Below the pieces are notes generated by a model. It was not told the origin of the DNA, ran no database searches, and worked only from the letters and a program-made list of their open reading frames with translations. A stretch of DNA of 64,000 nt. It comes from a virus. Taxonomy: Duplodnaviria; Caudoviricetes. The stretch spans positions 160,001-224,000 of IMG/VR virus record IMGVR_UViG_3300031088_000008. One strand, written 5' to 3'. Shown here in pieces: positions 1-64,000 of the stretch; the first letter of the stretch is position 1, and each line of letters begins with the position of its first letter. The position numbers and the translations under genes were made by a program.

Positions 1-83
1 TCGTGGTCGTGTCGCTCCGCAATCTGCGAAGCACGTTCAAAGACTTCCTGAGCCTTTGTTGGATCGAAATTATCCAAGGACAT
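1..83 (-). CDS. partial ORF running off the left edge; possible Clp ATPase (ClpA/ClpB) N-terminus
   Basis: ATG at 83 with SD GAAGGAGA; MSLDNFDPTKAQEVFERASQIAERHDH resembles the Clp N-domain start (A..A...HE); adjacent to dnaJ. Confidence 0.4.
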   Translation of the reverse strand, partial: MSLDNFDPTKAQEVFERASQIAERHDH

Positions 84-167
84 GCGTTCTCCTTCACACA
101 GTAGTCGATCTGGAAGAGAACCGCTTTTTGTTCAGTCCTCTTCTAAATAATGCTTAGAGGAGAGAAG

Positions 168-1064
168 TCAAGGGCTCTTTTTGCTTCTTGCTTGCTCAAT
201 CAGATCTTTTTGATCCAGCGTCAGCTTTACGCTCTCAAAGGTTACCTCGACCATCATATCGCCCCTCTTGTCGGGGTTGATGGGCATTCCCTTTCCACCA
301 GCACGGAGACTTTGACCGGGGAGGATGCCTGCGGGCACCTTCATCTTGATCCGCTTTCCGTCGATGGTGGGCACTTCCTTCTCGGTTCCCAGCAGGGCAT
401 CAAAATAGTCGATTGAGATGCTGGTCAGAAGATTGTTGCCCATTCGGATAAAGGAATGATGGGGAACGATGGTGACCTTGACGTACAGGTCGCCGGGAGC
501 CACGTGCTTCATCTGGTCATCGCCCTTGCCCTGAAAGCGAAGCTTGATGCCATCTTGGATGCCGGGCGGAATCTTAAACTGCATCTTCTGCTGGTTCTTG
601 CCCGGCAGATTGTATGAGATGTCAGCGTCCTTGCCTGCAAAGGCCTCTTCCAGCGTGATGCTATATGATAGCACGATGTCGCGGTTCTTGGCGTCCTCGG
701 CAAAGGGGCTCGATCCACGCGACCTCTTCAAGTCGCGCAAGATCTCCTCGATGTCAATGTCCGGCCCACGCTGTCCACCGCGGAAGTGTGGGTTGTTGGC
801 CCACGAGTAAGCACCGCCGCTGCCACCGGTTGGACTGGGACCCGGACCAGGGCGACCCGATCGCATCATCATATCATGCTGGGCGCGCTTCTGCGGATCC
901 TTCAGCGTCTCATAGGCCTCACTGACCTCCTTGAACCGGGCTTCCGCTCCTGGGCTCTTGTTGGTGTCGGGGTGGTATTCTTTTGCCAGCTTTCGATAGG
1001 CACTCTTCAGTGCCGTGTCGTCTGCTGTCTTTTCAACACCTAGGATCGCGTAGAAGTCTTTCAT
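168..1064 (-). CDS. dnaJ: DnaJ-class co-chaperone (type II/CbpA-like, no Zn finger)
   Basis: J-domain DFYAILGV...YHPD, G/P-rich linker, C-terminal domain with GDLYV. Confidence 0.92.
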   Translation of the reverse strand: MKDFYAILGVEKTADDTALKSAYRKLAKEYHPDTNKSPGAEARFKEVSEAYETLKDPQKRAQHDMMMRSGRPGPGPSPTGGSGGAYSWANNPHFRGGQRGPDIDIEEILRDLKRSRGSSPFAEDAKNRDIVLSYSITLEEAFAGKDADISYNLPGKNQQKMQFKIPPGIQDGIKLRFQGKGDDQMKHVAPGDLYVKVTIVPHHSFIRMGNNLLTSISIDYFDALLGTEKEVPTIDGKRIKMKVPAGILPGQSLRAGGKGMPINPDKRGDMMVEVTFESVKLTLDQKDLIEQARSKKSP

Positions 1065-1072
1065 AAGCCCAC

Positions 1073-1100
1073 TCTATAAAGCATTTTGGGCGTCTGTCAA
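1073..1100 (-). promoter_or_regulatory. sigma70-like promoter for dnaJ, near-leaderless
   Basis: TTGACA-N16-TATAGA ending 8 nt before ATG 1064. Confidence 0.55.
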
Positions 1101-1152
1101 AAATTGACGTACCGCCCTCCATATAATTATCGGTAGCAATGAGGAGAACATA

Positions 1153-1488
1153 ATGAGCGTTTTTGAAAAGATCTGGCACGCCAACCGTAAGAGGAGCATG
1201 GAGATCTTTCCACGCCGATTGCTCAAGCTGGGTGAGGAGTATGGTGAGGCAAGTCAGGCCTACCTGAGCATCTCCAGCGAAAAGAACGGCAAGAACAAGA
1301 CGTGGGAGGATGTTCGCGAGGAACTAACCGACTGCATCATCGTCGCAATGGATCTCTACTGCCATGAGATGCCCGACGAGGAGAATGTCACTCTTGAGGA
1401 CAAGGTCGCGCAGTTGAATGCAGACATTGACAGAAAGCTCAAGAAGTGGGATAAGAAGCAAAAAGCCAAGGATGATCTCTCGGAATGA
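1153..1488 (+). CDS. MazG-like nucleotide pyrophosphohydrolase domain protein
   Basis: KLGEEYGEA...VREELTDCII EExxE/ExxD motif; SD GAGGAG. Confidence 0.65.
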   Translation: MSVFEKIWHANRKRSMEIFPRRLLKLGEEYGEASQAYLSISSEKNGKNKTWEDVREELTDCIIVAMDLYCHEMPDEENVTLEDKVAQLNADIDRKLKKWDKKQKAKDDLSE

Positions 1489-1790
1489 AATACGTTCAAG
1501 CGACCAAGCCTGAAAAGCACAACGGTGGGTCGTTCTTTGAACATGAGATCCATATTGATTGTGCCGATTGGCGCCTCAATATGAAGCAGCGTGTGATTGA
1601 GTTCATGGCCGAAAGTTCAGACCAAAAGCACGTGGACTACAGAGTTAGTTCTACCTCTCGTCGGGAAGAGTGGCCCAAGGACGAACCCCAAAATCCCTGG
1701 GCAGGAAAGTGGAGACTGACCCCAGTTACCATTGTGCGCTTTCAGGACAAGAACAAAGCCCTGATGTTCAAGCTGGCTTTTGTTCCCTAA
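1485..1790 (+). CDS. FKLxW-family small protein
   Basis: ends FQDKNKALMFKLAFVP; ATGA overlap. Confidence 0.8.
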   Translation: MKYVQATKPEKHNGGSFFEHEIHIDCADWRLNMKQRVIEFMAESSDQKHVDYRVSSTSRREEWPKDEPQNPWAGKWRLTPVTIVRFQDKNKALMFKLAFVP

Positions 1791-1831
1791 GAATATTGAA
1801 CTTTCCATGTGGGTGAGCGCAACAAACCCAC

Positions 1832-2512
1832 ATGGAATATTCATTCAAAGATCGCACACCCGAACAGCGTGGTGAAAACTGGTTTGGTCATCAGATCTCC
1901 TTGTTCGTAGAGCGAGTGAGGGAAACTGAGCTACAGGACTTCCTAAAGGAAGCATTTGGAGCCAAGGGCCAAAAGTGGCGTCTTCACAAGCCCCCACTAT
2001 ATTCCTTCTATGATAACCCAGAGACCATTGTTCGCTTTACCAGCAAACAGGATGCCATCCGTTTCAAGCTGAGCTGGAACGAAGACGCCAAGATAGACTA
2101 CGCGGAAAAGATGCGTACTTGGATGGGAAAGCTCACCCTCAACAGTCATTTTGGCAAAGTCATGACCGGTTCCCAACGGCGTGGCGCAATGTCGGCCAAC
2201 GCTCCAACGTGGACTCTGCCTCTGATAAGCCAGACCACTCCTGGCATCTTTCCCACAATGCACCAGTATAAGAGTCGTGGTCTCAATCCCTGCAATGAGA
2301 TCGTCATGCTGGATTATGAATCCACTGGTGATCCCCTGGCCTGGTATAACCAGTGGGTTGAGAACATGGAGGTTTCCACCTGGTCCCAATATGTAATGAT
2401 GCTCGATTCGGAGATACGACGTGAAGACCAATTCAAGCAAGCCTCGTTGGCGATCAAGTCGGATGAAGAGGCGCCACTTCAAGCTGGGCTTTCAATTCCA
2501 CCTGATGCCTGA
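1832..2512 (+). CDS. FKLxW-family domain with C-terminal extension containing PolB/RNR-like motif snippets
   Basis: FTSKQDAIRFKLSW at about residues 70-83, then KLTLNSHFGK, GSQRRGAM, GLNPCNEI. Confidence 0.75.
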   Translation: MEYSFKDRTPEQRGENWFGHQISLFVERVRETELQDFLKEAFGAKGQKWRLHKPPLYSFYDNPETIVRFTSKQDAIRFKLSWNEDAKIDYAEKMRTWMGKLTLNSHFGKVMTGSQRRGAMSANAPTWTLPLISQTTPGIFPTMHQYKSRGLNPCNEIVMLDYESTGDPLAWYNQWVENMEVSTWSQYVMMLDSEIRREDQFKQASLAIKSDEEAPLQAGLSIPPDA

Positions 2513-2897
2513 GCGCATGGAAGAGCTCGAGGCTCTTCTGATAAAGGCAAATCTCAACGATAGCTCACTGATGCGCCTCGACTACAAAGAGCGCTATCCG
2601 GGGTTCGATGAGTACCCATACGATACCCTGATCAGCTTTCAGCATGCCAAGCACGCCACGTGGTTCAAGCTCGTGTGGGTCCCCTGTGTTCCCTATGAGA
2701 AGACGGCGTTCGGCAGGGTTATCCTGCCCATTATTCGACGCGTGATGCCCAGGGTGATTGCTCAGGATATTCTCGGGGTATCGCCCATGCAGGCTCCACA
2801 TAGCAGCATCTACACCATGCGGGCCAAATACGCCGCATCCCAGCCAGCGCCACCCACTTTTGGATTGCCTAAGTCCTTAGCGGAAGATAAGGACTGA
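2463..2897 (+). CDS. FKLxW-family domain fused to a major-capsid (gp23 Gol-like) fragment; start uncertain (2463 or 2505)
   Basis: FQHAKHATWFKLVW then VILPIIRRVMPRVIAQDILGVSPMQAP. Confidence 0.75.
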   Translation: MKRRHFKLGFQFHLMPERMEELEALLIKANLNDSSLMRLDYKERYPGFDEYPYDTLISFQHAKHATWFKLVWVPCVPYEKTAFGRVILPIIRRVMPRVIAQDILGVSPMQAPHSSIYTMRAKYAASQPAPPTFGLPKSLAEDKD

Positions 2898-3087
2898 AGG
2901 CGCGCCTCTGGGCAGTTCTTAATTGAGATATGTGGATTTCCATGCTATTCCGGTTCAGCCCGCTGGAAGGGGCTATCCGAAAACATGCAATCTGCATGTA
3001 CCAAGTAAGCCCTGTCCGGAGTAGCTATTATATATGGGATCAGAATGATTCAGAGGGAATCAGAGAGATCGATGAAGAGGAGACAAG

Positions 3088-3552
3088 ATGCCACACATAT
3101 TCTGTGACTTTGATGGAGTGCTGGTTGATTTCGAACGAGGATTCGAGATGCAATACGGCAAAAAGCACAATGAGGTGCCCGAGTTCGTGATGTGGAAGAT
3201 CATCAAGGACAACATGGCCCACTGGGAGCAGCTTCCCGCTATGCCAGGCGCACTTCAGCTGTGGGCCTACATTTCCAAATATGAGCCAACGATCCTGAGC
3301 GGCTGTCCATCCAGTGGAATGCAGCAGGCTGCCGATGGCAAGACCATCTGGAAGAATCGTGAGCTTGGTCTCCACGTTCCAATCATCACCTGCTTGTCGC
3401 GTTACAAGCCCAAGCACATGAAGGCGCCAGGGGATATCCTGATCGACGACATGGAAAAGAACACCAATCGGTGGACTGAAGCCGGTGGTGTCGCGATCCT
3501 GCATACCAGCGCCGAGGACACCATTGAGCAGTTGAAGGCTCTGGGCCTGTGA
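3088..3552 (+). CDS. HAD-superfamily 5'(3')-nucleotidase-like protein
   Basis: DFDGVLVDF motif I, ILIDD motif IV; SD GAGGAG. Confidence 0.85.
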   Translation: MPHIFCDFDGVLVDFERGFEMQYGKKHNEVPEFVMWKIIKDNMAHWEQLPAMPGALQLWAYISKYEPTILSGCPSSGMQQAADGKTIWKNRELGLHVPIITCLSRYKPKHMKAPGDILIDDMEKNTNRWTEAGGVAILHTSAEDTIEQLKALGL

Positions 3553-3641
3553 ACAGCGGCGTTATCATCTTCATAGCCATGATGGCCGTTGGGGTGATTG
3601 CCTTGTTGATACTGGCCTTTGCGCCAATGGGAGATAGTTGA
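3549..3641 (+). CDS. small (30 aa) membrane peptide
   Basis: GTG start overlapping the upstream TGA; hydrophobic VIIFIAMMAVGVIALLILAF; stop overlaps the next ATG. Confidence 0.4.
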   Translation: MNSGVIIFIAMMAVGVIALLILAFAPMGDS

Positions 3642-4195
3642 TGATTCCGTTTTGGTTTCAAGCGATCATCTTTGTTCTAGGTATGATGGCAGGAACGAGC
3701 ATCTGTATCGTGATTGCCGCCTACCAGAAAGCTGCCAAAAGTGGGCACAGGAATTCAAGGGTCGTCAATGGTGACATGACCGGCGGTGACGTGGTTGGGC
3801 GATTCAACAACAGGGGAAGTGGCATGGGAACAATGCAAGTCAATGGCCGGACGTTTCACGGCAACAACATCTCGATGGTCGGCGGACGCATCATCGTTGA
3901 TGGCAAGGACGTGACTGATCAGTCGGGCGTGGACATGTCCACCGTTCTAGAGATCAAGGTCCAGGGCGATGTGAAGAACGTTTCCAGTGACCAATCGATC
4001 ACCATCACGGGCAATGTCACGGAGAGCGTGACAGCTCAGGGATCCGTTTCCTGCGGTGACGTGGGTGGTGATGTCAAGGCAAGCGGTTCCGTCTCTTGTG
4101 ACGAGGTTGGCGGAAACGTAGAAGCCGGCGGCAGCGTAAGCTGCGATGACGTCTATGGTTCGGTGAAGGCAGGAGGAAATATCAATTATGGCTGA
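3641..4195 (+). CDS. membrane-anchored protein with beta-helix-like GSVSCxxVGG repeats
   Basis: N-terminal TM helix; three 15-aa repeats GSVSC(G/D)(D/E)VGG(D/N)V. Confidence 0.7.
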   Translation: MIPFWFQAIIFVLGMMAGTSICIVIAAYQKAAKSGHRNSRVVNGDMTGGDVVGRFNNRGSGMGTMQVNGRTFHGNNISMVGGRIIVDGKDVTDQSGVDMSTVLEIKVQGDVKNVSSDQSITITGNVTESVTAQGSVSCGDVGGDVKASGSVSCDEVGGNVEAGGSVSCDDVYGSVKAGGNINYG

Positions 4196-4424
4196 CAAGA
4201 CATTGGGGTACAAGTTGGTACCCATCAAGGAAGAGCGCTCCGGCATGGTCATGACCGCCGCGTTGAACACCTGCTTTATCACAGGCAAAGTGATCACCAG
4301 CATGGGCGGTGGCTGTGGTGCCTCGATGGTTCCCGAGGCCTACAGGGTCTTGGTGGACGATGAAGAGGTCCAGGCTCTTATCCGTCAGAAGATTGCCCTG
4401 CTGGGTAGCAATCCAGTAGGTTGA
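4188..4424 (+). CDS. hypothetical protein
   Basis: 78 aa ORF, SD GGAGG, in operon. Confidence 0.65.
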   Translation: MADKTLGYKLVPIKEERSGMVMTAALNTCFITGKVITSMGGGCGASMVPEAYRVLVDDEEVQALIRQKIALLGSNPVG

Positions 4425-4430
4425 TGGATT

Positions 4431-4637
4431 ATGAGTGACGTGGTCCGTCCTTTCAACGCCCAAGATGGTGGCATCTATTATCTGATAAGAGGTGATATTC
4501 GAACCAACGATTTTGAGATTTTAGCCCAGCGTCAGACTCTCGAGGAGATCAACACGCTGGCTCATAGTCACTTGGCTCCTGGCGAAACGGTTCGAATTAT
4601 GTCGCTTGTCAAAGGCGTCACACGTCCCAAAAACTAG
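4431..4637 (+). CDS. hypothetical protein
   Basis: 68 aa ORF in operon. Confidence 0.6.
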   Translation: MSDVVRPFNAQDGGIYYLIRGDIRTNDFEILAQRQTLEEINTLAHSHLAPGETVRIMSLVKGVTRPKN

Positions 4638-4638
4638 G

Positions 4639-4668
4639 TTGACACATGGAACCCAACCACTATAGAGT
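4639..4668 (+). promoter_or_regulatory. sigma70-like promoter
   Basis: TTGACA-N16-TATAGAGT, same form as the dnaJ promoter. Confidence 0.5.
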
Positions 4669-4806
4669 TGTGGTTCGAAGCAAAGGAAACGTCATGATAT
4701 ATTGGTGCCTTATTTGAGATCGGCAGGGTCCTAACTAGCGCACCATCTTTGATGACGTGACATTTGGCCACCCTGCGAGGTTTTACTCCTTTCAGGGTGG
4801 TTTTCC

Positions 4807-5697
4807 ATGGGCGGAAATGCGTTTCCGGGCTTGCAGATGGTGCGAGTCCGAAGGGAGGATGTTGCCTCCACTGTAAATCATGTTGTATCCGTAATGAACA
4901 TGCCTGGGTTTGATATGGCGTACGCCATGGATAACATGATGGGCAGCGCGGGAAAACAGGCCGACAGCGGCGATCTGGACTTTGCCTTGAACAACAAGGC
5001 AGCCCGGTTTCACGGTGAGGCGGATCTTCCGGTGTTCAGCTTGAGGGCTTTCGCTGAGCGTGCTCGGGAAGTCTTGCCTCCGGGTCATGTTCAGACCAAG
5101 ACCCTCAAGGGTGGTCAGTTTCAGACTGCCTTCCCAGTTGCTGGCGATCCTCAGAAGGGTTTCGTGCAGGTTGACTTCGTGGCCGGTAATCCTGAATGGT
5201 TGAAGTTCAGCCACTTCTCGCCCGGCAAGGATAACAGCCCCTACAAGGGCGTCATGTTGTCCACGATGTTGGGTGTGTTGGCCAAGATGCACAAGGACTT
5301 TGAACTCCAGCAGGATGGGGTCCGTGTCGCGAGAGTGGGCTTCCGCTTTGACTTGGAAAAGGGCTTGTACCGTCAGTGGAAGATGCTGAAGCGGGATGGT
5401 CAGGGCATGAACGTGGTGACCGCAGACGAGTTCGAGACAAGCGTTCCTGGTGCTCCCAGGTTCTCTCGTTTGAACCACGTAACGGAACCCAGTGCTGTCT
5501 TGGAACTCTTGTTTGGTACGCCAGTGGATCACTCGGAGGTCAACACCTTTGAGAAGCTGGTCAGCAAAGTCAGGGCCGTGATGCCGGATCGTTTCGACGA
5601 GGCACGTGAGCGTTTCTTGGAAGCATTCTCGAGGAGTGCGGGCAAGAACGATTACTCGGTCGATGACGTGGCTCTCGATCCAGTTTGGAATGCCTAA
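4807..5697 (+). CDS. Pol-beta superfamily nucleotidyltransferase-like protein
   Basis: MGSAGKQADSGDLDF (hGS..DhD) and downstream VQVDF. Confidence 0.7.
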   Translation: MGGNAFPGLQMVRVRREDVASTVNHVVSVMNMPGFDMAYAMDNMMGSAGKQADSGDLDFALNNKAARFHGEADLPVFSLRAFAERAREVLPPGHVQTKTLKGGQFQTAFPVAGDPQKGFVQVDFVAGNPEWLKFSHFSPGKDNSPYKGVMLSTMLGVLAKMHKDFELQQDGVRVARVGFRFDLEKGLYRQWKMLKRDGQGMNVVTADEFETSVPGAPRFSRLNHVTEPSAVLELLFGTPVDHSEVNTFEKLVSKVRAVMPDRFDEARERFLEAFSRSAGKNDYSVDDVALDPVWNA

Positions 5698-5699
5698 GG

Positions 5700-5719
5700 G
5701 GGTGGCTTAACGGCCACCC
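5700..5719 (+). terminator. GC hairpin, possible terminator
   Basis: GGGTGGC-ttaacg-GCCACCC just after the stop; weak U tract. Confidence 0.4.
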
Positions 5720-5799
5720 TCAACTCTTGCACTCCAGAGTACATGGTACTATATTGAGTTATCGCAGGAAAAGATCGACACGATAGCTTGCGAGGTCCC

Positions 5800-6276
5800 A
5801 TGTCTGGACGACACTATCCAATTACCGCTGGCCGGCAGATGGGCAAGACCAGCATCAGCCAGTCCTTCTTCCAGCACTTCAGCAGCGTTATCTACCCCAA
5901 GATCCTGTTTCCAATGCCATTTTGGCATGACTTTGTTGAGCCAGGTGAGGAAGTCATGCAGCCACTGAGTTACTATACCCAGCGAAAGGCTTGGGAAAGC
6001 AAGTACGATCCCAAGTTCCATCAAAAGGGCGGGGAGATCAAAGTCACTCGCGCTCCCAGTGTGGATAACCTTCCTGCAAAGCGGTGGGTATTGCCTCGCA
6101 TGGATCAGGAAACACGTGAGCTACGAACTGCTCATCGGCGCACGATCCTTGCATGGCTTCGTGAGCAGAACTTCAAGTACCAAGTCTGCATTGTGGAGAT
6201 TGACAAGCGGGAGCGTGAGGTCTTCTTGTTCAAGAAGGAATCCATTGCGCTGATGTTCAAACTTGCGTGGGGCTAA
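5800..6276 (+). CDS. FKLxW-family protein with N-terminal terminase-like Walker A snippet
   Basis: ITAGRQMGKTS near N-terminus; ends FKKESIALMFKLAWG. Confidence 0.8.
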   Translation: MSGRHYPITAGRQMGKTSISQSFFQHFSSVIYPKILFPMPFWHDFVEPGEEVMQPLSYYTQRKAWESKYDPKFHQKGGEIKVTRAPSVDNLPAKRWVLPRMDQETRELRTAHRRTILAWLREQNFKYQVCIVEIDKREREVFLFKKESIALMFKLAWG

Positions 6277-6669
6277 ATGGCAAAAAGAAAAAGTCGTACC
6301 AAGAGCACGAAGGCACGGAGAATGTCCGGCAGGGCATTTCTTAGAAGTTTGAGTGGACGGGGAGGCCCCGTAAGTGCCAAGGCACGGCGAATCAAGAGGC
6401 GTCGGACTTCCAAGTACAAGCGATCAATCAACTATTGGAAGGAGCATGGCAACATGCTGTTCAGTAAGATTGATATACGGTATGCGGAGCGTGTCTGGCT
6501 GGAACACTTTGCCCCCGAGGTTGTTCCCGTCCTAGTGCCCGTTCCAGGCGCCGAACACTCTCCCAGCTACAAAAAGGGACTGTGGGATGGCAAGGCTTGG
6601 TTTGTGCAGTTTGAGACCCGTGAGCTAGCTGGCCAATTTAAGAGTCACGTTTGGGGTCTGAGAATCTAA
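6277..6669 (+). CDS. divergent FKLxW-family protein with very basic N-terminus
   Basis: K/R-rich first 50 aa; ends FETRELAGQFKSHVWG. Confidence 0.65.
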   Translation: MAKRKSRTKSTKARRMSGRAFLRSLSGRGGPVSAKARRIKRRRTSKYKRSINYWKEHGNMLFSKIDIRYAERVWLEHFAPEVVPVLVPVPGAEHSPSYKKGLWDGKAWFVQFETRELAGQFKSHVWGLRI

Positions 6670-6703
6670 CAGCGGTTGACGTTGTTCTATTCATGTAATA
6701 AAA

Positions 6704-6958
6704 GTGTGGCAATTAGACAAAGAGGTTCCAGTGAAAGTTCGCCCCCACAGTGAAGAAGTCCGGTCGGATCTGATCGTTCGGAAGACCAGCATCAAGCGGA
6801 ATGGAACCCACTTTACCGTTGTGCCAGAAGTAAAGAGCTGGCTCCAGGACATGGTCAAGAGCCATTGGTACCTCTATGAGCACAAGGAGTATGGTGGTCT
6901 GAGGATTGCCTTCCATGATCACAACGATGCGATGAAGTTCAAGCTCGCATGGCATTGA
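6704..6958 (+). CDS. FKLxW-family small protein
   Basis: ends FHDHNDAMKFKLAWH. Confidence 0.8.
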   Translation: MWQLDKEVPVKVRPHSEEVRSDLIVRKTSIKRNGTHFTVVPEVKSWLQDMVKSHWYLYEHKEYGGLRIAFHDHNDAMKFKLAWH

Positions 6959-7245
6959 AGCCACTCTTCTACATGCTGGCAAAGCATGGGCCGTGGTCAC
7001 ATCATATTCGCATGAAGAACACCGAGGTCCTTGAAGAAGTGGAAGCCTGGCTGATCTCGTCGGGCAAAAAAGAAAACGTGGATTACGAGGTCTTGATCCA
7101 AGCGATCGACCATCGTCATACCAAGAAGACCTTTGTTACCATGCCATCAGGCCCACAACGTCGCCTTCAGTCCATGGAACCCATTTTGTTCTTGAACGAT
7201 CTGGGATCTGCCACGTACATCAAGCTCACGTGGGGTGGACGATGA
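6949..7245 (+). CDS. FKLxW-family small protein
   Basis: ends LNDLGSATYIKLTWGGR. Confidence 0.75.
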   Translation: MALKPLFYMLAKHGPWSHHIRMKNTEVLEEVEAWLISSGKKENVDYEVLIQAIDHRHTKKTFVTMPSGPQRRLQSMEPILFLNDLGSATYIKLTWGGR

Positions 7246-7616
7246 GCAACGTCTACGAAAACTTCGACGAGGAAATCCTCAAGAAGATCCAGGCGGTTCA
7301 GGACCAGTTTTCCAAACCGGGGGCTGATGGTGCTTCGCTTTTCATTCAGATGCGTGAGCTGCTTCTTCGTCAGAGCGAAATGAACTTTGAGGAAGAGATC
7401 AAAGATCACCCACATGGCATGCCAGTTGCCTTTATTGGCAGATCCGTTGATGACTCTCAGGAACTGGCCATGATGGATTGGATCAAGGCCAATCTGTCAG
7501 ATGACGACTTTGTCCTGATGCCACAAAATGCAAGTGGAAAGTACAAAGAGCACTGGAACTGGATCTACTTCCGGCGGAAGGATCAGGCCATGTTGTTCAA
7601 ACTTACCTGGCTATGA
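7242..7616 (+). CDS. FKLxW-family small protein
   Basis: ends FRRKDQAMLFKLTWL; ATGA overlap. Confidence 0.8.
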   Translation: MSNVYENFDEEILKKIQAVQDQFSKPGADGASLFIQMRELLLRQSEMNFEEEIKDHPHGMPVAFIGRSVDDSQELAMMDWIKANLSDDDFVLMPQNASGKYKEHWNWIYFRRKDQAMLFKLTWL

Positions 7617-7873
7617 ATGCGGTTCAGATACGTCGCAATGGTCCCTGGATGTATCCGGTCCATGAGGTACCGCTGAACAACGTGGTATCATTGGACTGGC
7701 CCAATCAGCCAGCTTTGTTACCAGAGGTAAGGGATTGGCTGGAGTCGCATGTTCTCACGGACGAGCGATACTACAGTGATTGGGTATATTACTGCTATCC
7801 CAGTTATGGCAATGCGGACTTCTTTTTCAAGGATCCCAACACTGCCCTACTGTTCAAGCTAACGTGGGGCTGA
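7613..7873 (+). CDS. FKLxW-family small protein
   Basis: ends FKDPNTALLFKLTWG. Confidence 0.8.
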   Translation: MNAVQIRRNGPWMYPVHEVPLNNVVSLDWPNQPALLPEVRDWLESHVLTDERYYSDWVYYCYPSYGNADFFFKDPNTALLFKLTWG

Positions 7874-8092
7874 TTACTTGTAGCGGAACGTGATCCGACC
7901 TTTGGTCAGGTCATATGGAGTCATCTCCAAATCCACGGCATCGCCGACAAGAACTTTGATGTTGTTCTTACGCATCTTGCCCGAGATATGACCAATAATC
8001 ATTGCGTCATTCTCGAGCCTGATACGAAATAGAGCGTTTGGAAGGATCTCGGTTACTAGACCCTTCATCTTCAGTGTGTCTTCTTTACTCAT
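7874..8092 (-). CDS. infA: translation initiation factor IF-1
   Basis: [12 protein letters not shown]...[17 protein letters not shown]...[14 protein letters not shown]. Confidence 0.95.
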
Positions 8093-8122
8093 ATCTCTCA
8101 TCATTAAGGAATCTCAGACTAT

Positions 8123-8527
8123 TTACTCTGAGACCTTAATGGTCTGTCCCTCGATGCTTTCGTCATTCATCATGGGCACAATCCACCAAAGGTTGGGGAT
8201 CACATTCTCGGGAAGGTTGTAGGTTTCAACCACTTCCACAATCTCGTCCGTGCAGGTGCGCAGGTACGTCATCGCCTCGCTATTGTAGCAGGAGAAGAAG
8301 TGAACCTTGTAGTCTGGACCCTGAAGGGTAATCCTCAGATCCCAGTCAATGTCCACGCCTGCTTCCTCGATGAACTCCCTCTTCATAGCCATGAAGGAAG
8401 TCTCACCGGGCTCAATCTTTCCACCGATGGCATTGTAGGAACCAGCCTGCCATGCGGGCCGGTTCTTCAAGATCAACGCAACGCGGTCACCCTCGTCGCT
8501 GAAGAGAAGTCCTGCAACGTATTCCAT
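8123..8527 (-). CDS. NUDIX hydrolase
   Basis: Nudix box GGKIEPGETSFMAMKREFIEEAGV. Confidence 0.9.
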   Translation of the reverse strand: MEYVAGLLFSDEGDRVALILKNRPAWQAGSYNAIGGKIEPGETSFMAMKREFIEEAGVDIDWDLRITLQGPDYKVHFFSCYNSEAMTYLRTCTDEIVEVVETYNLPENVIPNLWWIVPMMNDESIEGQTIKVSE

Positions 8528-9174
8528 TACTTGGCGTTTCCCTGTCCCATGATCTTGATGTCGTCGCAGACGCCAAGGTCCTTGGCTTCCTGAGCACTCA
8601 ACCAGATATCATGTGGCGGCAAAAGCTTCTGCTCAATCTGCGCCTTGGTAAGTCCGGTGTGCTTGATGTAGTGGTTCATCATCCGCGTCTGCGTGAGCTC
8701 GTATTCACGAACCGTTGCAAAGAGCTCATGTGCCTTGCCTGCATCACCCCAAGACCACTGGTGGCTTAGAATGGAAGTGTTGGGCGTCAAGATCCTGTGA
8801 CCCTTGGCACCAGCAATGAACGTTAGGAAGCCGCAGCTACCAATCATTCCCAGACCAACGGTATGAACGGGGATGGCGCTTCCCTCCATTGCGTCGATGA
8901 TCGCGAAGGCGCTGTTGACTTCACCACCAGGGCTGTTGATGATCAGCGTCAGATGATCGAAATCATTCTTGGGAGCAAAGTTGGCCTCGAGGATCCACGT
9001 AACAATCTTGCTGGCGCTTTCGCTGTTGAAGCCACCGCTGAGAAAGTACATTCCCTTGTCGCGCAAGGTTGGAACTGGGTTGACTGGAACCGTGGCCATA
9101 ACTGTAGTGGACTCGGGAGTGGACTCAACTTTGATTTCCGCCACGCCCTTCTCCATACCAGATTTTTTACTCAT
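8527..9174 (-). CDS. clpP: ClpP-like ATP-dependent protease proteolytic subunit
   Basis: INSPGG, GSCG (Ser), SHQ (His), HDIWLSAQEA..LGVCD. Confidence 0.9.
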   Translation of the reverse strand: MSKKSGMEKGVAEIKVESTPESTTVMATVPVNPVPTLRDKGMYFLSGGFNSESASKIVTWILEANFAPKNDFDHLTLIINSPGGEVNSAFAIIDAMEGSAIPVHTVGLGMIGSCGFLTFIAGAKGHRILTPNTSILSHQWSWGDAGKAHELFATVREYELTQTRMMNHYIKHTGLTKAQIEQKLLPPHDIWLSAQEAKDLGVCDDIKIMGQGNAK

Positions 9175-9273
9175 ATGAACTCCCTATTTGGTCTTCTCTC
9201 TTTATACGGGAAAATGCTCTGAATTGTCAGTATTCAATTGATCCCAGGATTTCCACTCTGCTAGAGGAGTGGT

Positions 9274-9639
9274 ATGAAACATAACGTGATGATTATCCAG
9301 AGCAGAACAACCGGACGCTTTCTACTCCGGCAAGAGAACAACTCGTGGGGCTTTCCCAGCAATATGCTAAACGATTATGAGAAACCAATCGTCTATCTGG
9401 CTATGGATGATTGCGGAACTGCCTTGGGGCAAGATGTGCAGGACAACGAGTGGGTGTTGGATTATATCGAGGATCCAGTCCATCAGATATTCCACGTGTG
9501 GGTCTCTGATGAGCCCATAGGTCAGGGAAGCTACGCCTGGCATTCGCTGTTCGACTTTCCCGAGGCCAGCGACTCCATGGTTGCCTACATGGTAAAGAAT
9601 AAAGAGTTTCTTGAGCGATCTTTGTGCCCGCAATGTTGA
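9274..9639 (+). CDS. hypothetical protein, possibly degenerate NUDIX fold
   Basis: TGRFLL...WGFPS resembles a Nudix N-terminus but lacks the Nudix box. Confidence 0.55.
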   Translation: MKHNVMIIQSRTTGRFLLRQENNSWGFPSNMLNDYEKPIVYLAMDDCGTALGQDVQDNEWVLDYIEDPVHQIFHVWVSDEPIGQGSYAWHSLFDFPEASDSMVAYMVKNKEFLERSLCPQC

Positions 9640-9675
9640 CAACGGTATAGTTCTCTCTTATAAGTAGAGAACAAC

Positions 9676-9757
9676 GCGCTTGTGGTGGAATTGGTAGACG
9701 CGCCAGGTTTAGGTCCTGGTATCGCAAGGTGTGGGGGTTCGAGTCCCTCCAGGCGCA
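9676..9757 (+). tRNA. tRNA-Leu (anticodon UAG)
   Basis: acceptor GCGCTTG/CAGGCGC, anticodon arm CCAGG-TTTAGGT-CCTGG, long variable arm, GTTCGAG T-loop; followed by CAA, not CCA. Confidence 0.93.
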
Positions 9758-9762
9758 CAAAT

Positions 9763-9839
9763 GCCCCGGTAGCTCAGCCGGATAGAGTAGCGGTTTCCTA
9801 AACCGACGGTCAGGGGTTCGAATCCCTTCCGGGGCACCA
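9763..9839 (+). tRNA. tRNA-Arg (anticodon CCU)
   Basis: acceptor GCCCCGG/CCGGGGC, loop TTCCTAA, GTTCGAA, encoded CCA. Confidence 0.93.
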
Positions 9840-9879
9840 ACGCTTGAGGAGAATGTCATGTTATAGATCGATCTAGGAC

Positions 9880-10686
9880 ATGATGATGAAATTCAAACTT
9901 CCCAAAATTACGCACCATCGTAATCCCGCAGATCGTACCTTCATTGAGAAGATCGCTCGGCGGTTTATCCTACCTCCCCACGGACCCTTTAGCCTTCCCA
10001 TTGGACAGTGGGGCGTTCGTGATGACCGACTGAAGAGCAGCTTTCCTTGGCGCTTCTTCATCTGGGACACCGTTCCCATCTGGTGGAGTCATAACTTCAC
10101 TCAGCGCAAAAAGAATGTCCGCAACTGGATTCGTTTCCGCACTTGGGATCGCTACGATGTCCTGAAGATGGAAATCAGCAAGGACTACCACGACCCCGAT
10201 TACATCCTCCTGCATGCCAACTTTCAGATCCTCAAGGACTTTGTGGAGATTGAACTGGCGGCAATGAACGATGCAACGTCCGAGGATGAACCCGAAACCG
10301 ATGACATCTCCAGCTTTCTTGGAAACTTTGGCAAAAAGTTTCGGCGCTATAAGAGAAAGCGCATCCGTAATCCTAGCTCTGGTCTCAAGCATCTTGACTG
10401 GGAAATTGCTGAAACCTCGGGTACTCAGACAGCATCCGCTCAAGAGAAAAAGCTTCTCTATCTCTGGTGGACTCAAGTCCGTCCAACTCGGGCCGACCCA
10501 TACGAGCACCCACTGTTCAACGAGCCTCAGGACCTCAGTGAAGATCAAAGCTTTGCGGCAATCTTCAATCGACCACACAACAAGGAGCTCGCAGAAGCGC
10601 GTAGCAAACTTGAGGCTTTCTACGAGGAAGAAGACGAAGAAATGCTGATCCGTTTGATCAAGGTTCGTCGCAGTCTGTGGACATAA
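9880..10686 (+). CDS. hypothetical phage protein
   Basis: 268 aa ORF with SD AGGA. Confidence 0.75.
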   Translation: MMMKFKLPKITHHRNPADRTFIEKIARRFILPPHGPFSLPIGQWGVRDDRLKSSFPWRFFIWDTVPIWWSHNFTQRKKNVRNWIRFRTWDRYDVLKMEISKDYHDPDYILLHANFQILKDFVEIELAAMNDATSEDEPETDDISSFLGNFGKKFRRYKRKRIRNPSSGLKHLDWEIAETSGTQTASAQEKKLLYLWWTQVRPTRADPYEHPLFNEPQDLSEDQSFAAIFNRPHNKELAEARSKLEAFYEEEDEEMLIRLIKVRRSLWT

Positions 10687-10715
10687 AAGTTATTGCAAAA
10701 CGCACTGGCTCTGCG

Positions 10716-10723
10716 TATAAATA
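10716..10723 (+). promoter_or_regulatory. T4-like late promoter
   Basis: TATAAATA 9 nt upstream of tRNA-Pro. Confidence 0.65.
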
Positions 10724-10732
10724 GAGCTGCAA

Positions 10733-10809
10733 CGGGGATTAGCGCAGCCTGGTAGCGCACCTGCTTTGGGAGCAGGGGGTCGTAGGTTCGAATCCTACAT
10801 TCCCGACCA
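10733..10809 (+). tRNA. tRNA-Pro (anticodon UGG)
   Basis: CGGGGAT acceptor, CCTGC-TTTGGGA-GCAGG, GTTCGAA, encoded CCA. Confidence 0.95.
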
Positions 10810-10811
10810 CA

Positions 10812-10841
10812 AAAAGGCAGAGTAGAAATACTCTGCCTTTT
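10812..10841. terminator. bidirectional intrinsic terminator
   Basis: AAAAGGCAGAGTA-gaaa-TACTCTGCCTTTT. Confidence 0.85.
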
Positions 10842-10899
10842 CTGTTGACAGACTGGTTTCTATGCTGCAAAGCAGCATGGCAAACAAAGGAGATACAAG

Positions 10900-11139
10900 A
10901 TGAAGAAGATTCTGATCGCAGCCGCAATGCTCACCATGCCAACGGTTGCAATGGCCAACCCTGCTTCGAGCCTCTCGGTTCAGAACGCAACGCGTTCGTA
11001 TGCGACCACCCCGGTCGTCAAGAGCGAGAAGCGCAAGAGCCAGGTTGTTCCCGTCCTGATCGGCGCAGGCATCATCGCTGGTGTCACGTACCTGATCATC
11101 GATCACGAGAACGACAACGACCGTTCCGACAGCAACTAA
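10900..11139 (+). CDS. small secreted/membrane protein
   Basis: signal peptide MKKILIAAAMLTMPTVAMA, C-terminal TM helix and acidic tail; SD AAGGAG. Confidence 0.8.
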   Translation: MKKILIAAAMLTMPTVAMANPASSLSVQNATRSYATTPVVKSEKRKSQVVPVLIGAGIIAGVTYLIIDHENDNDRSDSN

Positions 11140-11146
11140 GGACTTG

Positions 11147-11172
11147 GGGTCAGTGGAAACACTGGCCCTTTT
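11147..11172 (+). terminator. intrinsic terminator
   Basis: GGGTCAGTG-gaaa-CACTGGCCC-TTTT. Confidence 0.8.
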
Positions 11173-11174
11173 CC

Positions 11175-11201
11175 TTGACTTCTTTCCAAGCTCTGCTAGG
11201 A
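11175..11201 (+). promoter_or_regulatory. sigma70-like promoter, near-leaderless
   Basis: TTGACT-N15-CTAGGA then 7 nt to ATG 11209; same layout at 34793 and 37186. Confidence 0.55.
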
Positions 11202-11208
11202 CCCTGGC

Positions 11209-11520
11209 ATGGAGTACAAAGAGATAGATGGAGACCACGTCGTCTATTTGACGAAAGAGGAAACCGACGAGCTCTTTGATCCTTTTGATCCCACGGATGA
11301 GAATCTTCCCTCATACCTTCACCACGCAAGGCACCGCTTTATCACGCAGGAAGCCTACGATTGGTTGGAAACAAGTGTGGGTGAGCCCAAGATTCACTGG
11401 CAATCATTCAGCATGGGCAAAGACAAGCGCGGGTTCCAATTCGAGACCCGCGACAAAGCAATGCTGTTCAAGTTGAGATTTCATCAAGGAGAAGACAATG
11501 GGACTGTGGACGTTACTTGA
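11209..11520 (+). CDS. FKLxW-family small protein
   Basis: FETRDKAMLFKLRF. Confidence 0.8.
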   Translation: MEYKEIDGDHVVYLTKEETDELFDPFDPTDENLPSYLHHARHRFITQEAYDWLETSVGEPKIHWQSFSMGKDKRGFQFETRDKAMLFKLRFHQGEDNGTVDVT

Positions 11521-11899
11521 GATCTACCAGGTCGATGACTTGGCAATCAAGGATCTCGATCAGCTCAACACCAAGCTGATGGACAGCACGGAGATCGGTG
11601 AGCTCTATGCTGATGAGTGCCAGCACGAAGCTGACTGGAATGGCCCGCTTCAGCTGGGACCCAACGGTGAACTTCAAATCTACAACCGCTCGGACGGCGG
11701 CTGTGAGGGCTACGACCAGAATACCAATATCTGGGGCTGCTATGGCAAGCAGTTGTTCCAGGCAATCTCGGACGCCATGGTCAGCGGAAAGCTGGTCTTT
11801 CGCATCAACTGCGAAAACGACGAGTACAATGCCTATTACATCCTGGAGCCGGGCACCTTCAAGGAAGTCAGCGAATCCTCGATGAAGCCCACTTTCTAA
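11498..11899 (+). CDS. hypothetical protein
   Basis: 133 aa acidic ORF, SD AAGGAG. Confidence 0.75.
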   Translation: MGLWTLLEIYQVDDLAIKDLDQLNTKLMDSTEIGELYADECQHEADWNGPLQLGPNGELQIYNRSDGGCEGYDQNTNIWGCYGKQLFQAISDAMVSGKLVFRINCENDEYNAYYILEPGTFKEVSESSMKPTF

Positions 11900-12643
11900 T
11901 TACAGTCGGAACAAGGCCACGTCTTCGCTCAACACATTGCTGAGCAGGACGTGGTTTTGTAGATGCTCCACCACCCATAGATCGCCCAGTAGAGCTTTCA
12001 AGCGGCTGACATTGTGTTGTGCTGCTTCATCAAGCCTTAGCCCCTGAGAGAGCACCGCATTGCGTTCCTGAAGCAAATCAAATGCTCCCAGGTCCACAAG
12101 GTTCATCTCAAAAGTTGCCACTGGTCCCTGGAAGCTAACACGCTTTCCCTCAACGACCAGATTCTCCAGATCGCTGTTCCGGAAAAACTCCGTTAGGCTC
12201 TCATCAACTGAGTCTTCGGATTCTTCTTCGTGGTCTTCCTTGCTGTGAAGGCGAACCGCAGTCGCGAGATATTCCTCGGTTACTTCCTGCTCTTCTTCGC
12301 TTCCATAGACCAACACGGTCCAGCTTTCAATACCGGTGAGTCCCTGCAGGCTGTCCGTTATGTCAATGACCTTCTTGGGAAACTCCTCATCGCGAAGAAG
12401 CTCAACAAAGACCATATAGTAGCCATCTTCGTTTGGTGCCGGGCTGACGTCGGTATCCAGCAGGGCGGTGGGGCCCTTTTGGATAAAGCGATTCAGGTCA
12501 CCCGCTGGTTCGCGGTCTTGAACGTAGAATGCAACCACGATGCTGTCATCGTCCAGCTTGCTTTCATATTCATCAATGGAGATCTGAGAAAGCACGAGCT
12601 CCTCAAGATCACCCTCTTTGAGTCCTTCGAACAGATTAGCCAT
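11900..12643 (-). CDS. hypothetical phage protein (acidic, late operon)
   Basis: 247 aa, TAATG overlap with the upstream gene. Confidence 0.8.
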   Translation of the reverse strand: MANLFEGLKEGDLEELVLSQISIDEYESKLDDDSIVVAFYVQDREPAGDLNRFIQKGPTALLDTDVSPAPNEDGYYMVFVELLRDEEFPKKVIDITDSLQGLTGIESWTVLVYGSEEEQEVTEEYLATAVRLHSKEDHEEESEDSVDESLTEFFRNSDLENLVVEGKRVSFQGPVATFEMNLVDLGAFDLLQERNAVLSQGLRLDEAAQHNVSRLKALLGDLWVVEHLQNHVLLSNVLSEDVALFRL

Positions 12644-13203
12644 TATAGACCTCCGGTGTCTTCATCGGACTCTTCATCTTCGCCATCGGTGAGCTCTGCG
12701 TCGCCCTCCTTGGTAAATGCAGCTTCCTGATCAATGTCTTCGTCACGGGCATCCGAGACATCCTCAACGTCAACGAGTTCATCGTCCACGTGCATTTCCA
12801 GATCGCTGTCGTCGAGTTCCTCGATAAAGCGGCGGGGAATCTGAACGTCCACAAGCCAGATGTCCTTTTGGATCATCTTGGGCTTGTTGGCGGCCGTAAA
12901 GTCCTCGGGACCCTTGGCTTCCGCGGGCTGCTCATTCTTGGCCTTGCGGTATTCAACCTTTGCACCATGACGAATAAGACGCTCTGCTCCCGCTGGATCA
13001 GGCATCTCCTCGTACTCATACTTGAGTGTCATCGAGACCCAGTAGCGGCGAATCTCTGGGCCCTGGACGATCTCGCCCTCAAACCAATTCTTAAAAACGT
13101 AGAGGTCCAGAGAGTCCATAAAGTCCTCCATCTGGATCATGACGTCAGTGAGACTTTCCGAATCACTCAGTCGCTTGAATAGTTGTGGATTAGCTTCTGG
13201 CAT
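12643..13203 (-). CDS. hypothetical phage protein (acidic tail, late operon)
   Basis: 186 aa, SD AGGAGG, TAAATA upstream. Confidence 0.8.
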   Translation of the reverse strand: MPEANPQLFKRLSDSESLTDVMIQMEDFMDSLDLYVFKNWFEGEIVQGPEIRRYWVSMTLKYEYEEMPDPAGAERLIRHGAKVEYRKAKNEQPAEAKGPEDFTAANKPKMIQKDIWLVDVQIPRRFIEELDDSDLEMHVDDELVDVEDVSDARDEDIDQEAAFTKEGDAELTDGEDEESDEDTGGL

Positions 13204-13222
13204 GAAATCCTCCTAGTTCTGG

Positions 13223-13244
13223 TATTTACCGTTTGGTATAAATA
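13223..13244. promoter_or_regulatory. divergent pair of late promoters
   Basis: TAAATA on minus (13223-13228) and TATAAATA on plus (13237-13244). Confidence 0.65.
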
Positions 13245-13277
13245 CCCAATGGTATGACCCAGCAGTGGAGAACTGAC

Positions 13278-13412
13278 ATGCGACTTTGGGAACTATTGGA
13301 TACAAAGACCGCAGACGCCAAGAAGTCTCTTGGTGAAAGCACCAAAAGACCACTCGACGTTAGGGCAATCGAAAGCCGACTTCTCGTGAAGGCTCCAGTT
13401 AAAGATCGTTAA
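13278..13412 (+). CDS. small late protein (44 aa), not in the ORF track
   Basis: MRLWELLDTKTADAKKSLGESTKRPLDVRAIESRLLVKAPVKDR; SD GGAG and late promoter upstream. Confidence 0.55.
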   Translation: MRLWELLDTKTADAKKSLGESTKRPLDVRAIESRLLVKAPVKDR

Positions 13413-14112
13413 ACGGAGTCTTCACTGGCTTACGGATGAAGCCACCACTGGAATGCTGATCTAGCATCAGGACAACCTCGTTGATATCCTCGATTGAGAA
13501 GTCCGCAAACTTATCCCAATTAAAGTAGATGACCGCGCCATCCGAGCGGTCCACTGCCGCGACTCCGCGACGCACCATTTCCTCGATGAACTCCCGATCA
13601 CGATCGGTCATGTTCTTCAGCGAGCCATTTCGCTCCAGCATGGTTGCCACGCTTTTGCCGATCCGAGTCCAGCGCGTCCGGATGGTGTCCCGAACAGCCG
13701 TCCAGCTCTTGCTCAGGCTCTTGACGCGCTCATCATAGGCTTTCTTTTTGCCCTGATAGACGCGGTCGCGCTTCATCTTGTCTTCAGCTTGCTTTTGCTC
13801 GTGATCACGAACCTTCTGAAGACCTTCCGCGCAAGTCAGCTTGGCGATCATCAGAAACTTCCGGTAAGCATCCTGAAGCATCACGTTGTTGGGAAGCTCT
13901 CGAATGGCTTCCTGCTGGAGAGTGTTGAACTCAAACCCCCGGAGGCCAAACATTGCGGCGGTCCGGTCCATGGGGTGAGTGGGCCAGGACCAGGGTGCTG
14001 GCTCCGGCTGGGACATTTCTCCGATCTTCTGCTCCAGGGGCTGGCCCCCAAAGCGTAGACGTCCTGCCACCTCTGCCAAGACGTCGTTGCTTAAAAAGGG
14101 CTCTCGCTCCAT
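13399..14112 (-). CDS. hypothetical protein
   Basis: 237 aa, coupled to the upstream ORF. Confidence 0.75.
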   Translation of the reverse strand: MEREPFLSNDVLAEVAGRLRFGGQPLEQKIGEMSQPEPAPWSWPTHPMDRTAAMFGLRGFEFNTLQQEAIRELPNNVMLQDAYRKFLMIAKLTCAEGLQKVRDHEQKQAEDKMKRDRVYQGKKKAYDERVKSLSKSWTAVRDTIRTRWTRIGKSVATMLERNGSLKNMTDRDREFIEEMVRRGVAAVDRSDGAVIYFNWDKFADFSIEDINEVVLMLDQHSSGGFIRKPVKTPFNDL

Positions 14113-14645
14113 TACCGCATCATCCCCGCGCTCAAACTTGCGTCCTTGTCCTCGACGAAAAAGTCGCCGATCCTCTTGGCCTTGAGCTTGAAGTACACGA
14201 CCTCATTCCGCAGCTCACGAAAGCGTTCGTCGGCGTTGCCCACGATCCAGTCGGCGTGCTGAACGGAGAACTTGCCCTTGTTCATCAGATCGCGGTAGAA
14301 ATCGAAGGTTGCCTGGACGGCTTCCTCGTTGGTCTCGGAGTTCCAGAACCAACCAATTTCCAGTGCAGCGAGAGCCTGCTGGCCCAGCGGCGTCAGCTTC
14401 TTCCGTACGATGTGGAACTCACCCTCGAGAGCCGGCTCATCCAACTCCATGAAGTGGATGAAGTTGCGCCGACCGGCGTTCTCCATATTGTAATAGTCCC
14501 ACGCCAGCGTCTTCAGGTCGTCGCCGTCCTGATAGAGCGGGCCCAGGGCCTCGGGACTGACTGTAACATCCTCACCGCCAGCGGCAAGTTTCTTCAGTCG
14601 CTTATGTTGAACGCCCGATGGCGTGAAGATTGCTGTGTTGCTCAT
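14112..14645 (-). CDS. hypothetical protein
   Basis: ORF from MSNTAIF; start may be 14684. Confidence 0.75.
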   Translation of the reverse strand: MSNTAIFTPSGVQHKRLKKLAAGGEDVTVSPEALGPLYQDGDDLKTLAWDYYNMENAGRRNFIHFMELDEPALEGEFHIVRKKLTPLGQQALAALEIGWFWNSETNEEAVQATFDFYRDLMNKGKFSVQHADWIVGNADERFRELRNEVVYFKLKAKRIGDFFVEDKDASLSAGMMR

Positions 14646-14742
14646 ATGTTCTTTTGTACGAGGACAGAGCTGGTTGTCAACCAAAAGAATAGGCCCCTAG
14701 AGAGCAACCCCTGGGACCTATTCCTTTTAGCTTGTGGTATTC

Positions 14743-15543
14743 TTAGATGTTGCCGTTGAATCCCGTGTAGATACCCAGGAGTTCCTTGACAACAGGGTGA
14801 CGCTCAACGTCTCCGCGCTGGAACTTGATTACGTCAATGCAGGGGCTGGACTGAAAGCGACCCAAAAAGTCGGCAAGTCCGTTGTCGGATCCACGATCGC
14901 TCTGAGCGAGATCGCCCGTTACAACCATCTTGGAACCCTCACCAATACGTGTGAGAATCGAGAGAAGCGAATTAGGAGTTGTGCCCTGTGCCTCATCTAC
15001 CAGAATGTAGGCGTTCTTAAACGTGCGACCACGAATGAATGCGATTGGCACCATTTCAATGATGTTCTCTTCCAGCATTGCCTGAATCTCGGGCTGCGTG
15101 AAGTATTCACCAAAGACGTCCAGAACTGGCATCATCCATGGGGTCATCTTCTTCAAGATGTCGCCTGGCAAGTAACCAATGTCCTTGTCGTCGACTGCAA
15201 CGTTGGGGCGAGTGATAACAATCTTCTCAACCAGACCAGCCTTAAAGCACTTGATAGCGTGCATGGTGGCCAGAAGCGTCTTACCAGTACCAGCTGGACC
15301 AACGGCGAAAACCACATGCTTGTTGGGGTTCTCTAGGCTGGAAACCAAGTTTTCCTGTGCAAGATTGCGAGGAACGATGTCCACGCGCTGCTTCTTTGGC
15401 TTCTGAGGGAAGTTTAGCTCAATAACATTCGAGGTGCGATCCTGCTGATAGCGACCGCCACGGGCGCCAGGGGTTGGGCCGATGTTACGGTCTGCACGAG
15501 GATTGGGGCGGTTTGCACCCTTTGCACGATTCTGTTTAGCCAC
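14743..15543 (-). CDS. phoH: PhoH-like ATPase
   Basis: GPAGTGKT, IVITRP, IGYLPG, FIRGRTF, LVDEAQ, GDLAQSD, VERHPVV. Confidence 0.95.
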   Translation of the reverse strand: MAKQNRAKGANRPNPRADRNIGPTPGARGGRYQQDRTSNVIELNFPQKPKKQRVDIVPRNLAQENLVSSLENPNKHVVFAVGPAGTGKTLLATMHAIKCFKAGLVEKIVITRPNVAVDDKDIGYLPGDILKKMTPWMMPVLDVFGEYFTQPEIQAMLEENIIEMVPIAFIRGRTFKNAYILVDEAQGTTPNSLLSILTRIGEGSKMVVTGDLAQSDRGSDNGLADFLGRFQSSPCIDVIKFQRGDVERHPVVKELLGIYTGFNGNI

Positions 15544-15589
15544 TTTCGACCTCCAAAATGAGGGTTGGTGTTGTGGGGCTGCTCACAAG

Positions 15590-15595
15590 TATTTA
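15590..15595 (-). promoter_or_regulatory. late promoter core
   Basis: TAAATA upstream of phoH; same motif at 21807, 23227, 31407, 33586 and 33901 (minus strand). Confidence 0.55.
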
Positions 15596-15657
15596 AGTCT
15601 TGGAGAGTGGCTAAACAGTGTGTTTAATTGCCTGCTGGAAAACAGATAAGTAGGCGG

Positions 15658-16251
15658 TTATGGATCCTGGTGGATCCGCTCATAGATGTCATCCCAGCTA
15701 TCAACGCGCTGAACTCTTGGATCCTCGTGCATTTCATTATGCTTGTAGTTGATCAAGAAGCTGGTGTGGCCCACATCCACTCCTGCGCTGGCATGCTTCA
15801 TCTTGTCCTCTACCCAATAGGTTGGAACATAGCGAGCCAGGTGCTCCTTTTTGCTTTCAGCCAATCCCACACAATGCAGAGTGTCAAACACTCCCACGCC
15901 AAAGACCTCATTGAGGTTCTGCCAGCGACCATTGTATGTGGCCTGATCAGTGTCACAGGCCGTGATAGCCACAAAGTGGTAACCCTCACTGTGAAGCTTC
16001 TGAACATTGTCAACCACTCGGGGAAGTGGCTTGAAGAATGGCCAGTAGTCTGGGTTGCTGTTGAAGATCCTGATCAGCTCACGAGATTCCTCATAGGGGC
16101 AAGAGAGCCAACGCTCCACGTCCCAATAGTCCTTTAGGAGACCAGGAGCCTCGCAATGCTGAGGATAGTTGGCACGGACCCACGTTTCAAAAGGTCCTGC
16201 CCAATCGAACAGGACTTCATCACAATCCGTTAGGATGACCTTACTCTTCAT
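15658..16251 (-). CDS. HAD-superfamily deoxyribonucleotidase-like protein
   Basis: ILTDCDEVLFDW, AITA, WVEDK. Confidence 0.8.
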   Translation of the reverse strand: MKSKVILTDCDEVLFDWAGPFETWVRANYPQHCEAPGLLKDYWDVERWLSCPYEESRELIRIFNSNPDYWPFFKPLPRVVDNVQKLHSEGYHFVAITACDTDQATYNGRWQNLNEVFGVGVFDTLHCVGLAESKKEHLARYVPTYWVEDKMKHASAGVDVGHTSFLINYKHNEMHEDPRVQRVDSWDDIYERIHQDP

Positions 16252-16552
16252 CAACAAACCTCGGGCTCAGGCGAAGAGGAATGTAGATGTAATCTTCATC
16301 CTCAGCAAAGTTCACAGCAACGTCCACCCACAGCTCTAGGTCGCTGACACGATCGGGAGTATTGTTGCTTTCGTCGCAGACAACTGTGTAGTCGTATGCC
16401 TCGCTGGCCTCCAGGTGGTCGGTGAAGTCTTCTACGACCTTGGCACGAGTCTCCTCGTTATTCATATCCGACATGAATTCCAGCAAGATGGAAACCAATT
16501 CCATCTTGAGGACTTCCACCTTTTCCATTGTCTCTGGATTAATTTCCGTCAT
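16241..16552 (-). CDS. stand-alone tail-sheath C-terminal-like domain
   Basis: NNEETR...YDYTVVCDESNNTPDRVSDLELWVDVAV matches contractile sheath C-terminus. Confidence 0.7.
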   Translation of the reverse strand: MTEINPETMEKVEVLKMELVSILLEFMSDMNNEETRAKVVEDFTDHLEASEAYDYTVVCDESNNTPDRVSDLELWVDVAVNFAEDEDYIYIPLRLSPRFVDEE

Positions 16553-16931
16553 CTTCTTCTACCTTTCCTGCATTGTGGGCATCCACAAAGTTCTGAACCT
16601 TGGATAGATTTGCGCTGTCGGCGGCAATCCACTTTACCAGCGCGGCCTTGACGTCTTCAAAATACTTGGAGACGAACATGTTGAACAGCTTGGACTTTTC
16701 CTCATCACTGTCCACGTTCCTGCTCTTGAGAACCTTGCTCTCAAAGAGATCGAGGATCAGCTCTGCATTCTGTGTCTGCTTGTTGGTAACACGATCAACG
16801 ATGACCATGTTCTCAATTGGATCCCACTCTGCAGTGGCGCCAAAGCCTGGCGTGTTGCTCTTTTGTCCGGCAGCTAGAACGTAGCTGTAGGAAATGACCA
16901 TAAAGGGTCGGCCGCTCAAGTATTTGCTCAT
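16539..16931 (-). CDS. hypothetical protein
   Basis: 130 aa, ATGA overlap. Confidence 0.75.
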   Translation of the reverse strand: MSKYLSGRPFMVISYSYVLAAGQKSNTPGFGATAEWDPIENMVIVDRVTNKQTQNAELILDLFESKVLKSRNVDSDEEKSKLFNMFVSKYFEDVKAALVKWIAADSANLSKVQNFVDAHNAGKVEEDDGN

Positions 16932-17425
16932 TTGTTTTCCTCAAAGATCTCGTAGGGAATTTCAACGACTTCCACGCCGGCTTCACGAAAGCGAGCCTTG
17001 CTGTCTTCGAGAATTGCAGCCCAACGATCCTGCTTGTCCGGTGGACAACTTGGTGCCACTACCCTGGTGATTCCAGCCTGAATCATGTGCATGGCGCACC
17101 GATCACAGGAAAAGAATGGCCAGGTGTAGAGTGTGTCACCGCGCACGGTTGTGTGGGCACTCAAGACGGCATTCATCTCACAATGGACGATGTAGCTGTA
17201 CTTGACTTCACGATCCTCATAGCGATCGGGAGTGTCCTGGATTCCACGTGGAAATCCATTATAGCCCACGCTGGCAACGCTGTTGTCGGGACGAACAACT
17301 ACTGCGCCAGTCTGCGTGCTGGGGTCCTTGCTCCAGCTGGCAACCAGACGTGCCATCTCTAGATAGCGAATGTCCCATTTGGTGGTGCCGTTCATGGCAT
17401 CAATGGCCGTTTGTAGATCACTCAT
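16928..17425 (-). CDS. dCMP deaminase
   Basis: SKDPSTQTGA, GYNGFPRG, HCEMNA, FSCDRC. Confidence 0.93.
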   Translation of the reverse strand: MSDLQTAIDAMNGTTKWDIRYLEMARLVASWSKDPSTQTGAVVVRPDNSVASVGYNGFPRGIQDTPDRYEDREVKYSYIVHCEMNAVLSAHTTVRGDTLYTWPFFSCDRCAMHMIQAGITRVVAPSCPPDKQDRWAAILEDSKARFREAGVEVVEIPYEIFEENK

Positions 17426-18360
17426 AGCTGACTCAATTCTACCAATGTGGCTGCTAGGTTGATCTCTGCGTCGGCACAAATTGCATGACTGCGGAGACCA
17501 CGTGCGATCACCACAATAGCCGCGCTCTGCACTTCCTCGGTGTCGCCAAACAGTTGAAGATTCTTGTAGAGGAAACGGAAGATGTCCTCGTAATCATTGA
17601 TGTCCGCGCTGCTGACGATCAGCTTTCGTGCCTGCGTGAAGTTCCGTGCCTTGAACAGCTCAACGACATCTTCCATGTAATTGAGTGAAGTAGCACTGGA
17701 TTCCTTCAGGGGCGTCAGTACGCTGTTCTGCGTATGCTGATCTAGAAGATTGATGCACTTTCGAAGATCGGGAAAGGAGTTCCTGACGTACAGTTCCAGA
17801 TCATCAATATCAAACGTGACGTTCTCCAGCGTTAGGATCTCAAGAACCCTACCGTAGAAGCTTTCCATGTCCAGGGAATCAAAGTGGATTCCCTGCATCC
17901 TGCTATGCAGCGCGGCCATGATCTTGTGCGGCAGGTTGCAAGTGATGATGAAACGAACGCTTTCATTGAAACGCTCCATTTCATTACGGAGAATAGCCTG
18001 TGCCTGATGGGTCAGATAGTCGCCCTCATCCAGTAGAACAACCTTGTAGTCGCCATTTGGATAAGTGGAACAGAAGTTGACGATCGTGTCCCGAACATAG
18101 TCAACGCCGTTATCCCTGGATCCATTGAGCTCCAAGATATCATACTTGTTGACGCCCAGTTCGTTGAGCAGAAGTTTTGCCAGGGTTGTCTTACCAACGC
18201 CAGGGCTGCCACTTAGAAGCAGGTGTGGGAAGGGAATGTTCTTGCCCTCTGGATTTTGAATCCAGCTTTCAATCTGTGCTCGAATATGGTCGTTCTTGAA
18301 GACGTATCCCTCGAGCGTGTTGGGGCGGTACTTCTCGACCCAAAGGTCTGGTGTGGACAC
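17422..18360 (-). CDS. sliding clamp loader AAA+ subunit (T4 gp44/RFC-like)
   Basis: LWVEKYRP, GSPGVGKT, LDEGD, LHSRM, FPDLRK; GTG start with SD AGGAG. Confidence 0.93.
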   Translation of the reverse strand: MSTPDLWVEKYRPNTLEGYVFKNDHIRAQIESWIQNPEGKNIPFPHLLLSGSPGVGKTTLAKLLLNELGVNKYDILELNGSRDNGVDYVRDTIVNFCSTYPNGDYKVVLLDEGDYLTHQAQAILRNEMERFNESVRFIITCNLPHKIMAALHSRMQGIHFDSLDMESFYGRVLEILTLENVTFDIDDLELYVRNSFPDLRKCINLLDQHTQNSVLTPLKESSATSLNYMEDVVELFKARNFTQARKLIVSSADINDYEDIFRFLYKNLQLFGDTEEVQSAAIVVIARGLRSHAICADAEINLAATLVELSQL

Positions 18361-18456
18361 TGGAAAACTCCTATCAGGTATGCCACACATTACGGTGTTC
18401 TGGTGTCCAGAGTCAATTTACTCTTGCGTCTCGGTAACCGTTTGCTAAGTTAGATT

Positions 18457-19152
18457 ATGTCTACCAACGAAACGCTTGATGCGCCCGCGGCTCTTGATAC
18501 GCTGAAGGCGTACATGAAGAAGGAAACTGGTCACGCTTACACGGGCTTCCACCGACAGGAACCCTTTCGTGCCCTGATAGGAACGTTGCTCAGCTTACGT
18601 GCTCGTGGAGCAACTGTGGAGCGCGTAGAGAACAGTCTCTTTGAAATAGCATCAACGCCCCAGCAGATCGCCCAGATGCCCGTAGAGGAGCTCTCTGGGC
18701 TTCTACGGCCCCTTGGACACACCAGTCGACGGGTTCAGTTCGTACAACAAACCAGCCAGCAGATTATCGATCGTTTTGGGGGCAAGGTTCCCAACAACAT
18801 GGACGACCTCTTGAGCCTTCCAGGCGTGGGACGAAAAACCGCCAACCTGACCTTGGATTCGGGCTTTGGTCAAACGACCATGACCGTTGACACTCACGTT
18901 CATCGTATCATGAATATCTGGGGTTACGTGGACACCAAGGACGCCAATGAAACCGAAGAGGTCCTGAGGGAAAAACTTCCACGCAAATACTGGAAGTGGT
19001 TCAACCCCTTATTAGTGGACTTTGGTAATCGGGTATGCTGGCCGTCCTCTCCCAAATGTACCCTTTGCCCGTTGCGTGACGAATGCCCGAAACATGGGGT
19101 ACCAGCTTCCGCGCAATCTCGTCTCCACGAAAGCGGTACTTCTCGGGAATAG
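18457..19152 (+). CDS. nth: endonuclease III (HhH-GPD DNA glycosylase/AP lyase, 4Fe-4S)
   Basis: LLSLPGVGRKTAN, VDTHVHR, C-x6-C-x2-C-x5-C. Confidence 0.92.
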   Translation: MSTNETLDAPAALDTLKAYMKKETGHAYTGFHRQEPFRALIGTLLSLRARGATVERVENSLFEIASTPQQIAQMPVEELSGLLRPLGHTSRRVQFVQQTSQQIIDRFGGKVPNNMDDLLSLPGVGRKTANLTLDSGFGQTTMTVDTHVHRIMNIWGYVDTKDANETEEVLREKLPRKYWKWFNPLLVDFGNRVCWPSSPKCTLCPLRDECPKHGVPASAQSRLHESGTSRE

Positions 19153-19840
19153 GATCGCAGCCAAAACGTAGCATGAACATTTTAGCAACATAGGGATCGT
19201 CGAACTCATAGACGTTGCTGGCGTACTGATGCCAACGACGCTGCCACCCATGCTCATCATCTGGGGTAACTTGATGTTGTAGGGTGTCTGCAAACCAGCA
19301 GATCACTTCTATCTCGTCATCTTGGCATTGGCGATCCCTGTAAAGAAACGCACCCGGAACCCAATCAAGATGCGCCCACTGTTGGTGCATGTGACTGAAG
19401 CGGTTAAAGTAGCCGCCATGATCCTGCATGTAGGAAAGGTGGTACTGAATTATGTTGGGAAGTGGGTCACCATAAAGGTGAAGCATATCATCGGCTGTGA
19501 AGTTGCCCCAGATGGATTCATTTCTCCGGGCTGTTTCCTTCATAGTCTCCGTGCTTCGGACTCCACCCCATGTGGCTTGAAAAAGATCCGCTTGCTCAGC
19601 GGTTGGAAAGTTGAAATAGTGAAGATGGGGCCGACCAGCTATGGGAAAGCCGCTTCCACTGTGACTGTAGATGTTTGCTCGAAGATCGCCCGTTACGCAA
19701 CGATCTAATTCAAGATGCTCCTCGATCCAATGCTCGTGATCTTTTCCGCCCCAATCACGTCCGCCCTCAAAAGGCAACTGGATTGAAACGCGCTCAAGAA
19801 GCCAAGTGGCAAAGGTCTTTATGGGGCGGTAGTGCTTCAT
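19001..19840 (-). CDS. two-domain FKLxW-family protein
   Basis: FPTAEQADLFQATWGG and FDDPYVAKMFMLRFG; 3' end overlaps nth. Confidence 0.7.
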   Translation of the reverse strand: MKHYRPIKTFATWLLERVSIQLPFEGGRDWGGKDHEHWIEEHLELDRCVTGDLRANIYSHSGSGFPIAGRPHLHYFNFPTAEQADLFQATWGGVRSTETMKETARRNESIWGNFTADDMLHLYGDPLPNIIQYHLSYMQDHGGYFNRFSHMHQQWAHLDWVPGAFLYRDRQCQDDEIEVICWFADTLQHQVTPDDEHGWQRRWHQYASNVYEFDDPYVAKMFMLRFGCDPIPEKYRFRGDEIARKLVPHVSGIRHATGKGYIWERTASIPDYQSPLIRG

Positions 19841-19870
19841 GCTCCAATATTAGCATTGGCTACCAGTTTG

Positions 19871-20191
19871 TCAAGTCCATCGAAGCTTGAACAACGAGGC
19901 ATTCCTCCGGCGATAGAAAAAGAAGGCATGAAGCCCCTCTGATCCTGGAATAAAGGGCCGGTGTCTCCAGGGATGAATATCACAGGTGAGGTTCGTGATG
20001 TGAGGAACTTTGGGTCCCATTGCATCAAGCCACTCATACAGATCTTCGTGGAGTTTCATGGACAGATAGTCAGCGCGTGATAGAAAGGTGCTCCTCGCGT
20101 GAAAATCATAGGACATCAGGACTGCGTATTCACCACTTGGTGTTATCCAGATCTGTCCGTGTTCATACTCGGATCGGAGCTCATTGCTCAT
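19871..20191 (-). CDS. FKLxW-family small protein
   Basis: ends FYRRRNASLFKLRWT. Confidence 0.8.
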   Translation of the reverse strand: MSNELRSEYEHGQIWITPSGEYAVLMSYDFHARSTFLSRADYLSMKLHEDLYEWLDAMGPKVPHITNLTCDIHPWRHRPFIPGSEGLHAFFFYRRRNASLFKLRWT

Positions 20192-20538
20192 AGTCGATCC
20201 TTGACCAGCTGAAACATGATTGCATCGTGTCGGTCATTGAATGTGAACTTTGTCTCTACTCTCTGAACGTCGCCGGATCCATCTTCCTTGACACGGAAGT
20301 CTCCAAAGGTCCACCGGTCTTTTGTATGTTCGGCGCACCAGTCCTTGCCACGGTTTTGCCACTTCTCGTGCTCGCCCATTCGGACCAGCTTGTCTCGAAT
20401 GTCGTTGAGTGTCACGCTGGTGGAAGTGGTCTTGCCCTGGGACTGGGGATAGCGCTCGTAGGTTCGGATGAACGTTACGTCAACTTCCCAAGCATATCGA
20501 GCAACTTGGTGCTTAATTCTGCTGCCCACTCGGTCCAC
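20188..20538 (-). CDS. FKLxW-family small protein (divergent)
   Basis: ends FNDRHDAIMFQLVKDRL. Confidence 0.7.
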   Translation of the reverse strand: MDRVGSRIKHQVARYAWEVDVTFIRTYERYPQSQGKTTSTSVTLNDIRDKLVRMGEHEKWQNRGKDWCAEHTKDRWTFGDFRVKEDGSGDVQRVETKFTFNDRHDAIMFQLVKDRL

Positions 20539-20837
20539 CGTTCAATGTATTGCTCCGCCCCATCCATAGTGGAGAACTCTATGAAAAGTCTATAATAGTG
20601 TGGACGGTCAGGATCGTCAATCACACGATCATATTTCATACGGTGTCGGATCTTTTGCTCGTCAAGCCACTGGGCTCGCTTGCTCATCTCCTGTCGGAAT
20701 GTATCGCCTTCTTCCATAAAGGCGTGGAGATCTGTCCAGCTACAAGGGCGGAAGATCTGAACATAACAGACGGGATAGAAAAAGGTTTGGATGGAACCCC
20801 TTGAGGTTCCATCCAGTGTGATGGGCTCTGCCTGCAT
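20475..20837 (-). CDS. possible divergent FKLxW-family protein
   Basis: FIEFSTMDGAEQYIERW. Confidence 0.6.
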   Translation of the reverse strand: MQAEPITLDGTSRGSIQTFFYPVCYVQIFRPCSWTDLHAFMEEGDTFRQEMSKRAQWLDEQKIRHRMKYDRVIDDPDRPHYYRLFIEFSTMDGAEQYIERWTEWAAELSTKLLDMLGKLT

Positions 20838-20840
20838 AAA

Positions 20841-21023
20841 TCACCCGTACTTTAGTTTGAACAACAAAGCATCGGAAATATTATGAAATTCAATGTCAAG
20901 CCAGCTTTGGTACTTGTCCTGTATCTGGTGATCCCAGGAATAGTCTTTGACCGTTGCTCTCTGAAACGCGATATAGTCGTTCATGTCATGAAAGTGGAGA
21001 CTGTCACGAACTAAAACGGTCAT
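20841..21023 (-). CDS. FKLxW-family small protein
   Basis: ends FHNISDALLFKLKYG. Confidence 0.7.
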   Translation of the reverse strand: MTVLVRDSLHFHDMNDYIAFQRATVKDYSWDHQIQDKYQSWLDIEFHNISDALLFKLKYG

Positions 21024-21033
21024 TTTAAGTGGA

Positions 21034-21375
21034 TTAGAAGGGGCAGTCATCCTGAACACCCAATACACCAGTTACGTCCACGCGCTGAACATAATGTACT
21101 TCATCGGCGCTCTCGGGAATCTCAGCTTCAACGCCATAGGTCCAACGACCATGTTCCACTAGAACCCACTGTCCAGCCTTGATGTCAGTCTGCTCATGAC
21201 CAACGCGCCAGACCTGTGCCCAGCGAGGACGGATACCCCGATCCTTGCCATTGTCATCAAGCGTGATAATACCACCCTTGGTAACCTTTTCACCCTTTTC
21301 CATGTTGATCACAAGGATGTGATCTCGGACTGGGCGAATGTCACCGCGGATCTTTGAATAATTGTAGCGACTCAT
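21034..21375 (-). CDS. groES: co-chaperonin GroES-like protein
   Basis: IRPVRDHILV...EKVTKGGII...IKAGQWVLV. Confidence 0.8.
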   Translation of the reverse strand: MSRYNYSKIRGDIRPVRDHILVINMEKGEKVTKGGIITLDDNGKDRGIRPRWAQVWRVGHEQTDIKAGQWVLVEHGRWTYGVEAEIPESADEVHYVQRVDVTGVLGVQDDCPF

Positions 21376-21405
21376 TTGAATGTCTCCGGTTACAAACCAA
21401 AGTTC

Positions 21406-21774
21406 TTAGTCGTCACTCTTGTCCACTAGCTTACGACCCCTTGGACGCTGAGCCAATCCCTCAGGAGCATCGGTCTCCGCGACCCTGCTGCTGACCAGAC
21501 GGTTCATTGCTTCCTCTGGAGTTTCGAACACATCAGGAAGTGCGGGCTTCAACGAAACCTGTTTTGCTGCCTGAGGGTTGTTCGCATAGTAGTCACGAGC
21601 AATCTGTTCCCTACGAACCTCGATCTGACCACCGGCGCCCATGATGTCGCCGCGAGCATTCATACGCCCATTGCCGATTGCTCGGCTACTTTCATTTGCG
21701 GCACTCAGCGCGTCCATGTCAATTTCGACACCGCGCATGGAAACTGCCTTGTTCCTAAAACCGTTGCGAGCCAT
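21406..21774 (-). CDS. hypothetical phage protein
   Basis: 122 aa, SD AGGAGG, late promoter upstream. Confidence 0.8.
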   Translation of the reverse strand: MARNGFRNKAVSMRGVEIDMDALSAANESSRAIGNGRMNARGDIMGAGGQIEVRREQIARDYYANNPQAAKQVSLKPALPDVFETPEEAMNRLVSSRVAETDAPEGLAQRPRGRKLVDKSDD

Positions 21775-21831
21775 TGTGGTGCTCCTCCTATACGACCCTA
21801 TGTTCTTATTTATGCGTAGTTAACCAGCGGG

Positions 21832-22365
21832 TTACTTGAGGAACTCTCGAATGTCCAGATCGAACGCCATACTGTCAACACGATGCACGCCAATTAGAAA
21901 AAGTGCATAGGAGGCAACACTGGATCCACGTCCCACACCCCACACGATATCATTCTCACGGAAGTGATTTACCGCATAGACGAGAAAGCGCAGAAGAGGA
22001 ATCATGTTCCTTTCCTCAAAGAGAGTCCACTCGTAGAGTATTCTCTCAATTTGTGCCTCATTCTGGCACTTCATTAGGAGAAACTCCTGGACGTCCAGAC
22101 TTGCATAGGGCTCGGGAATAAACCACTGGCTCTGGTGAGCCTCATCCCAATCCTTGACTGGGAATGTGGGTTCCTGATACTCGCCCACCTGATCGTCGGG
22201 GTGATCGTATTCCTTGCAGAGCGCATTAAAGCGTACCACACCCTCCACAGGGTGGGCCGTCATCTCACTGGTAAGGTGATTTCCCCGCATCAGATGGTCG
22301 ATCAGACCATCCGTGTCAAAGATCACATTTCCCCACTCGTCAGTTGAACGGCCCTTGAACTGCAT
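21832..22365 (-). CDS. DNA polymerase III alpha (DnaE)-like fragment
   Basis: WGVGRGSSVASYALFLIGVHRVDS..FDL...FL matches DnaE GRGS..GS..AY..GIT..DP. Confidence 0.85.
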   Translation of the reverse strand: MQFKGRSTDEWGNVIFDTDGLIDHLMRGNHLTSEMTAHPVEGVVRFNALCKEYDHPDDQVGEYQEPTFPVKDWDEAHQSQWFIPEPYASLDVQEFLLMKCQNEAQIERILYEWTLFEERNMIPLLRFLVYAVNHFRENDIVWGVGRGSSVASYALFLIGVHRVDSMAFDLDIREFLK

Positions 22366-23102
22366 CAGTCTACCTTACCACCATCAATCACGCGGGGACG
22401 GAATTCAGGACGCACAATCACATTGCTGGGTGCCTGTGGATTCGCCATCTGATCCGCAATAAAGCCCAGACTATACGCCCAAGCTGGTGGCTTATTCAAG
22501 TCATCACCTTCGTCGGGGACCACATCCATGCTGGATGCGTCATCGCGATGCCACCAAGGACGCGAGAAGAAGTTGCTTTCAGTGAGCCATTCCACATCGC
22601 TGGCAAAGCTCTCACCGGGACGAAGACCCACAAAGGTAAAGCCCATTCCTCGACCATCGGTGCTCTCGATGTCAATGGCATGGAATGAGAATGCACCCTT
22701 GGTCAGTGCCTTGAACTTGCAGAGCAGAAGTTCCGCCAAGCAGGCATCTGTGGGTTCCTCTGGGCAGAGGATGAGTGCGTTGGTGCAACTGGGACTGTCG
22801 CCTTCAGAAAAGCGATCAAGTGCCCACTCATTGTCGCTGTGAAGCAAGATGGAGTTGTTTAGAACACGCTCTACCCAGTAGCTCATCTTTGCAAGTGCAA
22901 CTTCCATACGGGTACCGTAATCGTCGGAGTCTTCCTCTACGGGAAGGCCCTGATCGTCAACGTGTTCCAGTGTGGACACATCTGCTTTGATCTTGATGGT
23001 GGTGGGAGAAAGCCGCTGATCAATGATCCTGGTAGCCTTGAACTCATAGCGCAGGCTAATGAACAGGTGATTGGGCATGGTGTTGTCGTCGTGTTCGTCC
23101 AT
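22365..23102 (-). CDS. hypothetical phage protein
   Basis: about 245 aa, TGATG coupling to the DnaE fragment. Confidence 0.75.
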   Translation of the reverse strand: MDEHDDNTMPNHLFISLRYEFKATRIIDQRLSPTTIKIKADVSTLEHVDDQGLPVEEDSDDYGTRMEVALAKMSYWVERVLNNSILLHSDNEWALDRFSEGDSPSCTNALILCPEEPTDACLAELLLCKFKALTKGAFSFHAIDIESTDGRGMGFTFVGLRPGESFASDVEWLTESNFFSRPWWHRDDASSMDVVPDEGDDLNKPPAWAYSLGFIADQMANPQAPSNVIVRPEFRPRVIDGGKVD

Positions 23103-23309
23103 TACAGTCCCCAAAGAAGGAACGTAGGAACACTACCGCGGATGCGGCATGAAGGGTTAATTGCTGGCCAGCAACACAACCACAAGACTTGAGCAGCCCT
23201 ATTGGACATCCTGTCGTCGTTCATGGTATTTAGTGCCTGAGCTTCAAAACCCAACCTGTTTCCTACGTTTAATCTCTTATACCATAGTGAACAGGCTGGG
23301 GTCTTGTCA

Positions 23310-23681
23310 TTATTTTTGGTCGTCTTTGTCCGTGTATTCCTTGTGAAACAAGGGAGCAGGAAGATTCTGAGGCTTGCGAGAAGCTGGCTTGACAATCGTT
23401 GTCTTGCTGTCGTCCTCAGGCTCACCCTTGGATGCCTTGAAATCAGGATCGGACTCAACGGTGTCTGGGAACATGGCAACCATGGCGTCGAAGTTTGCCT
23501 TCTGAGCCCTTTCCATTTTCTCCTCATCAATCATTTCCAACATCCATTCCAATTGGTTGATGGTGTCAAGACTGGAACCCCACATGGAGGCACGGCTTAG
23601 GTTACGATGAATGTCCTGCGTTTTCTGCAAGAGCTCATCGTCGCTTAAATCCTTAAAGGAGAGAAATGGATGGTCAATCAA
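23310..23681 (-). CDS. hypothetical protein
   Basis: 123 aa, overlaps the upstream stop. Confidence 0.7.
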   Translation of the reverse strand: MIDHPFLSFKDLSDDELLQKTQDIHRNLSRASMWGSSLDTINQLEWMLEMIDEEKMERAQKANFDAMVAMFPDTVESDPDFKASKGEPEDDSKTTIVKPASRKPQNLPAPLFHKEYTDKDDQK

Positions 23682-24097
23682 ATGTCACCAGACTTTCTGT
23701 TTTCACTACGCTCAATGCTGAACTTGCCACCAGGAAAGCGGCTTTCCAGCTTCTTGACGTTTTCGTCCAAGACCTCGTAGGGGTCCAGACCCAGGGCCGT
23801 GCAGGCGTTTGCAAAGTACCACATCACATCGCCGAGCTCGCGCTTCATATGATACTTATTGGCCTCATCAAAAGGCTTGCCCTGGAAGAGCATCTTCTTG
23901 ACGATTTCCATGAACTCGCCCGACTCTGCACTCATGCCACATGCGCCGGTTAGAAGACGCTCAACATTGCAGCCCTGGTCATACAGGTCACCAACACGAG
24001 CTAGGAATGCGTCCTTGTTCTTGCTGGCATCACTGGTCACGGCATCCACGAAGGCGCCATATTCGTTCAGGTAGTTTTCGCTCATTGGGTTCTCCAT
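23678..24097 (-). CDS. MazG-like nucleotide pyrophosphohydrolase
   Basis: GMSAESGEFMEIVKK...KRELGDVMWY...NVKKLESRFP. Confidence 0.9.
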   Translation of the reverse strand: MENPMSENYLNEYGAFVDAVTSDASKNKDAFLARVGDLYDQGCNVERLLTGACGMSAESGEFMEIVKKMLFQGKPFDEANKYHMKRELGDVMWYFANACTALGLDPYEVLDENVKKLESRFPGGKFSIERSENRKSGDI

Positions 24098-24148
24098 TTG
24101 GATTTATGGATACCCTAACGCACCTGGTGTCCAGAAATCACTATTGGA

Positions 24149-24787
24149 TCACACCGTCCAGAAGCCACTTCTACCAATCGTCACATTGCGGATTCGACCC
24201 TTGAAGATTCGAGCACTGGCGCCCGTTGAGGTGTTATAGGTCCAGTCCGAACCAATTGAAAGGCCGTTTGCCGTCGTGTAGGGGACCGGCATGGCATAGT
24301 CGCCCACTGGGGTGTTGTTGACATACAAGCGGACTCGCGTGCTATCACCCTGAGCGTAAAACATGAATCCCAGACGGTACCATTGCTTTGCCTGGTAATT
24401 GCTTACCATGGTCAAGCTGGTCGTATAGCCGTTGTTGGTCGTGCTGCTATTGAAGAGGATATTGGATCCATTGTGACTGATCGTCCACTCAGGCCAACCC
24501 GCACCAAAGCCTTCACCCAAAGTTGCAATCCATCTGGTACCCGGCTCATCAATGTAAACTTCCATTTCCACACTGTAGGGGGTGGAAAGATGCCACACTG
24601 CATTGTTGTTGGAAAAGCGAACCGCTTGCGTTCCCGTGAACAGCATATAGTTGGACACTGTTGTGGGACGAGCATTGTTGGAGAGGCTGGACTGTCCACC
24701 GCTTACCTGATTGGTAAAGCTGTTGGTCATGCGAAGCAATAGGTCGGTTCGCGGCACACCATCGTATAGAATTGTTCCTACCAGCAT
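24149..24787 (-). CDS. LamG/concanavalin-like domain virion protein
   Basis: beta-rich; QWYRL, LYVNN, FKGRIRNVTI. Confidence 0.7.
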   Translation of the reverse strand: MLVGTILYDGVPRTDLLLRMTNSFTNQVSGGQSSLSNNARPTTVSNYMLFTGTQAVRFSNNNAVWHLSTPYSVEMEVYIDEPGTRWIATLGEGFGAGWPEWTISHNGSNILFNSSTTNNGYTTSLTMVSNYQAKQWYRLGFMFYAQGDSTRVRLYVNNTPVGDYAMPVPYTTANGLSIGSDWTYNTSTGASARIFKGRIRNVTIGRSGFWTV

Positions 24788-24790
24788 TGC

Positions 24791-25468
24791 TTACTCCTTG
24801 GGATCATCAGTGCTACCCTCACCGGTAACAGGCTTGGTTGGGCCCTTGGGTTCACCAACGGTAATGAAAACGCACTTGGGCTCACTGGCTTGTCCACGAT
24901 CATTTACCATAACGTAGCTAAAGCTGTCATAGCCCTCCCAATCCATTTCAGGAATAAAGATCAAGCTGTGGCGATCATCGGAAAGCCGAACGTATCCACG
25001 ACGGGGCTCCGTGAGGATAACTGGCTCACAAAAATACCCTGCGAGCATCTGGCCCTCAATGGTGTTCTTTGTTTGTGCGCCCTGGATGTTGTTGACATCA
25101 ATGGTGTACTCGGGAAGATCATAGTTGAAAGCACCATCAGCATAGACTTTCAGCGTTCCCTCTAGGATGGGATCCTGAAAGTAAATTACCTGGCCACTGA
25201 CACGAAAGGCCCTGAAGGTCTTACCAAAATCCAACGTGCTGTTGACGAGACGGAAGCCATCATGCCACACCTCAACCCACGCGGGATTGTAGGGAAGAGT
25301 GTCCATGAACATTCCATAGACAGGTCTGAAATCCGGAGCCGTGTTGTCGATTGGAATGAATGTAACGCGGGCTCCACGAGGAATGTTTGATTCCAACTTG
25401 GGGCACGCAAAATCAATTACATTGGCATGCGTTTGCACAAACCTAGTATTGGTCAAACTAACGCTCAT
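24791..25468 (-). CDS. virion structural protein with C-terminal Ig-like domain
   Basis: P..GYV...FIP...WEGYDSFSY motif; TAATG coupling. Confidence 0.7.
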   Translation of the reverse strand: MSVSLTNTRFVQTHANVIDFACPKLESNIPRGARVTFIPIDNTAPDFRPVYGMFMDTLPYNPAWVEVWHDGFRLVNSTLDFGKTFRAFRVSGQVIYFQDPILEGTLKVYADGAFNYDLPEYTIDVNNIQGAQTKNTIEGQMLAGYFCEPVILTEPRRGYVRLSDDRHSLIFIPEMDWEGYDSFSYVMVNDRGQASEPKCVFITVGEPKGPTKPVTGEGSTDDPKE

Positions 25469-28400
25469 TAGCCACCTCCGATCAGCCACTTGACGGCAAA
25501 GATATTAGTTCCCTTGATCTGACAGACCAGCTCAGTGTTGCGCTTGAACACGTAGCTGAATGTTCCCTCTGGTTGCTGATAGACAGTAAGGGGCAAGACA
25601 TTGTTGTAGGCCGTGGCTGCAAACTCCGCCTCACCTGGTGTCGCGTAACCACCAGTCTCCAGCGGCAAGAATGTCTGCCAGCTGACAGCATTCTCACCAA
25701 ATGCAGCGCGAACCACTGATACCTGATTGAATGACACTGGGCTCAAGCTGGGTAGTGCAACCTTCTTTAGTGTCTCCAATGCTGCGGACTTGCCCTTGAT
25801 CTCTGTTACGCGGAATGTGGGCTTGCTTACAAAACCCACAATCTGCTTGACCCTGAGTTCTGAATTGGCAAAATACACCGGAGCAAGTCTGACAGCCTGG
25901 AAGGTGTTATCCCCAACATGGAAGTGACCAGGCTCAAAGACCTTGTCATTCTTGTAGGTGTGATCCACCCAGTCCCTCTGGTGATAACGAAGAACCGTTC
26001 CATAGAGGTGATAATGTCCAGGTGCATAAAGGCGTCCAAGACCCATTGGCATCACTCTCCAAGAGACATCAGCTTTGCGATCACCCTTGGTTGCTTGATA
26101 GGAAAAGAACACTGTTGCGCGACGAGGAGCCACATTGTTCTCATGATGGAATATTGGCGTAAATTTGGTGTACGTTGCCGTAATACCAAATGATGGCTCA
26201 TAAGTCAGGCTGCTACTGTCAGCGAGACGAATACTCTGACGCTGGTCCTCATACTTGAACGCTCTCTGGTCAATCAAATATGTGGGCCTGCCGGGAACCT
26301 TTGCCCTGGCTTTTTGAGTCAGAACATAGTTGCTGAATGGATTGAAAGTGCTGGTGCTCGTCTTCTTGAACGCAATACTGCCTGCAAAGATCACTCCCTT
26401 GGAAAGAGCTGTGGTTCGCTGATCGGCACTTCCCTGCCACTCGCTGACACTGGCTTTTCCTGGAGGGCTGCTGGCCTGAAACCACATACCAATGCTGGCT
26501 TTGCCCGGAGGACTGCTGGCCTGGAACCACATACCAATGCTGGCTTTGCCCGATAGAGCACCGGCCTGCTGTAGTTCAGGAGTGTTGGCCTTCATGTACT
26601 TTTCAGGCGCTTGCTGAACCACTGGCGTGTTGGCTTCCATGTATTTGTCGGGAGCCTTTTGAACTTCCGGCTTCTTAGTTGCCACCAGTTCAATGTGACC
26701 ATTGACCAGGCTCCACTGATTGCTACCGCCCCACTTCAAAGAAGGACGAGCAGGCATCCACTGACCTTCCGCAGGATCAATCTTCAGATAACCAAACTCA
26801 TAGACTGTGACACCATCGGCCAATAGAGTCTTAACTGGCTGAACTTCAAAGAGGTTCTTGACCCTATAAAGAGCCTGAACACTGTCTCCGTTTCCAACCA
26901 ATGGACTTGTCTCATAGGCGCCACCGTTGACACTGAACTGCATGTACTTGTTGTAGATGCGGATTTGGTAGTCTTCACTCAAGCCTGTGATAACAGGAGA
27001 GAGATCGCCCGGAAAGTAAAAGTCAGGAATGCCATGATGCACCGTACCAAAATCCACATTCTCGGGCATATCATCAACGGTGGTAAAGCTCTTGAAGTAA
27101 TAGTTGTAGGTGGGACCAACTAGAACAGTATCACGCTCATCAAGCCACCAACTGCTGGCCTGAATGTGACGAACTGTGATCTCATCGCCACCAACCAACT
27201 CAGTGGGAAAGCTGAGAGTTTCATCGCCACGCATCACGTATGCGTCTTTGTAGTTGAGAAGGTTGTACTCTCCAGTTTCCTCAACGGTGTATGTTGAAGT
27301 GACTTCCTTGCTTCCATAGGGCTGGAATCGCTGGACATTGGCTTCCTTGGCAGGCCACATACTCATGATCAGTGGATACTGGGCATCGGCGATACTTAGG
27401 ATGCTGTGGTACCTTGTGAGTTCAATGGGAACGTGAATGGTGATCGTCAGATCCTGTCCAGCATTCACCGGTGTCCTGCCATTGTAGGGCTGACCATCAA
27501 CCAACAAGGTACCCACCGACAGAGCAATGGGAGCATTGACAACCTTCTTGGGAACCTTAAAGTTCCAAACCAGTGTGGTTGCTTTGTTCTTGATGCCGGT
27601 GTTGATAAATGTAGCCATCGTGTTGCTGGGTGCAGCCTCAACCTTGAAGTCAAAGGCATAGTTGCCCAGAACCACACAGGCACTCACGCGACCATTGTAG
27701 GCTTTCTGATAGAGCTGAACAGCACTGTTCTGACTTACCACGTTGATATCCGGACTTCCGTTGATCAACATCTTGCCATTGGGGCTTACAAAGCTGGGAA
27801 GATTCTCACCAAGAGTATTGACGGTGTATTCCCCGGATCCAGCATCCACTTCCAGCGGAGCCCTCCAGGTCTTGAATTCAGCACCAGAGACCACCGGGTT
27901 GGGAGGAACGGTCAATGGGTAATCGTTGATGTAGAAGCTGCCAATAAGTGAAGTTGCCAGAGGAACCGCGTAGGAAACGTTCTTGGCAAAAGTCTTAATC
28001 GAAGGAGCCATGCCTAGGTCGTTGAAGACCTGGACCATGGGAGTGTCGGCGCCAGAAACTGCCAGTCGGCTTCCACGATAGGTTGCAATCGACCAGGGAA
28101 GCATGTCACCTGTGGAGATGTCTCGGATAAAGGAGCCCTGACTGTCATAGACCGAGAGCTTGTACTTTTCCGTGATGGGAAAGATAAACTGATCCTTGAA
28201 CACCGTTGGAACACCAATGGAGTTCTCTTGAAACAATGTGGTGATAGTGGATCCATCGATCTTCAGTGCCTTGCCACTCGCAGTGGTAACCACGACCAGG
28301 CTTCCCAGAACCATACCATGAAGGATCTTTTCAGTTGTGGTGATAGTGCGGCTGAGAGTGTTGAGGTCGCTTAGGATTCGGAGATACAGATCGCCACCCA

Positions 28401-29076
28401 CATACAAGGTGGTTCCATCACTGAAGACTGTTCTGGCACCAGTGTAGGCGCCAGTTGACTTTGTCCTAACCTGCTGACTATTCCATGTGTAGAGATAGCC
28501 CGCGCTGTCTAGGGCATAGGTTTCCCAAGTGTTTGAAGCACCATTCCACATAGTGGTGTGACTGATCGGTGGAGCGTCAGTGAGGAGGCGATAGACTTCC
28601 GCTCCATCATCACGAAAGAAGTGGATGCTCTTTCCTTTGGGATTTAGAACAGATGCAAGATCGGTTGTTTGAAAGCCAGATGATGTGCTGCTCAGGGGGA
28701 GGTTTTTCTCACTTCCCGCGCTGCTCTGGTAGGCGTACGAGCCATCCATGAAGGTTGGCAGGATATCAATCCAAGTCTGATTTCGATACTGGGAGCGGAG
28801 AGTTGGCTTAGCTGCGCCAGCATTGCTGACGACTGCAAAATAGCTGGGATTGCCATTGTAGGTCCAGGGGATGAAGCGATGTTCATTGGCCGCTCCGGCC
28901 AGTACATCGATCTCAATTCTATCCCCAACCTTTAGATCGATGAGACGTGAAGCTGTTGCTTGTTGGTTTACCCTAACAATGTATCCGTCTTCAATTCCAA
29001 CCCTGCAAGACTCTGTTGCGGTAAAACTGGAAGTCGCAGTTGTGTTGGGATTTACAATGGAGATGGATCCAAACAT
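25468..29076 (-). CDS. large virion structural/tail-associated protein
   Basis: 1202 aa beta-rich ORF in a late operon. Confidence 0.75.
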   Translation of the reverse strand: MFGSISIVNPNTTATSSFTATESCRVGIEDGYIVRVNQQATASRLIDLKVGDRIEIDVLAGAANEHRFIPWTYNGNPSYFAVVSNAGAAKPTLRSQYRNQTWIDILPTFMDGSYAYQSSAGSEKNLPLSSTSSGFQTTDLASVLNPKGKSIHFFRDDGAEVYRLLTDAPPISHTTMWNGASNTWETYALDSAGYLYTWNSQQVRTKSTGAYTGARTVFSDGTTLYVGGDLYLRILSDLNTLSRTITTTEKILHGMVLGSLVVVTTASGKALKIDGSTITTLFQENSIGVPTVFKDQFIFPITEKYKLSVYDSQGSFIRDISTGDMLPWSIATYRGSRLAVSGADTPMVQVFNDLGMAPSIKTFAKNVSYAVPLATSLIGSFYINDYPLTVPPNPVVSGAEFKTWRAPLEVDAGSGEYTVNTLGENLPSFVSPNGKMLINGSPDINVVSQNSAVQLYQKAYNGRVSACVVLGNYAFDFKVEAAPSNTMATFINTGIKNKATTLVWNFKVPKKVVNAPIALSVGTLLVDGQPYNGRTPVNAGQDLTITIHVPIELTRYHSILSIADAQYPLIMSMWPAKEANVQRFQPYGSKEVTSTYTVEETGEYNLLNYKDAYVMRGDETLSFPTELVGGDEITVRHIQASSWWLDERDTVLVGPTYNYYFKSFTTVDDMPENVDFGTVHHGIPDFYFPGDLSPVITGLSEDYQIRIYNKYMQFSVNGGAYETSPLVGNGDSVQALYRVKNLFEVQPVKTLLADGVTVYEFGYLKIDPAEGQWMPARPSLKWGGSNQWSLVNGHIELVATKKPEVQKAPDKYMEANTPVVQQAPEKYMKANTPELQQAGALSGKASIGMWFQASSPPGKASIGMWFQASSPPGKASVSEWQGSADQRTTALSKGVIFAGSIAFKKTSTSTFNPFSNYVLTQKARAKVPGRPTYLIDQRAFKYEDQRQSIRLADSSSLTYEPSFGITATYTKFTPIFHHENNVAPRRATVFFSYQATKGDRKADVSWRVMPMGLGRLYAPGHYHLYGTVLRYHQRDWVDHTYKNDKVFEPGHFHVGDNTFQAVRLAPVYFANSELRVKQIVGFVSKPTFRVTEIKGKSAALETLKKVALPSLSPVSFNQVSVVRAAFGENAVSWQTFLPLETGGYATPGEAEFAATAYNNVLPLTVYQQPEGTFSYVFKRNTELVCQIKGTNIFAVKWLIGGG
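26450..26675 (-). repeat. in-frame 45-bp (15 aa) tandem repeats
   Basis: GKASIGMWFQASSPP x2.3 and AP(D/E)KYM(E/K)ANTP..QQ x2. Confidence 0.8.
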
Positions 29077-29089
29077 TCACGTCTCCCAC

Positions 29090-29125
29090 AAAAAGTAGTG
29101 GGGAGAGTTTTCCCTCCCCACTATT
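29090..29125 (-). terminator. intrinsic terminator
   Basis: GTAGTGGGGAG...CTCCCCACTAT hairpin with a T tract on the minus strand. Confidence 0.75.
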
Positions 29126-29127
29126 AA

Positions 29128-30327
29128 TTAGCTGATGCCGCCACCCTGCTGGAGCACGAGGATACGCATGCCAGTGTTAGCTGTGCCGTTTGCATGGAGC
29201 GCCTTGTAGACGCGTCCGGCAGTCTCACCGTAAACGGTAAGTGGAACATCGGTGAACTGGCTGACCACGTCGGCCGAAGTTAGACCAATCATGTCCAGCT
29301 CATGTGGGTAACGATAGCGGGAAGTGTTGAGGCGACTTGGGAAAGTCACGATATACTTTCCATCTTCGCTCAAGCTGACCTGCTCAACGTTGTTGATAAT
29401 GCACTCACTATCGACTTCATCGACCGTTGCACTGCGACGCTTACCTGGACGCAAGATGTCCGATTCACGAACAGTAAACTGCCAGATGTTTGGACCAACA
29501 CTGTTGACACAAAATACTGGAGCCTTACCAGTGGTGAGGACCAGACCAGTTGCGCGATCTACTGGACGCTGAATCAGGAACCAGTTGAAAGTTGCCGAAG
29601 TTTCCGCAGTCGTTGCATCTTCCCAGATACCCAGCCACATACCGCGTGGGCTGATTACCAACCTGTAGGTCATTGGATAGCTGGTCTGCTGAAGAGGAAC
29701 CACTCGACGTGCGCGAGTTACTAGGCCCTTGGTTAGCTCATCAACGATGGATTCATCACTGGGTGTACCAGTTGAATTTCCCTGACTGATACCAGCAGTC
29801 CAGCTGGGTGCAGAGTACTTTCCATCCACGGTTACTAGAGCTGGAATGTCTTCTTCGCTCTTGCTACCCTGCGTGCTGGCAACCGACTTGGTAAGCCATG
29901 AAGTGCCAACCTGATCGCCAATGGCACCAATGACGTCATAGGGAACCAGAACCTTGATTGTCCTGGTACTCTGACCACTTTGGACTAGGCCGTCTGTCAT
30001 AGAGCTGACAGTTGCTACCTTGCCATCGTCAGTTAGCTGAAGTGGGGTGCCAGTATAGACCATGACGGTCTGGGCATCCTGGACGTTGAAACAAACGCGC
30101 CATGGCTGCTTCTCGGAAACAGCCGCAGCATTGAGGGGATCAACATCGCCGCCTGCTTCAAGGGTCACACGATACGCATCGGTGAGGTCTGCCTTGTTGA
30201 AGACCGCCTTGTCGGAGCCCGTAACAAACTTTGGCACGAAGCCATTGGCAATCATGTCCTGGATCACGTCCAGGATCATCGTGGATGCCTTAGTGTAACC
30301 GTGGCGTTCTACTACAAAACCGCTCAT
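29128..30327 (-). CDS. virion structural protein (paralog of 30350-31372)
   Basis: shares YRLVISPRGMWLG, GKAPVFCVN, YRYPHELDM, LQQGGGIS. Confidence 0.8.
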   Translation of the reverse strand: MSGFVVERHGYTKASTMILDVIQDMIANGFVPKFVTGSDKAVFNKADLTDAYRVTLEAGGDVDPLNAAAVSEKQPWRVCFNVQDAQTVMVYTGTPLQLTDDGKVATVSSMTDGLVQSGQSTRTIKVLVPYDVIGAIGDQVGTSWLTKSVASTQGSKSEEDIPALVTVDGKYSAPSWTAGISQGNSTGTPSDESIVDELTKGLVTRARRVVPLQQTSYPMTYRLVISPRGMWLGIWEDATTAETSATFNWFLIQRPVDRATGLVLTTGKAPVFCVNSVGPNIWQFTVRESDILRPGKRRSATVDEVDSECIINNVEQVSLSEDGKYIVTFPSRLNTSRYRYPHELDMIGLTSADVVSQFTDVPLTVYGETAGRVYKALHANGTANTGMRILVLQQGGGIS

Positions 30328-30349
30328 CGAGTTTCTCCTTTTATCTTAA

Positions 30350-31372
30350 TTAGCTGATGCCGCCGCCCTGCTGTAGGATCAGGGTCCTCATACCAATGTT
30401 CGTGCCACCATTTGCATGGAGTGCCTTGTAAACACGTGCCTGAGGTTCACCATAGAACTGAAGAGGAACATCGCTGTACTGGGACACAACGTCTGCACTT
30501 GTGATGCCCATCATGTCCAGCTCATGCGGATAGCGATATCGCGAGCTGTTGAGACGCGATGGGAACGTTACCACATACTTGCCGTCCTCACTGAGAGCGA
30601 CTTGGTTGTTGCTGTTCAAAACCGCTTCCGAATCACGTGTGTTCTTGTTGGCTGGACGACGAAGACCTGGACGAAGAATATCCTGCTCGCGAACCACAAA
30701 CTGAGTGTAGCTGTTGCCCACACAGTTTACGCAGAACACCGGAGCCTTACCGGTGGTCAGCACGGCGCCATTGGTACGATCAACGGGACGCTGAACCAGT
30801 ACCCAGTTGTAATAGGATGCGCTTTCTGCCGAAATTGCGTCTTCCCATACGCCTAGCCACATACCACGTGGGCTGATTACTAGGCGGTAGCTGAGTGGGT
30901 AGCTGGAGCCCTTGGTGTCAACGCGGACCTGACGATTGATCAGACCCTTGGTTACTGCATCAGTTGTTGGCGTGTAGACGCCTTCAGCAGTTAGACCAGC
31001 AGTGCCAACGGGATCGCCGATGAAACCGAGAATGTCGCTTGCAACGGATGAAGACGTCAACTCAGCGGCAACCTTGCCATCGTCGGTTAGCTGGATGGGA
31101 GTCGCCACATACATGAACAATCGCTGGGTATCGGTAAGATCCAGCGTTACGCGCCAGGGCTGCTTTTCAGTAACCGAAGCTGCGTTCAGGGGATCAACAT
31201 CCGGACCAGCTTCCATTGTGATACGAAACTTGTTGACTACCTTGGTGGGATCAAACGTCCCTCCAGTAGGAAACTTTTGAACAAAGCCGTTGGCCAGCAT
31301 GTCCTGAATTAGTGAAACTGTCAAAGCTGCCGCGCTTGTGTAGCCGTGACGCTCGATTACGAATCCTGCCAT
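30350..31372 (-). CDS. virion structural protein (paralog of 29128-30327)
   Basis: same motifs; late promoter at 31407. Confidence 0.8.
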   Translation of the reverse strand: MAGFVIERHGYTSAAALTVSLIQDMLANGFVQKFPTGGTFDPTKVVNKFRITMEAGPDVDPLNAASVTEKQPWRVTLDLTDTQRLFMYVATPIQLTDDGKVAAELTSSSVASDILGFIGDPVGTAGLTAEGVYTPTTDAVTKGLINRQVRVDTKGSSYPLSYRLVISPRGMWLGVWEDAISAESASYYNWVLVQRPVDRTNGAVLTTGKAPVFCVNCVGNSYTQFVVREQDILRPGLRRPANKNTRDSEAVLNSNNQVALSEDGKYVVTFPSRLNSSRYRYPHELDMMGITSADVVSQYSDVPLQFYGEPQARVYKALHANGGTNIGMRTLILQQGGGIS

Positions 31373-31422
31373 TTTGGCCTCCTATGAAGGGGAGTGGGGT
31401 TTTCAGTATTTAGTGGTGTGAA

Positions 31423-32163
31423 TTATGGAGTCTGGGCCGCCGGAGGTTCGGTAATCACCGTGTCATCGTTGGGAGGAGTGTCGGCAATTTCCATGGTCAG
31501 GAATGTGACAGTTAGAACAACCGGGCCTTCATCGGCATCAATGCTGTCAAAGGTCCAGTAGAGAACGTTCTTGATTGGATCTTCAAAGTTGGCCAGGATA
31601 CTGTAGTTGCGGGTACGAAGGATCGTTCCGTCTTCAAACATCTGTCGACCATCATCAGCCAAGTGATCAGTGGTGCTCACAAACTCATAAGGATTTTCAT
31701 CATCCTTTTCGGGCTTTGCGAATGCTCGGACGCGGACTGGACGACTGGTTTCAATTTTCAATGCCATCGAGACAGCGCCCAGCTCTAGTTCAAACTCGTG
31801 GCTTCCATCGACGGGAAGTTTGTCCAGTGTGTAGATAGCCACGTTACGCTTGTTCAGCATCAACTGACCATCGGAGCCGCCAGAGCCACCTCCTCCACCA
31901 CCAAGCTCAAGTTCCTTCCACTCAACCTTTGCCACTGCATCTGGATTCTGACGACTGGGAACAACCAGCTCAGTTACCATCCAGATCTTTTTGGTGTCAA
32001 TGGTAAGAACCAACGCACCCAGCTTTAGATTGGTGATAGCGATCTTGTCGCGTTCCACGATGTTGTCACGAACCTGGAGTCCGCCCTTGATATACTGGTC
32101 TTCCAGCAGGTAGAATGTACCACCACCTGCTGGAGCGAGATCAGAAGCAATCTGTAGTGCCAT
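31423..32163 (-). CDS. virion structural protein
   Basis: 246 aa, Gly-rich hinge, late operon. Confidence 0.7.
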   Translation of the reverse strand: MALQIASDLAPAGGGTFYLLEDQYIKGGLQVRDNIVERDKIAITNLKLGALVLTIDTKKIWMVTELVVPSRQNPDAVAKVEWKELELGGGGGGSGGSDGQLMLNKRNVAIYTLDKLPVDGSHEFELELGAVSMALKIETSRPVRVRAFAKPEKDDENPYEFVSTTDHLADDGRQMFEDGTILRTRNYSILANFEDPIKNVLYWTFDSIDADEGPVVLTVTFLTMEIADTPPNDDTVITEPPAAQTP

Positions 32164-32175
32164 GGTGCTTTCCCC

Positions 32176-33558
32176 TTATGCGCTGACGACCCAAGTCTCA
32201 GCAAACGTACCGCTGGCAACCTTGTTGTCCGTGCGGTAGAGATAGAAGGGAGTTGCGACGCCATTGACGGTAACGCTGACTTCCAGTGGACCTTCGCCGC
32301 TGGAATCGCCGTACCAAGCAACACCAGTCTTGCCGTTTGGAGCAAGAGCGGAATCCCAACCACCTGGGCCGGGCTGTCCATTGCCCTTGATCTTTGCTGT
32401 TGGCATCAGACCATAGCTCTTGGGGTATGCGTACCAACCATACTGGTCAACGCCCTGTACGGTTGAGAAAGTGTTGACCTTGGAGGCATTCGTTCCTCGT
32501 CCAGCCAGACCATTGACGAACTCGCTCCACTTGGTGTAGGTGCCGGGTTCAGTGGTGGTACCTGCTACGGGGTGAACGGCAACGCCATAGAATGGCTTGA
32601 TACCCTCAGCTACTGGTGCAGCCAGGGAAACATTCGTTTGTCCGCTTACCGTTGTGGTGCCTTCAACGAATGTTGCCTTCACGATACCCGTGATGTTGCT
32701 GGTCGTTGATGCTGCAACCTTCAAGCTGTTGCCAGTCAGGACACCAATGGAAGCATTGCTCAGCGTCCAAGTCGTACCACTCAGCGCAGTAACAACCTTG
32801 CTGGTACCGTCTGTGTAATAAACAGTTGCCACATAAGTGGTAGTCGCACCGGCAGTCAGGACCGTTGGGCCACTCACGGCCAACGATGCAGGCTTCAGAG
32901 CCTTGATCGTAACGTTGGTGCTTGCCGTGTACTTCTTGTTCTTGCTGTCCGTGTAGTTGGCAACAACCGTAACCGGCGTATCAATCTGCACATCAGCACC
33001 AGTCAGGACACCACTAGCCGTGATGGTTGCTGCACCGCTGGCGATCGACCAGATGGGAGTAACGATCGTGCTGGTGTTTGCCACACTGTCAACAAGTTCA
33101 ACCTGCAACGTAATGGACTTGGTGCCGAATACCGACGTGGGAGTTCCATTGACATACTTCAGACTCTTAAAGTTCAGCATATCGTCGAGCATTGACTGGA
33201 TCAAGTCCCTGAGCTTGTCATAGTCTACTTCACCGGGAGGACCGTCTGCGCCGTTATCACCCTTATCGCCCTTGTCTCCCTTATCACCCTTGGGTCCCTG
33301 ACCACCAGCCTCAACGGGGAGGTTGGTTTGGATCACGGGAACGGTTGTTTCGTTTCCTTTGGGCTTTGAAGAGATGAAGAGTTTGCCATCGTTGGCATTG
33401 GGATTGACTACGATCTCATTGCTGGTCGCAGCCGTTTCACTGGCCGATGTGTTCCTGGCGGCAATCTTAGCCGCGTTTGCCTCATCGGGCGTTGCGGTCG
33501 TTTGGCCAGGGATCGGAAGATAAGTTCCGGGATTTTCCGGAGTTGGTTTTTTAGCCAT
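32176..33558 (-). CDS. tail-fibre-like protein with collagen-like repeat and Ig-like domains
   Basis: GPKGDKGDKGDKGDNGADGPPG; T/V-rich Ig-like repeats. Confidence 0.75.
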   Translation of the reverse strand: MAKKPTPENPGTYLPIPGQTTATPDEANAAKIAARNTSASETAATSNEIVVNPNANDGKLFISSKPKGNETTVPVIQTNLPVEAGGQGPKGDKGDKGDKGDNGADGPPGEVDYDKLRDLIQSMLDDMLNFKSLKYVNGTPTSVFGTKSITLQVELVDSVANTSTIVTPIWSIASGAATITASGVLTGADVQIDTPVTVVANYTDSKNKKYTASTNVTIKALKPASLAVSGPTVLTAGATTTYVATVYYTDGTSKVVTALSGTTWTLSNASIGVLTGNSLKVAASTTSNITGIVKATFVEGTTTVSGQTNVSLAAPVAEGIKPFYGVAVHPVAGTTTEPGTYTKWSEFVNGLAGRGTNASKVNTFSTVQGVDQYGWYAYPKSYGLMPTAKIKGNGQPGPGGWDSALAPNGKTGVAWYGDSSGEGPLEVSVTVNGVATPFYLYRTDNKVASGTFAETWVVSA

Positions 33559-33597
33559 AACGATCTCCTTGGAGAGGATTTCCGATATTTACCAACT

Positions 33598-33861
33598 CTA
33601 CTTTTTTGTGATTGCGGTTGAAAACGCGGGGTTGACAACCTTGTGGATTGCACCACATTTGGCGCAGTGAAAGTCTACCGATCTAAAAATCATGTTTTGC
33701 GAATCAAAGGAAACCTTGGTATCGCACTTGAAGCAAGTGTATTCCCACGGCCCTATTAGCATTGGATATGAACCGTCTTTGACTGTGGCCTTGGCCGGTT
33801 CTAGTGTCATTGCCCCGCGACTTGCCTGTACCGCGTTGGGAAAGTGAATGATATTGCTCAT
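33598..33861 (-). CDS. small Zn-ribbon protein
   Basis: CFKC ... CAKC; late promoter upstream. Confidence 0.65.
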   Translation of the reverse strand: MSNIIHFPNAVQASRGAMTLEPAKATVKDGSYPMLIGPWEYTCFKCDTKVSFDSQNMIFRSVDFHCAKCGAIHKVVNPAFSTAITKK

Positions 33862-34053
33862 AGCCTAACTCACTATTAACTCCTGCGGGCTGCTCGCTGA
33901 TATTTAGTACAAGGTATCAGGGCTTATCCACGTACTTTGTGGTTTCCGCCCTGGCATATATGCGGTTGACAAAGAGTGCCAATAGAGCATATACATATTG
34001 CTGCTTGGGAAGCTTCTGTAGTAGGGTTGTATTCTAGGAAAGGATACAACCCT

Positions 34054-34296
34054 ATGCACATTCTAAGTGTTATGTTCTTTGGTCTCCTGGGCCTCGCCCT
34101 CTCTGGCGTCAGCGTTATCATGGCTGCGATCACCATCTTGGCATTGATCCTCGCGTACAGCTATGTGATCTCCAAGGGCATCAGCATCAGGGAAAAGACC
34201 ATTCTTGTTGCCATCCTCTTGTTCATTGCTGGGTGGGGTGGATTCCTCACATATCTGGCTGGACATTTTGGTTTGCTCTACTTGACAATTCAGTAA
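34054..34296 (+). CDS. small membrane protein
   Basis: 2-3 hydrophobic helices; SD AAAGGA. Confidence 0.65.
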   Translation: MHILSVMFFGLLGLALSGVSVIMAAITILALILAYSYVISKGISIREKTILVAILLFIAGWGGFLTYLAGHFGLLYLTIQ

Positions 34297-34326
34297 TCCA
34301 TCGTAAACTGTCATTCACATCATAAG

Positions 34327-34587
34327 GTGAGAAGTGTGGAAAGTCCCGTAAAGATGCTTAGCCAGGAACCGCATATCTTCCGCGTAACGCTGAGCTTTCT
34401 AGCAACCGGCGCTACCAAGATGGTTGTTGTCAGTTATGATGGCTCCATCGTGTACGTTATGGATGCCGATGATTCCTGGCTCCGGGAGTTCAAGTCCGGT
34501 GAGCACAAGATCTACGTGGACGGCCACTATGATCTGCTGGACTGCAATATCTATCTGGGCAAGCGACGGGAAGATCAGGATTGGTAG
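34327..34587 (+). CDS. hypothetical protein
   Basis: 86 aa preceding the array. Confidence 0.65.
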   Translation: MRSVESPVKMLSQEPHIFRVTLSFLATGATKMVVVSYDGSIVYVMDADDSWLREFKSGEHKIYVDGHYDLLDCNIYLGKRREDQDW

Positions 34588-34796
34588 AGCCCACCTTTGA
34601 ACAGCAATGGCCGCACCGTGTAGAACTGGCATGCTGTATTACCGACTACACGGATGCCTTTTCCTGGCTGTGGGCTCAGATCCTCAAGAACAATCTAGAG
34701 AGTCGAAAGGTCTTCACCACCTTTGGCCAGCGTAGCGTTGGCTTCAGCGACGAGCATCGACAACTGGCCATGCACTTCAAGCTACGATTTGGTTGA
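34581..34796 (+). CDS. FKLxW-family small protein
   Basis: ends RQLAMHFKLRFG. Confidence 0.75.
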   Translation: MVEPTFEQQWPHRVELACCITDYTDAFSWLWAQILKNNLESRKVFTTFGQRSVGFSDEHRQLAMHFKLRFG

Positions 34797-34826
34797 CATA
34801 GAGTAGAGCGGTGCTAAGCCAGTTCT

Positions 34827-35087
34827 ATGAAACAGATCGACAGCAAGTACCGCCAATTTCCCACCGCGCTGGAACTGCCTGATCTTCCCACTGATCGTCA
34901 GTTAGCCCGCAGCGAGGAAATGATTGCGTGGATCAAGGAAAGCAACCTAGTCTACCAAAAGGACTTTGTTTGCTTTGAGCACCAGACCGGCAAGCCCGGT
35001 CACAGCAAGAAGGTCACGATGGCCTGGGCCTTCCGCGATCGTGGCACCGCCCTTCACTTCAAACTAACCTTTGGTGGCTGGCGATGA
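34827..35087 (+). CDS. FKLxW-family small protein
   Basis: ends FRDRGTALHFKLTFGGWR. Confidence 0.8.
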   Translation: MKQIDSKYRQFPTALELPDLPTDRQLARSEEMIAWIKESNLVYQKDFVCFEHQTGKPGHSKKVTMAWAFRDRGTALHFKLTFGGWR

Positions 35088-35584
35088 TGGTGGTCTGCAT
35101 TTCAATCCGCCAGTATTGCAGGGTTGACTACAATACACTCAAGATTCAGCTGGGCACTATGGTCAGTGGATGGATGGATGATTATCTGGTCTGGGAAGGT
35201 GTCGACCACGATTGGCCCGATGCTGATGCCGGGGAAGTTCGTCACCTTCAGACTTGGGTGGCCATTGATGACCACTGGGTAGCGTTCATTTGGAACAGCG
35301 ACGAAATCGGCACCATGTTCAAGAGTTATTTCACGGACTGGAATCCCTCGCACAAGCATCGAGTAATCATCGACGGTATCCGCTACACCGAGGGAACCCT
35401 CAACGGAACTGACATCTTCAAGTGGTTCAAGGAGCGCGACCTCGCCAACTCCGGAGACTACAGCTTTGCTCCTCACATAGATGATAGTACGACACTGGCC
35501 ACGGCCTTTGAGTTCAAGAATGCCCAGACTGCCATGTTGTTCAAGTTGACTTTCGGAGGTACTCATGTTCAAAGCCTTATCTAG
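35084..35584 (+). CDS. two-domain FKLxW-family protein
   Basis: DEIGTMFKSYF and FKNAQTAMLFKLTFGG. Confidence 0.8.
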   Translation: MMVVCISIRQYCRVDYNTLKIQLGTMVSGWMDDYLVWEGVDHDWPDADAGEVRHLQTWVAIDDHWVAFIWNSDEIGTMFKSYFTDWNPSHKHRVIIDGIRYTEGTLNGTDIFKWFKERDLANSGDYSFAPHIDDSTTLATAFEFKNAQTAMLFKLTFGGTHVQSLI

Positions 35585-35897
35585 GGCCAACCGTGAGATG
35601 CAATTGGAAAGCTGGACACCCGTTACAATCACGATGGGAACCATGTTCCACTTGTTCGATCAGGAACGGGAAGACATGGCCACTCCTCTGGACGATCTAA
35701 AGTCCACGTCCGTTCTGTTGTTTCTGGAAACTTGGTGCAAGGCCCATATCAAACAGGGCTTCGCAGTCAAGAGGGAACCGGCATCACTGACCTCCTTTAC
35801 CCAAGTGGGGAAAGATGATAACACCGCATGTCTGATATTTTTGTTCAAATTGTCCAGCGAAGCCGTCCGCTTCAAGATGACGTGGGGCGGACGGTGA
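35565..35897 (+). CDS. FKLxW-family small protein
   Basis: ends SSEAVRFKMTWGGR. Confidence 0.8.
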   Translation: MFKALSRANREMQLESWTPVTITMGTMFHLFDQEREDMATPLDDLKSTSVLLFLETWCKAHIKQGFAVKREPASLTSFTQVGKDDNTACLIFLFKLSSEAVRFKMTWGGR

Positions 35898-36139
35898 GTC
35901 ATACCTTTGTTAAATCCGATGACCACATCTGGGCATGGAACGACGAACCCTTTGTTATGCGAGCCAGCGACGAGGTGAAAAACTGGTTGTTGGCCCACGT
36001 GGGAAAGGAAATGACCTATAGCAGCAAGTGGGGCTGGAAAGGTTCCTGGCGGATACTCCGCATCGATGGCTGCGCTCACTTTGGCTTCGCGGATCCCAAG
36101 AAAGCCATGCTGTTCAAGTTGGCCTGGAGCGGCGTGTGA
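35894..36139 (+). CDS. FKLxW-family small protein
   Basis: ends FADPKKAMLFKLAWSGV; GTGA overlap. Confidence 0.8.
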   Translation: MSHTFVKSDDHIWAWNDEPFVMRASDEVKNWLLAHVGKEMTYSSKWGWKGSWRILRIDGCAHFGFADPKKAMLFKLAWSGV

Positions 36140-36345
36140 GAAAGCAATTCATCTATGAGGTAAAGATCAGCTGGGCCAAGGATCCCTATGGTGACAATTC
36201 GATCGAGTGGCTGATTGAAAACAAGCTCAAGCCGGAACGTGACTGGCAGATTGACATGCACGGCGGAAAGCTGGACTATCTTAGCTTTTGGTTCCACGAC
36301 GCCAACAAAGCCCTGATCGTCAAGCTCACACTGGGTGGCATGTGA
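36136..36345 (+). CDS. FKLxW-family small protein
   Basis: ends FHDANKALIVKLTLGGM. Confidence 0.75.
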   Translation: MRKQFIYEVKISWAKDPYGDNSIEWLIENKLKPERDWQIDMHGGKLDYLSFWFHDANKALIVKLTLGGM

Positions 36346-36566
36346 GTACCGAGTATCCATTCTGCAAGACGGTGGCGATCAGTACTCGTCAGGGTCGTGC
36401 CCGTTATCCTGAACTCGTAAAATGGCTTGAGGATCAAAACTGGTCCGAGGGCTTTGATTACTCCGTGGATCTCCTATACGGTGAGCCCATGGGTGATCCG
36501 GTTGCTTGGCAGTTTGCCTTTGATGATGCGCGGAAGGCTGTGGCCTTCAAGCTGGTATGGGGATGA
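36342..36566 (+). CDS. FKLxW-family small protein
   Basis: ends FDDARKAVAFKLVWG. Confidence 0.8.
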   Translation: MSTEYPFCKTVAISTRQGRARYPELVKWLEDQNWSEGFDYSVDLLYGEPMGDPVAWQFAFDDARKAVAFKLVWG

Positions 36567-36856
36567 AGAACGCCCAGCAGCGCCTGGCTGCTCTTCCCTA
36601 CCATATAATCGTGCCTGGGGTCTGGCATGAGGATCCCATATATGATCGTCTGATCGACGCCATCAACTGGTTGTATGATGATGGTCCGCAATCCACTGAT
36701 TGGTTTGTACACCAGTGTGAAGATGGTATCTTCATAGATAAGAAGAACAAGTACCAGATGTATCCAAGGAAAACAACTGCCTACACGTTCGCGTTCAGGA
36801 ATCGAAACGAAGCCGCGTTATTCAAATTGTTGTGGTTTTATAAATTGAAGTATTGA
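36563..36856 (+). CDS. FKLxW-family small protein
   Basis: FRNRNEAALFKLLWF. Confidence 0.8.
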   Translation: MKNAQQRLAALPYHIIVPGVWHEDPIYDRLIDAINWLYDDGPQSTDWFVHQCEDGIFIDKKNKYQMYPRKTTAYTFAFRNRNEAALFKLLWFYKLKY

Positions 36857-36890
36857 AAGTGCGCCTGCTACCTAGGAGGTAGGAGGAGCG

Positions 36891-37181
36891 ATGTTCAATT
36901 TGCCAGAAGAGTCCGATGGTGAGACCAACTATCACATCGTATATCTGAAATTGCCTGGTAGCGTCTGGTGTGAGAGTACCCAGGATCTCCGCGATGACAT
37001 TGATGCGTGGCTGGAAACCAATGATGTTGGTGACGACCAGTACAACAGCTTCTACTTCCGAGACCCAGAGAACGCACAAGAGGGTGACTGGTACCACAAT
37101 GCGGTGACCAGTAACAAATATATCTGTTACTGCTTCGCGGACCGCAACCACGCACTCCTATTCAAACTCACATTCAAGTAG
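36891..37181 (+). CDS. FKLxW-family small protein
   Basis: ends FADRNHALLFKLTFK. Confidence 0.8.
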   Translation: MFNLPEESDGETNYHIVYLKLPGSVWCESTQDLRDDIDAWLETNDVGDDQYNSFYFRDPENAQEGDWYHNAVTSNKYICYCFADRNHALLFKLTFK

Positions 37182-37219
37182 TCGCTTGACACTGGAAACC
37201 CTGGTGCTACAAAGCTGGC

Positions 37220-37501
37220 ATGAAGCGTCTAGTTGATCCTCTCGTGGCAGAAGGCCATAAGGTATTCGTATCCTATGATAGCAGCGCCTTTGAGACTGTG
37301 AAGGTCTCCACTTCCAAGGGGTTCAGCTATACGAGGAGTCGTAGTCCAACAGCTGGATTCCAAGCGTGGCTACAGGACACTGCCGGTCCTCTTGGTATTC
37401 TCTGGACCACGACCAAGGATGAAGAGGGCAAGGGCTTGTTTATCTTTTTCTACAGGTCCAGTCACGCTATGCTATGCAAGCTCACTTGGGGAGGATCATG
37501 A
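37220..37501 (+). CDS. FKLxW-family small protein
   Basis: ends SSHAMLCKLTWGGS. Confidence 0.8.
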   Translation: MKRLVDPLVAEGHKVFVSYDSSAFETVKVSTSKGFSYTRSRSPTAGFQAWLQDTAGPLGILWTTTKDEEGKGLFIFFYRSSHAMLCKLTWGGS

Positions 37502-37785
37502 CGCACGTCTGCATCAAGGTCAATGACGAGATTTGGGATGGCTACGGTCTCCGCCTCGTCATGCACGACTGGCTGGTGCAGAATGTAGGTCAACAGGCCA
37601 GCGACATGACGGATTATACATGGAGCCGGAAAGCTGCCTTTTATCTGAGGGCCAGCGAGAGTTCCATTGATCCCATGTATCTGGCAACCGGTGATCGCCA
37701 GAATGGTCCAGCAAAATTCCTTCACTTCAAGTTCAAAGACCCCGCGAAGGCTATGATGTTCAAACTTGCATGGGGTGGTCGATGA
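37498..37785 (+). CDS. FKLxW-family small protein
   Basis: ends FKDPAKAMMFKLAWGGR. Confidence 0.8.
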   Translation: MTHVCIKVNDEIWDGYGLRLVMHDWLVQNVGQQASDMTDYTWSRKAAFYLRASESSIDPMYLATGDRQNGPAKFLHFKFKDPAKAMMFKLAWGGR

Positions 37786-38036
37786 CTATTCGGGATAATG
37801 TGATCATCACAACCATCTTCATACCCACGGACAGGTTTCCCTGGAAGCTAGTCAAGGACGATGATGGAGTGGAGCGAAAGCTCTATGATGTCACAGCCGA
37901 ACCTCTAGCAACTGTGGTGTCCATGAACACTGTGTGGGGATTCAACGACAGCACAGATAGCGTGATGATATCATTTCTAGAGGGTTGTGATCTGGATAAG
38001 GTCATGTTATTCAAACTGACTTGGGGAGGATTGTAG
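37782..38036 (+). CDS. FKLxW-family small protein
   Basis: ends LDKVMLFKLTWGGL. Confidence 0.8.
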   Translation: MTIRDNVIITTIFIPTDRFPWKLVKDDDGVERKLYDVTAEPLATVVSMNTVWGFNDSTDSVMISFLEGCDLDKVMLFKLTWGGL

Positions 38037-38299
38037 TGGCCGACCAGCGTGTGATGCGAAATCTCTTTTACGTCTCGATCATCAAGCGAGCGGAGCTCTT
38101 TCATCAGCTGGCCGACCAGGTCTGCGCTCGAATGGGCCCTCCGCCAGAAGGCATTGAAGCAATGCACCGTCATTTGGAAAAGAGTCACGAGGACGATCTC
38201 CGGTGGCTGGTGGACAACGACGTACAGGTCACCATGAAGATGATCGACCTTATCTCCCAGCGGACTGCGGAGATCAGGAGCAAGTTGATTGCAGACTAG
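38036..38299 (+). CDS. hypothetical protein (non-family, inside array)
   Basis: GTG overlapping the upstream TAG; SD GGAGG from upstream WGG codons. Confidence 0.6.
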   Translation: MADQRVMRNLFYVSIIKRAELFHQLADQVCARMGPPPEGIEAMHRHLEKSHEDDLRWLVDNDVQVTMKMIDLISQRTAEIRSKLIAD

Positions 38300-38624
38300 C
38301 TATAAGATGGTCTGGGATCGGGGCAATCCACTCAAGGTGGTTGTCGAGGGTTGTGTTCCTGAGAACTCCTTTGTGTTGCGCGGACCTGAGACTCCCGAGG
38401 AACGGCTTGCACGAAAGGCTCAGGAAGCTGCCAACACTCATATGGAAAATCTAGCTCAGCTTTTCCGAAATCACTTTGACAGTCGGTGGCGTGCCAGTGA
38501 TCTCTATCCATGGATGGAAGAGAACGCACCCGGCTACAAAGTTGGAGTATCCAACAAGAGCGGTGCCATTTTGGTATTCCAAGAAAAGCATCACGCTATG
38601 ATGTTCAAGCTAGCCTGGTCATGA
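38289..38624 (+). CDS. FKLxW-family small protein
   Basis: ends FQEKHHAMMFKLAWS. Confidence 0.8.
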   Translation: MQTSYKMVWDRGNPLKVVVEGCVPENSFVLRGPETPEERLARKAQEAANTHMENLAQLFRNHFDSRWRASDLYPWMEENAPGYKVGVSNKSGAILVFQEKHHAMMFKLAWS

Positions 38625-38854
38625 GTGTCAACGTCGTCCTGCCTTTTAGTACCTGTGCTAGTTCTTCAAGCAATGGGTCGGTGAAAGTCCATCTCAACCC
38701 AGATATTTTGGATTGGCTCGCTGACAATGCGCCCCCAATCAGCCAGAAGGTAAACTGGATGTTGGGTCGCGATTACAGTCGATGGCAGGTAATGTTCAAC
38801 CTCCCCGATAAACACACCGCTGTCTTGTTCAAATTGACTTTTGGAGGCCGTTGA
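38621..38854 (+). CDS. FKLxW-family small protein
   Basis: ends DKHTAVLFKLTFGGR. Confidence 0.8.
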   Translation: MSVNVVLPFSTCASSSSNGSVKVHLNPDILDWLADNAPPISQKVNWMLGRDYSRWQVMFNLPDKHTAVLFKLTFGGR

Positions 38855-38869
38855 CCCCATAATGGGTTA

Positions 38870-39307
38870 ATGCGTATCCTGGAACACTTCGACGTTAAAT
38901 TCTCTGGTCCGTTGAAAGCGACAACTCGTAGCCGCTTCACGCTCCAGAATGACGACGGTACAATCTTTGATGTCATGATCCCCGGTGAGGAAAAACTCCT
39001 CGCGGCATTTCGGTGGATGGGCGAGAATGATTGCCTTCGTCATCTGAGATCCGTCGAGCCTGAATACCATGATAATCTCAAGGATATCATGAAGATTGAG
39101 GAATACAACACCCAGGTTCGAGAACACGCTCATCTGGTTGGAAGTCTTCAAACAGGAATCAACTATAACAATTACTCGCCCCAACATTACTCCAGTAATG
39201 GATATCCAATACCGCAGCTTCAACCTGTTCCCTCTGCGGTCTATGAGTGTACGTGGACCTTCTACAGCAAGGAACACGCAGTGATGTTCAAGTTGGCGTG
39301 CGGCTGA
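38870..39307 (+). CDS. FKLxW-family protein
   Basis: ends FYSKEHAVMFKLACG. Confidence 0.8.
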   Translation: MRILEHFDVKFSGPLKATTRSRFTLQNDDGTIFDVMIPGEEKLLAAFRWMGENDCLRHLRSVEPEYHDNLKDIMKIEEYNTQVREHAHLVGSLQTGINYNNYSPQHYSSNGYPIPQLQPVPSAVYECTWTFYSKEHAVMFKLACG

Positions 39308-39672
39308 TGAAACTCATCGAGAAACATCATCAGTGGTATATTGTTCCCAGCGATGGAGAAATGTTCTTTGCCTGGGAAGCCATTGATGCTGAAGTGCCCA
39401 CGCATATTCGTGCCAATCCCCGCATCTTACCTTTTCTTGCCGAATGGATGGATAACACCTGTCCCGGTCGATGGGGAACGGCATGGATGGATAAAGGCAG
39501 GGCTATCTGGATTGAGGACCCCAGTGTCTTTCAATTGTTCAAGTTAGCCTGGCACGATCACGCCGATATCCAGATAGTAGTGATGCCGGAGATCACGGCC
39601 TTCTACTGCCCCTATATTCCACTGACGATCACGAGTGCAATTCCACAGGTGGGCGATGGCGAGGAGGCTTGA
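39307..39672 (+). CDS. FKLxW-family domain fused to a major-capsid-like AFYCPYIPL snippet
   Basis: EDPSVFQLFKLAW then ITAFYCPYIPLT. Confidence 0.8.
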   Translation: MKLIEKHHQWYIVPSDGEMFFAWEAIDAEVPTHIRANPRILPFLAEWMDNTCPGRWGTAWMDKGRAIWIEDPSVFQLFKLAWHDHADIQIVVMPEITAFYCPYIPLTITSAIPQVGDGEEA

Positions 39673-39904
39673 CGGCGTTCGGGTCGTGATACCCAAGAGC
39701 CGCGTCTGCATTATAGATGAACACGGCTTCGACGACAGTCTCTCGGACGAGTGCTGGGACTGGATCCAAGAAAACATTGGCGCATGGGGTGTGGACTGGG
39801 AACATGGCGAATGTTGGATGTTCGAAGATTATGGGATGACAAGTTTGGAATTTCACTTTAAGAGAGCTTCCGATGCAATGTTGTTCAAACTCACCTGGGC
39901 CTAG
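39656..39904 (+). CDS. FKLxW-family small protein
   Basis: ends FKRASDAMLFKLTWA. Confidence 0.8.
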   Translation: MARRLDGVRVVIPKSRVCIIDEHGFDDSLSDECWDWIQENIGAWGVDWEHGECWMFEDYGMTSLEFHFKRASDAMLFKLTWA

Positions 39905-40157
39905 CTATTGGGATTTTCCGCTTCCCAATAAAAAGCTCTATCGGGATCTCAGTTGGCGGGCTGAGGATGATGCCAGTCGTTTATTCGATCAGGAAATGAA
40001 GGACTGGCTAGACCAGCACAACTTCTCCTACAATGGCAGGTTTGTTCATGCCTCCACGGATCTCAGCCAGTATGGCGAACAAGTCTATTCCTGGAGGCTT
40101 ATGATTCGACTCTATGATTCCAAAGCTGCCGTGCTATACAAGCTGACATGGATCTAG
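39873..40157 (+). CDS. FKLxW-family small protein (start uncertain)
   Basis: ends YDSKAAVLYKLTWI. Confidence 0.7.
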   Translation: MQCCSNSPGPSYWDFPLPNKKLYRDLSWRAEDDASRLFDQEMKDWLDQHNFSYNGRFVHASTDLSQYGEQVYSWRLMIRLYDSKAAVLYKLTWI

Positions 40158-40438
40158 AAGCTACCATTCACACCATTGAGGTGCCAGTCAACGCCGAGTG
40201 CATTGATCGCGCTGGCCGATGGCTCGCAGAGCGTCTGGGTGAGCCCGGATGGAAAAGCAAGCCCCGCACCAACGAACATGGCGATGTGGCCTTTGATGCG
40301 TCTCGTATCTATATGGAAGACGTGCTTTGGGACGCATACGTCAACCCCAGCAGCTTTCGCGCTTTCTTTTTGATCAAAGAAAACGACAACCTTGCCATGT
40401 TGTTCAAGCTGACCTTTGGAGGACAGAATGCTGATTGA
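40148..40438 (+). CDS. FKLxW-family small protein
   Basis: NDNLAMLFKLTFGG. Confidence 0.8.
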   Translation: MDLEATIHTIEVPVNAECIDRAGRWLAERLGEPGWKSKPRTNEHGDVAFDASRIYMEDVLWDAYVNPSSFRAFFLIKENDNLAMLFKLTFGGQNAD

Positions 40439-40853
40439 GGAAGTCAAGTGGCGCAAATGGCTGGGACTTCCCTACATCAGTGTTCAGGGGGAATGGCTGG
40501 AAGAGTTCTATCAGCGAAAGCTCAATCAGGGAGATGTCTCGAGCGCACGATGGACTGGTGGCTTCGAGGAATACCGCTGGGCAAAACCCATAAGGGATTG
40601 GCTCCAGGAAAGTGGCGGACGTTACAAGCTAGAAAAGTGTGGGCAAGCCAGCGACTTCGCGGTTGGAAGGCAAGCTAAGATCTGGTTTCGTGATATGAAG
40701 AATGTCACGATGTTCAAGCTGGCTTGGGGTGGGGCAAAGAAGCCTGAGGATCCGCCAGTTGTGTTTGGTGTTACGAGAACTCTCGTCAAGGCCAAGAGTA
40801 GAAAGCTGAAGGGCACTTGGTCCCTTCAGCCTCCTGAAAAATCTACGAAGTAA
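40428..40853 (+). CDS. FKLxW-family domain fused to a major-capsid-like AKSRKLKGTWS snippet
   Basis: FRDMKNVTMFKLAWGG then FGVTRTLVKAKSRKLKGTWSL. Confidence 0.8.
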   Translation: MLIEEVKWRKWLGLPYISVQGEWLEEFYQRKLNQGDVSSARWTGGFEEYRWAKPIRDWLQESGGRYKLEKCGQASDFAVGRQAKIWFRDMKNVTMFKLAWGGAKKPEDPPVVFGVTRTLVKAKSRKLKGTWSLQPPEKSTK

Positions 40854-41294
40854 TTACTTGACCAGACCAGGAAGGTAACGACCGCCTGCTGGTGGAAGAG
40901 TCAAGACCTGCTGACGGTGACTGATGCCTCCCTTGAGACCAAAGCCAATGTGGACCCAACGGCGCTTTTCGTGGATAAGCTGGTCGAACTTTAGACCACC
41001 CTTGATCAGTGCGGCACAAATCTCATAGGGAGTTCCAAAGTCAGGGCTTACAAAGTCAACACCAAAGCCAAAGCTGTGAGCGGAAGTTACCACGCCACCA
41101 ACGGCACGGTTTACCGCATCACAACGGAAGCCACTGTTGACGCTGATTGGTGTGCCAAGAATTGCACGGACCTTTTCCATCATCTGAGCAGTGTGGGTCA
41201 AGTTTGCCAATTGTGCGGCGTTGGGAACATTCTTGATACCCGTTCCGGTAACGGTCATCTCGGCCAAACTAAAATGCGGTGTAAGCTGGGTCAT
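40854..41294 (-). CDS. peptidase M15 family endolysin-like protein
   Basis: LTPHFSLAEM, VNSGFRC..VNRAVGG...SAH..G.GVDF, FDQLIHE..WVHI; SD AAGGAG. Confidence 0.88.
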   Translation of the reverse strand: MTQLTPHFSLAEMTVTGTGIKNVPNAAQLANLTHTAQMMEKVRAILGTPISVNSGFRCDAVNRAVGGVVTSAHSFGFGVDFVSPDFGTPYEICAALIKGGLKFDQLIHEKRRWVHIGFGLKGGISHRQQVLTLPPAGGRYLPGLVK

Positions 41295-41320
41295 GATCGA
41301 TCTCCTTTTGGGGTACAGAA

Positions 41321-41350
41321 TATTTAAGGAGATTTTCCACCCATTAAATA
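41321..41350. promoter_or_regulatory. divergent pair of late promoter cores
   Basis: TAAATA on minus (41321-41326) and plus (41345-41350). Confidence 0.55.
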
Positions 41351-41354
41351 GGCT

Positions 41355-41585
41355 GTGGATGACCTTTTTGAATATCCCCCGCAAACTAGATCGATCAGGG
41401 TTCAGTTGCCTATGGTCAAGAGTTCCATGCACCACTATGCGGTTCGCACCTGGCTATTGGAGCAGACTTGGCAGGAATATGAAGACTGGATAATTGGTCG
41501 AGAGAGTTTTCACACCGGCATTTATGAGGTGTGGTTTACAGATGTGGGCAAGGCAGTATATTTCAAACTATGTTTCAGTATCTAG
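41355..41585 (+). CDS. FKLxW-family small protein
   Basis: ends FTDVGKAVYFKLCFSI. Confidence 0.75.
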   Translation: MDDLFEYPPQTRSIRVQLPMVKSSMHHYAVRTWLLEQTWQEYEDWIIGRESFHTGIYEVWFTDVGKAVYFKLCFSI

Positions 41586-41821
41586 ACCGCAGGCTTGAAT
41601 ACTACTTCAGCCACTACATGGAACTGCCCTACAGCTTTCGCGGTCACTTCTTCCACAACCTATCCCAACGAGACACCGTGGTAGATCAGCTGGAAGAGAT
41701 GCTGCTCTCTTATGGCATCCGTGGGTGGGATTATCTTCTAATAGTACAGCAGGATCGTTTCTGCGTGTATTTTCAAAAACACAGTGCCGCAGTGCGGTTT
41801 TATCTAAATTGGTATCTGTGA
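41570..41821 (+). CDS. FKLxW-family small protein (divergent; start uncertain)
   Basis: ends FQKHSAAVRFYLNWYL. Confidence 0.65.
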   Translation: MFQYLDRRLEYYFSHYMELPYSFRGHFFHNLSQRDTVVDQLEEMLLSYGIRGWDYLLIVQQDRFCVYFQKHSAAVRFYLNWYL

Positions 41822-42097
41822 AGCTTCTTTGGGGCGTCCTGAAGCATTCCAACATAAAAGAAACAACTGGGCAGTGCGGCGCTCTCCGAACTGAAATATC
41901 CGCCCCACATGCTCCATACCCGCGTCGGGACCAAATTCTCCATAGGTAACATAGGGGCGATACCAATTTACCAGCCCCCAATCCCCGCCATGGGCATCCA
42001 GCCACTCCTGTACTTTTTCGGACAGGCAACGTGTTTTGGCGCGCTTGGCTCCAAAGACACCGTTGTTGGCAAAGTGGACTGCTACTTCGTAATTCAC
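41804..42097 (-). CDS. FKLxW-family small protein
   Basis: FGERRTAQLFLLCW; GTGA overlap. Confidence 0.7.
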   Translation of the reverse strand: MNYEVAVHFANNGVFGAKRAKTRCLSEKVQEWLDAHGGDWGLVNWYRPYVTYGEFGPDAGMEHVGRIFQFGERRTAQLFLLCWNASGRPKEASQIPI

Positions 42098-42330
42098 GGG
42101 TTCGCCAAAGAGTCCAGGCCATAAAAGCTCAACTTGAACATGGTCGCCCATGAAGCCTCCCGAAAACAATAGACCCTGAGGTCGCCAACTTCCTGAAAAT
42201 AATCCATGTAATCAACGGCGTTCATGTGAAGCCAGGCATCCGCCCTTGCCTCGAGCGACATGTCATACTCTGGAAGACCAACCTCGTGGGGATAGTCGGC
42301 TTGGATCATGCGAATATAGGCATTGGGCAT
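42094..42330 (-). CDS. FKLxW-family small protein
   Basis: FREASWATMFKLSF. Confidence 0.8.
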   Translation of the reverse strand: MPNAYIRMIQADYPHEVGLPEYDMSLEARADAWLHMNAVDYMDYFQEVGDLRVYCFREASWATMFKLSFYGLDSLANP

Positions 42331-42614
42331 TAGATGCTCCCACACCAGCGAAGCTTGAACAGCATGGCCGCATTGGCATCCGAAAAGCCAATTATCCGAC
42401 CACGTGCTGGATCACCTTTGGGCAAATTGTTGTTCCACTGTCGCCAGTAGCCCTGCAGGTTTTCCTCGCACCAGTCCCACACTTCATCGCGGATTTCATA
42501 TCCATCGGGAAACTTTGTGGCGCTGTGGTTGGTCCTCAGGTACTCTTTCCATTCAATGTACCGACACACCCGGTCATTGCTGTATGGTACGCTGATTGTG
42601 ACCTCAAATTCCAT
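42330..42614 (-). CDS. FKLxW-family small protein
   Basis: FSDANAAMLFKLRW. Confidence 0.8.
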   Translation of the reverse strand: MEFEVTISVPYSNDRVCRYIEWKEYLRTNHSATKFPDGYEIRDEVWDWCEENLQGYWRQWNNNLPKGDPARGRIIGFSDANAAMLFKLRWCGSI

Positions 42615-42632
42615 GCCACGTCCTAGCAGTCT

Positions 42633-42917
42633 TTAGCCCCAAGTCAACTTGAACAAGAGTGCCTTGTTGGGATCCTTAAAGTAGAAGTTGGTATCGGTAA
42701 CCAACAATGGAATGTCGTTTCTCCACATTCCAATCTCCCTCATGGTGTTCTTGGGGCCAACGTGTTCTATGAGCCAGTTCAAGACGTCTTCCCTGAGATG
42801 CAGGGATTTGATACGAAAGCCGTTTTCATCCACGATGGACCACACGCATTGGTTGGCAATGTTGGCGCAAAACCATCCGTTCTCGTCTTCGTCATCAAAG
42901 ACGCCAGGATTATTCAC
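42633..42917 (-). CDS. FKLxW-family small protein
   Basis: ends FKDPNKALLFKLTWG. Confidence 0.8.
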   Translation of the reverse strand: MNNPGVFDDEDENGWFCANIANQCVWSIVDENGFRIKSLHLREDVLNWLIEHVGPKNTMREIGMWRNDIPLLVTDTNFYFKDPNKALLFKLTWG

Positions 42918-43185
42918 TGGCCCACCTCATCTTAAACAGCTGGGCGTCCCGCATCTCGGCAAAGAACCAAATGATGTGCTCGTCAATCGTCCTAAGACCC
43001 ATCTTGCTACCAGAGAGAACATCCTCTTTGGTCAGGATGGCGCCCGTTCGGACCAGCATTAGGTCGTAGTCGCCCTCGATGGTTGCAAGCCAGGCATAGA
43101 TCTCGTCAAGCCATGTCCCACGATGTTCCTGGCTATCTGGATTAGGAACAGGCATCATCACGCAATGGCCGGTAAAAACTGTCAT
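42910..43185 (-). CDS. FKLxW-family small protein
   Basis: FAEMRDAQLFKMRW. Confidence 0.8.
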   Translation of the reverse strand: MTVFTGHCVMMPVPNPDSQEHRGTWLDEIYAWLATIEGDYDLMLVRTGAILTKEDVLSGSKMGLRTIDEHIIWFFAEMRDAQLFKMRWASE

Positions 43186-43472
43186 AGAAACTTCAACTTG
43201 AAAAGAGCCGCGCGGCCTCGATCACTAATGGACAAGTGCCAGTGATCATAGACATTACACCAGAGTTGATATGTACTCGATCCAATAACCAACAGGGCAT
43301 CATCACTTAAAAAGTACCAGGGAGCCAGGCCGATACTCTTAGGCTTCATAATTTGGGCACTGCTCACACATAGGCGGTCAGTTGGCGGATTGAAATGGTC
43401 GTGACTGTACCAGAGCCACCCATCTTTGTTTATGGTGTCAATGCGATGTGGTAGCATGAAGGTTGTGCTCAT
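43182..43472 (-). CDS. FKLxW-family small protein
   Basis: ends SDRGRAALFKLKFL. Confidence 0.75.
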   Translation of the reverse strand: MSTTFMLPHRIDTINKDGWLWYSHDHFNPPTDRLCVSSAQIMKPKSIGLAPWYFLSDDALLVIGSSTYQLWCNVYDHWHLSISDRGRAALFKLKFL

Positions 43473-43475
43473 AGC

Positions 43476-43739
43476 TCAGGCATTCTGTATGTGGTGATAC
43501 CATCGAAGCTTGAAAATCATACCATCGCTGTTCTTGTAGAAGAGGATGTGGGTCTCAAACACCTGTGCCTTTTGGTGCTTTCCCTCGGAAGCCTTTTCGT
43601 TGTGCTTCCACTCCAATCCATACTCCGTGATCCCGCTATCGTCGAGCCAATCCTGAACTTCATAGGGGAGACGAGGTGGTGCGAGTTCCTCGTTGCGGTT
43701 TCCCCACACGTGGTAATCTTTGATAATGAACTGAATCAT
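43476..43739 (-). CDS. FKLxW-family small protein
   Basis: FYKNSDGMIFKLRW. Confidence 0.8.
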   Translation of the reverse strand: MIQFIIKDYHVWGNRNEELAPPRLPYEVQDWLDDSGITEYGLEWKHNEKASEGKHQKAQVFETHILFYKNSDGMIFKLRWYHHIQNA

Positions 43740-43960
43740 CGATACCACGCCAGCTTGAACAACATGGCGTCCTTTCGATCTTTGAACAAGATGTCCTGCT
43801 GAAGGTGGTCAGGATCTGCGCTCTTGTGCTGATTGTCACCAAACTTCATCGTAACGCGCAGCTCATGCCCAGCCGCATGTAGCCAAGCCAAAAGAGCCTG
43901 AAACTCCAAGCGGTGAAGCCGGATGGTTACCTTGTTGGGAAAGTCTTTATTTCGCACCAT
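43736..43960 (-). CDS. FKLxW-family small protein
   Basis: ends FKDRKDAMLFKLAWYR. Confidence 0.8.
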   Translation of the reverse strand: MVRNKDFPNKVTIRLHRLEFQALLAWLHAAGHELRVTMKFGDNQHKSADPDHLQQDILFKDRKDAMLFKLAWYR

Positions 43961-44255
43961 GGTCCCACCTCAACTTGAACAACATTAGGTCTCGACGAAA
44001 ACGAAAGTAGATGGGACGCATCCATCGTGGACCTGTGATGTCTATGAGACCAGTACCATCGGGACTTTCAACCCACCATCGACCACGAGGCAATTTGTCC
44101 AGCCACGCCCTAACATCTTCCCTCAGAGGATAGGCATCATAGTCGTCATATTGCTCGTCTTCAATTCGATCAAAGAATTCACTGGACCACTCGGCCACGG
44201 CACGCCATGCTCGCCCCTGGGCAATAAAGGATTTCCAGGAGTGGTGCGTTTCCAT
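43947..44255 (-). CDS. FKLxW-family small protein
   Basis: FRFRRDLMLFKLRW; start chosen at METHH. Confidence 0.75.
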   Translation of the reverse strand: METHHSWKSFIAQGRAWRAVAEWSSEFFDRIEDEQYDDYDAYPLREDVRAWLDKLPRGRWWVESPDGTGLIDITGPRWMRPIYFRFRRDLMLFKLRWDHGAK

Positions 44256-44275
44256 ACCTGTACCGTAAAGCCAGG

Positions 44276-44494
44276 TTAGGCAAAAGTCAACTTGAACAAC
44301 ACGGCTGCCTGTGGATCGTCGAAGTGAAAGAGAATGGTATCCAGGCCAAAGGAAACGTCCCATCCATTATAGACCCTATTGGGATCCTTGCTCGCAAGGC
44401 AGAGCTCGGGAAAGTGGGCTATCAACCATTCAGCAGATTCCCTGTAGGTGCTCTGCCAATTTCCTCGATCAGAGATTTCCACCGTTACAGCCAT
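44276..44494 (-). CDS. FKLxW-family small protein
   Basis: ends FDDPQAAVLFKLTFA. Confidence 0.8.
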   Translation of the reverse strand: MAVTVEISDRGNWQSTYRESAEWLIAHFPELCLASKDPNRVYNGWDVSFGLDTILFHFDDPQAAVLFKLTFA

Positions 44495-44721
44495 GAGAGT
44501 TTGAACAGCATGGCTGCCTCTCGGTCCTCGGTCTTAAAGCAGAAGTGACGCAGGAATGGAAATGGTGCGATACCCGAGGTGTCCACATTGGAACTCCAAA
44601 TGACATCAAGCGCCCGGTCGTCAAACCATTCGGCTATCTCAATCCAGTGATCATCGCTCTGATCCATTGGCATGCTGACGATTACGGGATGAGTTTGCAT
44701 GACCAGTGACATCAAGGGCAT
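44485..44721 (-). CDS. FKLxW-family small protein
   Basis: ends EDREAAMLFKLSWL. Confidence 0.8.
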   Translation of the reverse strand: MPLMSLVMQTHPVIVSMPMDQSDDHWIEIAEWFDDRALDVIWSSNVDTSGIAPFPFLRHFCFKTEDREAAMLFKLSWL

Positions 44722-44954
44722 TATGCCCACCTCAATTTGAACATCATGGCATTTTGGGGCTCACGGAACTCAAACATGATCCCCACAAATTCCACATTGT
44801 TGTGGACGCCTGGCTTGCTCACCACGGTGCTAATAGGTCGTTCCTTGACATGTTCCACGGCCCATTCTACCAGATAGGTCTGAACAGCTTTTACCTTGTT
44901 GATCTCTTCATTGATCTCGCGAAGGCGCGCCAGAGATAGTTCAACTTCCCTCAT
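44721..44954 (-). CDS. FKLxW-family small protein
   Basis: ends FREPQNAMMFKLRWA. Confidence 0.8.
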   Translation of the reverse strand: MREVELSLARLREINEEINKVKAVQTYLVEWAVEHVKERPISTVVSKPGVHNNVEFVGIMFEFREPQNAMMFKLRWA

Positions 44955-45265
44955 GCCCACCTCAACTTGAATAGGACTGCTCTCGAGGGATCACGGAACA
45001 CAAAGAAGGCGTTATCGGTCCGTGTGGCGATCACCCAGCCCCAGTCCTCATGACCCACGCATTGTTCTCCCGAAGAGACGCAACCCGGTCCATCGTTCTC
45101 GCAGTGGTCAAGATGAAAGACCAATTCCACAATGTTGGTCCACCAACGGCTATCACCCAGGCCAACGTTTGCCCGGAGCCAGTCTAGGACTTCCGGCTTT
45201 AGGGTGATACCCATTTCCCAGTTGACCAGTCGCTCATAGGGCAGCTCAACAGTCGCGCTAGTCAT
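44951..45265 (-). CDS. FKLxW-family small protein
   Basis: ends FRDPSRAVLFKLRWA. Confidence 0.8.
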   Translation of the reverse strand: MTSATVELPYERLVNWEMGITLKPEVLDWLRANVGLGDSRWWTNIVELVFHLDHCENDGPGCVSSGEQCVGHEDWGWVIATRTDNAFFVFRDPSRAVLFKLRWA

Positions 45266-45546
45266 CGACCACCAAATGTAAGTTTGAATAGAACAATGGT
45301 ATCAAGGTCCACTTCGTCACCAAAGTAAAAATGTAGATCCTTGCTTCCAAACTGCGCCAGCCATCCAGGAGTGAAGTCCCAGTTCTTGCCTCTGATATCC
45401 CCACCGTTGCCGTTGCTGGGTCCCAGACGCTCTCCCGCCCACATGACTGCATCGGCAATCTTCTCACCACTGGGATCGTGGAGTGTCACGACAGTAACCT
45501 TTGGGAGGTCTATATCGCTGGGAACCCAAAAGACTTGCTGCTTCAT
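45262..45546 (-). CDS. FKLxW-family small protein
   Basis: ends LDTIVLFKLTFGGR. Confidence 0.8.
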   Translation of the reverse strand: MKQQVFWVPSDIDLPKVTVVTLHDPSGEKIADAVMWAGERLGPSNGNGGDIRGKNWDFTPGWLAQFGSKDLHFYFGDEVDLDTIVLFKLTFGGR

Positions 45547-45842
45547 TGTCCACCCCAGCGAAGCTTGAACAACATGGCGTGTTTGGCATCCGCATCATTG
45601 AAGCAGATCATCCGGTGATTCCAGATGCCACCACTTCCCTCTCGACGCCTCTGGTCGTAATTGTAGCTCTTCACGCACCAATGCCCGGGAGGCAATTCCT
45701 TCAACGTGGATCCGCTGGGAATGTACTGGAGGTTCATCTCCTTGGCCCAGGTCTTTATCGCATCAAGGACCGCCACCCAGGGGTTTGAGGTGTCTTCAGA
45801 CAGGTTGTAGATCTGTTTGTCAGTGAGAGGAAAGGTGATCAT
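45543..45842 (-). CDS. FKLxW-family small protein
   Basis: ends DAKHAMLFKLRWGGQ. Confidence 0.8.
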   Translation of the reverse strand: MITFPLTDKQIYNLSEDTSNPWVAVLDAIKTWAKEMNLQYIPSGSTLKELPPGHWCVKSYNYDQRRREGSGGIWNHRMICFNDADAKHAMLFKLRWGGQ

Positions 45843-45862
45843 TAATCCTCCCTATAGAGTAT

Positions 45863-46123
45863 CTAGCCCCAAGTCAATTTGAACAGCATGGCAAAATCAG
45901 GATCGTTCTGAAAGTAAAAGACCCACTCATCACTGGTGCGACCAGAAGTCCAACCCCAGCCAACTCTGTCCTCACTATACAGTCGATCGTGCCCGCTCAG
46001 TCCCTTCTTTTCCACACACCAGGAAAGTGCATCATTCAAACTGGCTGTTGGAACGCGGACAAACGTGCAGGAATTGTACCACTCCATGCTCTTGCTCAGC
46101 GTGTCTCCCCAAAGGTCGCTCAC
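45863..46123 (-). CDS. FKLxW-family small protein
   Basis: ends NDPDFAMLFKLTWG. Confidence 0.8.
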   Translation of the reverse strand: MSDLWGDTLSKSMEWYNSCTFVRVPTASLNDALSWCVEKKGLSGHDRLYSEDRVGWGWTSGRTSDEWVFYFQNDPDFAMLFKLTWG

Positions 46124-46350
46124 TTTCCACCCCACGTTAGTTTGAACAACATGGCATCCCTGGCAAACTCATCAGGAAATACCACCGACCAGTCCTGCTC
46201 ACTGAGGCTGGCATTGGATCGAAAAGGAATTCCTCGACTATCCATAAAGTCAAGCACTTCGGGGCGAACTTTCCAATACCCACCCCGTCGATTTCTTGCC
46301 TCCAACCACTCGCAGGCTTTTGAAAGATCACAGTGAACACGAATACCCAT
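46120..46350 (-). CDS. FKLxW-family small protein
   Basis: ends FARDAMLFKLTWGGK. Confidence 0.8.
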   Translation of the reverse strand: MGIRVHCDLSKACEWLEARNRRGGYWKVRPEVLDFMDSRGIPFRSNASLSEQDWSVVFPDEFARDAMLFKLTWGGK

Positions 46351-46718
46351 CAGGGAATACTCAGCTTGAACAAGAGCGCATCGCTCTTCAATTCAAAGGC
46401 AATCTCACGGATGCTGCGGAACTTGTCGCGTATCTCATCAGTTACCATATTCAGTTTGCGGGCCAACCGCAACTCTTCCTGGTCATCACGGGTAACGGTT
46501 ATCTGTTCAATGGTGGTGAACCGACGATTGTTCACGTAGTACCAGCGACCCTTGCAGTTTGCCTCCAACCACTCAAATACATGGTCGGCAATGGGGACGC
46601 CATAGGTTGCCGGTCGACCATCAGGTCGCCAGCGATGGACCGGAGAAGTCTCCGAGTTGAAACCCTTACGGGAAAAGTACCGGACGCCATAGAGGGGCAC
46701 GAATGTCCACTCAATCAT
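46350..46718 (-). CDS. FKLxW-family small protein
   Basis: ends FELKSDALLFKLSIP. Confidence 0.8.
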   Translation of the reverse strand: MIEWTFVPLYGVRYFSRKGFNSETSPVHRWRPDGRPATYGVPIADHVFEWLEANCKGRWYYVNNRRFTTIEQITVTRDDQEELRLARKLNMVTDEIRDKFRSIREIAFELKSDALLFKLSIP

Positions 46719-46948
46719 ATCCAGGTCAACTTGAACAAAAGTGCCACATCCTTGTCCTCTATGGTCACGATACAGTTCTGTGTGTCAAAGTCAATGTCGT
46801 GGTCCCACTTGTTGGGAGCCAGTCGGGCATCTAGCCAGTCGGCTATCTCGGGGTTGAATATCTGATAACTTCCCCAGGGGCTTTCCGTACAGTGGTGTTC
46901 CCTGTAGGCAACCTTATCACTGAGTATGATGCTGTACTCTACGCCCAT
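46715..46948 (-). CDS. FKLxW-family small protein
   Basis: ends EDKDVALLFKLTWI. Confidence 0.8.
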   Translation of the reverse strand: MGVEYSIILSDKVAYREHHCTESPWGSYQIFNPEIADWLDARLAPNKWDHDIDFDTQNCIVTIEDKDVALLFKLTWI

Positions 46949-47193
46949 GTGAGTTTGAACAACATGGCAGCTTTGGGATCCTGGAAGGATATGGCATTGT
47001 TGGTGGGTTGCCCATCAACAAAGGCGTAGACCCATATCCACTCACACTCCCCGGACCAACCACCAGCTTGATTTCCTCGTCCCACAAAGGTGGTCAACCA
47101 CTGAAAAACATCCTGGCGAATCCACCATCCACTACTGTAGGGGTGAGTGTCCCTATATAGGATGCTGCTGGGAATGGGGACCACACTATCCAT
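46939..47193 (-). CDS. FKLxW-family small protein
   Basis: ends FQDPKAAMLFKLTWA. Confidence 0.8.
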   Translation of the reverse strand: MDSVVPIPSSILYRDTHPYSSGWWIRQDVFQWLTTFVGRGNQAGGWSGECEWIWVYAFVDGQPTNNAISFQDPKAAMLFKLTWA

Positions 47194-47549
47194 TAGCCCC
47201 AAGCCAGCTTGAACATCATCACGTCTTTACGACGCCGGAAAAGGATCCCACACTCCTCACCAAACTCACTGGGATGCTCGGTGGTCCAGTCCATGTAGTT
47301 CAAGCTATCGTGGAGCCAGTTACGGATATCTGGACGAAGGTAATCGTAGTTGGGATGAAAATCGTAGTTGTGGTTGTGGTCTTCACTCTCGAGGGTAAAG
47401 AGCTCATTGTCATAGCCAAAAGCCGAGTTGCTCTGCCGACCGCGAACCAGCGAGGGAGCATCCACCTTGGGCTTTCCAATGGCGGTCACGCGATAGCGAT
47501 AGTTCCAGGGCCACCAGGGGATACCAATGTCATGAATCTGTATTTTCAT
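47193..47549 (-). CDS. FKLxW-family small protein
   Basis: ends FRRRKDVMMFKLAWG. Confidence 0.8.
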   Translation of the reverse strand: MKIQIHDIGIPWWPWNYRYRVTAIGKPKVDAPSLVRGRQSNSAFGYDNELFTLESEDHNHNYDFHPNYDYLRPDIRNWLHDSLNYMDWTTEHPSEFGEECGILFRRRKDVMMFKLAWG

Positions 47550-47790
47550 CAGCCCTGCTTTCTACGAGAAGAAAAATCAGTTGGGCGGTCCGGCGGTCCT
47601 GAAATGCCAGGTCGTGACGGTAGGAGGGGTTCATAGCCATCCACCAATCACGTCGCCACTCAAGACCCAGTTCCTCAAACCACAGGTCGATCTCCCAATC
47701 GAGATCGCCATTCATATTGGCCCACGTACTTGGCATGATGCTGCTGGGAATGCTTACCAGCCAGGAAGTTTGAGGACGCCGTCTAGCCAT
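47530..47790 (-). CDS. FKLxW-family small protein (degenerate motif)
   Basis: FQDRRTAQLIFLL. Confidence 0.7.
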   Translation of the reverse strand: MARRRPQTSWLVSIPSSIMPSTWANMNGDLDWEIDLWFEELGLEWRRDWWMAMNPSYRHDLAFQDRRTAQLIFLLVESRADENTDS

Positions 47791-47811
47791 CTTCCTCTCT
47801 ATAGAGCAGAA

Positions 47812-48093
47812 CTATAACCAAGTCAACTTGAACAAGAGGGCATCAGAGGCTTCCCGGAAACCAAAGGAAACTCCAATGACTTCTCGGTGAGGCTCCCAAA
47901 CACTGGAGTTTCTATGAAGCAACTCAATGGTAGCGTGGCTACGGGTAAAAGAAGTAAGCCACTCGCATAGCTCATCAGTTGGAACTATCTGGTATCCCCG
48001 GGGCTTTCCCCACTCCAATCCCCGGGGAAGAGAAGTGTGTCGGCGATTGTAATTTCCAAGTGCTCCTGGGAGCATGATCGAGAGTTCATACAT
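47812..48093 (-). CDS. FKLxW-family small protein
   Basis: ends FREASDALLFKLTWL. Confidence 0.8.
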   Translation of the reverse strand: MYELSIMLPGALGNYNRRHTSLPRGLEWGKPRGYQIVPTDELCEWLTSFTRSHATIELLHRNSSVWEPHREVIGVSFGFREASDALLFKLTWL

Positions 48094-48114
48094 AAGCCCA
48101 CTATAGGAGTGGAC

Positions 48115-48459
48115 TTATCCCCACGTCAATTTAAAGAGCACTGCATCGCTCGGGTTAGGAATGTAAACTCCACACTTCGCAGCATAGGTTGCTAGACCCC
48201 AATCTTCATCAGATTCAGGAACCTTGTATATTGAACATAGTTCATAGGCTATGTTGTTAGCAATGAGCCAATTCTTTTCTCGACAAGTTTCGGTGCTATC
48301 CCACCAGAATAGAAATCCAAACTCTATAGAGCCTGCAGGATCCCCTACAAACATGGGTCTGAACTCAAAACTGTCACCGGTGATGTCAAGTAGCTCACGA
48401 TGACTATGCTTGATCGGAAAAATCTGATTGGGGTTCCACCCCGGATGAGGCCGCTTCAA
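48115..48459 (-). CDS. FKLxW-family small protein
   Basis: ends PNPSDAVLFKLTWG. Confidence 0.8.
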   Translation of the reverse strand: MKRPHPGWNPNQIFPIKHSHRELLDITGDSFEFRPMFVGDPAGSIEFGFLFWWDSTETCREKNWLIANNIAYELCSIYKVPESDEDWGLATYAAKCGVYIPNPSDAVLFKLTWG

Positions 48460-49081
48460 AACAGCGGCCTCATGGACCAGAGGAAGTCGATGGCATTGGA
48501 GATTGTCGAGACCGCGGTAATCTCATCAGAGTGACCTGCGAAACTCAAGTCCATACGGACCACTTTGTTTTTGGAATAAACTGATGCAGTCGATGCACCA
48601 ATCGCTTGTCGTATGGAGGAAGCCTTTGCGCTGGCAATCTGTGGATCTTCATAGAAGCGGTACAGACACACGCGAATAACACTGTTACTTGGGTCACCCT
48701 GAAAAGCGAGCGTGGGCTGTCCTAGCTGAGAAAGGATGGTCTCCCTACCAAGATCACCAGTGGTCTTGCGACACGCTCGAATCCGGTCGTAACCTTTGGC
48801 TTTATCTTGATCTGCCATTTTGTAGCTCTGACCGTTCAGCGTGATAAAGTCTCCCAAGGTCCCTGAGGAGATTCGCTGAAGCAGCGCAATGCTGGCATAT
48901 TCAGTGCATGAATTGATTAGGATTGATTTTGACATGGTGCGGTTCCCTATAAGAGAGGTTAGAGTTGAGTTAGAGTTTCCAACGCCGCACCATTGCGATC
49001 ATCTACCTCCTATAGAACACCGTTAACTCAGTATGTCAATTACGTTTTCTAATTGACTAGCCCCACGTCAATTTAAAGAGC
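48119..49081. repeat. 21-bp perfect direct repeat flanking a two-gene segment
   Basis: CCCCACGTCAATTTAAAGAGC at 48119-48139 and 49061-49081. Confidence 0.85.
48456..48935 (-). CDS. hypothetical protein (non-family, inside array)
   Basis: 159 aa; own promoter TTGACA-N18-CTATAG at about 49010-49039. Confidence 0.7.
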   Translation of the reverse strand: MSKSILINSCTEYASIALLQRISSGTLGDFITLNGQSYKMADQDKAKGYDRIRACRKTTGDLGRETILSQLGQPTLAFQGDPSNSVIRVCLYRFYEDPQIASAKASSIRQAIGASTASVYSKNKVVRMDLSFAGHSDEITAVSTISNAIDFLWSMRPLF

Positions 49082-49323
49082 GTGGCAATCGCAGGGTCCT
49101 TGAAGGCGAAGACTACCTGACCAGGAACGACATCATTGCCATCGTCGTAGTCCTGAATGATATCCCACTCATCGACCTCAACGCGCTGCTGGTCTATCCA
49201 CTCCCAAAAGCCATCGGTTGCCCTATAGCCCTCATTGTAGTCGCTGGCCAGATTCCACCACACGACACCGGGTCCCGATGGATCGTAGTGGTCCTCTTTT
49301 ACTATGATGTGAACGTTGTGCAT
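49057..49323 (-). CDS. FKLxW-family small protein
   Basis: ends FKDPAIATLFKLTWG. Confidence 0.8.
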   Translation of the reverse strand: MHNVHIIVKEDHYDPSGPGVVWWNLASDYNEGYRATDGFWEWIDQQRVEVDEWDIIQDYDDGNDVVPGQVVFAFKDPAIATLFKLTWG

Positions 49324-49562
49324 CAGTGGTTCCAAATCAGCTTGAACAACATGGCAGTTCTCCGATCTTCAAAGGTGAACTCATAGGATTCAACACCAAG
49401 GACGAGGTCCTTGGAGAACCCACCAGTCCACTGACCATAGGGATTCTGCTCGCTCAGGACCCGCCCAACGGTCGCCTCAAGCCAGTCCCAAATACCATTC
49501 CTCTCCCCATGGTATGACTCAAAGGGAATCAGTACACGGTATCTAAACTTTTTACGCCGCAT
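49323..49562 (-). CDS. FKLxW-family small protein
   Basis: ends FEDRRTAMLFKLIWNH. Confidence 0.8.
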   Translation of the reverse strand: MRRKKFRYRVLIPFESYHGERNGIWDWLEATVGRVLSEQNPYGQWTGGFSKDLVLGVESYEFTFEDRRTAMLFKLIWNH

Positions 49563-49845
49563 CAATGACTCCATACCAAGTGAGCTTGAACAACATAGCG
49601 GCACGCTGATCGGGAATATCCACGTGACTGTCGCCGCTGATTAGGTCAATGTCCATTCCATAGAAGACATCTCGATCCTCAAGCCACTGATGCATGGTAT
49701 CCTGCAGAACATAGATGGTGCAGAGGTCATCCCACAATCGAACATAGGGGCGTCCACGATGGATACCACAACCCATGTCCAGTTCATAATAGTGGGGGTC
49801 GGACCTGATCTCAAAGAAGTCCGCGGACACAGCTATCTCACTCAC
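49552..49845 (-). CDS. FKLxW-family small protein
   Basis: PDQRAAMLFKLTWYG. Confidence 0.8.
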   Translation of the reverse strand: MSEIAVSADFFEIRSDPHYYELDMGCGIHRGRPYVRLWDDLCTIYVLQDTMHQWLEDRDVFYGMDIDLISGDSHVDIPDQRAAMLFKLTWYGVIDAA

Positions 49846-50093
49846 TGGAAATCATGCCACGTGAGCTTGAACAACATAGCGATGCCCTTGTCTTTGAAGC
49901 GAAAGCGAACGCTATTCAATCCCTCTACGGGGCGTTGACTTACCCAAGCATCCCAACCCAGGCCCTCACCAATCACTGGGAAACCCTCCTCCACTATAGG
50001 GACACCATTGGCTGCAAACCACCCCTTTAGAGCAGGTGCGAAGAGGCCCTTCTCAAGAGGAACGCTGGCCGCGAAGGTGTCACTATAGGTCAT
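49842..50093 (-). CDS. FKLxW-family small protein
   Basis: FKDKGIAMLFKLTWH. Confidence 0.8.
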   Translation of the reverse strand: MTYSDTFAASVPLEKGLFAPALKGWFAANGVPIVEEGFPVIGEGLGWDAWVSQRPVEGLNSVRFRFKDKGIAMLFKLTWHDFQ

Positions 50094-50116
50094 CTTTTCT
50101 CTCTATAGAGGAAGAG

Positions 50117-50335
50117 TTAGCCCCAAGTCAACTTGTACAGCATGGCCTTCTGGGGGTCGCGAATACTGACTATCAAGCGGTCATCCAGTTCCTCAGGACG
50201 AACGTTTACGCGCCAAAACCACTCACCAGTAGTGTCCAGCTTGGATAGCGATTGAGCGCCCACATGCTCCAGTAGCCAGTTCTGCACCTCGATGTGAAGT
50301 TCCATCCCTATAGGGAAGTTGTGCCACTCTGTCAT
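50117..50335 (-). CDS. FKLxW-family small protein
   Basis: ends RDPQKAMLYKLTWG. Confidence 0.8.
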   Translation of the reverse strand: MTEWHNFPIGMELHIEVQNWLLEHVGAQSLSKLDTTGEWFWRVNVRPEELDDRLIVSIRDPQKAMLYKLTWG

Positions 50336-50344
50336 GTTTCCGCT

Positions 50345-50566
50345 CTATAGGGGAAAGGTACACCACGTCAAGTGAAACAGCTGAGCAATCCTCCGCTTCT
50401 CAAAGACAAGGGAATCCACCCCTATCCTGTTGAAATCAAAGTCAAACCACCAGTGAACACCCTCGTGAAAACGGTTTCTGATAAACCATTCCTCTATGTC
50501 GGGAAGCAACTCACTACTATAGGTGCCGATTACCATGTAGGCCTGAACAGGGATGCGGACTTCCAT
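50345..50566 (-). CDS. FKLxW-family small protein
   Basis: FEKRRIAQLFHLTW. Confidence 0.8.
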   Translation of the reverse strand: MEVRIPVQAYMVIGTYSSELLPDIEEWFIRNRFHEGVHWWFDFDFNRIGVDSLVFEKRRIAQLFHLTWCTFPL

Positions 50567-50588
50567 GTTTCTCTCTATAGAGGAAGAG

Positions 50589-50846
50589 TTAACCCCAAGT
50601 CAACTTGAACAAAAGAGCAGTGGATTGCTCCTGGAATTCGACCTCTAGGCCCTCCGGATAGAAGCTATAGTGGGCATCAAAGAACGTACTATAGGAGAAA
50701 GAACCACCATGCTCCTGTAACCACCGAGTCATACGTGGCCCCGGACCAAATCCCGTCACATAGCTTCCACTAGAAGGGTTGTGAACGGTCTGATAACACA
50801 GATCCTTACTGTCCTCACGATACTCTATAAAGACACTGGTAGTCAT
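50589..50846 (-). CDS. FKLxW-family small protein (first gene of the minus array)
   Basis: ends FQEQSTALLFKLTWG; upstream TTGAAC-N16-CTATAG. Confidence 0.8.
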   Translation of the reverse strand: MTTSVFIEYREDSKDLCYQTVHNPSSGSYVTGFGPGPRMTRWLQEHGGSFSYSTFFDAHYSFYPEGLEVEFQEQSTALLFKLTWG

Positions 50847-50849
50847 CCG

Positions 50850-52140
50850 CCCTCTATAGAACACCCCTATAGAGAGTTCAACTATTTTGTCCCTAGTGGA
50901 GAGTTGAACTTTCCTCTCTATAGCGTAGACTCTGGTTTCCCACTATAGAGGACACTATAGTGGAACTCTGGTGATAGCTATGGCAAGGCACACTCTGGTG
51001 TACTCTGGGCTAACTCTGGTGACAGATATGCGTGATACGTGAAAGGCACAGTAAAAGGCTATTATGGCATAATAAAGCTGAATTACCGTGCTTTTATGAG
51101 CATTTATTGAACACTATAGGGTCTAAAAAGCCACGCAAATCTGCGACTTTTGAGCAAGTTTTGGCATAGTTAAGTACCATTAAATCAATAATAATTCTTT
51201 CGCCGCACATATAGATTTGACGTGATTTGACACCTTTTTCCACGCTCCTGGGAGCGTCCTCTAGGTGGACTCCTGACGTCCAGGGTCCTCACTAGAGTGG
51301 TCCTATAGTGGATCCATAGTGTCTGAACTCTGTCTATAGTACCTTCTACTATGGCTTCTACTATAGTCTTGGCTATATGAGTCACAGCTATAGTCTACAC
51401 TAGAGTCTATGCTATAGGGAACTTCATGGATTCTCTATAGAGCATTACTATAGGTGTTTCCACTACTGTGATTGGTAATGTGGGGGTGGCTATCTGATGG
51501 TGGATCAAAGATATGAAAAAGCGTACAGTGCCACTTTGAAGTCGCGCTCCGCGCCTAGCATTTTGCGCGGGCATGGTTGGAGGTTTTTCTAAGGTAGTGA
51601 GCATTCTATGAGCAGCTTTTCACTACTATAGAGGCACTATTGGGCACGTTCTCGCGGGCACTTTTGTTCCACTATACGGGAACTCTACTCAACTATAGAC
51701 CAACTCTGCGGGCGATTTGCGGGCGATCAGCCCAAATTTTTGCGCTACTCTGCTCAACTCTAGACCAGCTTTTGGGGCCACTCTCGCGGGCAAATTCCTT
51801 CCACTGCTCGCCCAGCCGTAGGCTTGCTCGCCCAAAATCACGGGCTGTTCGGCGGATTTCACGGGTAGTTTTGGGAAAATCACGGGCTCCTGGGATCAGG
51901 ACCCTCCACAATGGAAGCACCATGTCAACACTATAGCGGCACTATGGGAGAACTATTACTCCACTATAGAGGCACTATAGGTTGCTTGAAAAAACCTTAC
52001 AGGGAATGTCAAAAATTTGATACGCGTGATAAAGGCGATCTGAGGATTATGAAGTTTCTGGGATTCTATACCCTCGGCCCTTCACGTTTTTCAGAATCAT
52101 ATTCTTTCATTAACCCTTTTCATTTACTCAGTTTGGTTTA
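50850..52140. other. large non-coding region rich in CTATAG palindromes and short repeats (candidate origin, pac site or genome end)
   Basis: 18 exact CTATAG in 50854-51980; ACTCTGG x5, GCGGGC and TCACGGG repeats; no credible ORF. Confidence 0.7.
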
Positions 52141-52899
52141 TCAAAGTTGGCTAACGGAAACTTGATCAACAAACATTGCTGGACTGTTCGTCTTCTGAGA
52201 GATCAACCTAACGAACATTTGATTGCCGGTAACAAAATTGAAATCATAAGGTTTCCACTCTGTGGTGAGATCTATTGTGGTGTTCACGGCATAGGCCAAG
52301 TTAGTATAGACCAGCAGGTGTAACTGTGTGGGTTGGCTTTCCGCGCGTGCCCACACCCTAACCCTATAGTTGGTACTGCCCGGCAATGCGTTGAAGTACC
52401 CAGTTGTTATGTCCGATGGGTTACCCGATGCTACCGGATCCAGCCTTAGCATCCTAGATCCCTGTAGAGCTAGGGGACTGGCCACTATAGTGGCCGCACC
52501 ATAGTTTACCACCCACACACCATTACCCTCGAATGCATCAGAGAAGACAGCGGTTCCGCTCTGAACAAGTACAGTCTTCACCGTGGAGTTCGTGCTCACT
52601 GTCTCGGTCCCAATGGTTGCTGTTACTCTGCATTGTAGGTTAGTGGCACTGCTAGGCCAATAGGTGTCTTTGTTTGGACTAAACTTGGCCTTGACTCCAT
52701 TGACCAGCCACTCATAGGTTACCGTATCGGGTACTCTATTGGTGGCCCAGTTGACTTTGAACTGCTCACCTATCCTCGTGCCAGTGATAGTTGGTATGGC
52801 AGTAAAGGCAAGTGGTGGGACAACAATCAGCTTGCTTGGTGCCTCGCGGCTGATCAGCTTTCCAATAGGTCGGAACGCTCCTGTGAACTTCATTGCCAT
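52141..52899 (-). CDS. virion accessory protein, Ig-like plus carbohydrate-binding-like domain
   Basis: beta-rich; YEWLVNG, YRVRVWARA, LTTEWKPY, MFVDQVSV. Confidence 0.7.
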   Translation of the reverse strand: MAMKFTGAFRPIGKLISREAPSKLIVVPPLAFTAIPTITGTRIGEQFKVNWATNRVPDTVTYEWLVNGVKAKFSPNKDTYWPSSATNLQCRVTATIGTETVSTNSTVKTVLVQSGTAVFSDAFEGNGVWVVNYGAATIVASPLALQGSRMLRLDPVASGNPSDITTGYFNALPGSTNYRVRVWARAESQPTQLHLLVYTNLAYAVNTTIDLTTEWKPYDFNFVTGNQMFVRLISQKTNSPAMFVDQVSVSQL

Positions 52900-52900
52900 C

Positions 52901-53275
52901 TTAGGTTACCTTCTGATACTGTGGGATTATCATGTGTCGTACCTCTTCAGCATAGAGGTCGTGGGTGACGATGTAGAAGCGGATCTCCTCACTCTGTCCA
53001 GCGGTGCTCTGCCTGAGTACGTCTTCCAGAGCTGGTACATAGTGTGCTCCATAGGCTTCTGGGTTCTCCCTGAAGTACTGGAGCGCAGTCCTGATAGCAC
53101 GACTACTGGGTGGGTGGCGATCTGCCCACGCTCGGTGGCCGCGCTGGATTGAGTTGGCATAGGTCAATACTTGACAGCGTTCCAACCTGAGGTGTACCTC
53201 TTTGTCCTGTTCCGCCATGGAAAGTGGTGCATCCTCACCGCTAAAGTTCAGCTCAAGTTGATTGGTGTCGCGCAT
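52901..53275 (-). CDS. hypothetical protein
   Basis: about 124 aa, SD GAGG. Confidence 0.6.
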   Translation of the reverse strand: MRDTNQLELNFSGEDAPLSMAEQDKEVHLRLERCQVLTYANSIQRGHRAWADRHPPSSRAIRTALQYFRENPEAYGAHYVPALEDVLRQSTAGQSEEIRFYIVTHDLYAEEVRHMIIPQYQKVT

Positions 53276-53288
53276 GATTGGTAGCCTC

Positions 53289-54623
53289 TTATCTAAGGTA
53301 GGAGTTGCGTGTTGCCATAATATCATTCCAGCTTTGGTAGCCAGAGGGCACCCCGTATTTGAAGGGCTCTGCCCCTGCGTTAATGGACCACTCTCCCCTG
53401 ACAGTAACGTTGGGCTCAGTGATACAAAAGTAGTTTTCCAAGTTCATATTGCCGTATGGATCCCAGTCCAATCCCAGTGACGCGGGATCGCTGGCAACTG
53501 GTGTGCCCATCCAACCCTGCTCATCTCTGAGGTACCATTTGCTCTGAAAGTATTGAGGAGTATTCATTGCAAAGCCCCAAGTCTTCGTCCCACCAACGGG
53601 AGTTGCTCGTGCTCCACCTCTATTCAAAGACGCTGCATTGACTGTCAATGCTAGGCTGGTTGCCAGGATGCCGCTTTCCTGTGTGTCGCCGGCACCTCCC
53701 AACACGAAGGCATTCGTCCTTCTATAGTGTCTGGTACCAAATCGAGAACTAGCGGCACCAACTTTGTGGGCGGTTACCTCGAAATACATCTTGCTCATGT
53801 TGGGGATTGGAACGTTACTGTATGCGCTGGCAATGAACGATGTGGAAACTGTGCTATTGGTAAGTGAAACTCTAGTATCATTTACCTGCACTCCACCATA
53901 ACCGGCCATCAAGCGCACCTTGTGGTCGCGATAGCCAAGGAAATTGTAGTTGGCTGGAAGATAGGGTGTTGACAGTTGTCCTGCGTTCAGAGTAATATTC
54001 AAGCCTGTTGCTGCTAGAACTTGCACCATGGGAGTAATGGATCCAGCGATACCAGTGCTACTTGCCATGGAATAGCTGAGTGTTCCCATGTCCTGCGTGG
54101 TAACTGGTGAGCCTAAGGTAGCCCAAACACCATTGACATGAAAGGTCGTCTTGATAGTGTTGGTTCCAGCACCTGAGGCATCAACCACCATGCCCACAAT
54201 ATCACCGTTCTTTAGTTCTGGAAAATACTTTCCCAATACAGTGGTGCTACTGCCGGAAAAGACTGTACCATCCGTTCTAAGCCACACACCATTGAGTGTG
54301 TTAGCGGTAATCGCGCTTGTACTGCCCACTCCCCAAGCGTTGGTCCAACCCAGTCTGCTAAGTGCTCTGATGTCATTGATGCGCCACTCAACGTATCGTC
54401 GATCGTTGTAGATGTTGGTGTTGATTACCGCATGGGAAAGAGTGGTAACCTTCTTTTGAATCGTGAGACCATTGTCAAAAAAGTCATAGACATTTGACGC
54501 GGTATCATAGGTCGCACCTTGGAAACTTGGGTACATTCCATCAAATACTTGGGAAACCAGAGGAGGAGTGGTCACCTTAATAAATGGGATAGGCTTGAAG
54601 GCGCCAGTAAATTTCAAAGACAT
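53289..54623 (-). CDS. SPRY/concanavalin-like tandem domain virion protein
   Basis: two repeats: YVEW/YFEV, GDIVGMVVD, FHVNG, NAG..PF.Y..P.GY. Confidence 0.7.
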   Translation of the reverse strand: MSLKFTGAFKPIPFIKVTTPPLVSQVFDGMYPSFQGATYDTASNVYDFFDNGLTIQKKVTTLSHAVINTNIYNDRRYVEWRINDIRALSRLGWTNAWGVGSTSAITANTLNGVWLRTDGTVFSGSSTTVLGKYFPELKNGDIVGMVVDASGAGTNTIKTTFHVNGVWATLGSPVTTQDMGTLSYSMASSTGIAGSITPMVQVLAATGLNITLNAGQLSTPYLPANYNFLGYRDHKVRLMAGYGGVQVNDTRVSLTNSTVSTSFIASAYSNVPIPNMSKMYFEVTAHKVGAASSRFGTRHYRRTNAFVLGGAGDTQESGILATSLALTVNAASLNRGGARATPVGGTKTWGFAMNTPQYFQSKWYLRDEQGWMGTPVASDPASLGLDWDPYGNMNLENYFCITEPNVTVRGEWSINAGAEPFKYGVPSGYQSWNDIMATRNSYLR

Positions 54624-54659
54624 CAGGTAACTCCTTTAACAGGATACTTATTAGTCATG

Positions 54660-54688
54660 GAAAAGCCCGGAGGATTGCTTCTCCGGGC
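54660..54688 (-). terminator. intrinsic terminator
   Basis: GCCCGGAGGA-ttgc-TTCTCCGGGC with TTTT on the minus strand. Confidence 0.75.
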
Positions 54689-54696
54689 CCATCCTC

Positions 54697-55857
54697 TTAG
54701 TTGTGGAGTACGACTACCAGCTTGTCCAGCTTGCTGTCCTGTACCGCGGGGCTTACGATCTCAAGATAGTCCGCAAGAACCAGTGCTCGATCGCTGCTCG
54801 TTGGCACCGCAATAGTTCCAACTGTCTCACCGGCCAAGAAGGTGATCGTACCAATATTGGTACCGTTCTTGGCGATGTTGAACACGGTGTCCGCATCTGG
54901 TGCAACCAAGACCTTGGCCTTGCTGTTTCCAACAACGATCGTGAAGTCATCTGTTACCACGTCGGCACGGCTGCGGGCATTAGCTGCCATGGTTGGTACG
55001 GCGTTCATGTAGAACTTTACCGCGTAGGTCTGAACACTTGTGGAACCACTACCGCCGGGCACTGCCCAAGTTCCATCTGCCCTCAGATACTTGGTTGTAC
55101 CGCCACCACTCTTTGGTACGATACCAGCGGTCGTGCTGGTGAACACGGGCTTGTCGGCGTCCGCAGTATTGTCCACGTTGGAGAGACCAACCGTTGTCTT
55201 GTCCACTACGACGAAAGCCTTGCTTCCATTGAGGAACTTGGTTGTTGGCGAGGTCGTGGGTGCAACCAGCTTGTCTTCCTTGCCATCCAGTGCCGCTTGT
55301 GCCAGGGTACTGATGGGCTTGGAGAGGTCGCTGGTGTTATCAACGAGTGCCAGACCAACTGCCGTCTTGTTCAAGTCCTGGAAGGTCTTGTCACCACGGT
55401 AATACTGTCCAACGCCACCACCGGTTACGGTTGGTTCCTTGGCATCAAGTGCAGTCTTGGTTGCCGTGCTGATTGGCTTGTTGGCATCACTGGTGTTGCT
55501 GACATTGTCGAGCAACAATAGTGTCTTGGCTTCCAGGGGATCCAAGTTCTCAATGGCACCTGTGTTGGCGCTCTTGCGTCCCAACAGGATTCCACTGTTG
55601 GTTGTCAGACCGCTGCTGGTGATGCCACCCTTGTTTACCTTGGTACCTAGGGTGTCCTGGAGATCCTCGTCATCAAGCAGGTTGCCCCAAGTCTTGTCAC
55701 CCTTAAAGTATTGGGCGGGCTGGGCAAAGGAAATAGAAGGTTCCTTGCCACTGTAAAGTTCGGTGAAGTTGGCGTTTGCTTTACTGAACGCCAAGTTCAG
55801 CTTGTCACCAGTGCCGTCGTTGGCCGTGGTTCCAACATTGATAGTCTGCTTTGCCAT
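54697..55857 (-). CDS. tail fibre/baseplate-attached protein
   Basis: T4 gp9/gp10-like N-terminus QTINVGTTANDGTGD.L..AF.K.N.NFTELY; repeats V(D/S)NT(S/A)D..KP. Confidence 0.8.
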   Translation of the reverse strand: MAKQTINVGTTANDGTGDKLNLAFSKANANFTELYSGKEPSISFAQPAQYFKGDKTWGNLLDDEDLQDTLGTKVNKGGITSSGLTTNSGILLGRKSANTGAIENLDPLEAKTLLLLDNVSNTSDANKPISTATKTALDAKEPTVTGGGVGQYYRGDKTFQDLNKTAVGLALVDNTSDLSKPISTLAQAALDGKEDKLVAPTTSPTTKFLNGSKAFVVVDKTTVGLSNVDNTADADKPVFTSTTAGIVPKSGGGTTKYLRADGTWAVPGGSGSTSVQTYAVKFYMNAVPTMAANARSRADVVTDDFTIVVGNSKAKVLVAPDADTVFNIAKNGTNIGTITFLAGETVGTIAVPTSSDRALVLADYLEIVSPAVQDSKLDKLVVVLHN

Positions 55858-55868
55858 GTTGTTTCTCC

Positions 55869-58289
55869 TTAGCCGTTGTCAACGGTAATGGTGTCGTCGT
55901 CTGCGGAAATCTGATCACTGTCAACGCGAGTAACTGGTGCGATGATGATGTTCTCATCCAAGTCTCCCGAGAGATCCCAGATGTTGTTTCCCACATAGAT
56001 AAGTTCAGCCCTGCTGTAACGTCGCCTCAATGCGTAACCATTGGGAGTATTGACAGTTACGTTGCCGGTTGGTGTAATGCTCGTTGGCCCAATACCAGTC
56101 TGTGCAATCCTGATTGTGGCACCTAGGTTAAACTCCACTTGCTCACTGTCAGGGATCATTACCTCATTGGGCACCGATACGTTGACCCTCAGGTACTTTC
56201 CAACATCGTTCAAGGTCAGCATCCTATCGGTGTCAACGGAAACGATTGGGATATTGTTGTCCAGCTTGCTCAGGAGACTGGTGATCAGTACCTCACCATC
56301 ATCGCTTAGGATCATCTCATTGACTGTGATGCCCCGAATGTCGCAATCCAGGAACTGTACTCGACCAGTTGTTGGTCCATACAATCCCAGGGCAACCTGC
56401 TGGCGATCTGCCTTCAAGAAGCCGCAGTTCTTGATCGTTCCCCTTACCAATCCACCGGACACGATCATCGCTGGTCCGGTATCACTGGCGCGGTCGCTGA
56501 TGTCCCAGGTGATGTTGCTCATATTGAACTCATCAACATTGGAACCAATCTGCAGATCACCCTTTACCACAGTATTGGTGGAGTCAAAGAAGCTCTCAAA
56601 AGAGATCCTGCGGAAGTTTTGAACAACCACATCCTCATTGTATAGGTTGCCCATTAGAACGATAGTCCAGTGGGCATTGGTGTTGGTTGGGATGGTTGTC
56701 AATGCCTTGTTGATGGTCAGGTATGGGTTAGTGAATGCACCATTTCCATCACCGTCCGTTCCATGTGGGGCAACGAATACTGTCTGGGCCAGCGTCTGTG
56801 CTTCAACCTCTTCCTCGGTGTACCAAGTCAAGCCCTGAACGCCCATGATCATAAACTGACCGGGCTGTCCGCGTGTGGTTGGCCACAGAGTATTGTTCAG
56901 TCGAAGTGTTGAGCCACCAATCTGAACCGTATCGTCGGATTGGATGTTCATTGGACCAGTGCCCTGGACTGTGATATCCGAGCCCCTTAGACCAATTGAT
57001 CCACCCTGATAGTCAAGTGCGGTTCCCTTTAGTGTCAGGGCTCCCTCGCTGGTGATACCAACGCTCTTACCATTTAGAGCCAGGGCACCAGTGCTGTTGA
57101 TGTTTACACCAACGCCACCCAACGTTACTGCGCCACTGCTTTGCAGATTCGTGGACGTGGACAGGACGGTAAGTGCCTTGCCCGTTAGGCCAATGTCACC
57201 GCTGCTCTGAAGCAGAAGCGACGTGCCGGTAACTGACACAGGACCGCCTTGTAGAACAATTGGCGTGCTGCCAGTGCCCTGAATGCTGATACCAGTCTGC
57301 GCTACCGTAATGGTGCTCGCTGGGTTGCTGGATCCACTCTTAAGGACCAAGCTACCAGTTGAACTCCGGATTGAATAGTTCTTTGTGTCCAGGTCACCGC
57401 CTAGGATTGGTGCAGTATCGCTCTCAATCTTTGCCAGTTGTGCCCGGAGATTTGCCACAGTGGTGTTCTTTGGCAAGTTGTCCCGGAGGTCGTGCCAGAC
57501 AATCAAGTCCTGGTCACGAATGTTGTCTTTTGCCTCAGTGTTTCCAATGTCCAGCTGAACCACTGGCGCCGAAGGATCAGGAGTTACCTTGATACCCAGT
57601 CCACCAATGACACCCTGGATTGTTCCCGCACCAACAGGCTGCCAGGAAACCGTGGGACCATTGGCCACCAGAGCATAGGCTGCACCGGAGGGAGGAGGAG
57701 CAAGTTCCTTGGAACTATTCGTGCTGTCACCGATCAACAGGGCACCGCTTGCCAGCTTGTGGCTGTTTAGACCATAGCTAACCGACCGCGTACCAGTTGC
57801 AATCAGGCGTCCAAGACCATTAAAGCGGTATGTGGGAAAGTGTACCGTTCCCGTACCAATACCCAGCGAGGAAGCATCCGTTCCAATCTCTTGGTTCTCA
57901 CCGCCAACCGCCCAAGAGATCGTGTGAGTCGTTGGTGTTACCTGAACGATTCGACCCTTGGCATCGATCTGTAGGTCAAAGTCCTGGCCCTTAGTGGAAA
58001 GTACCGCACCGGCGGGCAATACATTGGCTAGGGTAAAGTTTACTTCAAGATTGGGATCAGAGGTGTTGAACACCATCGCGTTACCAATGCGATCACTCTT
58101 ACCTGCCGCGTCACCAACAAAGCTGAAGCGAGTATTCTGAAACTTTGTTAGCTCATCACTTGCCTGCTGAAAGCCGGCCAAGACTGCCCTTGAGTTCTGA
58201 CGGAAGCCAGCTGAAGAGTTGTTTTGACCCGAAATCGGGAAATCAGTGTTGAGACCAATCTGGTTGACCTTTGTGAGAATGTCACTCAT
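55869..58289 (-). CDS. tail fibre/spike-like virion protein with beta-helix regions
   Basis: G/S/T-rich repeats, TVFVAPHGTD...G....PYLTINKAL, C-terminal ..WDLSGDL domain. Confidence 0.75.
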   Translation of the reverse strand: MSDILTKVNQIGLNTDFPISGQNNSSAGFRQNSRAVLAGFQQASDELTKFQNTRFSFVGDAAGKSDRIGNAMVFNTSDPNLEVNFTLANVLPAGAVLSTKGQDFDLQIDAKGRIVQVTPTTHTISWAVGGENQEIGTDASSLGIGTGTVHFPTYRFNGLGRLIATGTRSVSYGLNSHKLASGALLIGDSTNSSKELAPPPSGAAYALVANGPTVSWQPVGAGTIQGVIGGLGIKVTPDPSAPVVQLDIGNTEAKDNIRDQDLIVWHDLRDNLPKNTTVANLRAQLAKIESDTAPILGGDLDTKNYSIRSSTGSLVLKSGSSNPASTITVAQTGISIQGTGSTPIVLQGGPVSVTGTSLLLQSSGDIGLTGKALTVLSTSTNLQSSGAVTLGGVGVNINSTGALALNGKSVGITSEGALTLKGTALDYQGGSIGLRGSDITVQGTGPMNIQSDDTVQIGGSTLRLNNTLWPTTRGQPGQFMIMGVQGLTWYTEEEVEAQTLAQTVFVAPHGTDGDGNGAFTNPYLTINKALTTIPTNTNAHWTIVLMGNLYNEDVVVQNFRRISFESFFDSTNTVVKGDLQIGSNVDEFNMSNITWDISDRASDTGPAMIVSGGLVRGTIKNCGFLKADRQQVALGLYGPTTGRVQFLDCDIRGITVNEMILSDDGEVLITSLLSKLDNNIPIVSVDTDRMLTLNDVGKYLRVNVSVPNEVMIPDSEQVEFNLGATIRIAQTGIGPTSITPTGNVTVNTPNGYALRRRYSRAELIYVGNNIWDLSGDLDENIIIAPVTRVDSDQISADDDTITVDNG

Positions 58290-58297
58290 CGGTTCTC

Positions 58298-60304
58298 CTA
58301 TTTGTCACCTGGCGGAAACTTGTAGTATTTACTCTCAGACTGGAGTACCTTATCAAAGGAAGTCAGCTGAGTGGTACGGTTCTCCGCATTGTCGGGACCA
58401 TCAAAGGTTGTCAGCGCACCAGTATCTGGATCGAAATCAAAAGTAGTCGAGGTAAAGCCATCACTTAGGAGAAGGTACCTATCCACTGAGATAGTCGTAC
58501 CCTGTAAGTCCTCGTTGAATCCTGCTTGCTCCAAGGCTCTTACCAGTGCGGGACCCGATCCTGCCTTAACGTAAGCCAGCTCAATGACAGTTTGGTATCC
58601 AGGAATGGTTGCTGGCTTTCCAGCTTCCTGTTCACTCATCATCCAGAGTGGCAAACCCTCTCGACCAACCAGTCCATAGCCGCGCGTTCCAGCAGTCTGG
58701 GCCTGTTCTGCCCAGTCCTGTCGGTTGCGATTGCTCTGCATGTCCAGCCGCATGTTACGGATACTATTGGGAAAGTAATGGCTGTCTTCCTTGGATAGGT
58801 TCATCACAGGAATTGCCGTCTGCTTTTGCCCTGGCTGGTAACGAGATAGAGTTACCTCTTTGTTTCCAGCATCAAATCCACCAGCACCTGACATTGGATC
58901 AATAACCGTCAGGTAGAGTACATCATAGAGGTGGACACCCTCTGGACTCCTGGCGCGACTGCTGGCCAGCTTTCCAATCCTCCAAGTGGTTGGATGGTGA
59001 TAGTCCTTGAGTTTGTCCAAAAAGCTACCATCTTGAACATAATTCAAGCCGGCGGCTACCAAGATGTTGTATTCCTTTTTCTTACCAAACAATTGGTCGC
59101 TGGGTCGGAAGTTGTTGTCACGTCCCAACAAAGTTAGTTCATGCGGTGCCTTGGCCGATGGTTCTTTCAGCTCTGCGGTGTTGCCCCAAATCCACCGGAC
59201 AATCTTTCTCCGTGCATCGCCAGGAACATTTACCTGCAAGGTTGTCACACTATCGGAGGCAAAGATGCTGCGAATGGTCACGCTAAAGCTGCGCTCGCTT
59301 GCCACACTACTCTGGCGAACCTCACCAGTGATCTGGTTTTGAAAGACCACTCGGGCCTCAACCTTGAACTCAAAGGAAGTATTGGTTACCACATAGGGGC
59401 AACGTCCAAGTATCAGTCCAGTGTTGGGATCAAGGAGGAGACCATCGGGAAGTGGATTGCTCCTGCCGGTCAAAGTGTAGCGGATGATCTGCACTTCCAG
59501 GTTGTTGCTTCCGTTTACCTGATACTGTGGTACTGCCTTGACTGCAAAGTGACTGGGATAGGTCTCATAAGTGGATCCTAGGCTTCCCGCAGGAGTCTCC
59601 CACCTAACCGTATCGCTGAGTCGGGCATCCAGGACGATCTCTGAATTGAGTGTGATCCTGTAGGTTTTCTCTGAGGTACGGGGCGCACCCTCGCCATGAG
59701 GATTGCGAGCCACGTCATCGGGATCGCGGGCGTACACCTTAAAATAGTAGGCACCAGGTTGGTTGCCAGTAACCGTTGGTGATCCAATGATGCGAACAAT
59801 GTTGGGCTGCGCTTGCTCAACTGCCAGACCATTTGGAAGACCCTCGTGGGTACCTGGGATACCAGTACGAACACCCATTGCCTTGTAGGTCAGGTTGTCC
59901 ATGTCGGGGTTGATAATGTCCAGCTGGATGTTGACACTTGAGCCACGGTTTACCGCACCAAGATCCTGAAGACCAGCGGGCATTGCCCAGCTCTGTTCCT
60001 CATCCCTGGGGTCCACGATCCACTTGTAGGATCGATCAAAGGTCTTGGTTGGATCGGAAGCACTGACAGCACGAAAGACCACGGGATAGCTGTCCTGGTC
60101 TTTGGAGAGAGCCAAGATGGTTCCATAGATGCGTCGAGTAGCGCCATTGAAGTTTAGACCTGGGGGCAGGTCGCCGCCGATCAGGTCAATCCTCTGTGGA
60201 CTGTTGTTGAATTCGAGGAGAAGATCTACCACATCGCCACGGCGCCATGGTTGTCCACCATTCAAGAGCTTTCCACTTGCTGGAGACTTCCAAAGGTTTG
60301 CCAC
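58298..60304 (-). CDS. putative-Ig (He_PIG-like) domain virion/baseplate protein
   Basis: GGDLPPGLNF, LPNGLAV, LPDGLLLDPNTGLILG repeats. Confidence 0.75.
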   Translation of the reverse strand: MANLWKSPASGKLLNGGQPWRRGDVVDLLLEFNNSPQRIDLIGGDLPPGLNFNGATRRIYGTILALSKDQDSYPVVFRAVSASDPTKTFDRSYKWIVDPRDEEQSWAMPAGLQDLGAVNRGSSVNIQLDIINPDMDNLTYKAMGVRTGIPGTHEGLPNGLAVEQAQPNIVRIIGSPTVTGNQPGAYYFKVYARDPDDVARNPHGEGAPRTSEKTYRITLNSEIVLDARLSDTVRWETPAGSLGSTYETYPSHFAVKAVPQYQVNGSNNLEVQIIRYTLTGRSNPLPDGLLLDPNTGLILGRCPYVVTNTSFEFKVEARVVFQNQITGEVRQSSVASERSFSVTIRSIFASDSVTTLQVNVPGDARRKIVRWIWGNTAELKEPSAKAPHELTLLGRDNNFRPSDQLFGKKKEYNILVAAGLNYVQDGSFLDKLKDYHHPTTWRIGKLASSRARSPEGVHLYDVLYLTVIDPMSGAGGFDAGNKEVTLSRYQPGQKQTAIPVMNLSKEDSHYFPNSIRNMRLDMQSNRNRQDWAEQAQTAGTRGYGLVGREGLPLWMMSEQEAGKPATIPGYQTVIELAYVKAGSGPALVRALEQAGFNEDLQGTTISVDRYLLLSDGFTSTTFDFDPDTGALTTFDGPDNAENRTTQLTSFDKVLQSESKYYKFPPGDK

Positions 60305-60325
60305 TACGATACTCCCTAGTTTCTA

Positions 60326-60355
60326 TATTTACCTACGGGGCGGGAGCGGTAAATA
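60326..60355. promoter_or_regulatory. divergent pair of late promoters
   Basis: TAAATA on minus (60326-60331) and plus (60350-60355). Confidence 0.65.
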
Positions 60356-60376
60356 GGGCACTAGGTGGAGATGTTG

Positions 60377-60841
60377 ATGAGTATCAAATTGATTGGCCGT
60401 TACAAGCCCCACGGTAGAGTACACTTCAAGAGAATCTACCGAGCCCCAGCAGTTGCCAACCCTCCTGTTTGGGTTACCAGCAGTGGATTGATTGGTGCCT
60501 ACAAAGAAGGCGAAGCCATTGATCTGGCGTTGATTGCCAGCGATCCCAATGGTGACATTCAAAGCTATTCAGTACATGATGGTCTTCTTCCCGACGGTGT
60601 ATCACTGAATGCAATCTCTGGTCACCTTCTTGGTACCATTGGTCAGGTTGGACAGGACACCACGTTTACCTTTACGGCTCGCGTCACGGATCGGACTGGA
60701 CTCTTTGCAGACCAGCAGTTCAACCTTGTGGTAAAGGATCTGGGAACGCAAGTCAGCTGGGAAACACCAAGTGGTAGCTTGGGAGCCGGTGACAGTGGTA
60801 TGGATTACTCCAAGCAAGTAAAGGCAAACAGCAATGGCTAA
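60377..60841 (+). CDS. putative-Ig domain virion protein
   Basis: PVWVT..G...GLLPDGVSLN...FTFTARVTD. Confidence 0.8.
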   Translation: MSIKLIGRYKPHGRVHFKRIYRAPAVANPPVWVTSSGLIGAYKEGEAIDLALIASDPNGDIQSYSVHDGLLPDGVSLNAISGHLLGTIGQVGQDTTFTFTARVTDRTGLFADQQFNLVVKDLGTQVSWETPSGSLGAGDSGMDYSKQVKANSNG

Positions 60842-61997
60842 AGGACAGATCCAATACACGATTGCTGGCGGTGATCTTCCCGTTGGCGTTAGAATGGAAC
60901 CCAACACTGGTGCCCTAATGGGCAACTTGAGTCCGGAGAATGTTGGTGCAGGTCCCGTTTGGAATGGACCTGACAATGGTGCCGTTCTAGGAAGTGCAAA
61001 CGTTGGTGACAATGTCAACTTCACGGCCATCAATGTTGCACCACGTGCAGGCAAGACGCTTGCAGGTGTTGCGGTTGTTGGTAGGCGTCCACTTCCCTGG
61101 GGTCTCAGAATGGAACCCAAGACTGGTGCCATCACAGGAAAGGTTGCAGAACTCAAAGGTGAACAGCTTAACCAAACAACCAATACCAATCCACCACTTT
61201 GGGTCACACAGTTTGGTACTCTGGCCAGCTTCTCGGAAAGTGCAACGGTAAGCCTAACGGTTGCCGCAACACCACAGGCAAACAAGACACACAGAAGTTA
61301 CACCGTTGCTTCTGGTGGTCTGCCCTGGGGATTGAGCTTGGATCCCCGCAGTGGTAAGATCACAGGAACTGCTCTGGAACTTAAGGCTCCTGGCTTTGAT
61401 CTTGGCCTGAGTCCATCGGTGTTGACACCTCCGGTGTGGACCACACTTCCTGGAACCCTTAAGGTGTTCAACGAAACCGATGTTCTAAGCACCGCTAACG
61501 CGAATACTATCACGTTGGCTGCATCTGGACAAGCCGGTAAGACAATGGCAAGTTACCGAGTAATTGGTGGCGCTCTGCCCTGGGGCTTTGGTATTGATCC
61601 AAGGACTGGTGTCATTTCAGGAACGGCCGCAGAAGTAAAGCTGGCAACCGATCCCGTCTATTATGATCGTACCAAGGATCCCGTGTTGTCCAACACCGTT
61701 ACGGTAAATGGTAGCTCAATGGTGTTGACCAGCGATGGTTCCAGCTTGGGATCATTTGCCAAAGGTGCCGCGGTATCTGCTCAGATGGTTGTTCAACCAT
61801 ACGCAGGTCGAACCGCCCGAGCACACTTGGTCAATGGAACTCTACCAATTGGTCTTACCTTTGACAGCACGGGCAAGATTCAGGGAACTATTGCGTCCAC
61901 TAAGTATGTGACTAGTGGAGTCTACAATTTTACCGTAAGGGTCGTGGATAATATTCAGGCTTACAGCCTCCGCGCCTATTCTATCACTGTTCAGTAA
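60834..61997 (+). CDS. multi putative-Ig repeat virion protein
   Basis: five LP(W/V/I)G(L/V/F) repeats. Confidence 0.8.
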   Translation: MAKGQIQYTIAGGDLPVGVRMEPNTGALMGNLSPENVGAGPVWNGPDNGAVLGSANVGDNVNFTAINVAPRAGKTLAGVAVVGRRPLPWGLRMEPKTGAITGKVAELKGEQLNQTTNTNPPLWVTQFGTLASFSESATVSLTVAATPQANKTHRSYTVASGGLPWGLSLDPRSGKITGTALELKAPGFDLGLSPSVLTPPVWTTLPGTLKVFNETDVLSTANANTITLAASGQAGKTMASYRVIGGALPWGFGIDPRTGVISGTAAEVKLATDPVYYDRTKDPVLSNTVTVNGSSMVLTSDGSSLGSFAKGAAVSAQMVVQPYAGRTARAHLVNGTLPIGLTFDSTGKIQGTIASTKYVTSGVYNFTVRVVDNIQAYSLRAYSITVQ

Positions 61998-62008
61998 AGG
62001 AACAAACA

Positions 62009-63283
62009 ATGGCAAACTTCAACTTTACCGTTCGCGCCACGGACAGTGACGGTGCATACGCTGATCGTAATTTTGCGATCACCATCAATAACACTCGTGT
62101 TGAGCGCTACATGGTTGTTGACAACATTCACGCTTATACCAGTCCCGATCTTGTCAACTGGACCACACGAAACAACCAGGGTGGTTGGGACGTTTCCTAT
62201 GGCAACAGCATGTGGTTGATTGCAACCACCAGCGCGACTCCAGCTGCGACTCCTCAGGGCCTAGCATCACTCGGCGGTAGCGCCTATTATGCCAAGAGCA
62301 CCTTTGTTGTTCGAAAGAGCCCCGATGGTGTTAACTTCAGCATCATCAATCAAGCAGACATGACCTTTCTAAAGCCTGATGGCACCGCCTTTGTGGTCCC
62401 CTCAGTGGCCACCAACTACATGGTCAACGGTCGCCTGTCCTTTTCCAATGGCTTCTTTTGGTATCCAATGAGCTGGGGAACAAATTACACCACGACCGCG
62501 GCCAACTATACTTCTTATATTGCACGAAGCCCCGATGGTATTACTTGGACGATGTTTGCTTCACCAAACAAAGGTGCTTTTTACTATGATAACAGCCAGT
62601 ATGGCCATTATTTTCGTTCCTTCCACAAGGTAACGGACAGTGGCGCCGATCTATTCCTCCCCAGCTATGGCACGGCAAATGGTCACGTTGGTGGTCTCTA
62701 TGGATGGAAGAGCAGCGATCTTGGTGCTACTTGGACACCAGTCATCGACAGCACAGGAAAGGTAAACAATTCAACCGCGTTTATCTCCACGTATCTGACC
62801 CGCATCAATGGTCTTTATCTGGCAGCCAACCCTTCTAGCACAAGTCAGCCAGTCATGGTAAGCAATGATGGATACAATTGGTCCCCTTGTAATGTGATGG
62901 CCAACTCCATTAATGGTCAGGTAGCTGACATTGTCTATGCAAATGGAACCTTGTATGCTCATAGTTTCTCGTCAACCAGTCTATCTGGTTCATATTCCAG
63001 CACCCTGACGAGCACCGATGGCATCAATTGGACCAACGTTACACCAGCTGGCATGCAGATGTCGGCCAATAGCCCAAGTACAAACAATGTGATGACACTG
63101 ATTTACAAGAACGGCTACGTGATTCACGGACAGAGTTCCGCTTCAACTTCCTCTCAGTATCCCATGTATTACCAGTTCGCTGGTTCGGCTGATGGATTCG
63201 TCAGACCGGCTACTCCCTTTGTTGGTTCTGGCACTCCGACGCCATTTACCTACACCAACGGTATTGCGGCAATGGGAAGCTAA
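62009..63283 (+). CDS. BNR/Asp-box beta-propeller virion protein (candidate receptor-binding)
   Basis: repeated S.DG..W motifs (SPDLVNW, SPDGITW, SSDLGATW, SNDGYNW, STDGINW). Confidence 0.75.
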   Translation: MANFNFTVRATDSDGAYADRNFAITINNTRVERYMVVDNIHAYTSPDLVNWTTRNNQGGWDVSYGNSMWLIATTSATPAATPQGLASLGGSAYYAKSTFVVRKSPDGVNFSIINQADMTFLKPDGTAFVVPSVATNYMVNGRLSFSNGFFWYPMSWGTNYTTTAANYTSYIARSPDGITWTMFASPNKGAFYYDNSQYGHYFRSFHKVTDSGADLFLPSYGTANGHVGGLYGWKSSDLGATWTPVIDSTGKVNNSTAFISTYLTRINGLYLAANPSSTSQPVMVSNDGYNWSPCNVMANSINGQVADIVYANGTLYAHSFSSTSLSGSYSSTLTSTDGINWTNVTPAGMQMSANSPSTNNVMTLIYKNGYVIHGQSSASTSSQYPMYYQFAGSADGFVRPATPFVGSGTPTPFTYTNGIAAMGS

Positions 63284-63297
63284 TCTATACGATACTT

Positions 63298-63326
63298 TGG
63301 GGAGAGTGGAAACGCTCTCCCCATTT
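63298..63326 (+). terminator. intrinsic terminator
   Basis: TGGGGAGAGTG-gaaa-CGCTCTCCCCA-TTT. Confidence 0.75.
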
Positions 63327-63364
63327 CCATGAGTGGGTAAATAGACGACTAATGGAGGTAAACG

Positions 63365-64000
63365 ATGAGCATTCGCATCACAGGTCGGTACAAACCCCGT
63401 GGAATACTTCGATTTGCACCCCTGGTTACTGTTCCTTCCTTTGAGACACTTGCATCCATTACGCCAACAAGTGGTCAAATGGGCACCACATTCACAGGTG
63501 TGGATCCCATAGTCAGGAATGCAGTGATCATCAATCGAGCGTGGTTGTTGAATGGTGTAGTGGTTCCCAACCAGACTCTCAATACCTACCTTAGTGATGG
63601 TACGGGAAGTCTAGTCTACAGGGTCACGGCTAGGGGTCAGGGAGGAACGGTTGTTTCCTCATCCACCCCAGTAACCGTTACGGCCAATCCTGCCAAGCAG
63701 AACGCGCCACGATGGATAACTCAGCCAGGTCTTCTGGGAACCTTTGCGGAAGGTTCCAGTATCAGCATTCCACTACAGGCAAGCGATCAGGACAACAATA
63801 TTGCCAGCTATTCCATTACCGGCGGCACGCTGCCCAATGGTACATCGCTGAATATGTTCGATGGTCTATTATCGGGAACACTGGCCGAGGTTGCCTCCGA
63901 TACCGTCTATACTTTTGAGATCACGGTCACGGATCGTACCAACCTCAAATTGGTGGGAAGTTTCTCCATCAACGTTGCCAACGTCAAGACCACGGTTGTC
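63365..64000 (+). CDS. partial putative-Ig domain virion protein (paralog of 60377-60841), runs off the right edge
   Basis: MSIRITGRYKPRG...PRWITQPG...GGTLPNGTSL...YTFEITVTDRT; TAAATA at 63338, SD GGAGG. Confidence 0.8.
   Translation, partial: MSIRITGRYKPRGILRFAPLVTVPSFETLASITPTSGQMGTTFTGVDPIVRNAVIINRAWLLNGVVVPNQTLNTYLSDGTGSLVYRVTARGQGGTVVSSSTPVTVTANPAKQNAPRWITQPGLLGTFAEGSSISIPLQASDQDNNIASYSITGGTLPNGTSLNMFDGLLSGTLAEVASDTVYTFEITVTDRTNLKLVGSFSINVANVKTTVV

Follow-up and report, generated by a model that had tools for sequence, protein, structure and literature searches.

Tails resembling segments of the major capsid protein on small carrier proteins of a jumbo phage

Results

The stretch of DNA analysed here, 64,000 nucleotides long and called the window below, comes from a 416.7-kb record of a soil jumbo phage, with Sinorhizobium phage Phosso as the nearest named relative. 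The main arrays of genes for small FKLxW carrier proteins, found by profile and from the list of open reading frames (ORFs), lie at 34581-50864; as far as ~41.8 kb they are on the plus strand, and from there on the minus strand is used. The profile was built from 44 members in the window, has a C-terminal A-x-[LM]-F-K-L-x-[WF] helix and matched 91 ORFs in the phage's own genome. It matched ORFs 1832, 5788 and 40416; ORFs 2421 and 39247 contain the motif with profile scores short of E 1e-3 and were assigned to the family because of their orthologues. In a model predicted from the 44-sequence alignment, the carrier folds into a small beta-alpha-beta-beta-alpha domain (pLDDT 78), and the family is a lineage-specific small-protein carrier. 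An earlier note on this DNA had read five short extra segments in this family as pieces of conserved phage core proteins. The three segments attributed to the T4-type major capsid protein (MCP) stood up, two of them strongly and one moderately; those attributed to a terminase Walker A and to PolB and RNR motifs found no support. None of ten further extended FKLxW proteins matched a core family.

The gene at 2463-2897 (plus strand; in the ORF list, with orthologues P0001 and P0002 and others in G001 and G002) has the motif WFKLVW and a tail of 72 residues. Its start is uncertain between GTG 2421, ATG 2463 and ATG 2505; ATG 2463 was favoured because it suits the N-terminal strand of the orthologues. 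Forty residues of the tail, encoded at 2715-2834 on the plus strand, correspond to the N-arm block of the MCP, namely residues 74-113 of the phage's own protein (gene at G000 49297-50538, minus strand) and residues 89-131 of T4 gp23. ORF 2421-2897 matched Pfam Gp23 (PF07068) at profile positions 3-48 of 376 with E 2.1e-11 and 44.3 bits, the Pfam cut-off being 24.4 bits. Against the phage's own MCP, tblastn gave 57.5% identity over 40 residues (E 3.5e-12) and Smith-Waterman alignment a z of 22.9, with a score reached by none of 2000 shuffles; against the T4 gp23 stretch, z was 16.5 (0/1000 shuffles). These results bear out the capsid segment that had been claimed at 2715-2831. With 23/40 identical residues to the jumbo-type MCP versus about 17/43 to T4 gp23, the block is nearer to the former, so that the phage's own protein is the one with which it would best compete. 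At the nucleotide level it is 62% identical to the MCP gene (40% at third codon positions); 15 of the 23 identical residues use different codons, and the longest exact run is 5 nucleotides.

A second tail, of 39 residues, belongs to the gene at 39307-39672 (plus strand; motif FKLAW), placed from the ORF and its orthologues: the listed ORF opens at GTG 39247, and the orthologues suggest ATG 39307. It contains the C-terminal block AFYCPYIPLT (39598-39627, plus strand), which corresponds to residues 351-360 of the phage's own MCP with 8 of 10 residues identical; AFYCPYIPL agrees in all nine residues with the consensus of 20 related MCPs. The capsid segment claimed at 39598-39624 was confirmed by these identities, by tblastn against the whole genome (E 0.002) and by the shuffle test against the own MCP (z 8.4, 0/2000). 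In an unbiased screen the block scored 35.8 bits versus a maximum of 33.2 for the reversed-sequence control. The match to the lineage MCP profile was weak (E 0.22, the best of the reversed control being 0.46), and ORF 39247 had no match in the Pfam search. The tail is kept in G002 and G001, and the version from Phosso exceeds the Pfam cut-off.

The third capsid segment lies in a 41-residue tail of the gene at 40416-40853 (plus strand; motif FKLAW), taken from the ORF list and the profile. This mid block, the VKAKSRKLKGTWSL region at 40764-40826 (plus strand), corresponds to residues ~171-191 of the own MCP and 252-273 of T4 gp23. Shuffle tests supported it, with z 3.9 (4/2000) against the own MCP in an alignment of about 18 residues and z 6.3 (0/1000) against the T4 stretch. 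The match of ORF 40416 to Pfam Gp23 was weak (E 0.27), yet it fell at the cognate profile positions 129-156. On the other hand, the block was unmatched by the lineage MCP profile and absent among the best 25 matches listed of the unbiased screen. The tail was observed in this phage alone, and the best-matching FKLxW protein of G002 lacks it. The mid block is probably an MCP copy, with a weaker case than that of the N-arm and C-terminal blocks.

A string at 5821-5853 (plus strand) had been taken for a terminase Walker A. It has RQMGKT in common with the phage's own TerL; its Smith-Waterman score against that protein was equalled by 170 of 2000 shuffles, and a search of the window with PF03237 (large terminase) gave no match. 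Both orthologues (G001, G002) lack the string and start at about the position of ATG 5956, so that the FKLxW gene likely extends from 5956 to 6276 (plus strand) and the unconserved string is probably 5' of its start codon and untranslated. The supposed PolB and RNR motifs at 2129-2329 (plus strand) lie in the 144-residue tail of the gene at 1832-2512 (plus strand; motif RFKLSW; orthologues in G001 and G002). This tail is of unmatched origin, with no significant match in the own genome, Pfam, PDB or phage databases, and statistical support for the strings was lacking. Against the own PolB the tail gave z -0.1, and it had no match to PF00136 (PolB); no match to PF02867 (RNR) was found in the own genome. 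Neither Pfam, PDB nor phage databases returned a PolB or RNR match for 2129-2329 (phi29 polymerase, E 0.54, non-significant), and the best of nine Smith-Waterman tests against RNR gave z 2.8 (7/500 shuffles). Compared with 100 large proteins of the own genome, the tail reached 22.3 bits and the reversed control 23.5.

Another copy, missing from the list of the earlier note, is a 102-residue mini-copy of the tail-sheath C-terminal domain at 16244-16552 (minus strand), amid nucleotide-metabolism and replication genes. It matched the phage's own 809-residue sheath, itself named by Pfam, in tblastn (E 6.7e-12) and phrog_10581 'tail sheath' at profile positions 822-911 of 915 (E 2.9e-18), and was observed in this phage alone. 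A copy of the portal C-terminus lies outside the window, on a collagen-like protein with a Pfam Collagen match. The supported copies are the capsid pieces, one sheath copy and one portal copy only.

Five additional lineages have the N-arm block tail and four have the C-block tail. Among the carriers are FKLxW domains, one collagen-like protein and, in a phage without FKLxW genes, unrelated heads. An FKLxW domain with an N-block also occurs in G001, G002 and the metagenome protein P0002. In Phosso, two additional Gp23 pieces lie on non-FKLxW carriers, and in the Phosso N-block protein five Gly-X-Y triplets follow the block. The 455-kb phage G003, with 0 FKLxW profile matches, has three adjacent small genes whose tails contain an N-block, a C-block and a TRYGY-block. 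The idea that FKLxW proteins are the one scaffold is not supported by these carriers. A search of Atu_ph07 for an extra Gp23 piece found none.

In the N-block set, the tail was conserved two to three times better than the carrier: in 8 of 9 non-trivial pairs, identity was 51-70% in the block versus 18-33% in the carrier, and 16 of the 23 invariant alignment columns fell within the block. Synonymous sites relative to the MCP gene were saturated; given also the better conservation of the tail, these are old peptides on which selection acts at the level of the protein. Positions T86, N90, Q96 and H106, (nearly) invariant in 20 MCPs, were changed in 6, 5, 4 and 5 of the 6 mimic lineages, respectively, and the N-block mimics appear to form a lineage apart from the MCP.

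In keeping with an accessory character, the genes lie outside the head module, in hypervariable arrays of small genes or next to MazG-like, 5-hmdU-kinase and Mre11-like genes. Early expression is suggested by these neighbours only; a promoter scan (4 sites vs 3.5 expected) was uninformative. The tail is disordered in the predicted model (pLDDT ~35-50). Matches to the Gp23 profile in the window's tails span positions 3-48 and 129-156, with no more than 46 of the 376 positions present, and as pieces without the HK97 fold the tails cannot be shell subunits. The general design put forward in the earlier note, in which a small folded carrier bears a floppy tail copying a conserved stretch of an essential virion protein, holds for the capsid, across lineages and under selection; it is not supported for terminase, PolB or RNR. 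Literature searches found no description of it.

Discussion

We tentatively favour the reading that the tails are selected mimics of MCP contact segments, which would occupy the site of an MCP partner, the preferred partner being one in a conflict. The segments copied are the N-arm block, the strand that precedes the spine helix and a C-terminal P-domain strand. They are exposed as disordered extensions on small folded carriers and might occupy the site of any partner to which the corresponding part of free capsid protein binds. It is possible, if doubtful, that this partner is a host defence protein reading short capsid motifs, for which the tail would be an antagonist or decoy that does not trigger it; the capsid protein of a rival virus is a less likely partner, and an improbable one. 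A short Gol peptide inside T4 Gp23 switches on Lit (PMC9712102). The motif itself switches Lit and CapRel on, so a true copy produced early ought to set off such sensors, not blunt them. A more doubtful proposal still is that T4-type jumbo phages inherit a kit of capsid, sheath and portal self-peptides, copied from the segments read by host immunity and altered at a few positions invariant in the true proteins, which binds Lit-like or CapRel-like sensors without activating them. If true, this would be competitive-antagonist immune evasion, so far undescribed for any virus of bacteria.

Several observations speak against the favoured reading: every copied block is an assembly-interface element, so that an assembly role fits equally well; the N-block is nearest to the phage's own type of MCP; two of the copies have collagen-like, fibre-like carriers, which looks structural; and the case for the mid block is statistically weak. 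The tails could then aid the phage's own capsid building, with the copied strands docking on free or assembled MCP in place of the real segment, an explanation that we consider possible but rather unlikely. In variants of it the tails may delay premature MCP polymerisation, help set the very large head size or anchor accessory proteins and fibres. In T4, the N-arm touches adjacent subunits extensively once expansion has taken place (PMC9958956), and hair-like fibres on head and tail are described for Atu_ph07 and like relatives (PMC7824862). The Gly-X-Y triplets of the Phosso N-block protein and the Pfam Collagen match of the portal-copy carrier also count in its favour. The small T4 head-core protein gp67 bears a weak resemblance to the gp23 propeptide (z 3.0; 11/1000 shuffles). 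Helpers of MCP folding can be remote from the head genes, and the window contains at 21034-21375 a putative gene that we take, by eye from its sequence, to be GroES-like. However, the distribution of the tails is patchy and lineage-specific, their sites are hypervariable arrays and the neighbourhood of DNA-metabolism genes, carriers are freely swapped between lineages, the mimics deviate from MCPs at the four (nearly) invariant positions, and the "hairy" Atu_ph07 yielded no extra Gp23 piece.

That the tails are neutral relics of an old MCP gene copy, scattered by recombination and read through from adjacent small genes, is improbable. Here the reading frame of the upstream gene runs into the C-block, but in Phosso the downstream gene starts with it, which places the block at a gene junction, and the best-matching G002 protein has no counterpart of the mid-block tail. 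Yet six lineages keep the frame and the MCP-conserved residues despite saturated synonymous sites, the block is conserved better than the carrier, and unrelated carriers bear the same blocks. Least of all do we expect the earlier note's full version to hold, a display library of MCP, terminase, PolB and RNR motifs as decoys for pattern sensors. In its favour, sheath and portal copies exist too, and sensors for portal and DNA polymerases were reported in a preprint (10.64898/2026.01.04.697583). In 1.19 million translated residues, K..LNS.[YF]G was confined to three PolBs and the orthologues of the 1832 tail, and NPC.EI to the 1832 tails and one other small G001 protein; shuffling would give about 0-0.1 occurrences of either. 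The small G001 protein shares 10/12 residues with the active-site loop of the G003 RNR (z 2.6, 11/500 shuffles). Both patterns were picked post hoc, however, and NPC.EI is absent from one of the three tail orthologues. The shuffle results against PolB and TerL, the reversed control outscoring the 1832 tail, the empty searches of Pfam, PDB and phage databases, the Walker-like string missing from both orthologues and probably untranslated, and the ten extended FKLxW proteins without a core-family match all weigh against a display library.

For mimicry of contact segments, a close known parallel in position is the Gol peptide of the Gol/EF-Tu/Lit exclusion (prophage e14): the N-block aligns to an overlapping stretch of gp23, 89-131, within which lies the Gol region, presumably about residues 93-122. 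In both cases a short MCP piece could act alone, but Gol belongs to the capsid protein and activates a host defence, whereas the N-block tail has a separate gene and is a candidate antagonist. The blocks have clear sequence homology to gp23 and its vertex paralogue gp24 (PF07068), which, unlike the tails with their few profile positions and no HK97 fold, are full shell proteins. Phage satellites have size-redirection proteins such as Ccm, which are capsid-protein copies turned against the assembly of another virus; these are whole-fold homologues on satellites, and the tails are pieces of 10-40 residues on the phage itself. We know of no similarity between DSAD1 of phage SPbeta and the tail tube trigger, whereas the candidate antagonist here is a copy of the trigger itself. 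DSAD1 inhibits DSR2, a sensor triggered by a virion protein (PMC11087589). The T4 prohead core proteins gp67 and gp68 probably help determine head size (PMC9026906). They too are small head proteins, but their genes lie inside the head module and those of the tails elsewhere, the weak resemblance of gp67 concerns the gp23 propeptide and not the blocks copied by the tails, and no homology of gp67 or gp68 to FKLxW proteins was seen.

If mimicry is their role, the tails mark short virion segments that are read or bound in the cell by a sensor of the host, a chaperone or some rival virus, and they would be ready-made probes to identify the binding partner. This would be a new viral use of structural proteins, in the form of isolated peptides borne by exchangeable carriers. 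Phosso, a cultured relative on Sinorhizobium meliloti with two such genes, makes the design testable. For annotation, small ORFs that match Gp23 are not damaged capsid genes, nor do they come from faulty assembly of the sequence.

Capsid-protein segments in the window

The source record (G000) is a single virus of 416,714 bases with a CheckV completeness of about 90%; the window covers its bases 160001-224000. G000 encodes a major capsid protein (MCP) of 413 residues (G000 49297-50538, minus strand; Pfam Gp23, E 1.1e-95), a tail sheath, a T4-type portal, a large terminase and a family B polymerase (PolB). The MCP shares 85% identity with its counterpart in Sinorhizobium phage Phosso (469 kb) and about 70% with the one in Agrobacterium phage Atu_ph07. 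Megablast of the window against phage genomes gave no match. An earlier note had proposed that small proteins of the FKLxW family, named after their C-terminal motif, carry snippets of MCP, terminase, PolB and ribonucleotide reductase (RNR) as possible sensor decoys.

For the MCP, the sequence resemblances behind this proposal were largely borne out. The tail at 2715-2834 (N-block) passed the Pfam Gp23 cut-off and aligned to residues 74-113 of the phage's own MCP with 57.5% identity (E 3.5e-12), a score reached by 0 of 2000 shuffles. It also aligned to residues 89-131 of T4 gp23 (from NC_000866.4). Since mature gp23 starts, according to PMC9958956, with an N-fist of 25 residues followed by an extended N-arm, we infer that the N-block covers the MCP N-arm. 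The tail at 39598-39627 (C-block, AFYCPYIPLT) agreed with the own MCP (residues 351-360) in 8 of its 10 residues (z 8.4), and its first nine residues were all equal to the consensus of 20 related MCPs. The mid-block tail (40764-40826) is a probable copy, weaker than the other two: alignment gave z 6.3 for residues 252-273 of T4 gp23 and z 3.9 for the own MCP, but the lineage MCP profile missed it, and Pfam Gp23 found it only at E 0.27, although at the right profile positions. A search for it in five relatives gave no match and is uninformative as to absence.

A further weak alignment, to own MCP residues 118-152, was seen at window 5935-6045, near where ORF 5956 probably starts (z 4.8; score reached by 3 of 2000 shuffles). 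Its KAWESKYDPKF core was kept in orthologues.

Recurrence in other phages

Capture of MCP motifs was found again outside G000, in Phosso, in the phage records G001, G002 and G003 and in the metagenome protein P0002. Phosso has two extra Gp23 pieces, an N-block at the start of a 226-residue non-FKLxW protein, followed by five Gly-X-Y triplets, and a C-block at the start of an FKLTF member. The combination of FKLxW carrier and N-block was also present in G001, G002 and P0002, for the last of which no locus was found in IMG/VR, and the C-block tail was kept in G001 and G002. In G003 (complete, 455 kb), three neighbouring small genes have an 'NWL..FG' head in common and bear between them a C-block (Gp23, E 3.1e-7), an N-block (Gp23, E 8e-17) and a TRYGY block, which was identical to the G003 MCP at 10 of 14 positions and had no Pfam match. 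A relation of these heads to the MCP N-terminus was rejected, the likeness being by eye only and unconvincing. Atu_ph07 showed its MCP and no extra Gp23 piece. An IMG/VR scan left 80 loci. Small-ORF versions were present at 5 of these (from three lineages in addition to that of G000), and the remaining loci contained genuine MCP genes, truncated by a contig end in two cases.

G001 also encodes a 205-residue protein (L099 1369-1986, minus strand) covering Gp23 profile positions 202-311 (E 6.8e-12). This larger, A-domain-like cut-down of the MCP adjoins a ClpP-like gene, and no counterpart was seen in G000.

We found no description of phage genes for isolated MCP pieces in the literature searched, supplementary files (Atu_ph07 virion proteome tables) aside. 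Passages in PMC7824862, PMC11242549, PMC9958956, PMC9026906, PMC8829019, PMC12409349, PMC9712102 and 10.64898/2026.01.04.697583 do not describe them.

Age and selection of the captured blocks

In the N-block alignment of five sequences, 16 of the 23 invariant columns fell inside the block. Block identity was 51-70% over nine non-trivial pairs, with carrier identity of 18-33% in eight of them; the ninth had 56% in the block versus 65% in the carrier. Compared with the MCP gene, the N-block was 62% identical in nucleotides (70, 75 and 40% at codon positions 1, 2 and 3), 15 of the 23 identical residues used different codons and the longest exact run was 5 nt. On this nucleotide comparison, a decoy that acts at the DNA level, on recombination or homing endonucleases, was rejected. 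The blocks also lack collinearity and are separated by 37 kb, and the idea of a decayed second MCP gene was therefore rejected too.

Four MCP positions, T86, N90, Q96 and H106, show little or no variation among 20 MCPs, and were altered in 6, 5, 4 and 5, respectively, of six mimic lineages (G003 included). The G003 block was 74% identical to the G001 block versus 57% to its own MCP. Because the mimics depart jointly from the MCP, and because the G003 block is nearer to that of G001 than to its own MCP, we read the N-block mimics as one old capture that later moved between carriers.

Copies of other virion proteins

In an unbiased screen, 1,376 small ORFs were compared with the 100 largest G000 proteins, with reversed sequences as control (maximum 33.2 bits). 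Fifteen real matches exceeded this maximum, and four were virion-protein copies: the MCP was paired with ORF 2421 (73.1 bits) and ORF 39247 (35.8 bits), the portal with a collagen-like protein (50.8 bits) and the sheath with a 102-residue ORF (48.8 bits). The other pairs reflected ordinary paralogues, the FKL motif, collagen repeats, common tail-fibre N-termini and repeat domains; some presumably are translated tRNA-gene DNA. Among the best 25 matches, no small ORF was paired with polymerase or terminase.

The 102-residue mini-sheath (window 16244-16552, minus strand) copies the last ~90 residues of the 809-residue sheath (E 6.7e-12) and matched phrog_10581 at profile positions 822-911 of 915 (E 2.9e-18). 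Phosso, Atu_ph07 and G003 showed large sheath genes only, without such a counterpart. The neighbours of the mini-sheath look, from their sequences, like HAD, dCMP-deaminase and clamp-loader genes. The portal copy lies outside the window, at the N-terminal side of the collagen-like protein (G000 78-758, minus strand; Pfam Collagen). It aligns over 63 residues to portal residues 456-516, at the C-terminal end, with 36.5% identity, and a 19-residue core is 68% identical.

The non-capsid snippets of the earlier note fared less well. The string at 5821-5853, taken there for a terminase Walker A, has RQMGKT in common with the own terminase, but 170 of 2000 shuffles reached its score. It is taken to lie upstream of the gene, because both orthologues found (G001, G002) lack it and start at about ATG 5956. 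For the 144-residue tail of ORF 1832, which has orthologues in G001 and G002, the proposed PolB- and RNR-like motifs are indeed rare as bare strings, but no search supported either family. Within 1.19 million translated residues, K..LNS.[YF]G was confined to three PolBs and the tail orthologues, and NPC.EI to these tails and one other small G001 protein; 0-0.1 occurrences would be expected, for patterns fitted after the fact. The tail scored z -0.1 against the own PolB and 22.3 bits against the large G000 proteins (reversed control 23.5). Pfam at E <= 1 gave no virion or replication family, the best PDB match was an unrelated enzyme (E 1.3), and the ESM Atlas held no look-alikes. A three-sequence profile reached phi29 polymerase at E 0.54 only and no RNR, and none of 7 tblastn matches among 50,697 phage records (E <= 10) was PolB or RNR. 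An RNR large subunit was not found in G000; it is present in Phosso, Atu_ph07 and G003.

The G001 protein with NPC.EI, a non-FKLxW protein of 190 residues (L104 18254-18829, minus strand), contains YLSNPCTEITLP, identical to the G003 RNR active-site loop at 10 of 12 positions (score reached by 11 of 500 shuffles). It had no Pfam, PHROG or PDB support and adjoins a gene that looks ThyX-like.

Proposed function

The tails are disordered copies of MCP contact segments, in the translated frame and under selection, on swappable carriers. That they are instead neutral relics is improbable. As such copies, they may compete for whatever binds the matching MCP segments. A role in a conflict is plausible, though short of probable. 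It would fit the accessory, patchy distribution of the tails, their placement in hypervariable arrays and the neighbourhood of the mimics, which in three lineages consists of DNA-metabolism genes and not head genes. Within this reading, a host sensor as the target is a tentative proposal and a rival virus quite unlikely. Published statements that short motifs of the MCP are recognised by Lit and CapRel also speak for a conflict role; against it stand the activation of both sensors by the motif, a partner that is hypothetical and a timing that is deduced.

Just as tentatively as for a host sensor, the tails may serve capsid assembly or anchoring, in line with each copied block being an interface element and with collagen-like proteins carrying two of the copies. 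The wider multi-protein library of the earlier note, with replication and packaging snippets beside the capsid ones, is slightly less likely even than neutral relics. The remaining likelihood falls to functions outside all of these.

Carrier family and genomic setting

FKLxW proteins are small, end in A-x-[LM]-F-K-L-x-[WF] and are very abundant. A profile from 44 members of the window (E <= 1e-3) found 91 ORFs in G000. Whole-record searches gave 59 matches in G001 (60% complete), 62 in G002 (39% complete) and 51 in Phosso; Atu_ph07 had a single weak match, and G003 had no match. One canonical member had no tblastn match in phage genomes. The one member modelled is predicted to form a compact beta-alpha-beta-beta-alpha domain (mean pLDDT 78), with no informative structural neighbour (best Foldseek E against PDB 0.48; best VIA-align Z 5.2, a generic alpha/beta arrangement). 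Among further extended FKLxW proteins, 0 of 10 matched any virion or replication family. A 209-residue member (G000 277453-278079, minus strand; orthologues in L112 and L121) has a tail of ~20 residues, TERV...E.E..A, conserved in three genomes and without a match among the phage's large proteins.

A promoter scan gave sites at the chance-expected level, and T4-type late-promoter words were rare (8 in the whole genome). Three tRNA genes (Leu-tag, Arg-cct, Pro-tgg; window 9676-9839 and 10733-10809, plus strand) lie in an early-looking region. By eye, the minus strand of the window also holds candidate genes for DnaJ-like (168-1064), IF-1-like (7874-8104), ClpP-like (8527-9174) and GroES-like (21034-21375) proteins, which, if true, would place a remarkable group of helpers for translation and proteostasis close to the mimic genes.

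Follow-up and report, generated by a model that had tools for sequence, protein, structure and literature searches.

Leaderless mRNAs are exemplified in phages by the lambda cI message made from PRM, and T4-type phages carry multiple early promoters within arrays of small early genes. A strong AUG preference has been demonstrated experimentally for the leaderless mRNAs of Caulobacter crescentus, and each extra leader nucleotide approximately halves their translation (available part of PMC8459731). For Agrobacterium tumefaciens the excerpted text of PMC3384568 gives 32 leaderless mRNAs among 388 mapped starts, and it cites CTTGAC-N17-CTATAT as the rhizobial housekeeping promoter consensus. Among giant phages, no leaderless transcript was found by dRNA-seq of phiKZ according to the accessible portion of PMC8244752, and 5' UTRs of 26-491 nt are given for AR9 in that of PMC5312081. 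By its clamp loader, the phage considered here has a Sinorhizobium phage, Phosso (PV764938.1; 56% identity), and an Agrobacterium phage (50%) as its nearest cultured relatives.

The window analysed is a 64,000-nucleotide stretch, bases 160001-224000 of the 416,714-bp, 90%-complete record of this 417-kb phage (G000), and it was compared with three related giant phages (G001, G002 and G003). It contains an array of small paralogous genes, with two non-family ORFs interspersed (Table 1). The model of the array family has 95 six-frame matches in the whole G000 genome, and the family gave no matches to Pfam, PHROG, NCBIfam or PDB sequences. Exactly nine array junctions have a gap of at least 9 nt, and their upstream genes stop at 50589, 50345, 50117, 49057, 48115, 47812, 45863, 44276 and 42633.

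Table 1. Window positions of the array, the promoter-like modules and the palindrome cluster
Feature	Coordinates	Strand	Layout or content
Array of 29 small paralogous genes (72-122 aa)	42094..50846	minus	C-terminal A.LFKL[T/R/A]W(G)
Two non-family ORFs interspersed in the array	48456-48935 and 47530-47790
Dense CNCTATAGNG cluster	50854..51980	.	CTATAG core, in AT-richer stretch
Head-of-array promoter-like module	50844..50881	minus	TTGAAC (50876-50881)-N16-CTATAG (50854-50859)-N7-ATG (50846)
Junction module 50566	50564..50603	minus	Leu-Thr TTGACT (50598-50603)-N17-CTATAG (50575)-N8-ATG (50566); gap 22 nt
Junction module 50335	50333..50371	minus	Leu-Thr TTGACG (50366-50371)-N15-CTATAG (50345)-N9-ATG (50335)
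Junction module 50093	50091..50131	minus	Leu-Thr TTGACT (50126-50131)-N17-CTATAG (50103)-N9-ATG (50093)
Ninth gapped junction	49000..49071	minus	Coded Leu-Thr TTGACG (49066-49071), beyond promoter distance
Junction module 48093	48091..48129	minus	Leu-Thr TTGACG (48124-48129)-N17-CTATAG (48101; -10 read as TATAGT)-N7-ATG (48093)
Junction module 47790	47788..47826	minus	Leu-Thr TTGACT (47821-47826)-N16-CTATAG (47799)-N8-ATG (47790)
Junction module 45842	45840..45877	minus	Leu-Thr TTGACT (45872-45877)-N14-CTATAG (45852)-GGAGGATTA-ATG (45842)
Junction module 44255, without CTATAG	44253..44290	minus	Leu-Thr TTGACT (44285-44290)-N17-TACGGT (44262)-N6-ATG (44255)
Junction module 42614, without CTATAG	42612..42647	minus	Leu-Thr TTGACT (42642-42647)-N15-CTAGGA (42621)-N6-ATG (42614)
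Plus-strand array junction	38834..38872	plus	Leu-Thr TTGACT-N18-CATAAT-N6-ATG (38870)
Ordinary class member ahead of DnaJ-like gene	1062..1100	minus	TTGACA-N17-(A)TAGAG-N7-ATG
Ordinary intergenic class member	11175..11211	plus	TTGACT-N15-CTAGGA-N7-ATG

The original prediction held that the Leu-Thr codons of the protein motif encode the -35 box of the next gene's promoter, and the codon usage on which it drew is as it claimed: all nine gapped junctions follow a Leu-Thr coded TTG-ACN, and the six overlapping junctions behind a Leu-Thr member use CTC (three times), CTA, CTT and a single TTG (9/9 vs 1/6, Fisher p=0.002; 9/9 vs 6/19, p=0.0008, when every overlapping member is included). Of the Leu codons in long ORFs, 17.2% are TTG. 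The Fisher test that it proposed for homologous arrays gave TTG-ACN at 17/17 junctions of this geometry in the four genomes and TTG at 11/52 overlapping Leu-Thr junctions (p=3.6e-9), where the 17 were hand-picked from the junction listing and one non-TTG junction (G000 198004; CTG, 32 nt) was dropped given its Shine-Dalgarno sequence and overlapping GTG start; the three relatives alone gave 8/8 vs 9/40 (p=6.4e-5). The residue is coupled as well as the codon, since Thr is at the motif position in 17/17 of this class vs 56/124, in a protein family that tolerates R, A, S, K and others there. TTG is necessary at gapped junctions but not exclusive to them: TTG-ACN is also present at overlapping junctions, namely at 7/17 Leu-Thr junctions in G003 and at window positions 35534 and 46741.

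The -10-like boxes proposed at eight of the junctions (CTATAG at six, CTAGGA and TACGGT at one each) all lie where they had been placed, 14-17 nt after TTGACN and 6-9 nt before the ATG. In the 50335 module CTA-TAG is the last codon and stop of the upstream gene, so both boxes lie inside that gene; in the head-of-array module the -35 is outside coding sequence. The ninth junction has a separate intergenic TTGACA (49034-49039)-N18-CTATAG (49010)-N7-ATG (49002), whose ATG starts only a 10-codon mini-ORF ahead of a 159-aa gene. Among the ten array modules (head plus nine junctions) TA falls exactly at -12/-11 in seven (head, 50335, 50093, 49002, 48093, 45842 and 44255); the other three are off by one base, and junctions 50566, 50093 and 47790 are 1-2 nt outside the strict clade geometry. 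T at -7 is missing from most of the -10 boxes. An E. coli-type sigma-70 scan recovered one of the nine junction promoters (48093) and gave 7 matches in the region vs 10.1 +/- 2.9 in shuffles, which is no enrichment.

The same layout occurs far beyond the array. The pattern TTGACN-N16-18-TAN4-N5-6-ATG was found 47, 49, 30 and 49 times in G000, G001, G002 and G003, vs 4, 4, 1 and 4 times for the reversed control. For ORFs of at least 60 codons, the spacing between TTGACN and the first in-frame ATG has a clear peak at 28-30 nt (14, 18 and 12 sites over a background of 1-2), and five control pentamers have flat profiles. The peak contains 44, 51, 31 and 46 ATG starts in G000, G003, G002 and G001, respectively, while GTG (3, 4, 4, 5) and TTG (4, 4, 7, 7) starts in the 28-30-nt window are at background in the same four genomes; behind a strong Shine-Dalgarno sequence 19.5% of candidate starts are GTG and 10% TTG. 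A pyrimidine directly precedes the ATG in 111/142 sites (78%), vs 494/1046 (47%) of Shine-Dalgarno-led starts. When the 39 extra-array sites are anchored on the ATG, 27 have T at -12 and 27 have A at -11; over the 137 extra-array sites of the four genomes a TG is frequent just before the TA (T in 69/137, G in 66/137), giving (TGn)TAnnnn as the -10, and the sixth -35 base is A in 83/137. An ATG with TTGAC at 27-31 nt is kept in 42/71 orthologues (G001 16/26, G002 11/18, G003 15/27) with diverged spacers. The examples first named outside the minus-strand array, a plus-strand junction at 38834 and ordinary promoters at 1064, 4639 and 11175, are present as described. At the plus-strand junction the three relatives retain TTGAC at 30 nt from the ATG, and at the DnaJ-like gene, where the TAG is the upstream ORF's stop codon, 3/3 close relatives have TTGAC at 29 nt although the spacer has diverged. 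Dual coding is not special to the array's Leu-Thr motif: at unrelated genes the -35 coincides with [LVIF]-Asp codons or holds a TGA stop, and a TAA or TAG stop supplies the TA of the -10. In other phages the layout is weak (Phosso, 23 vs 8 in the control) or absent (Atu_ph07, 16 vs 10; PA5oct, 5 vs 10).

We think it likely that the gapped junctions carry host sigma-70/RpoD-type promoters with the -35 in the Leu-Thr codons and with leaderless or near-leaderless mRNAs, one case of a clade-wide layout. As a promoter reading this is well supported computationally, by sequence geometry, codon statistics and conservation: the Leu-Thr TTGACN takes the -35 place of the genome-wide class, codon and residue choice are coupled in four genomes, and the class puts the ATG at about +1 of its predicted starts. 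We infer from this the initiation of transcription, the leaderless translation and the RNA polymerase used. Searches of the 90%-complete record for an RNA polymerase beta-like gene and for a sigma-70 region-2 gene were negative (both search controls responded). In the proposed mechanism the -35 would be the Leu-Thr codons in the C-terminal ..FKLTW motif of the upstream gene, the -10, with its TA at -12/-11 from the A of the ATG, would lie in the short gap or, once, in the upstream last codon and stop, and the downstream ATG would stand at, or 1-2 nt from, the predicted transcription start, so that an mRNA initiated at that point would have no leader or almost none. TTG and Thr would be fixed at such junctions because the DNA must read TTGAC. 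Promoter modules of ~36 nt would in this way be fitted tightly against the preceding gene or inside it, with ~40-50 uses per genome in the phage and its three close relatives.

One element fits the clade pattern poorly. CTATAG, proposed as the -10 box, forms the centre of the palindrome CNCTATAGNG; 35/52 CTATAG copies in the genome lie within one 8-kb stretch, 17/19 copies of CNCTATAGNG lie in the cluster, and only ~20% of the clustered CTATAG copies are accompanied by a -35 with 5/6 or more matching bases (null 4%). CTATAG agrees poorly with the -10 preferences of the clade itself and is absent from the other ~40 promoter-like sites. Further CNCTATAGNG copies are present in the array's first 5 kb, eight of them within coding sequence. 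Each of the four genomes has a cluster at its array head, in the three relatives in the same relative place; the cluster regions share no nucleotide similarity, and no conserved ORF was found in the 1.28-kb AT-richer stretch (50861-52145). CTATAG is not simply a -10 box. These facts could mean that the gaps exist to hold CNCTATAGNG as an operator, iteron or origin-type site, the motif's TTGAC being incidental and initiating nothing. We consider this unlikely, because 44255, 42614, the plus-strand 38870 and several junctions of the relatives share the geometry without CTATAG, and because it leaves unexplained both the 17/17 TTG and, at unrelated genes, the peak in TTGAC-to-ATG distance. An operator and a -10 can share bases, so the palindrome and the promoter are compatible; at the array head the palindrome also takes up the -10 position, and with less confidence we infer that CNCTATAGNG is a putative binding site of a dimeric factor gating the array-head promoters.

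Alternatively, the gaps might be ordinary Shine-Dalgarno spacers on one long read-through transcript with no internal promoters. GGAGG or GAGG lies between box and ATG in three or four gaps (3-4 nt before the ATG at 45842, 47790 and 49002), and terminator-like sites in the array number 12 vs 8.5 in shuffles with none standing out, so read-through is likely in any case. This explanation is nevertheless decidedly unlikely, as 5/9 gaps have no Shine-Dalgarno-like sequence and it cannot explain the TTG/Thr coupling, the TA at -12/-11, the ATG-only peak or the -1 pyrimidine. Where such a sequence is present it would be absent from a leaderless mRNA, so translation of read-through transcripts could be the main mode. 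The modules might also be duplication scars or gene-conversion tracts, shared by descent and without a role in expression, and ~44 nt are indeed identical between the 50093 and 50566 modules, flanked by diverged coding sequence; this identity is also the sole support for the suggestion that gene ends are putative portable expression modules. However, outside the motif the nine upstream proteins have 19.9% mutual identity vs 19.1% to other paralogs (permutation p=0.25), and shared descent does not account for the gapped-junction class; the other modules vary in spacer and retain TTGAC, TA and spacing, and the geometry is found at non-family genes and kept in orthologues, all of which makes the scar explanation very improbable. 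A promoter for a phage single-subunit (T7/SP6-like) RNA polymerase, whose core would be CTATAG with a run of purines, is hardly credible: the idea came from a resemblance to ..CACTATAG-GGAGA, and forms CCACTATAGTGG, ACTCTATAGGGAGG and CTCTATAGAGAG are present, but the element is palindromic and confined to one locus, and a PF00940 search of the record gave no match (the control for this search was silent).

The promoter reading can be set beside the known systems. Like rhizobial and alphaproteobacterial RpoD promoters, the junctions have a TTGAC -35 and a (C)TAnnn -10 about 15-17 nt on, and CTATAG shares 5/6 bases with CTATAT; the consensus has C before TTGAC, whereas the array junctions have A or G (from a Lys codon), the clade's sites are mostly TGnTAnnnn, unlike the rhizobial -10, and the host is not known to be a rhizobium. 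An ATG at +1, rare among the A. tumefaciens starts cited above, is the predicted placement in the phage layout. As in leaderless systems such as Caulobacter, the -10 ends ~6 nt before the ATG, ATG is strongly preferred and there is no room for a Shine-Dalgarno sequence, but the phage case is predicted and would concern some 40-50 genes of a giant phage. T4-type arrays likewise have internal sigma-70-type promoters among small genes of unknown function with read-through likely; unlike them, the phage -35 is built from the upstream paralog's conserved motif and the transcripts are predicted to be leaderless. Phosso has the same protein family (54 six-frame matches) and TTGAC-type promoters against family gene ends, several with a TGA stop in the -35, but its TTGAC-to-ATG distances are mainly 43-52 nt (leaders with Shine-Dalgarno), the leaderless layout is kept in 0/5 orthologues, no junction has a Leu-Thr -35 and the CNCTATAGNG cluster is absent (1 site). 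If the predicted starts are true, gene ends that double as promoters would be a genome-wide, space-saving layout in these phages.

At nine junctions of the array, neighbouring genes lie 9 nt or more apart (these gapped junctions are named here by the downstream ATG), and the original prediction held that at these places the Leu-Thr codons of the upstream protein's C-terminal motif, spelled TTG-ACN, are also the -35 box of the next gene's promoter, which would give leaderless or short-leader mRNAs. Recounting bears out the codon choice: TTG-ACN precedes all nine gapped junctions, while TTG is found at only one of six overlapping Leu-Thr junctions (Fisher p = 0.002). The -10-like boxes, which had been placed 14-17 nt after the hexamer in eight of the nine with the ATG 6-9 nt further on, were recovered at the same positions and spacings. 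The -35 hexamer is TTGACN at all nine junctions and TTGAAC at the array head; at the ninth junction the predicted -35 in use is an intergenic TTGACA 18 nt ahead of CTATAG, not the coded TTGACN, and three junctions are off the strict geometry by 1-2 nt. Apart from the motif itself, the nine upstream proteins resemble each other no more than they resemble other members (permutation p = 0.25), so common descent does not account for the codon choice. An E. coli-type sigma-70 scan accepted one of the nine junctions and gave no enrichment in the region. Five of the nine gaps have no Shine-Dalgarno sequence and three or four have GGAGG or GAGG, so the downstream genes may be translated mainly from read-through transcripts. 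Sites of the same layout genome-wide show only GG at -6/-5. Two junctions share an approximately 44-nt module, CAAGTTGACTTGGGGYTAACTCTTCCTCTATAGAGAGAAA, with a single base of difference, even though the genes flanking the two modules are only 22-31% identical, and this near-identity suggests that the module is under selection or gene conversion.

Features of the array, of its predicted promoters and of the surrounding genome (window coordinates unless stated otherwise)
Feature	Location	Strand	Remarks
Array	42094-50846	minus	29 small paralogs, 18-32% identical to the first, ending A.LFKL[T/R/A]W(G)
Promoter-like module TTGACA-N18-CTATAG-N7-ATG	48999-49039	minus	opens only a 10-codon ORF (MIAMVRRWKL)
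159-aa gene outside the family	48456-48935	minus	follows the 10-codon ORF; no match to known families
Windows with the CAAGTTGACTTGGGGYTAACTCTTCCTCTATAGAGAGAAA module	50540-50650; 50067-50177	minus	two junctions
CNCTATAGNG palindrome cluster	50854-51980 (densest), spreading to 45852		head of main array
CNCTATAGNG clusters in relatives (loci L005, L006, L007)	L005 3168-4201; L006 1232-4000; L007 1783-3130		one per genome
W-G-G-x-stop endings (examples)	46120-46152, 45543-45575, 45262-45294, 37753-37785 (+)		
Sites with TGA stop in -35 or TAA/TAG as -10 (examples)	113611, 122894, 194827, 293209, 373158 of the whole record		
DnaJ-like protein	168-1064	minus	J domain + C-terminal domain
ClpP-like protease	8527-9174	minus	
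Three tRNAs	9676-10809	plus	Leu-TAG, Arg-CCT, Pro-TGG

Does the coupling hold in homologous arrays? Three related giant-phage genomes were found through the neighbouring endolysin (G001, 465 kb; G002, 277 kb; G003, 462 kb), and together with the whole record of the window (G000) they supply 17 family members that lie 9 nt or more from the next gene and whose Leu codon is followed by an ATG at 27-32 nt; one CTG case was left out of this class, as a Shine-Dalgarno sequence and an overlapping GTG make a likelier start there. All 17 junctions (nine in G000, four in G003 and two each in G002 and G001) have TTG-ACN, versus TTG at 11 of 52 overlapping Leu-Thr junctions, so the Fisher test of codon choice across homologous arrays that had been proposed as a check came out in favour of the coupling (p = 3.6e-9). 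The relatives alone give 8/8 versus 9/40 (p = 6.4e-5). The residue is coupled as well, with Thr at the motif in 17/17 class junctions versus 56/124. TTG is thus required at junctions with promoter geometry, yet it is not restricted to them, and it stands at 7 of the 17 overlapping Leu-Thr junctions of G003. Leu codon usage was taken from a crude gene caller that missed many small genes. A different ending, W-G-G-x-stop, was seen in 42/124 overlapping-junction family members versus 3/17 at promoter junctions in the four genomes; because its TGG-GGT-GGN codons put GGTGG or GGAGG directly ahead of the next gene's ATGA or GTGA start, the Gly-Gly tail of overlapping members may double as the next gene's Shine-Dalgarno sequence.

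The layout extends well beyond the array. For ORFs of at least 60 codons, the spacing between TTGACN and the first ATG in frame showed a sharp peak at 28-30 nt (14, 18 and 12 sites on a background of 1-2), and five control pentamers gave no peak in the same scan. The pattern TTGACN-N16-18-TAN4-N5-6-ATG occurs 47 times in G000 versus 4 for a reversed control, and 49 versus 4, 30 versus 1 and 49 versus 4 times in G001, G002 and G003, respectively. At ATG-anchored sites outside the array T at -12 and A at -11 are present in 27/39. Among 137 genome-wide sites TG often stands ahead of the TA and the rest of the -10 hexamer is weakly conserved (T at -7 in only 56/137); the -35 is close to the sigma-70 TTGACA, its sixth base being A in 83/137. 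The position is kept in relatives while the spacers have diverged: orthologues with an ATG and a TTGAC 27-31 nt before it number 16/26, 11/18 and 15/27 in the three genomes. In Sinorhizobium phage Phosso this count was 0/5, the TTGACN-TA-ATG layout being weak there and absent in phages Atu_ph07 and PA5oct.

With the -10 at -12 to -7 from the A of the ATG, transcription would start at or beside the start codon, and several properties of the sites fit leaderless mRNA. The 28-30 nt peak belongs to ATG starts only (44, 51, 31 and 46 in the four genomes), with GTG and TTG at background; among candidate starts that have a strong Shine-Dalgarno sequence, about 30% are GTG or TTG. An AUG start with GUG and UUG disfavoured, as expected of leaderless mRNA, is therefore seen in all four genomes, and in Caulobacter reporters AUG is strongly preferred and each added leader nucleotide costs about two-fold (PMC8459731). 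A pyrimidine precedes the ATG at 78% of the class sites versus 47% of Shine-Dalgarno-led starts. Going by the TA at -12/-11 and the pyrimidine at -1, the predicted transcript 5' end is the A of the start codon.

How the -35 falls on the preceding gene was read at 38 G000 sites, where the upstream ORF end was taken as the last qualifying stop, which leaves some cases ambiguous. The hexamer lies in Leu-Thr codons at 9 and in [LVIF]-Asp codons at 10, and at 6 it contains the upstream TGA stop (nnT-TGA-CA, gaps of 29-31 nt); it is intergenic at 9, and 4 sites have no nearby ORF end. Sites with TGA in the -35 number 7, 7 and 11 in the relatives, the 11 being in G003. At six G000 sites with a 9-nt gap, junction 50335 among them, an upstream TAA or TAG supplies the TA of the -10, and the entire predicted promoter of 50335 would thus lie inside the upstream gene. 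With such varied dual use of -35 and -10, the Leu-Thr finding appears as one face of a compaction rule, and the original interpretation was largely right but too narrow, while its reading of CTATAG needs correction.

CTATAG had been taken simply as the -10-like box. That part stands for the TA at -12/-11, which most junctions have, and a junction CTATAG can serve as a -10; promoter-like junctions at 44255, 42614 and 38870 lack it. CTATAG is also a separate, conserved cis element: 35 of its 52 G000 copies fall between 205 and 213 kb of the record (CTATAT, 5/59), and the flanks extend it to the palindrome CNCTATAGNG, of whose copies 17/19 in G000, 15/17 in G002, 12/21 in G003 and 6/13 in G001 are gathered in one cluster. 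In each of the three relatives a single cluster of this kind occupies the corresponding place, although blastn and tblastx found no similarity between the surrounding noncoding regions. Eight CTATAG copies lie within the coding sequence of the first array genes, and only about 20% of the clustered copies are accompanied at 15-18 nt by a -35 with 5/6 or more bases matching, versus a null of 4%. Spacings of 11-13 or 23-31 nt are common between neighbouring CNCTATAGNG sites. The densest stretch (50861-52145, 1.28 kb, just upstream of the array) has a GC content of 45% versus 53% and no conserved ORF; Rfam and tRNA scans found nothing at 50.8-52.1 kb, the only tRNAs being the three at 9.7-10.8 kb.

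Many short palindromic copies at one locus, kept in relatives, are what operators or iterons present, and our best guess is that CNCTATAGNG is a putative binding site for a dimeric factor controlling the array head; no DNA-binding domain was detected in the ORFs neighbouring the cluster. The element may instead be an origin or packaging site. Cumulative GC skew gives no sign of an origin at the cluster. GANTC sites in the noncoding region number 7 versus about 3.3 expected, too small an excess to build on. A promoter for a single-subunit (T7/SP6-like) RNA polymerase is very unlikely: such promoters are asymmetric, about 23 nt long and used genome-wide, and this palindromic element is limited to a single locus; PF00940 had no match in the record in a search whose control was also silent.

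Because neither an RNA polymerase beta-like gene nor a sigma-70 region-2 gene was found in the record (416,714 bp, about 90% complete, with the window at bases 160001-224000), the host polymerase is the likely reader of the predicted promoters. The rhizobial housekeeping consensus, cited as CTTGAC-N17-CTATAT in PMC3384568, fits the TTGAC and (C)TAnnn form both here and in Phosso. By clamp-loader similarity the nearest cultured relatives are Phosso (56% identity) and Agrobacterium phage Atu_ph07 (50%). Phosso has the protein family and packed promoters like the clade of the window but lacks the CNCTATAGNG cluster, as does Atu_ph07. Comparison of the DnaJ-like gene and the endolysin with bacterial genomes gave scattered matches, uninformative as to the host. 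Fourteen sequencing runs contain this stretch, all of DNA or of unrecorded kind and mostly from phyllosphere or plant metagenomes. The window also encodes T4-type replication and baseplate proteins, a DnaJ-like protein, a ClpP-like protein and an M15 endolysin. The palindromic hexamer GTATAC has no copy in all 416,714 bases of G000, and ACTAGT (8), CTTAAG (14) and GTTAAC (20) are scarce beside GATATC (135) and TGATCA (278), which looks like avoidance of host restriction sites.

Six-frame profile matches to the LFKLTW family number 95 in G000, 81 in G003, 54 in Phosso, 2 in PA5oct and none in Atu_ph07. The 29 array members gave weak single matches to Pfam and none to PHROG or NCBIfam; PDB sequences matched only at E > 0.5, an ESM Atlas search returned viral clusters without names (scores up to 0.87), and a homologue search found 16 proteins, none of them named. 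In the literature searched, neither the family nor leaderless promoters in phages of this group are described, and no protein motif is reported to act as a -35; the word "promoter" is absent from the text of the Atu_ph07 paper (PMC6102473). Internal sigma-70 promoters, leaderless mRNAs and overlapping codes are already known, and what we describe is a variation on them. No leaderless transcript was seen in phiKZ (PMC8244752), and AR9 has 5' UTRs of 26-491 nt (PMC5312081).

Put together, these observations allow a joint reading that we offer tentatively, as one that may well prove wrong: in this clade of giant phages a large share of the genes read by the host polymerase would have become leaderless and would take their promoters from preceding gene ends. 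The -35 would come from Leu-Thr codons, from [LVIF]-Asp codons or from a TGA stop, and the -10 from TAA or TAG stops; the Thr and the TTG codon of the conserved motif would be fixed by the needs of the promoter and not by what the protein does; and CNCTATAGNG would be the operator of a putative phage factor, through which a single dense control region switches all the head-of-array promoters together. If start-site mapping confirms the dual-coded promoters, they would offer a clear example from nature in which regulatory DNA limits the choice of both codon and amino acid in a conserved protein motif, many times over in one genome and again in its relatives. It would mean large-scale use of leaderless mRNA by a giant phage, unlike phiKZ and AR9, with long gene arrays split into short transcription units. 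For annotation, real starts would be predicted as the ATG at a fixed distance from TTGAC, and the clade would supply a promoter module only about 36 nt long for use in hosts of alphaproteobacterial type, with the CNCTATAGNG cluster marking a conserved control region.
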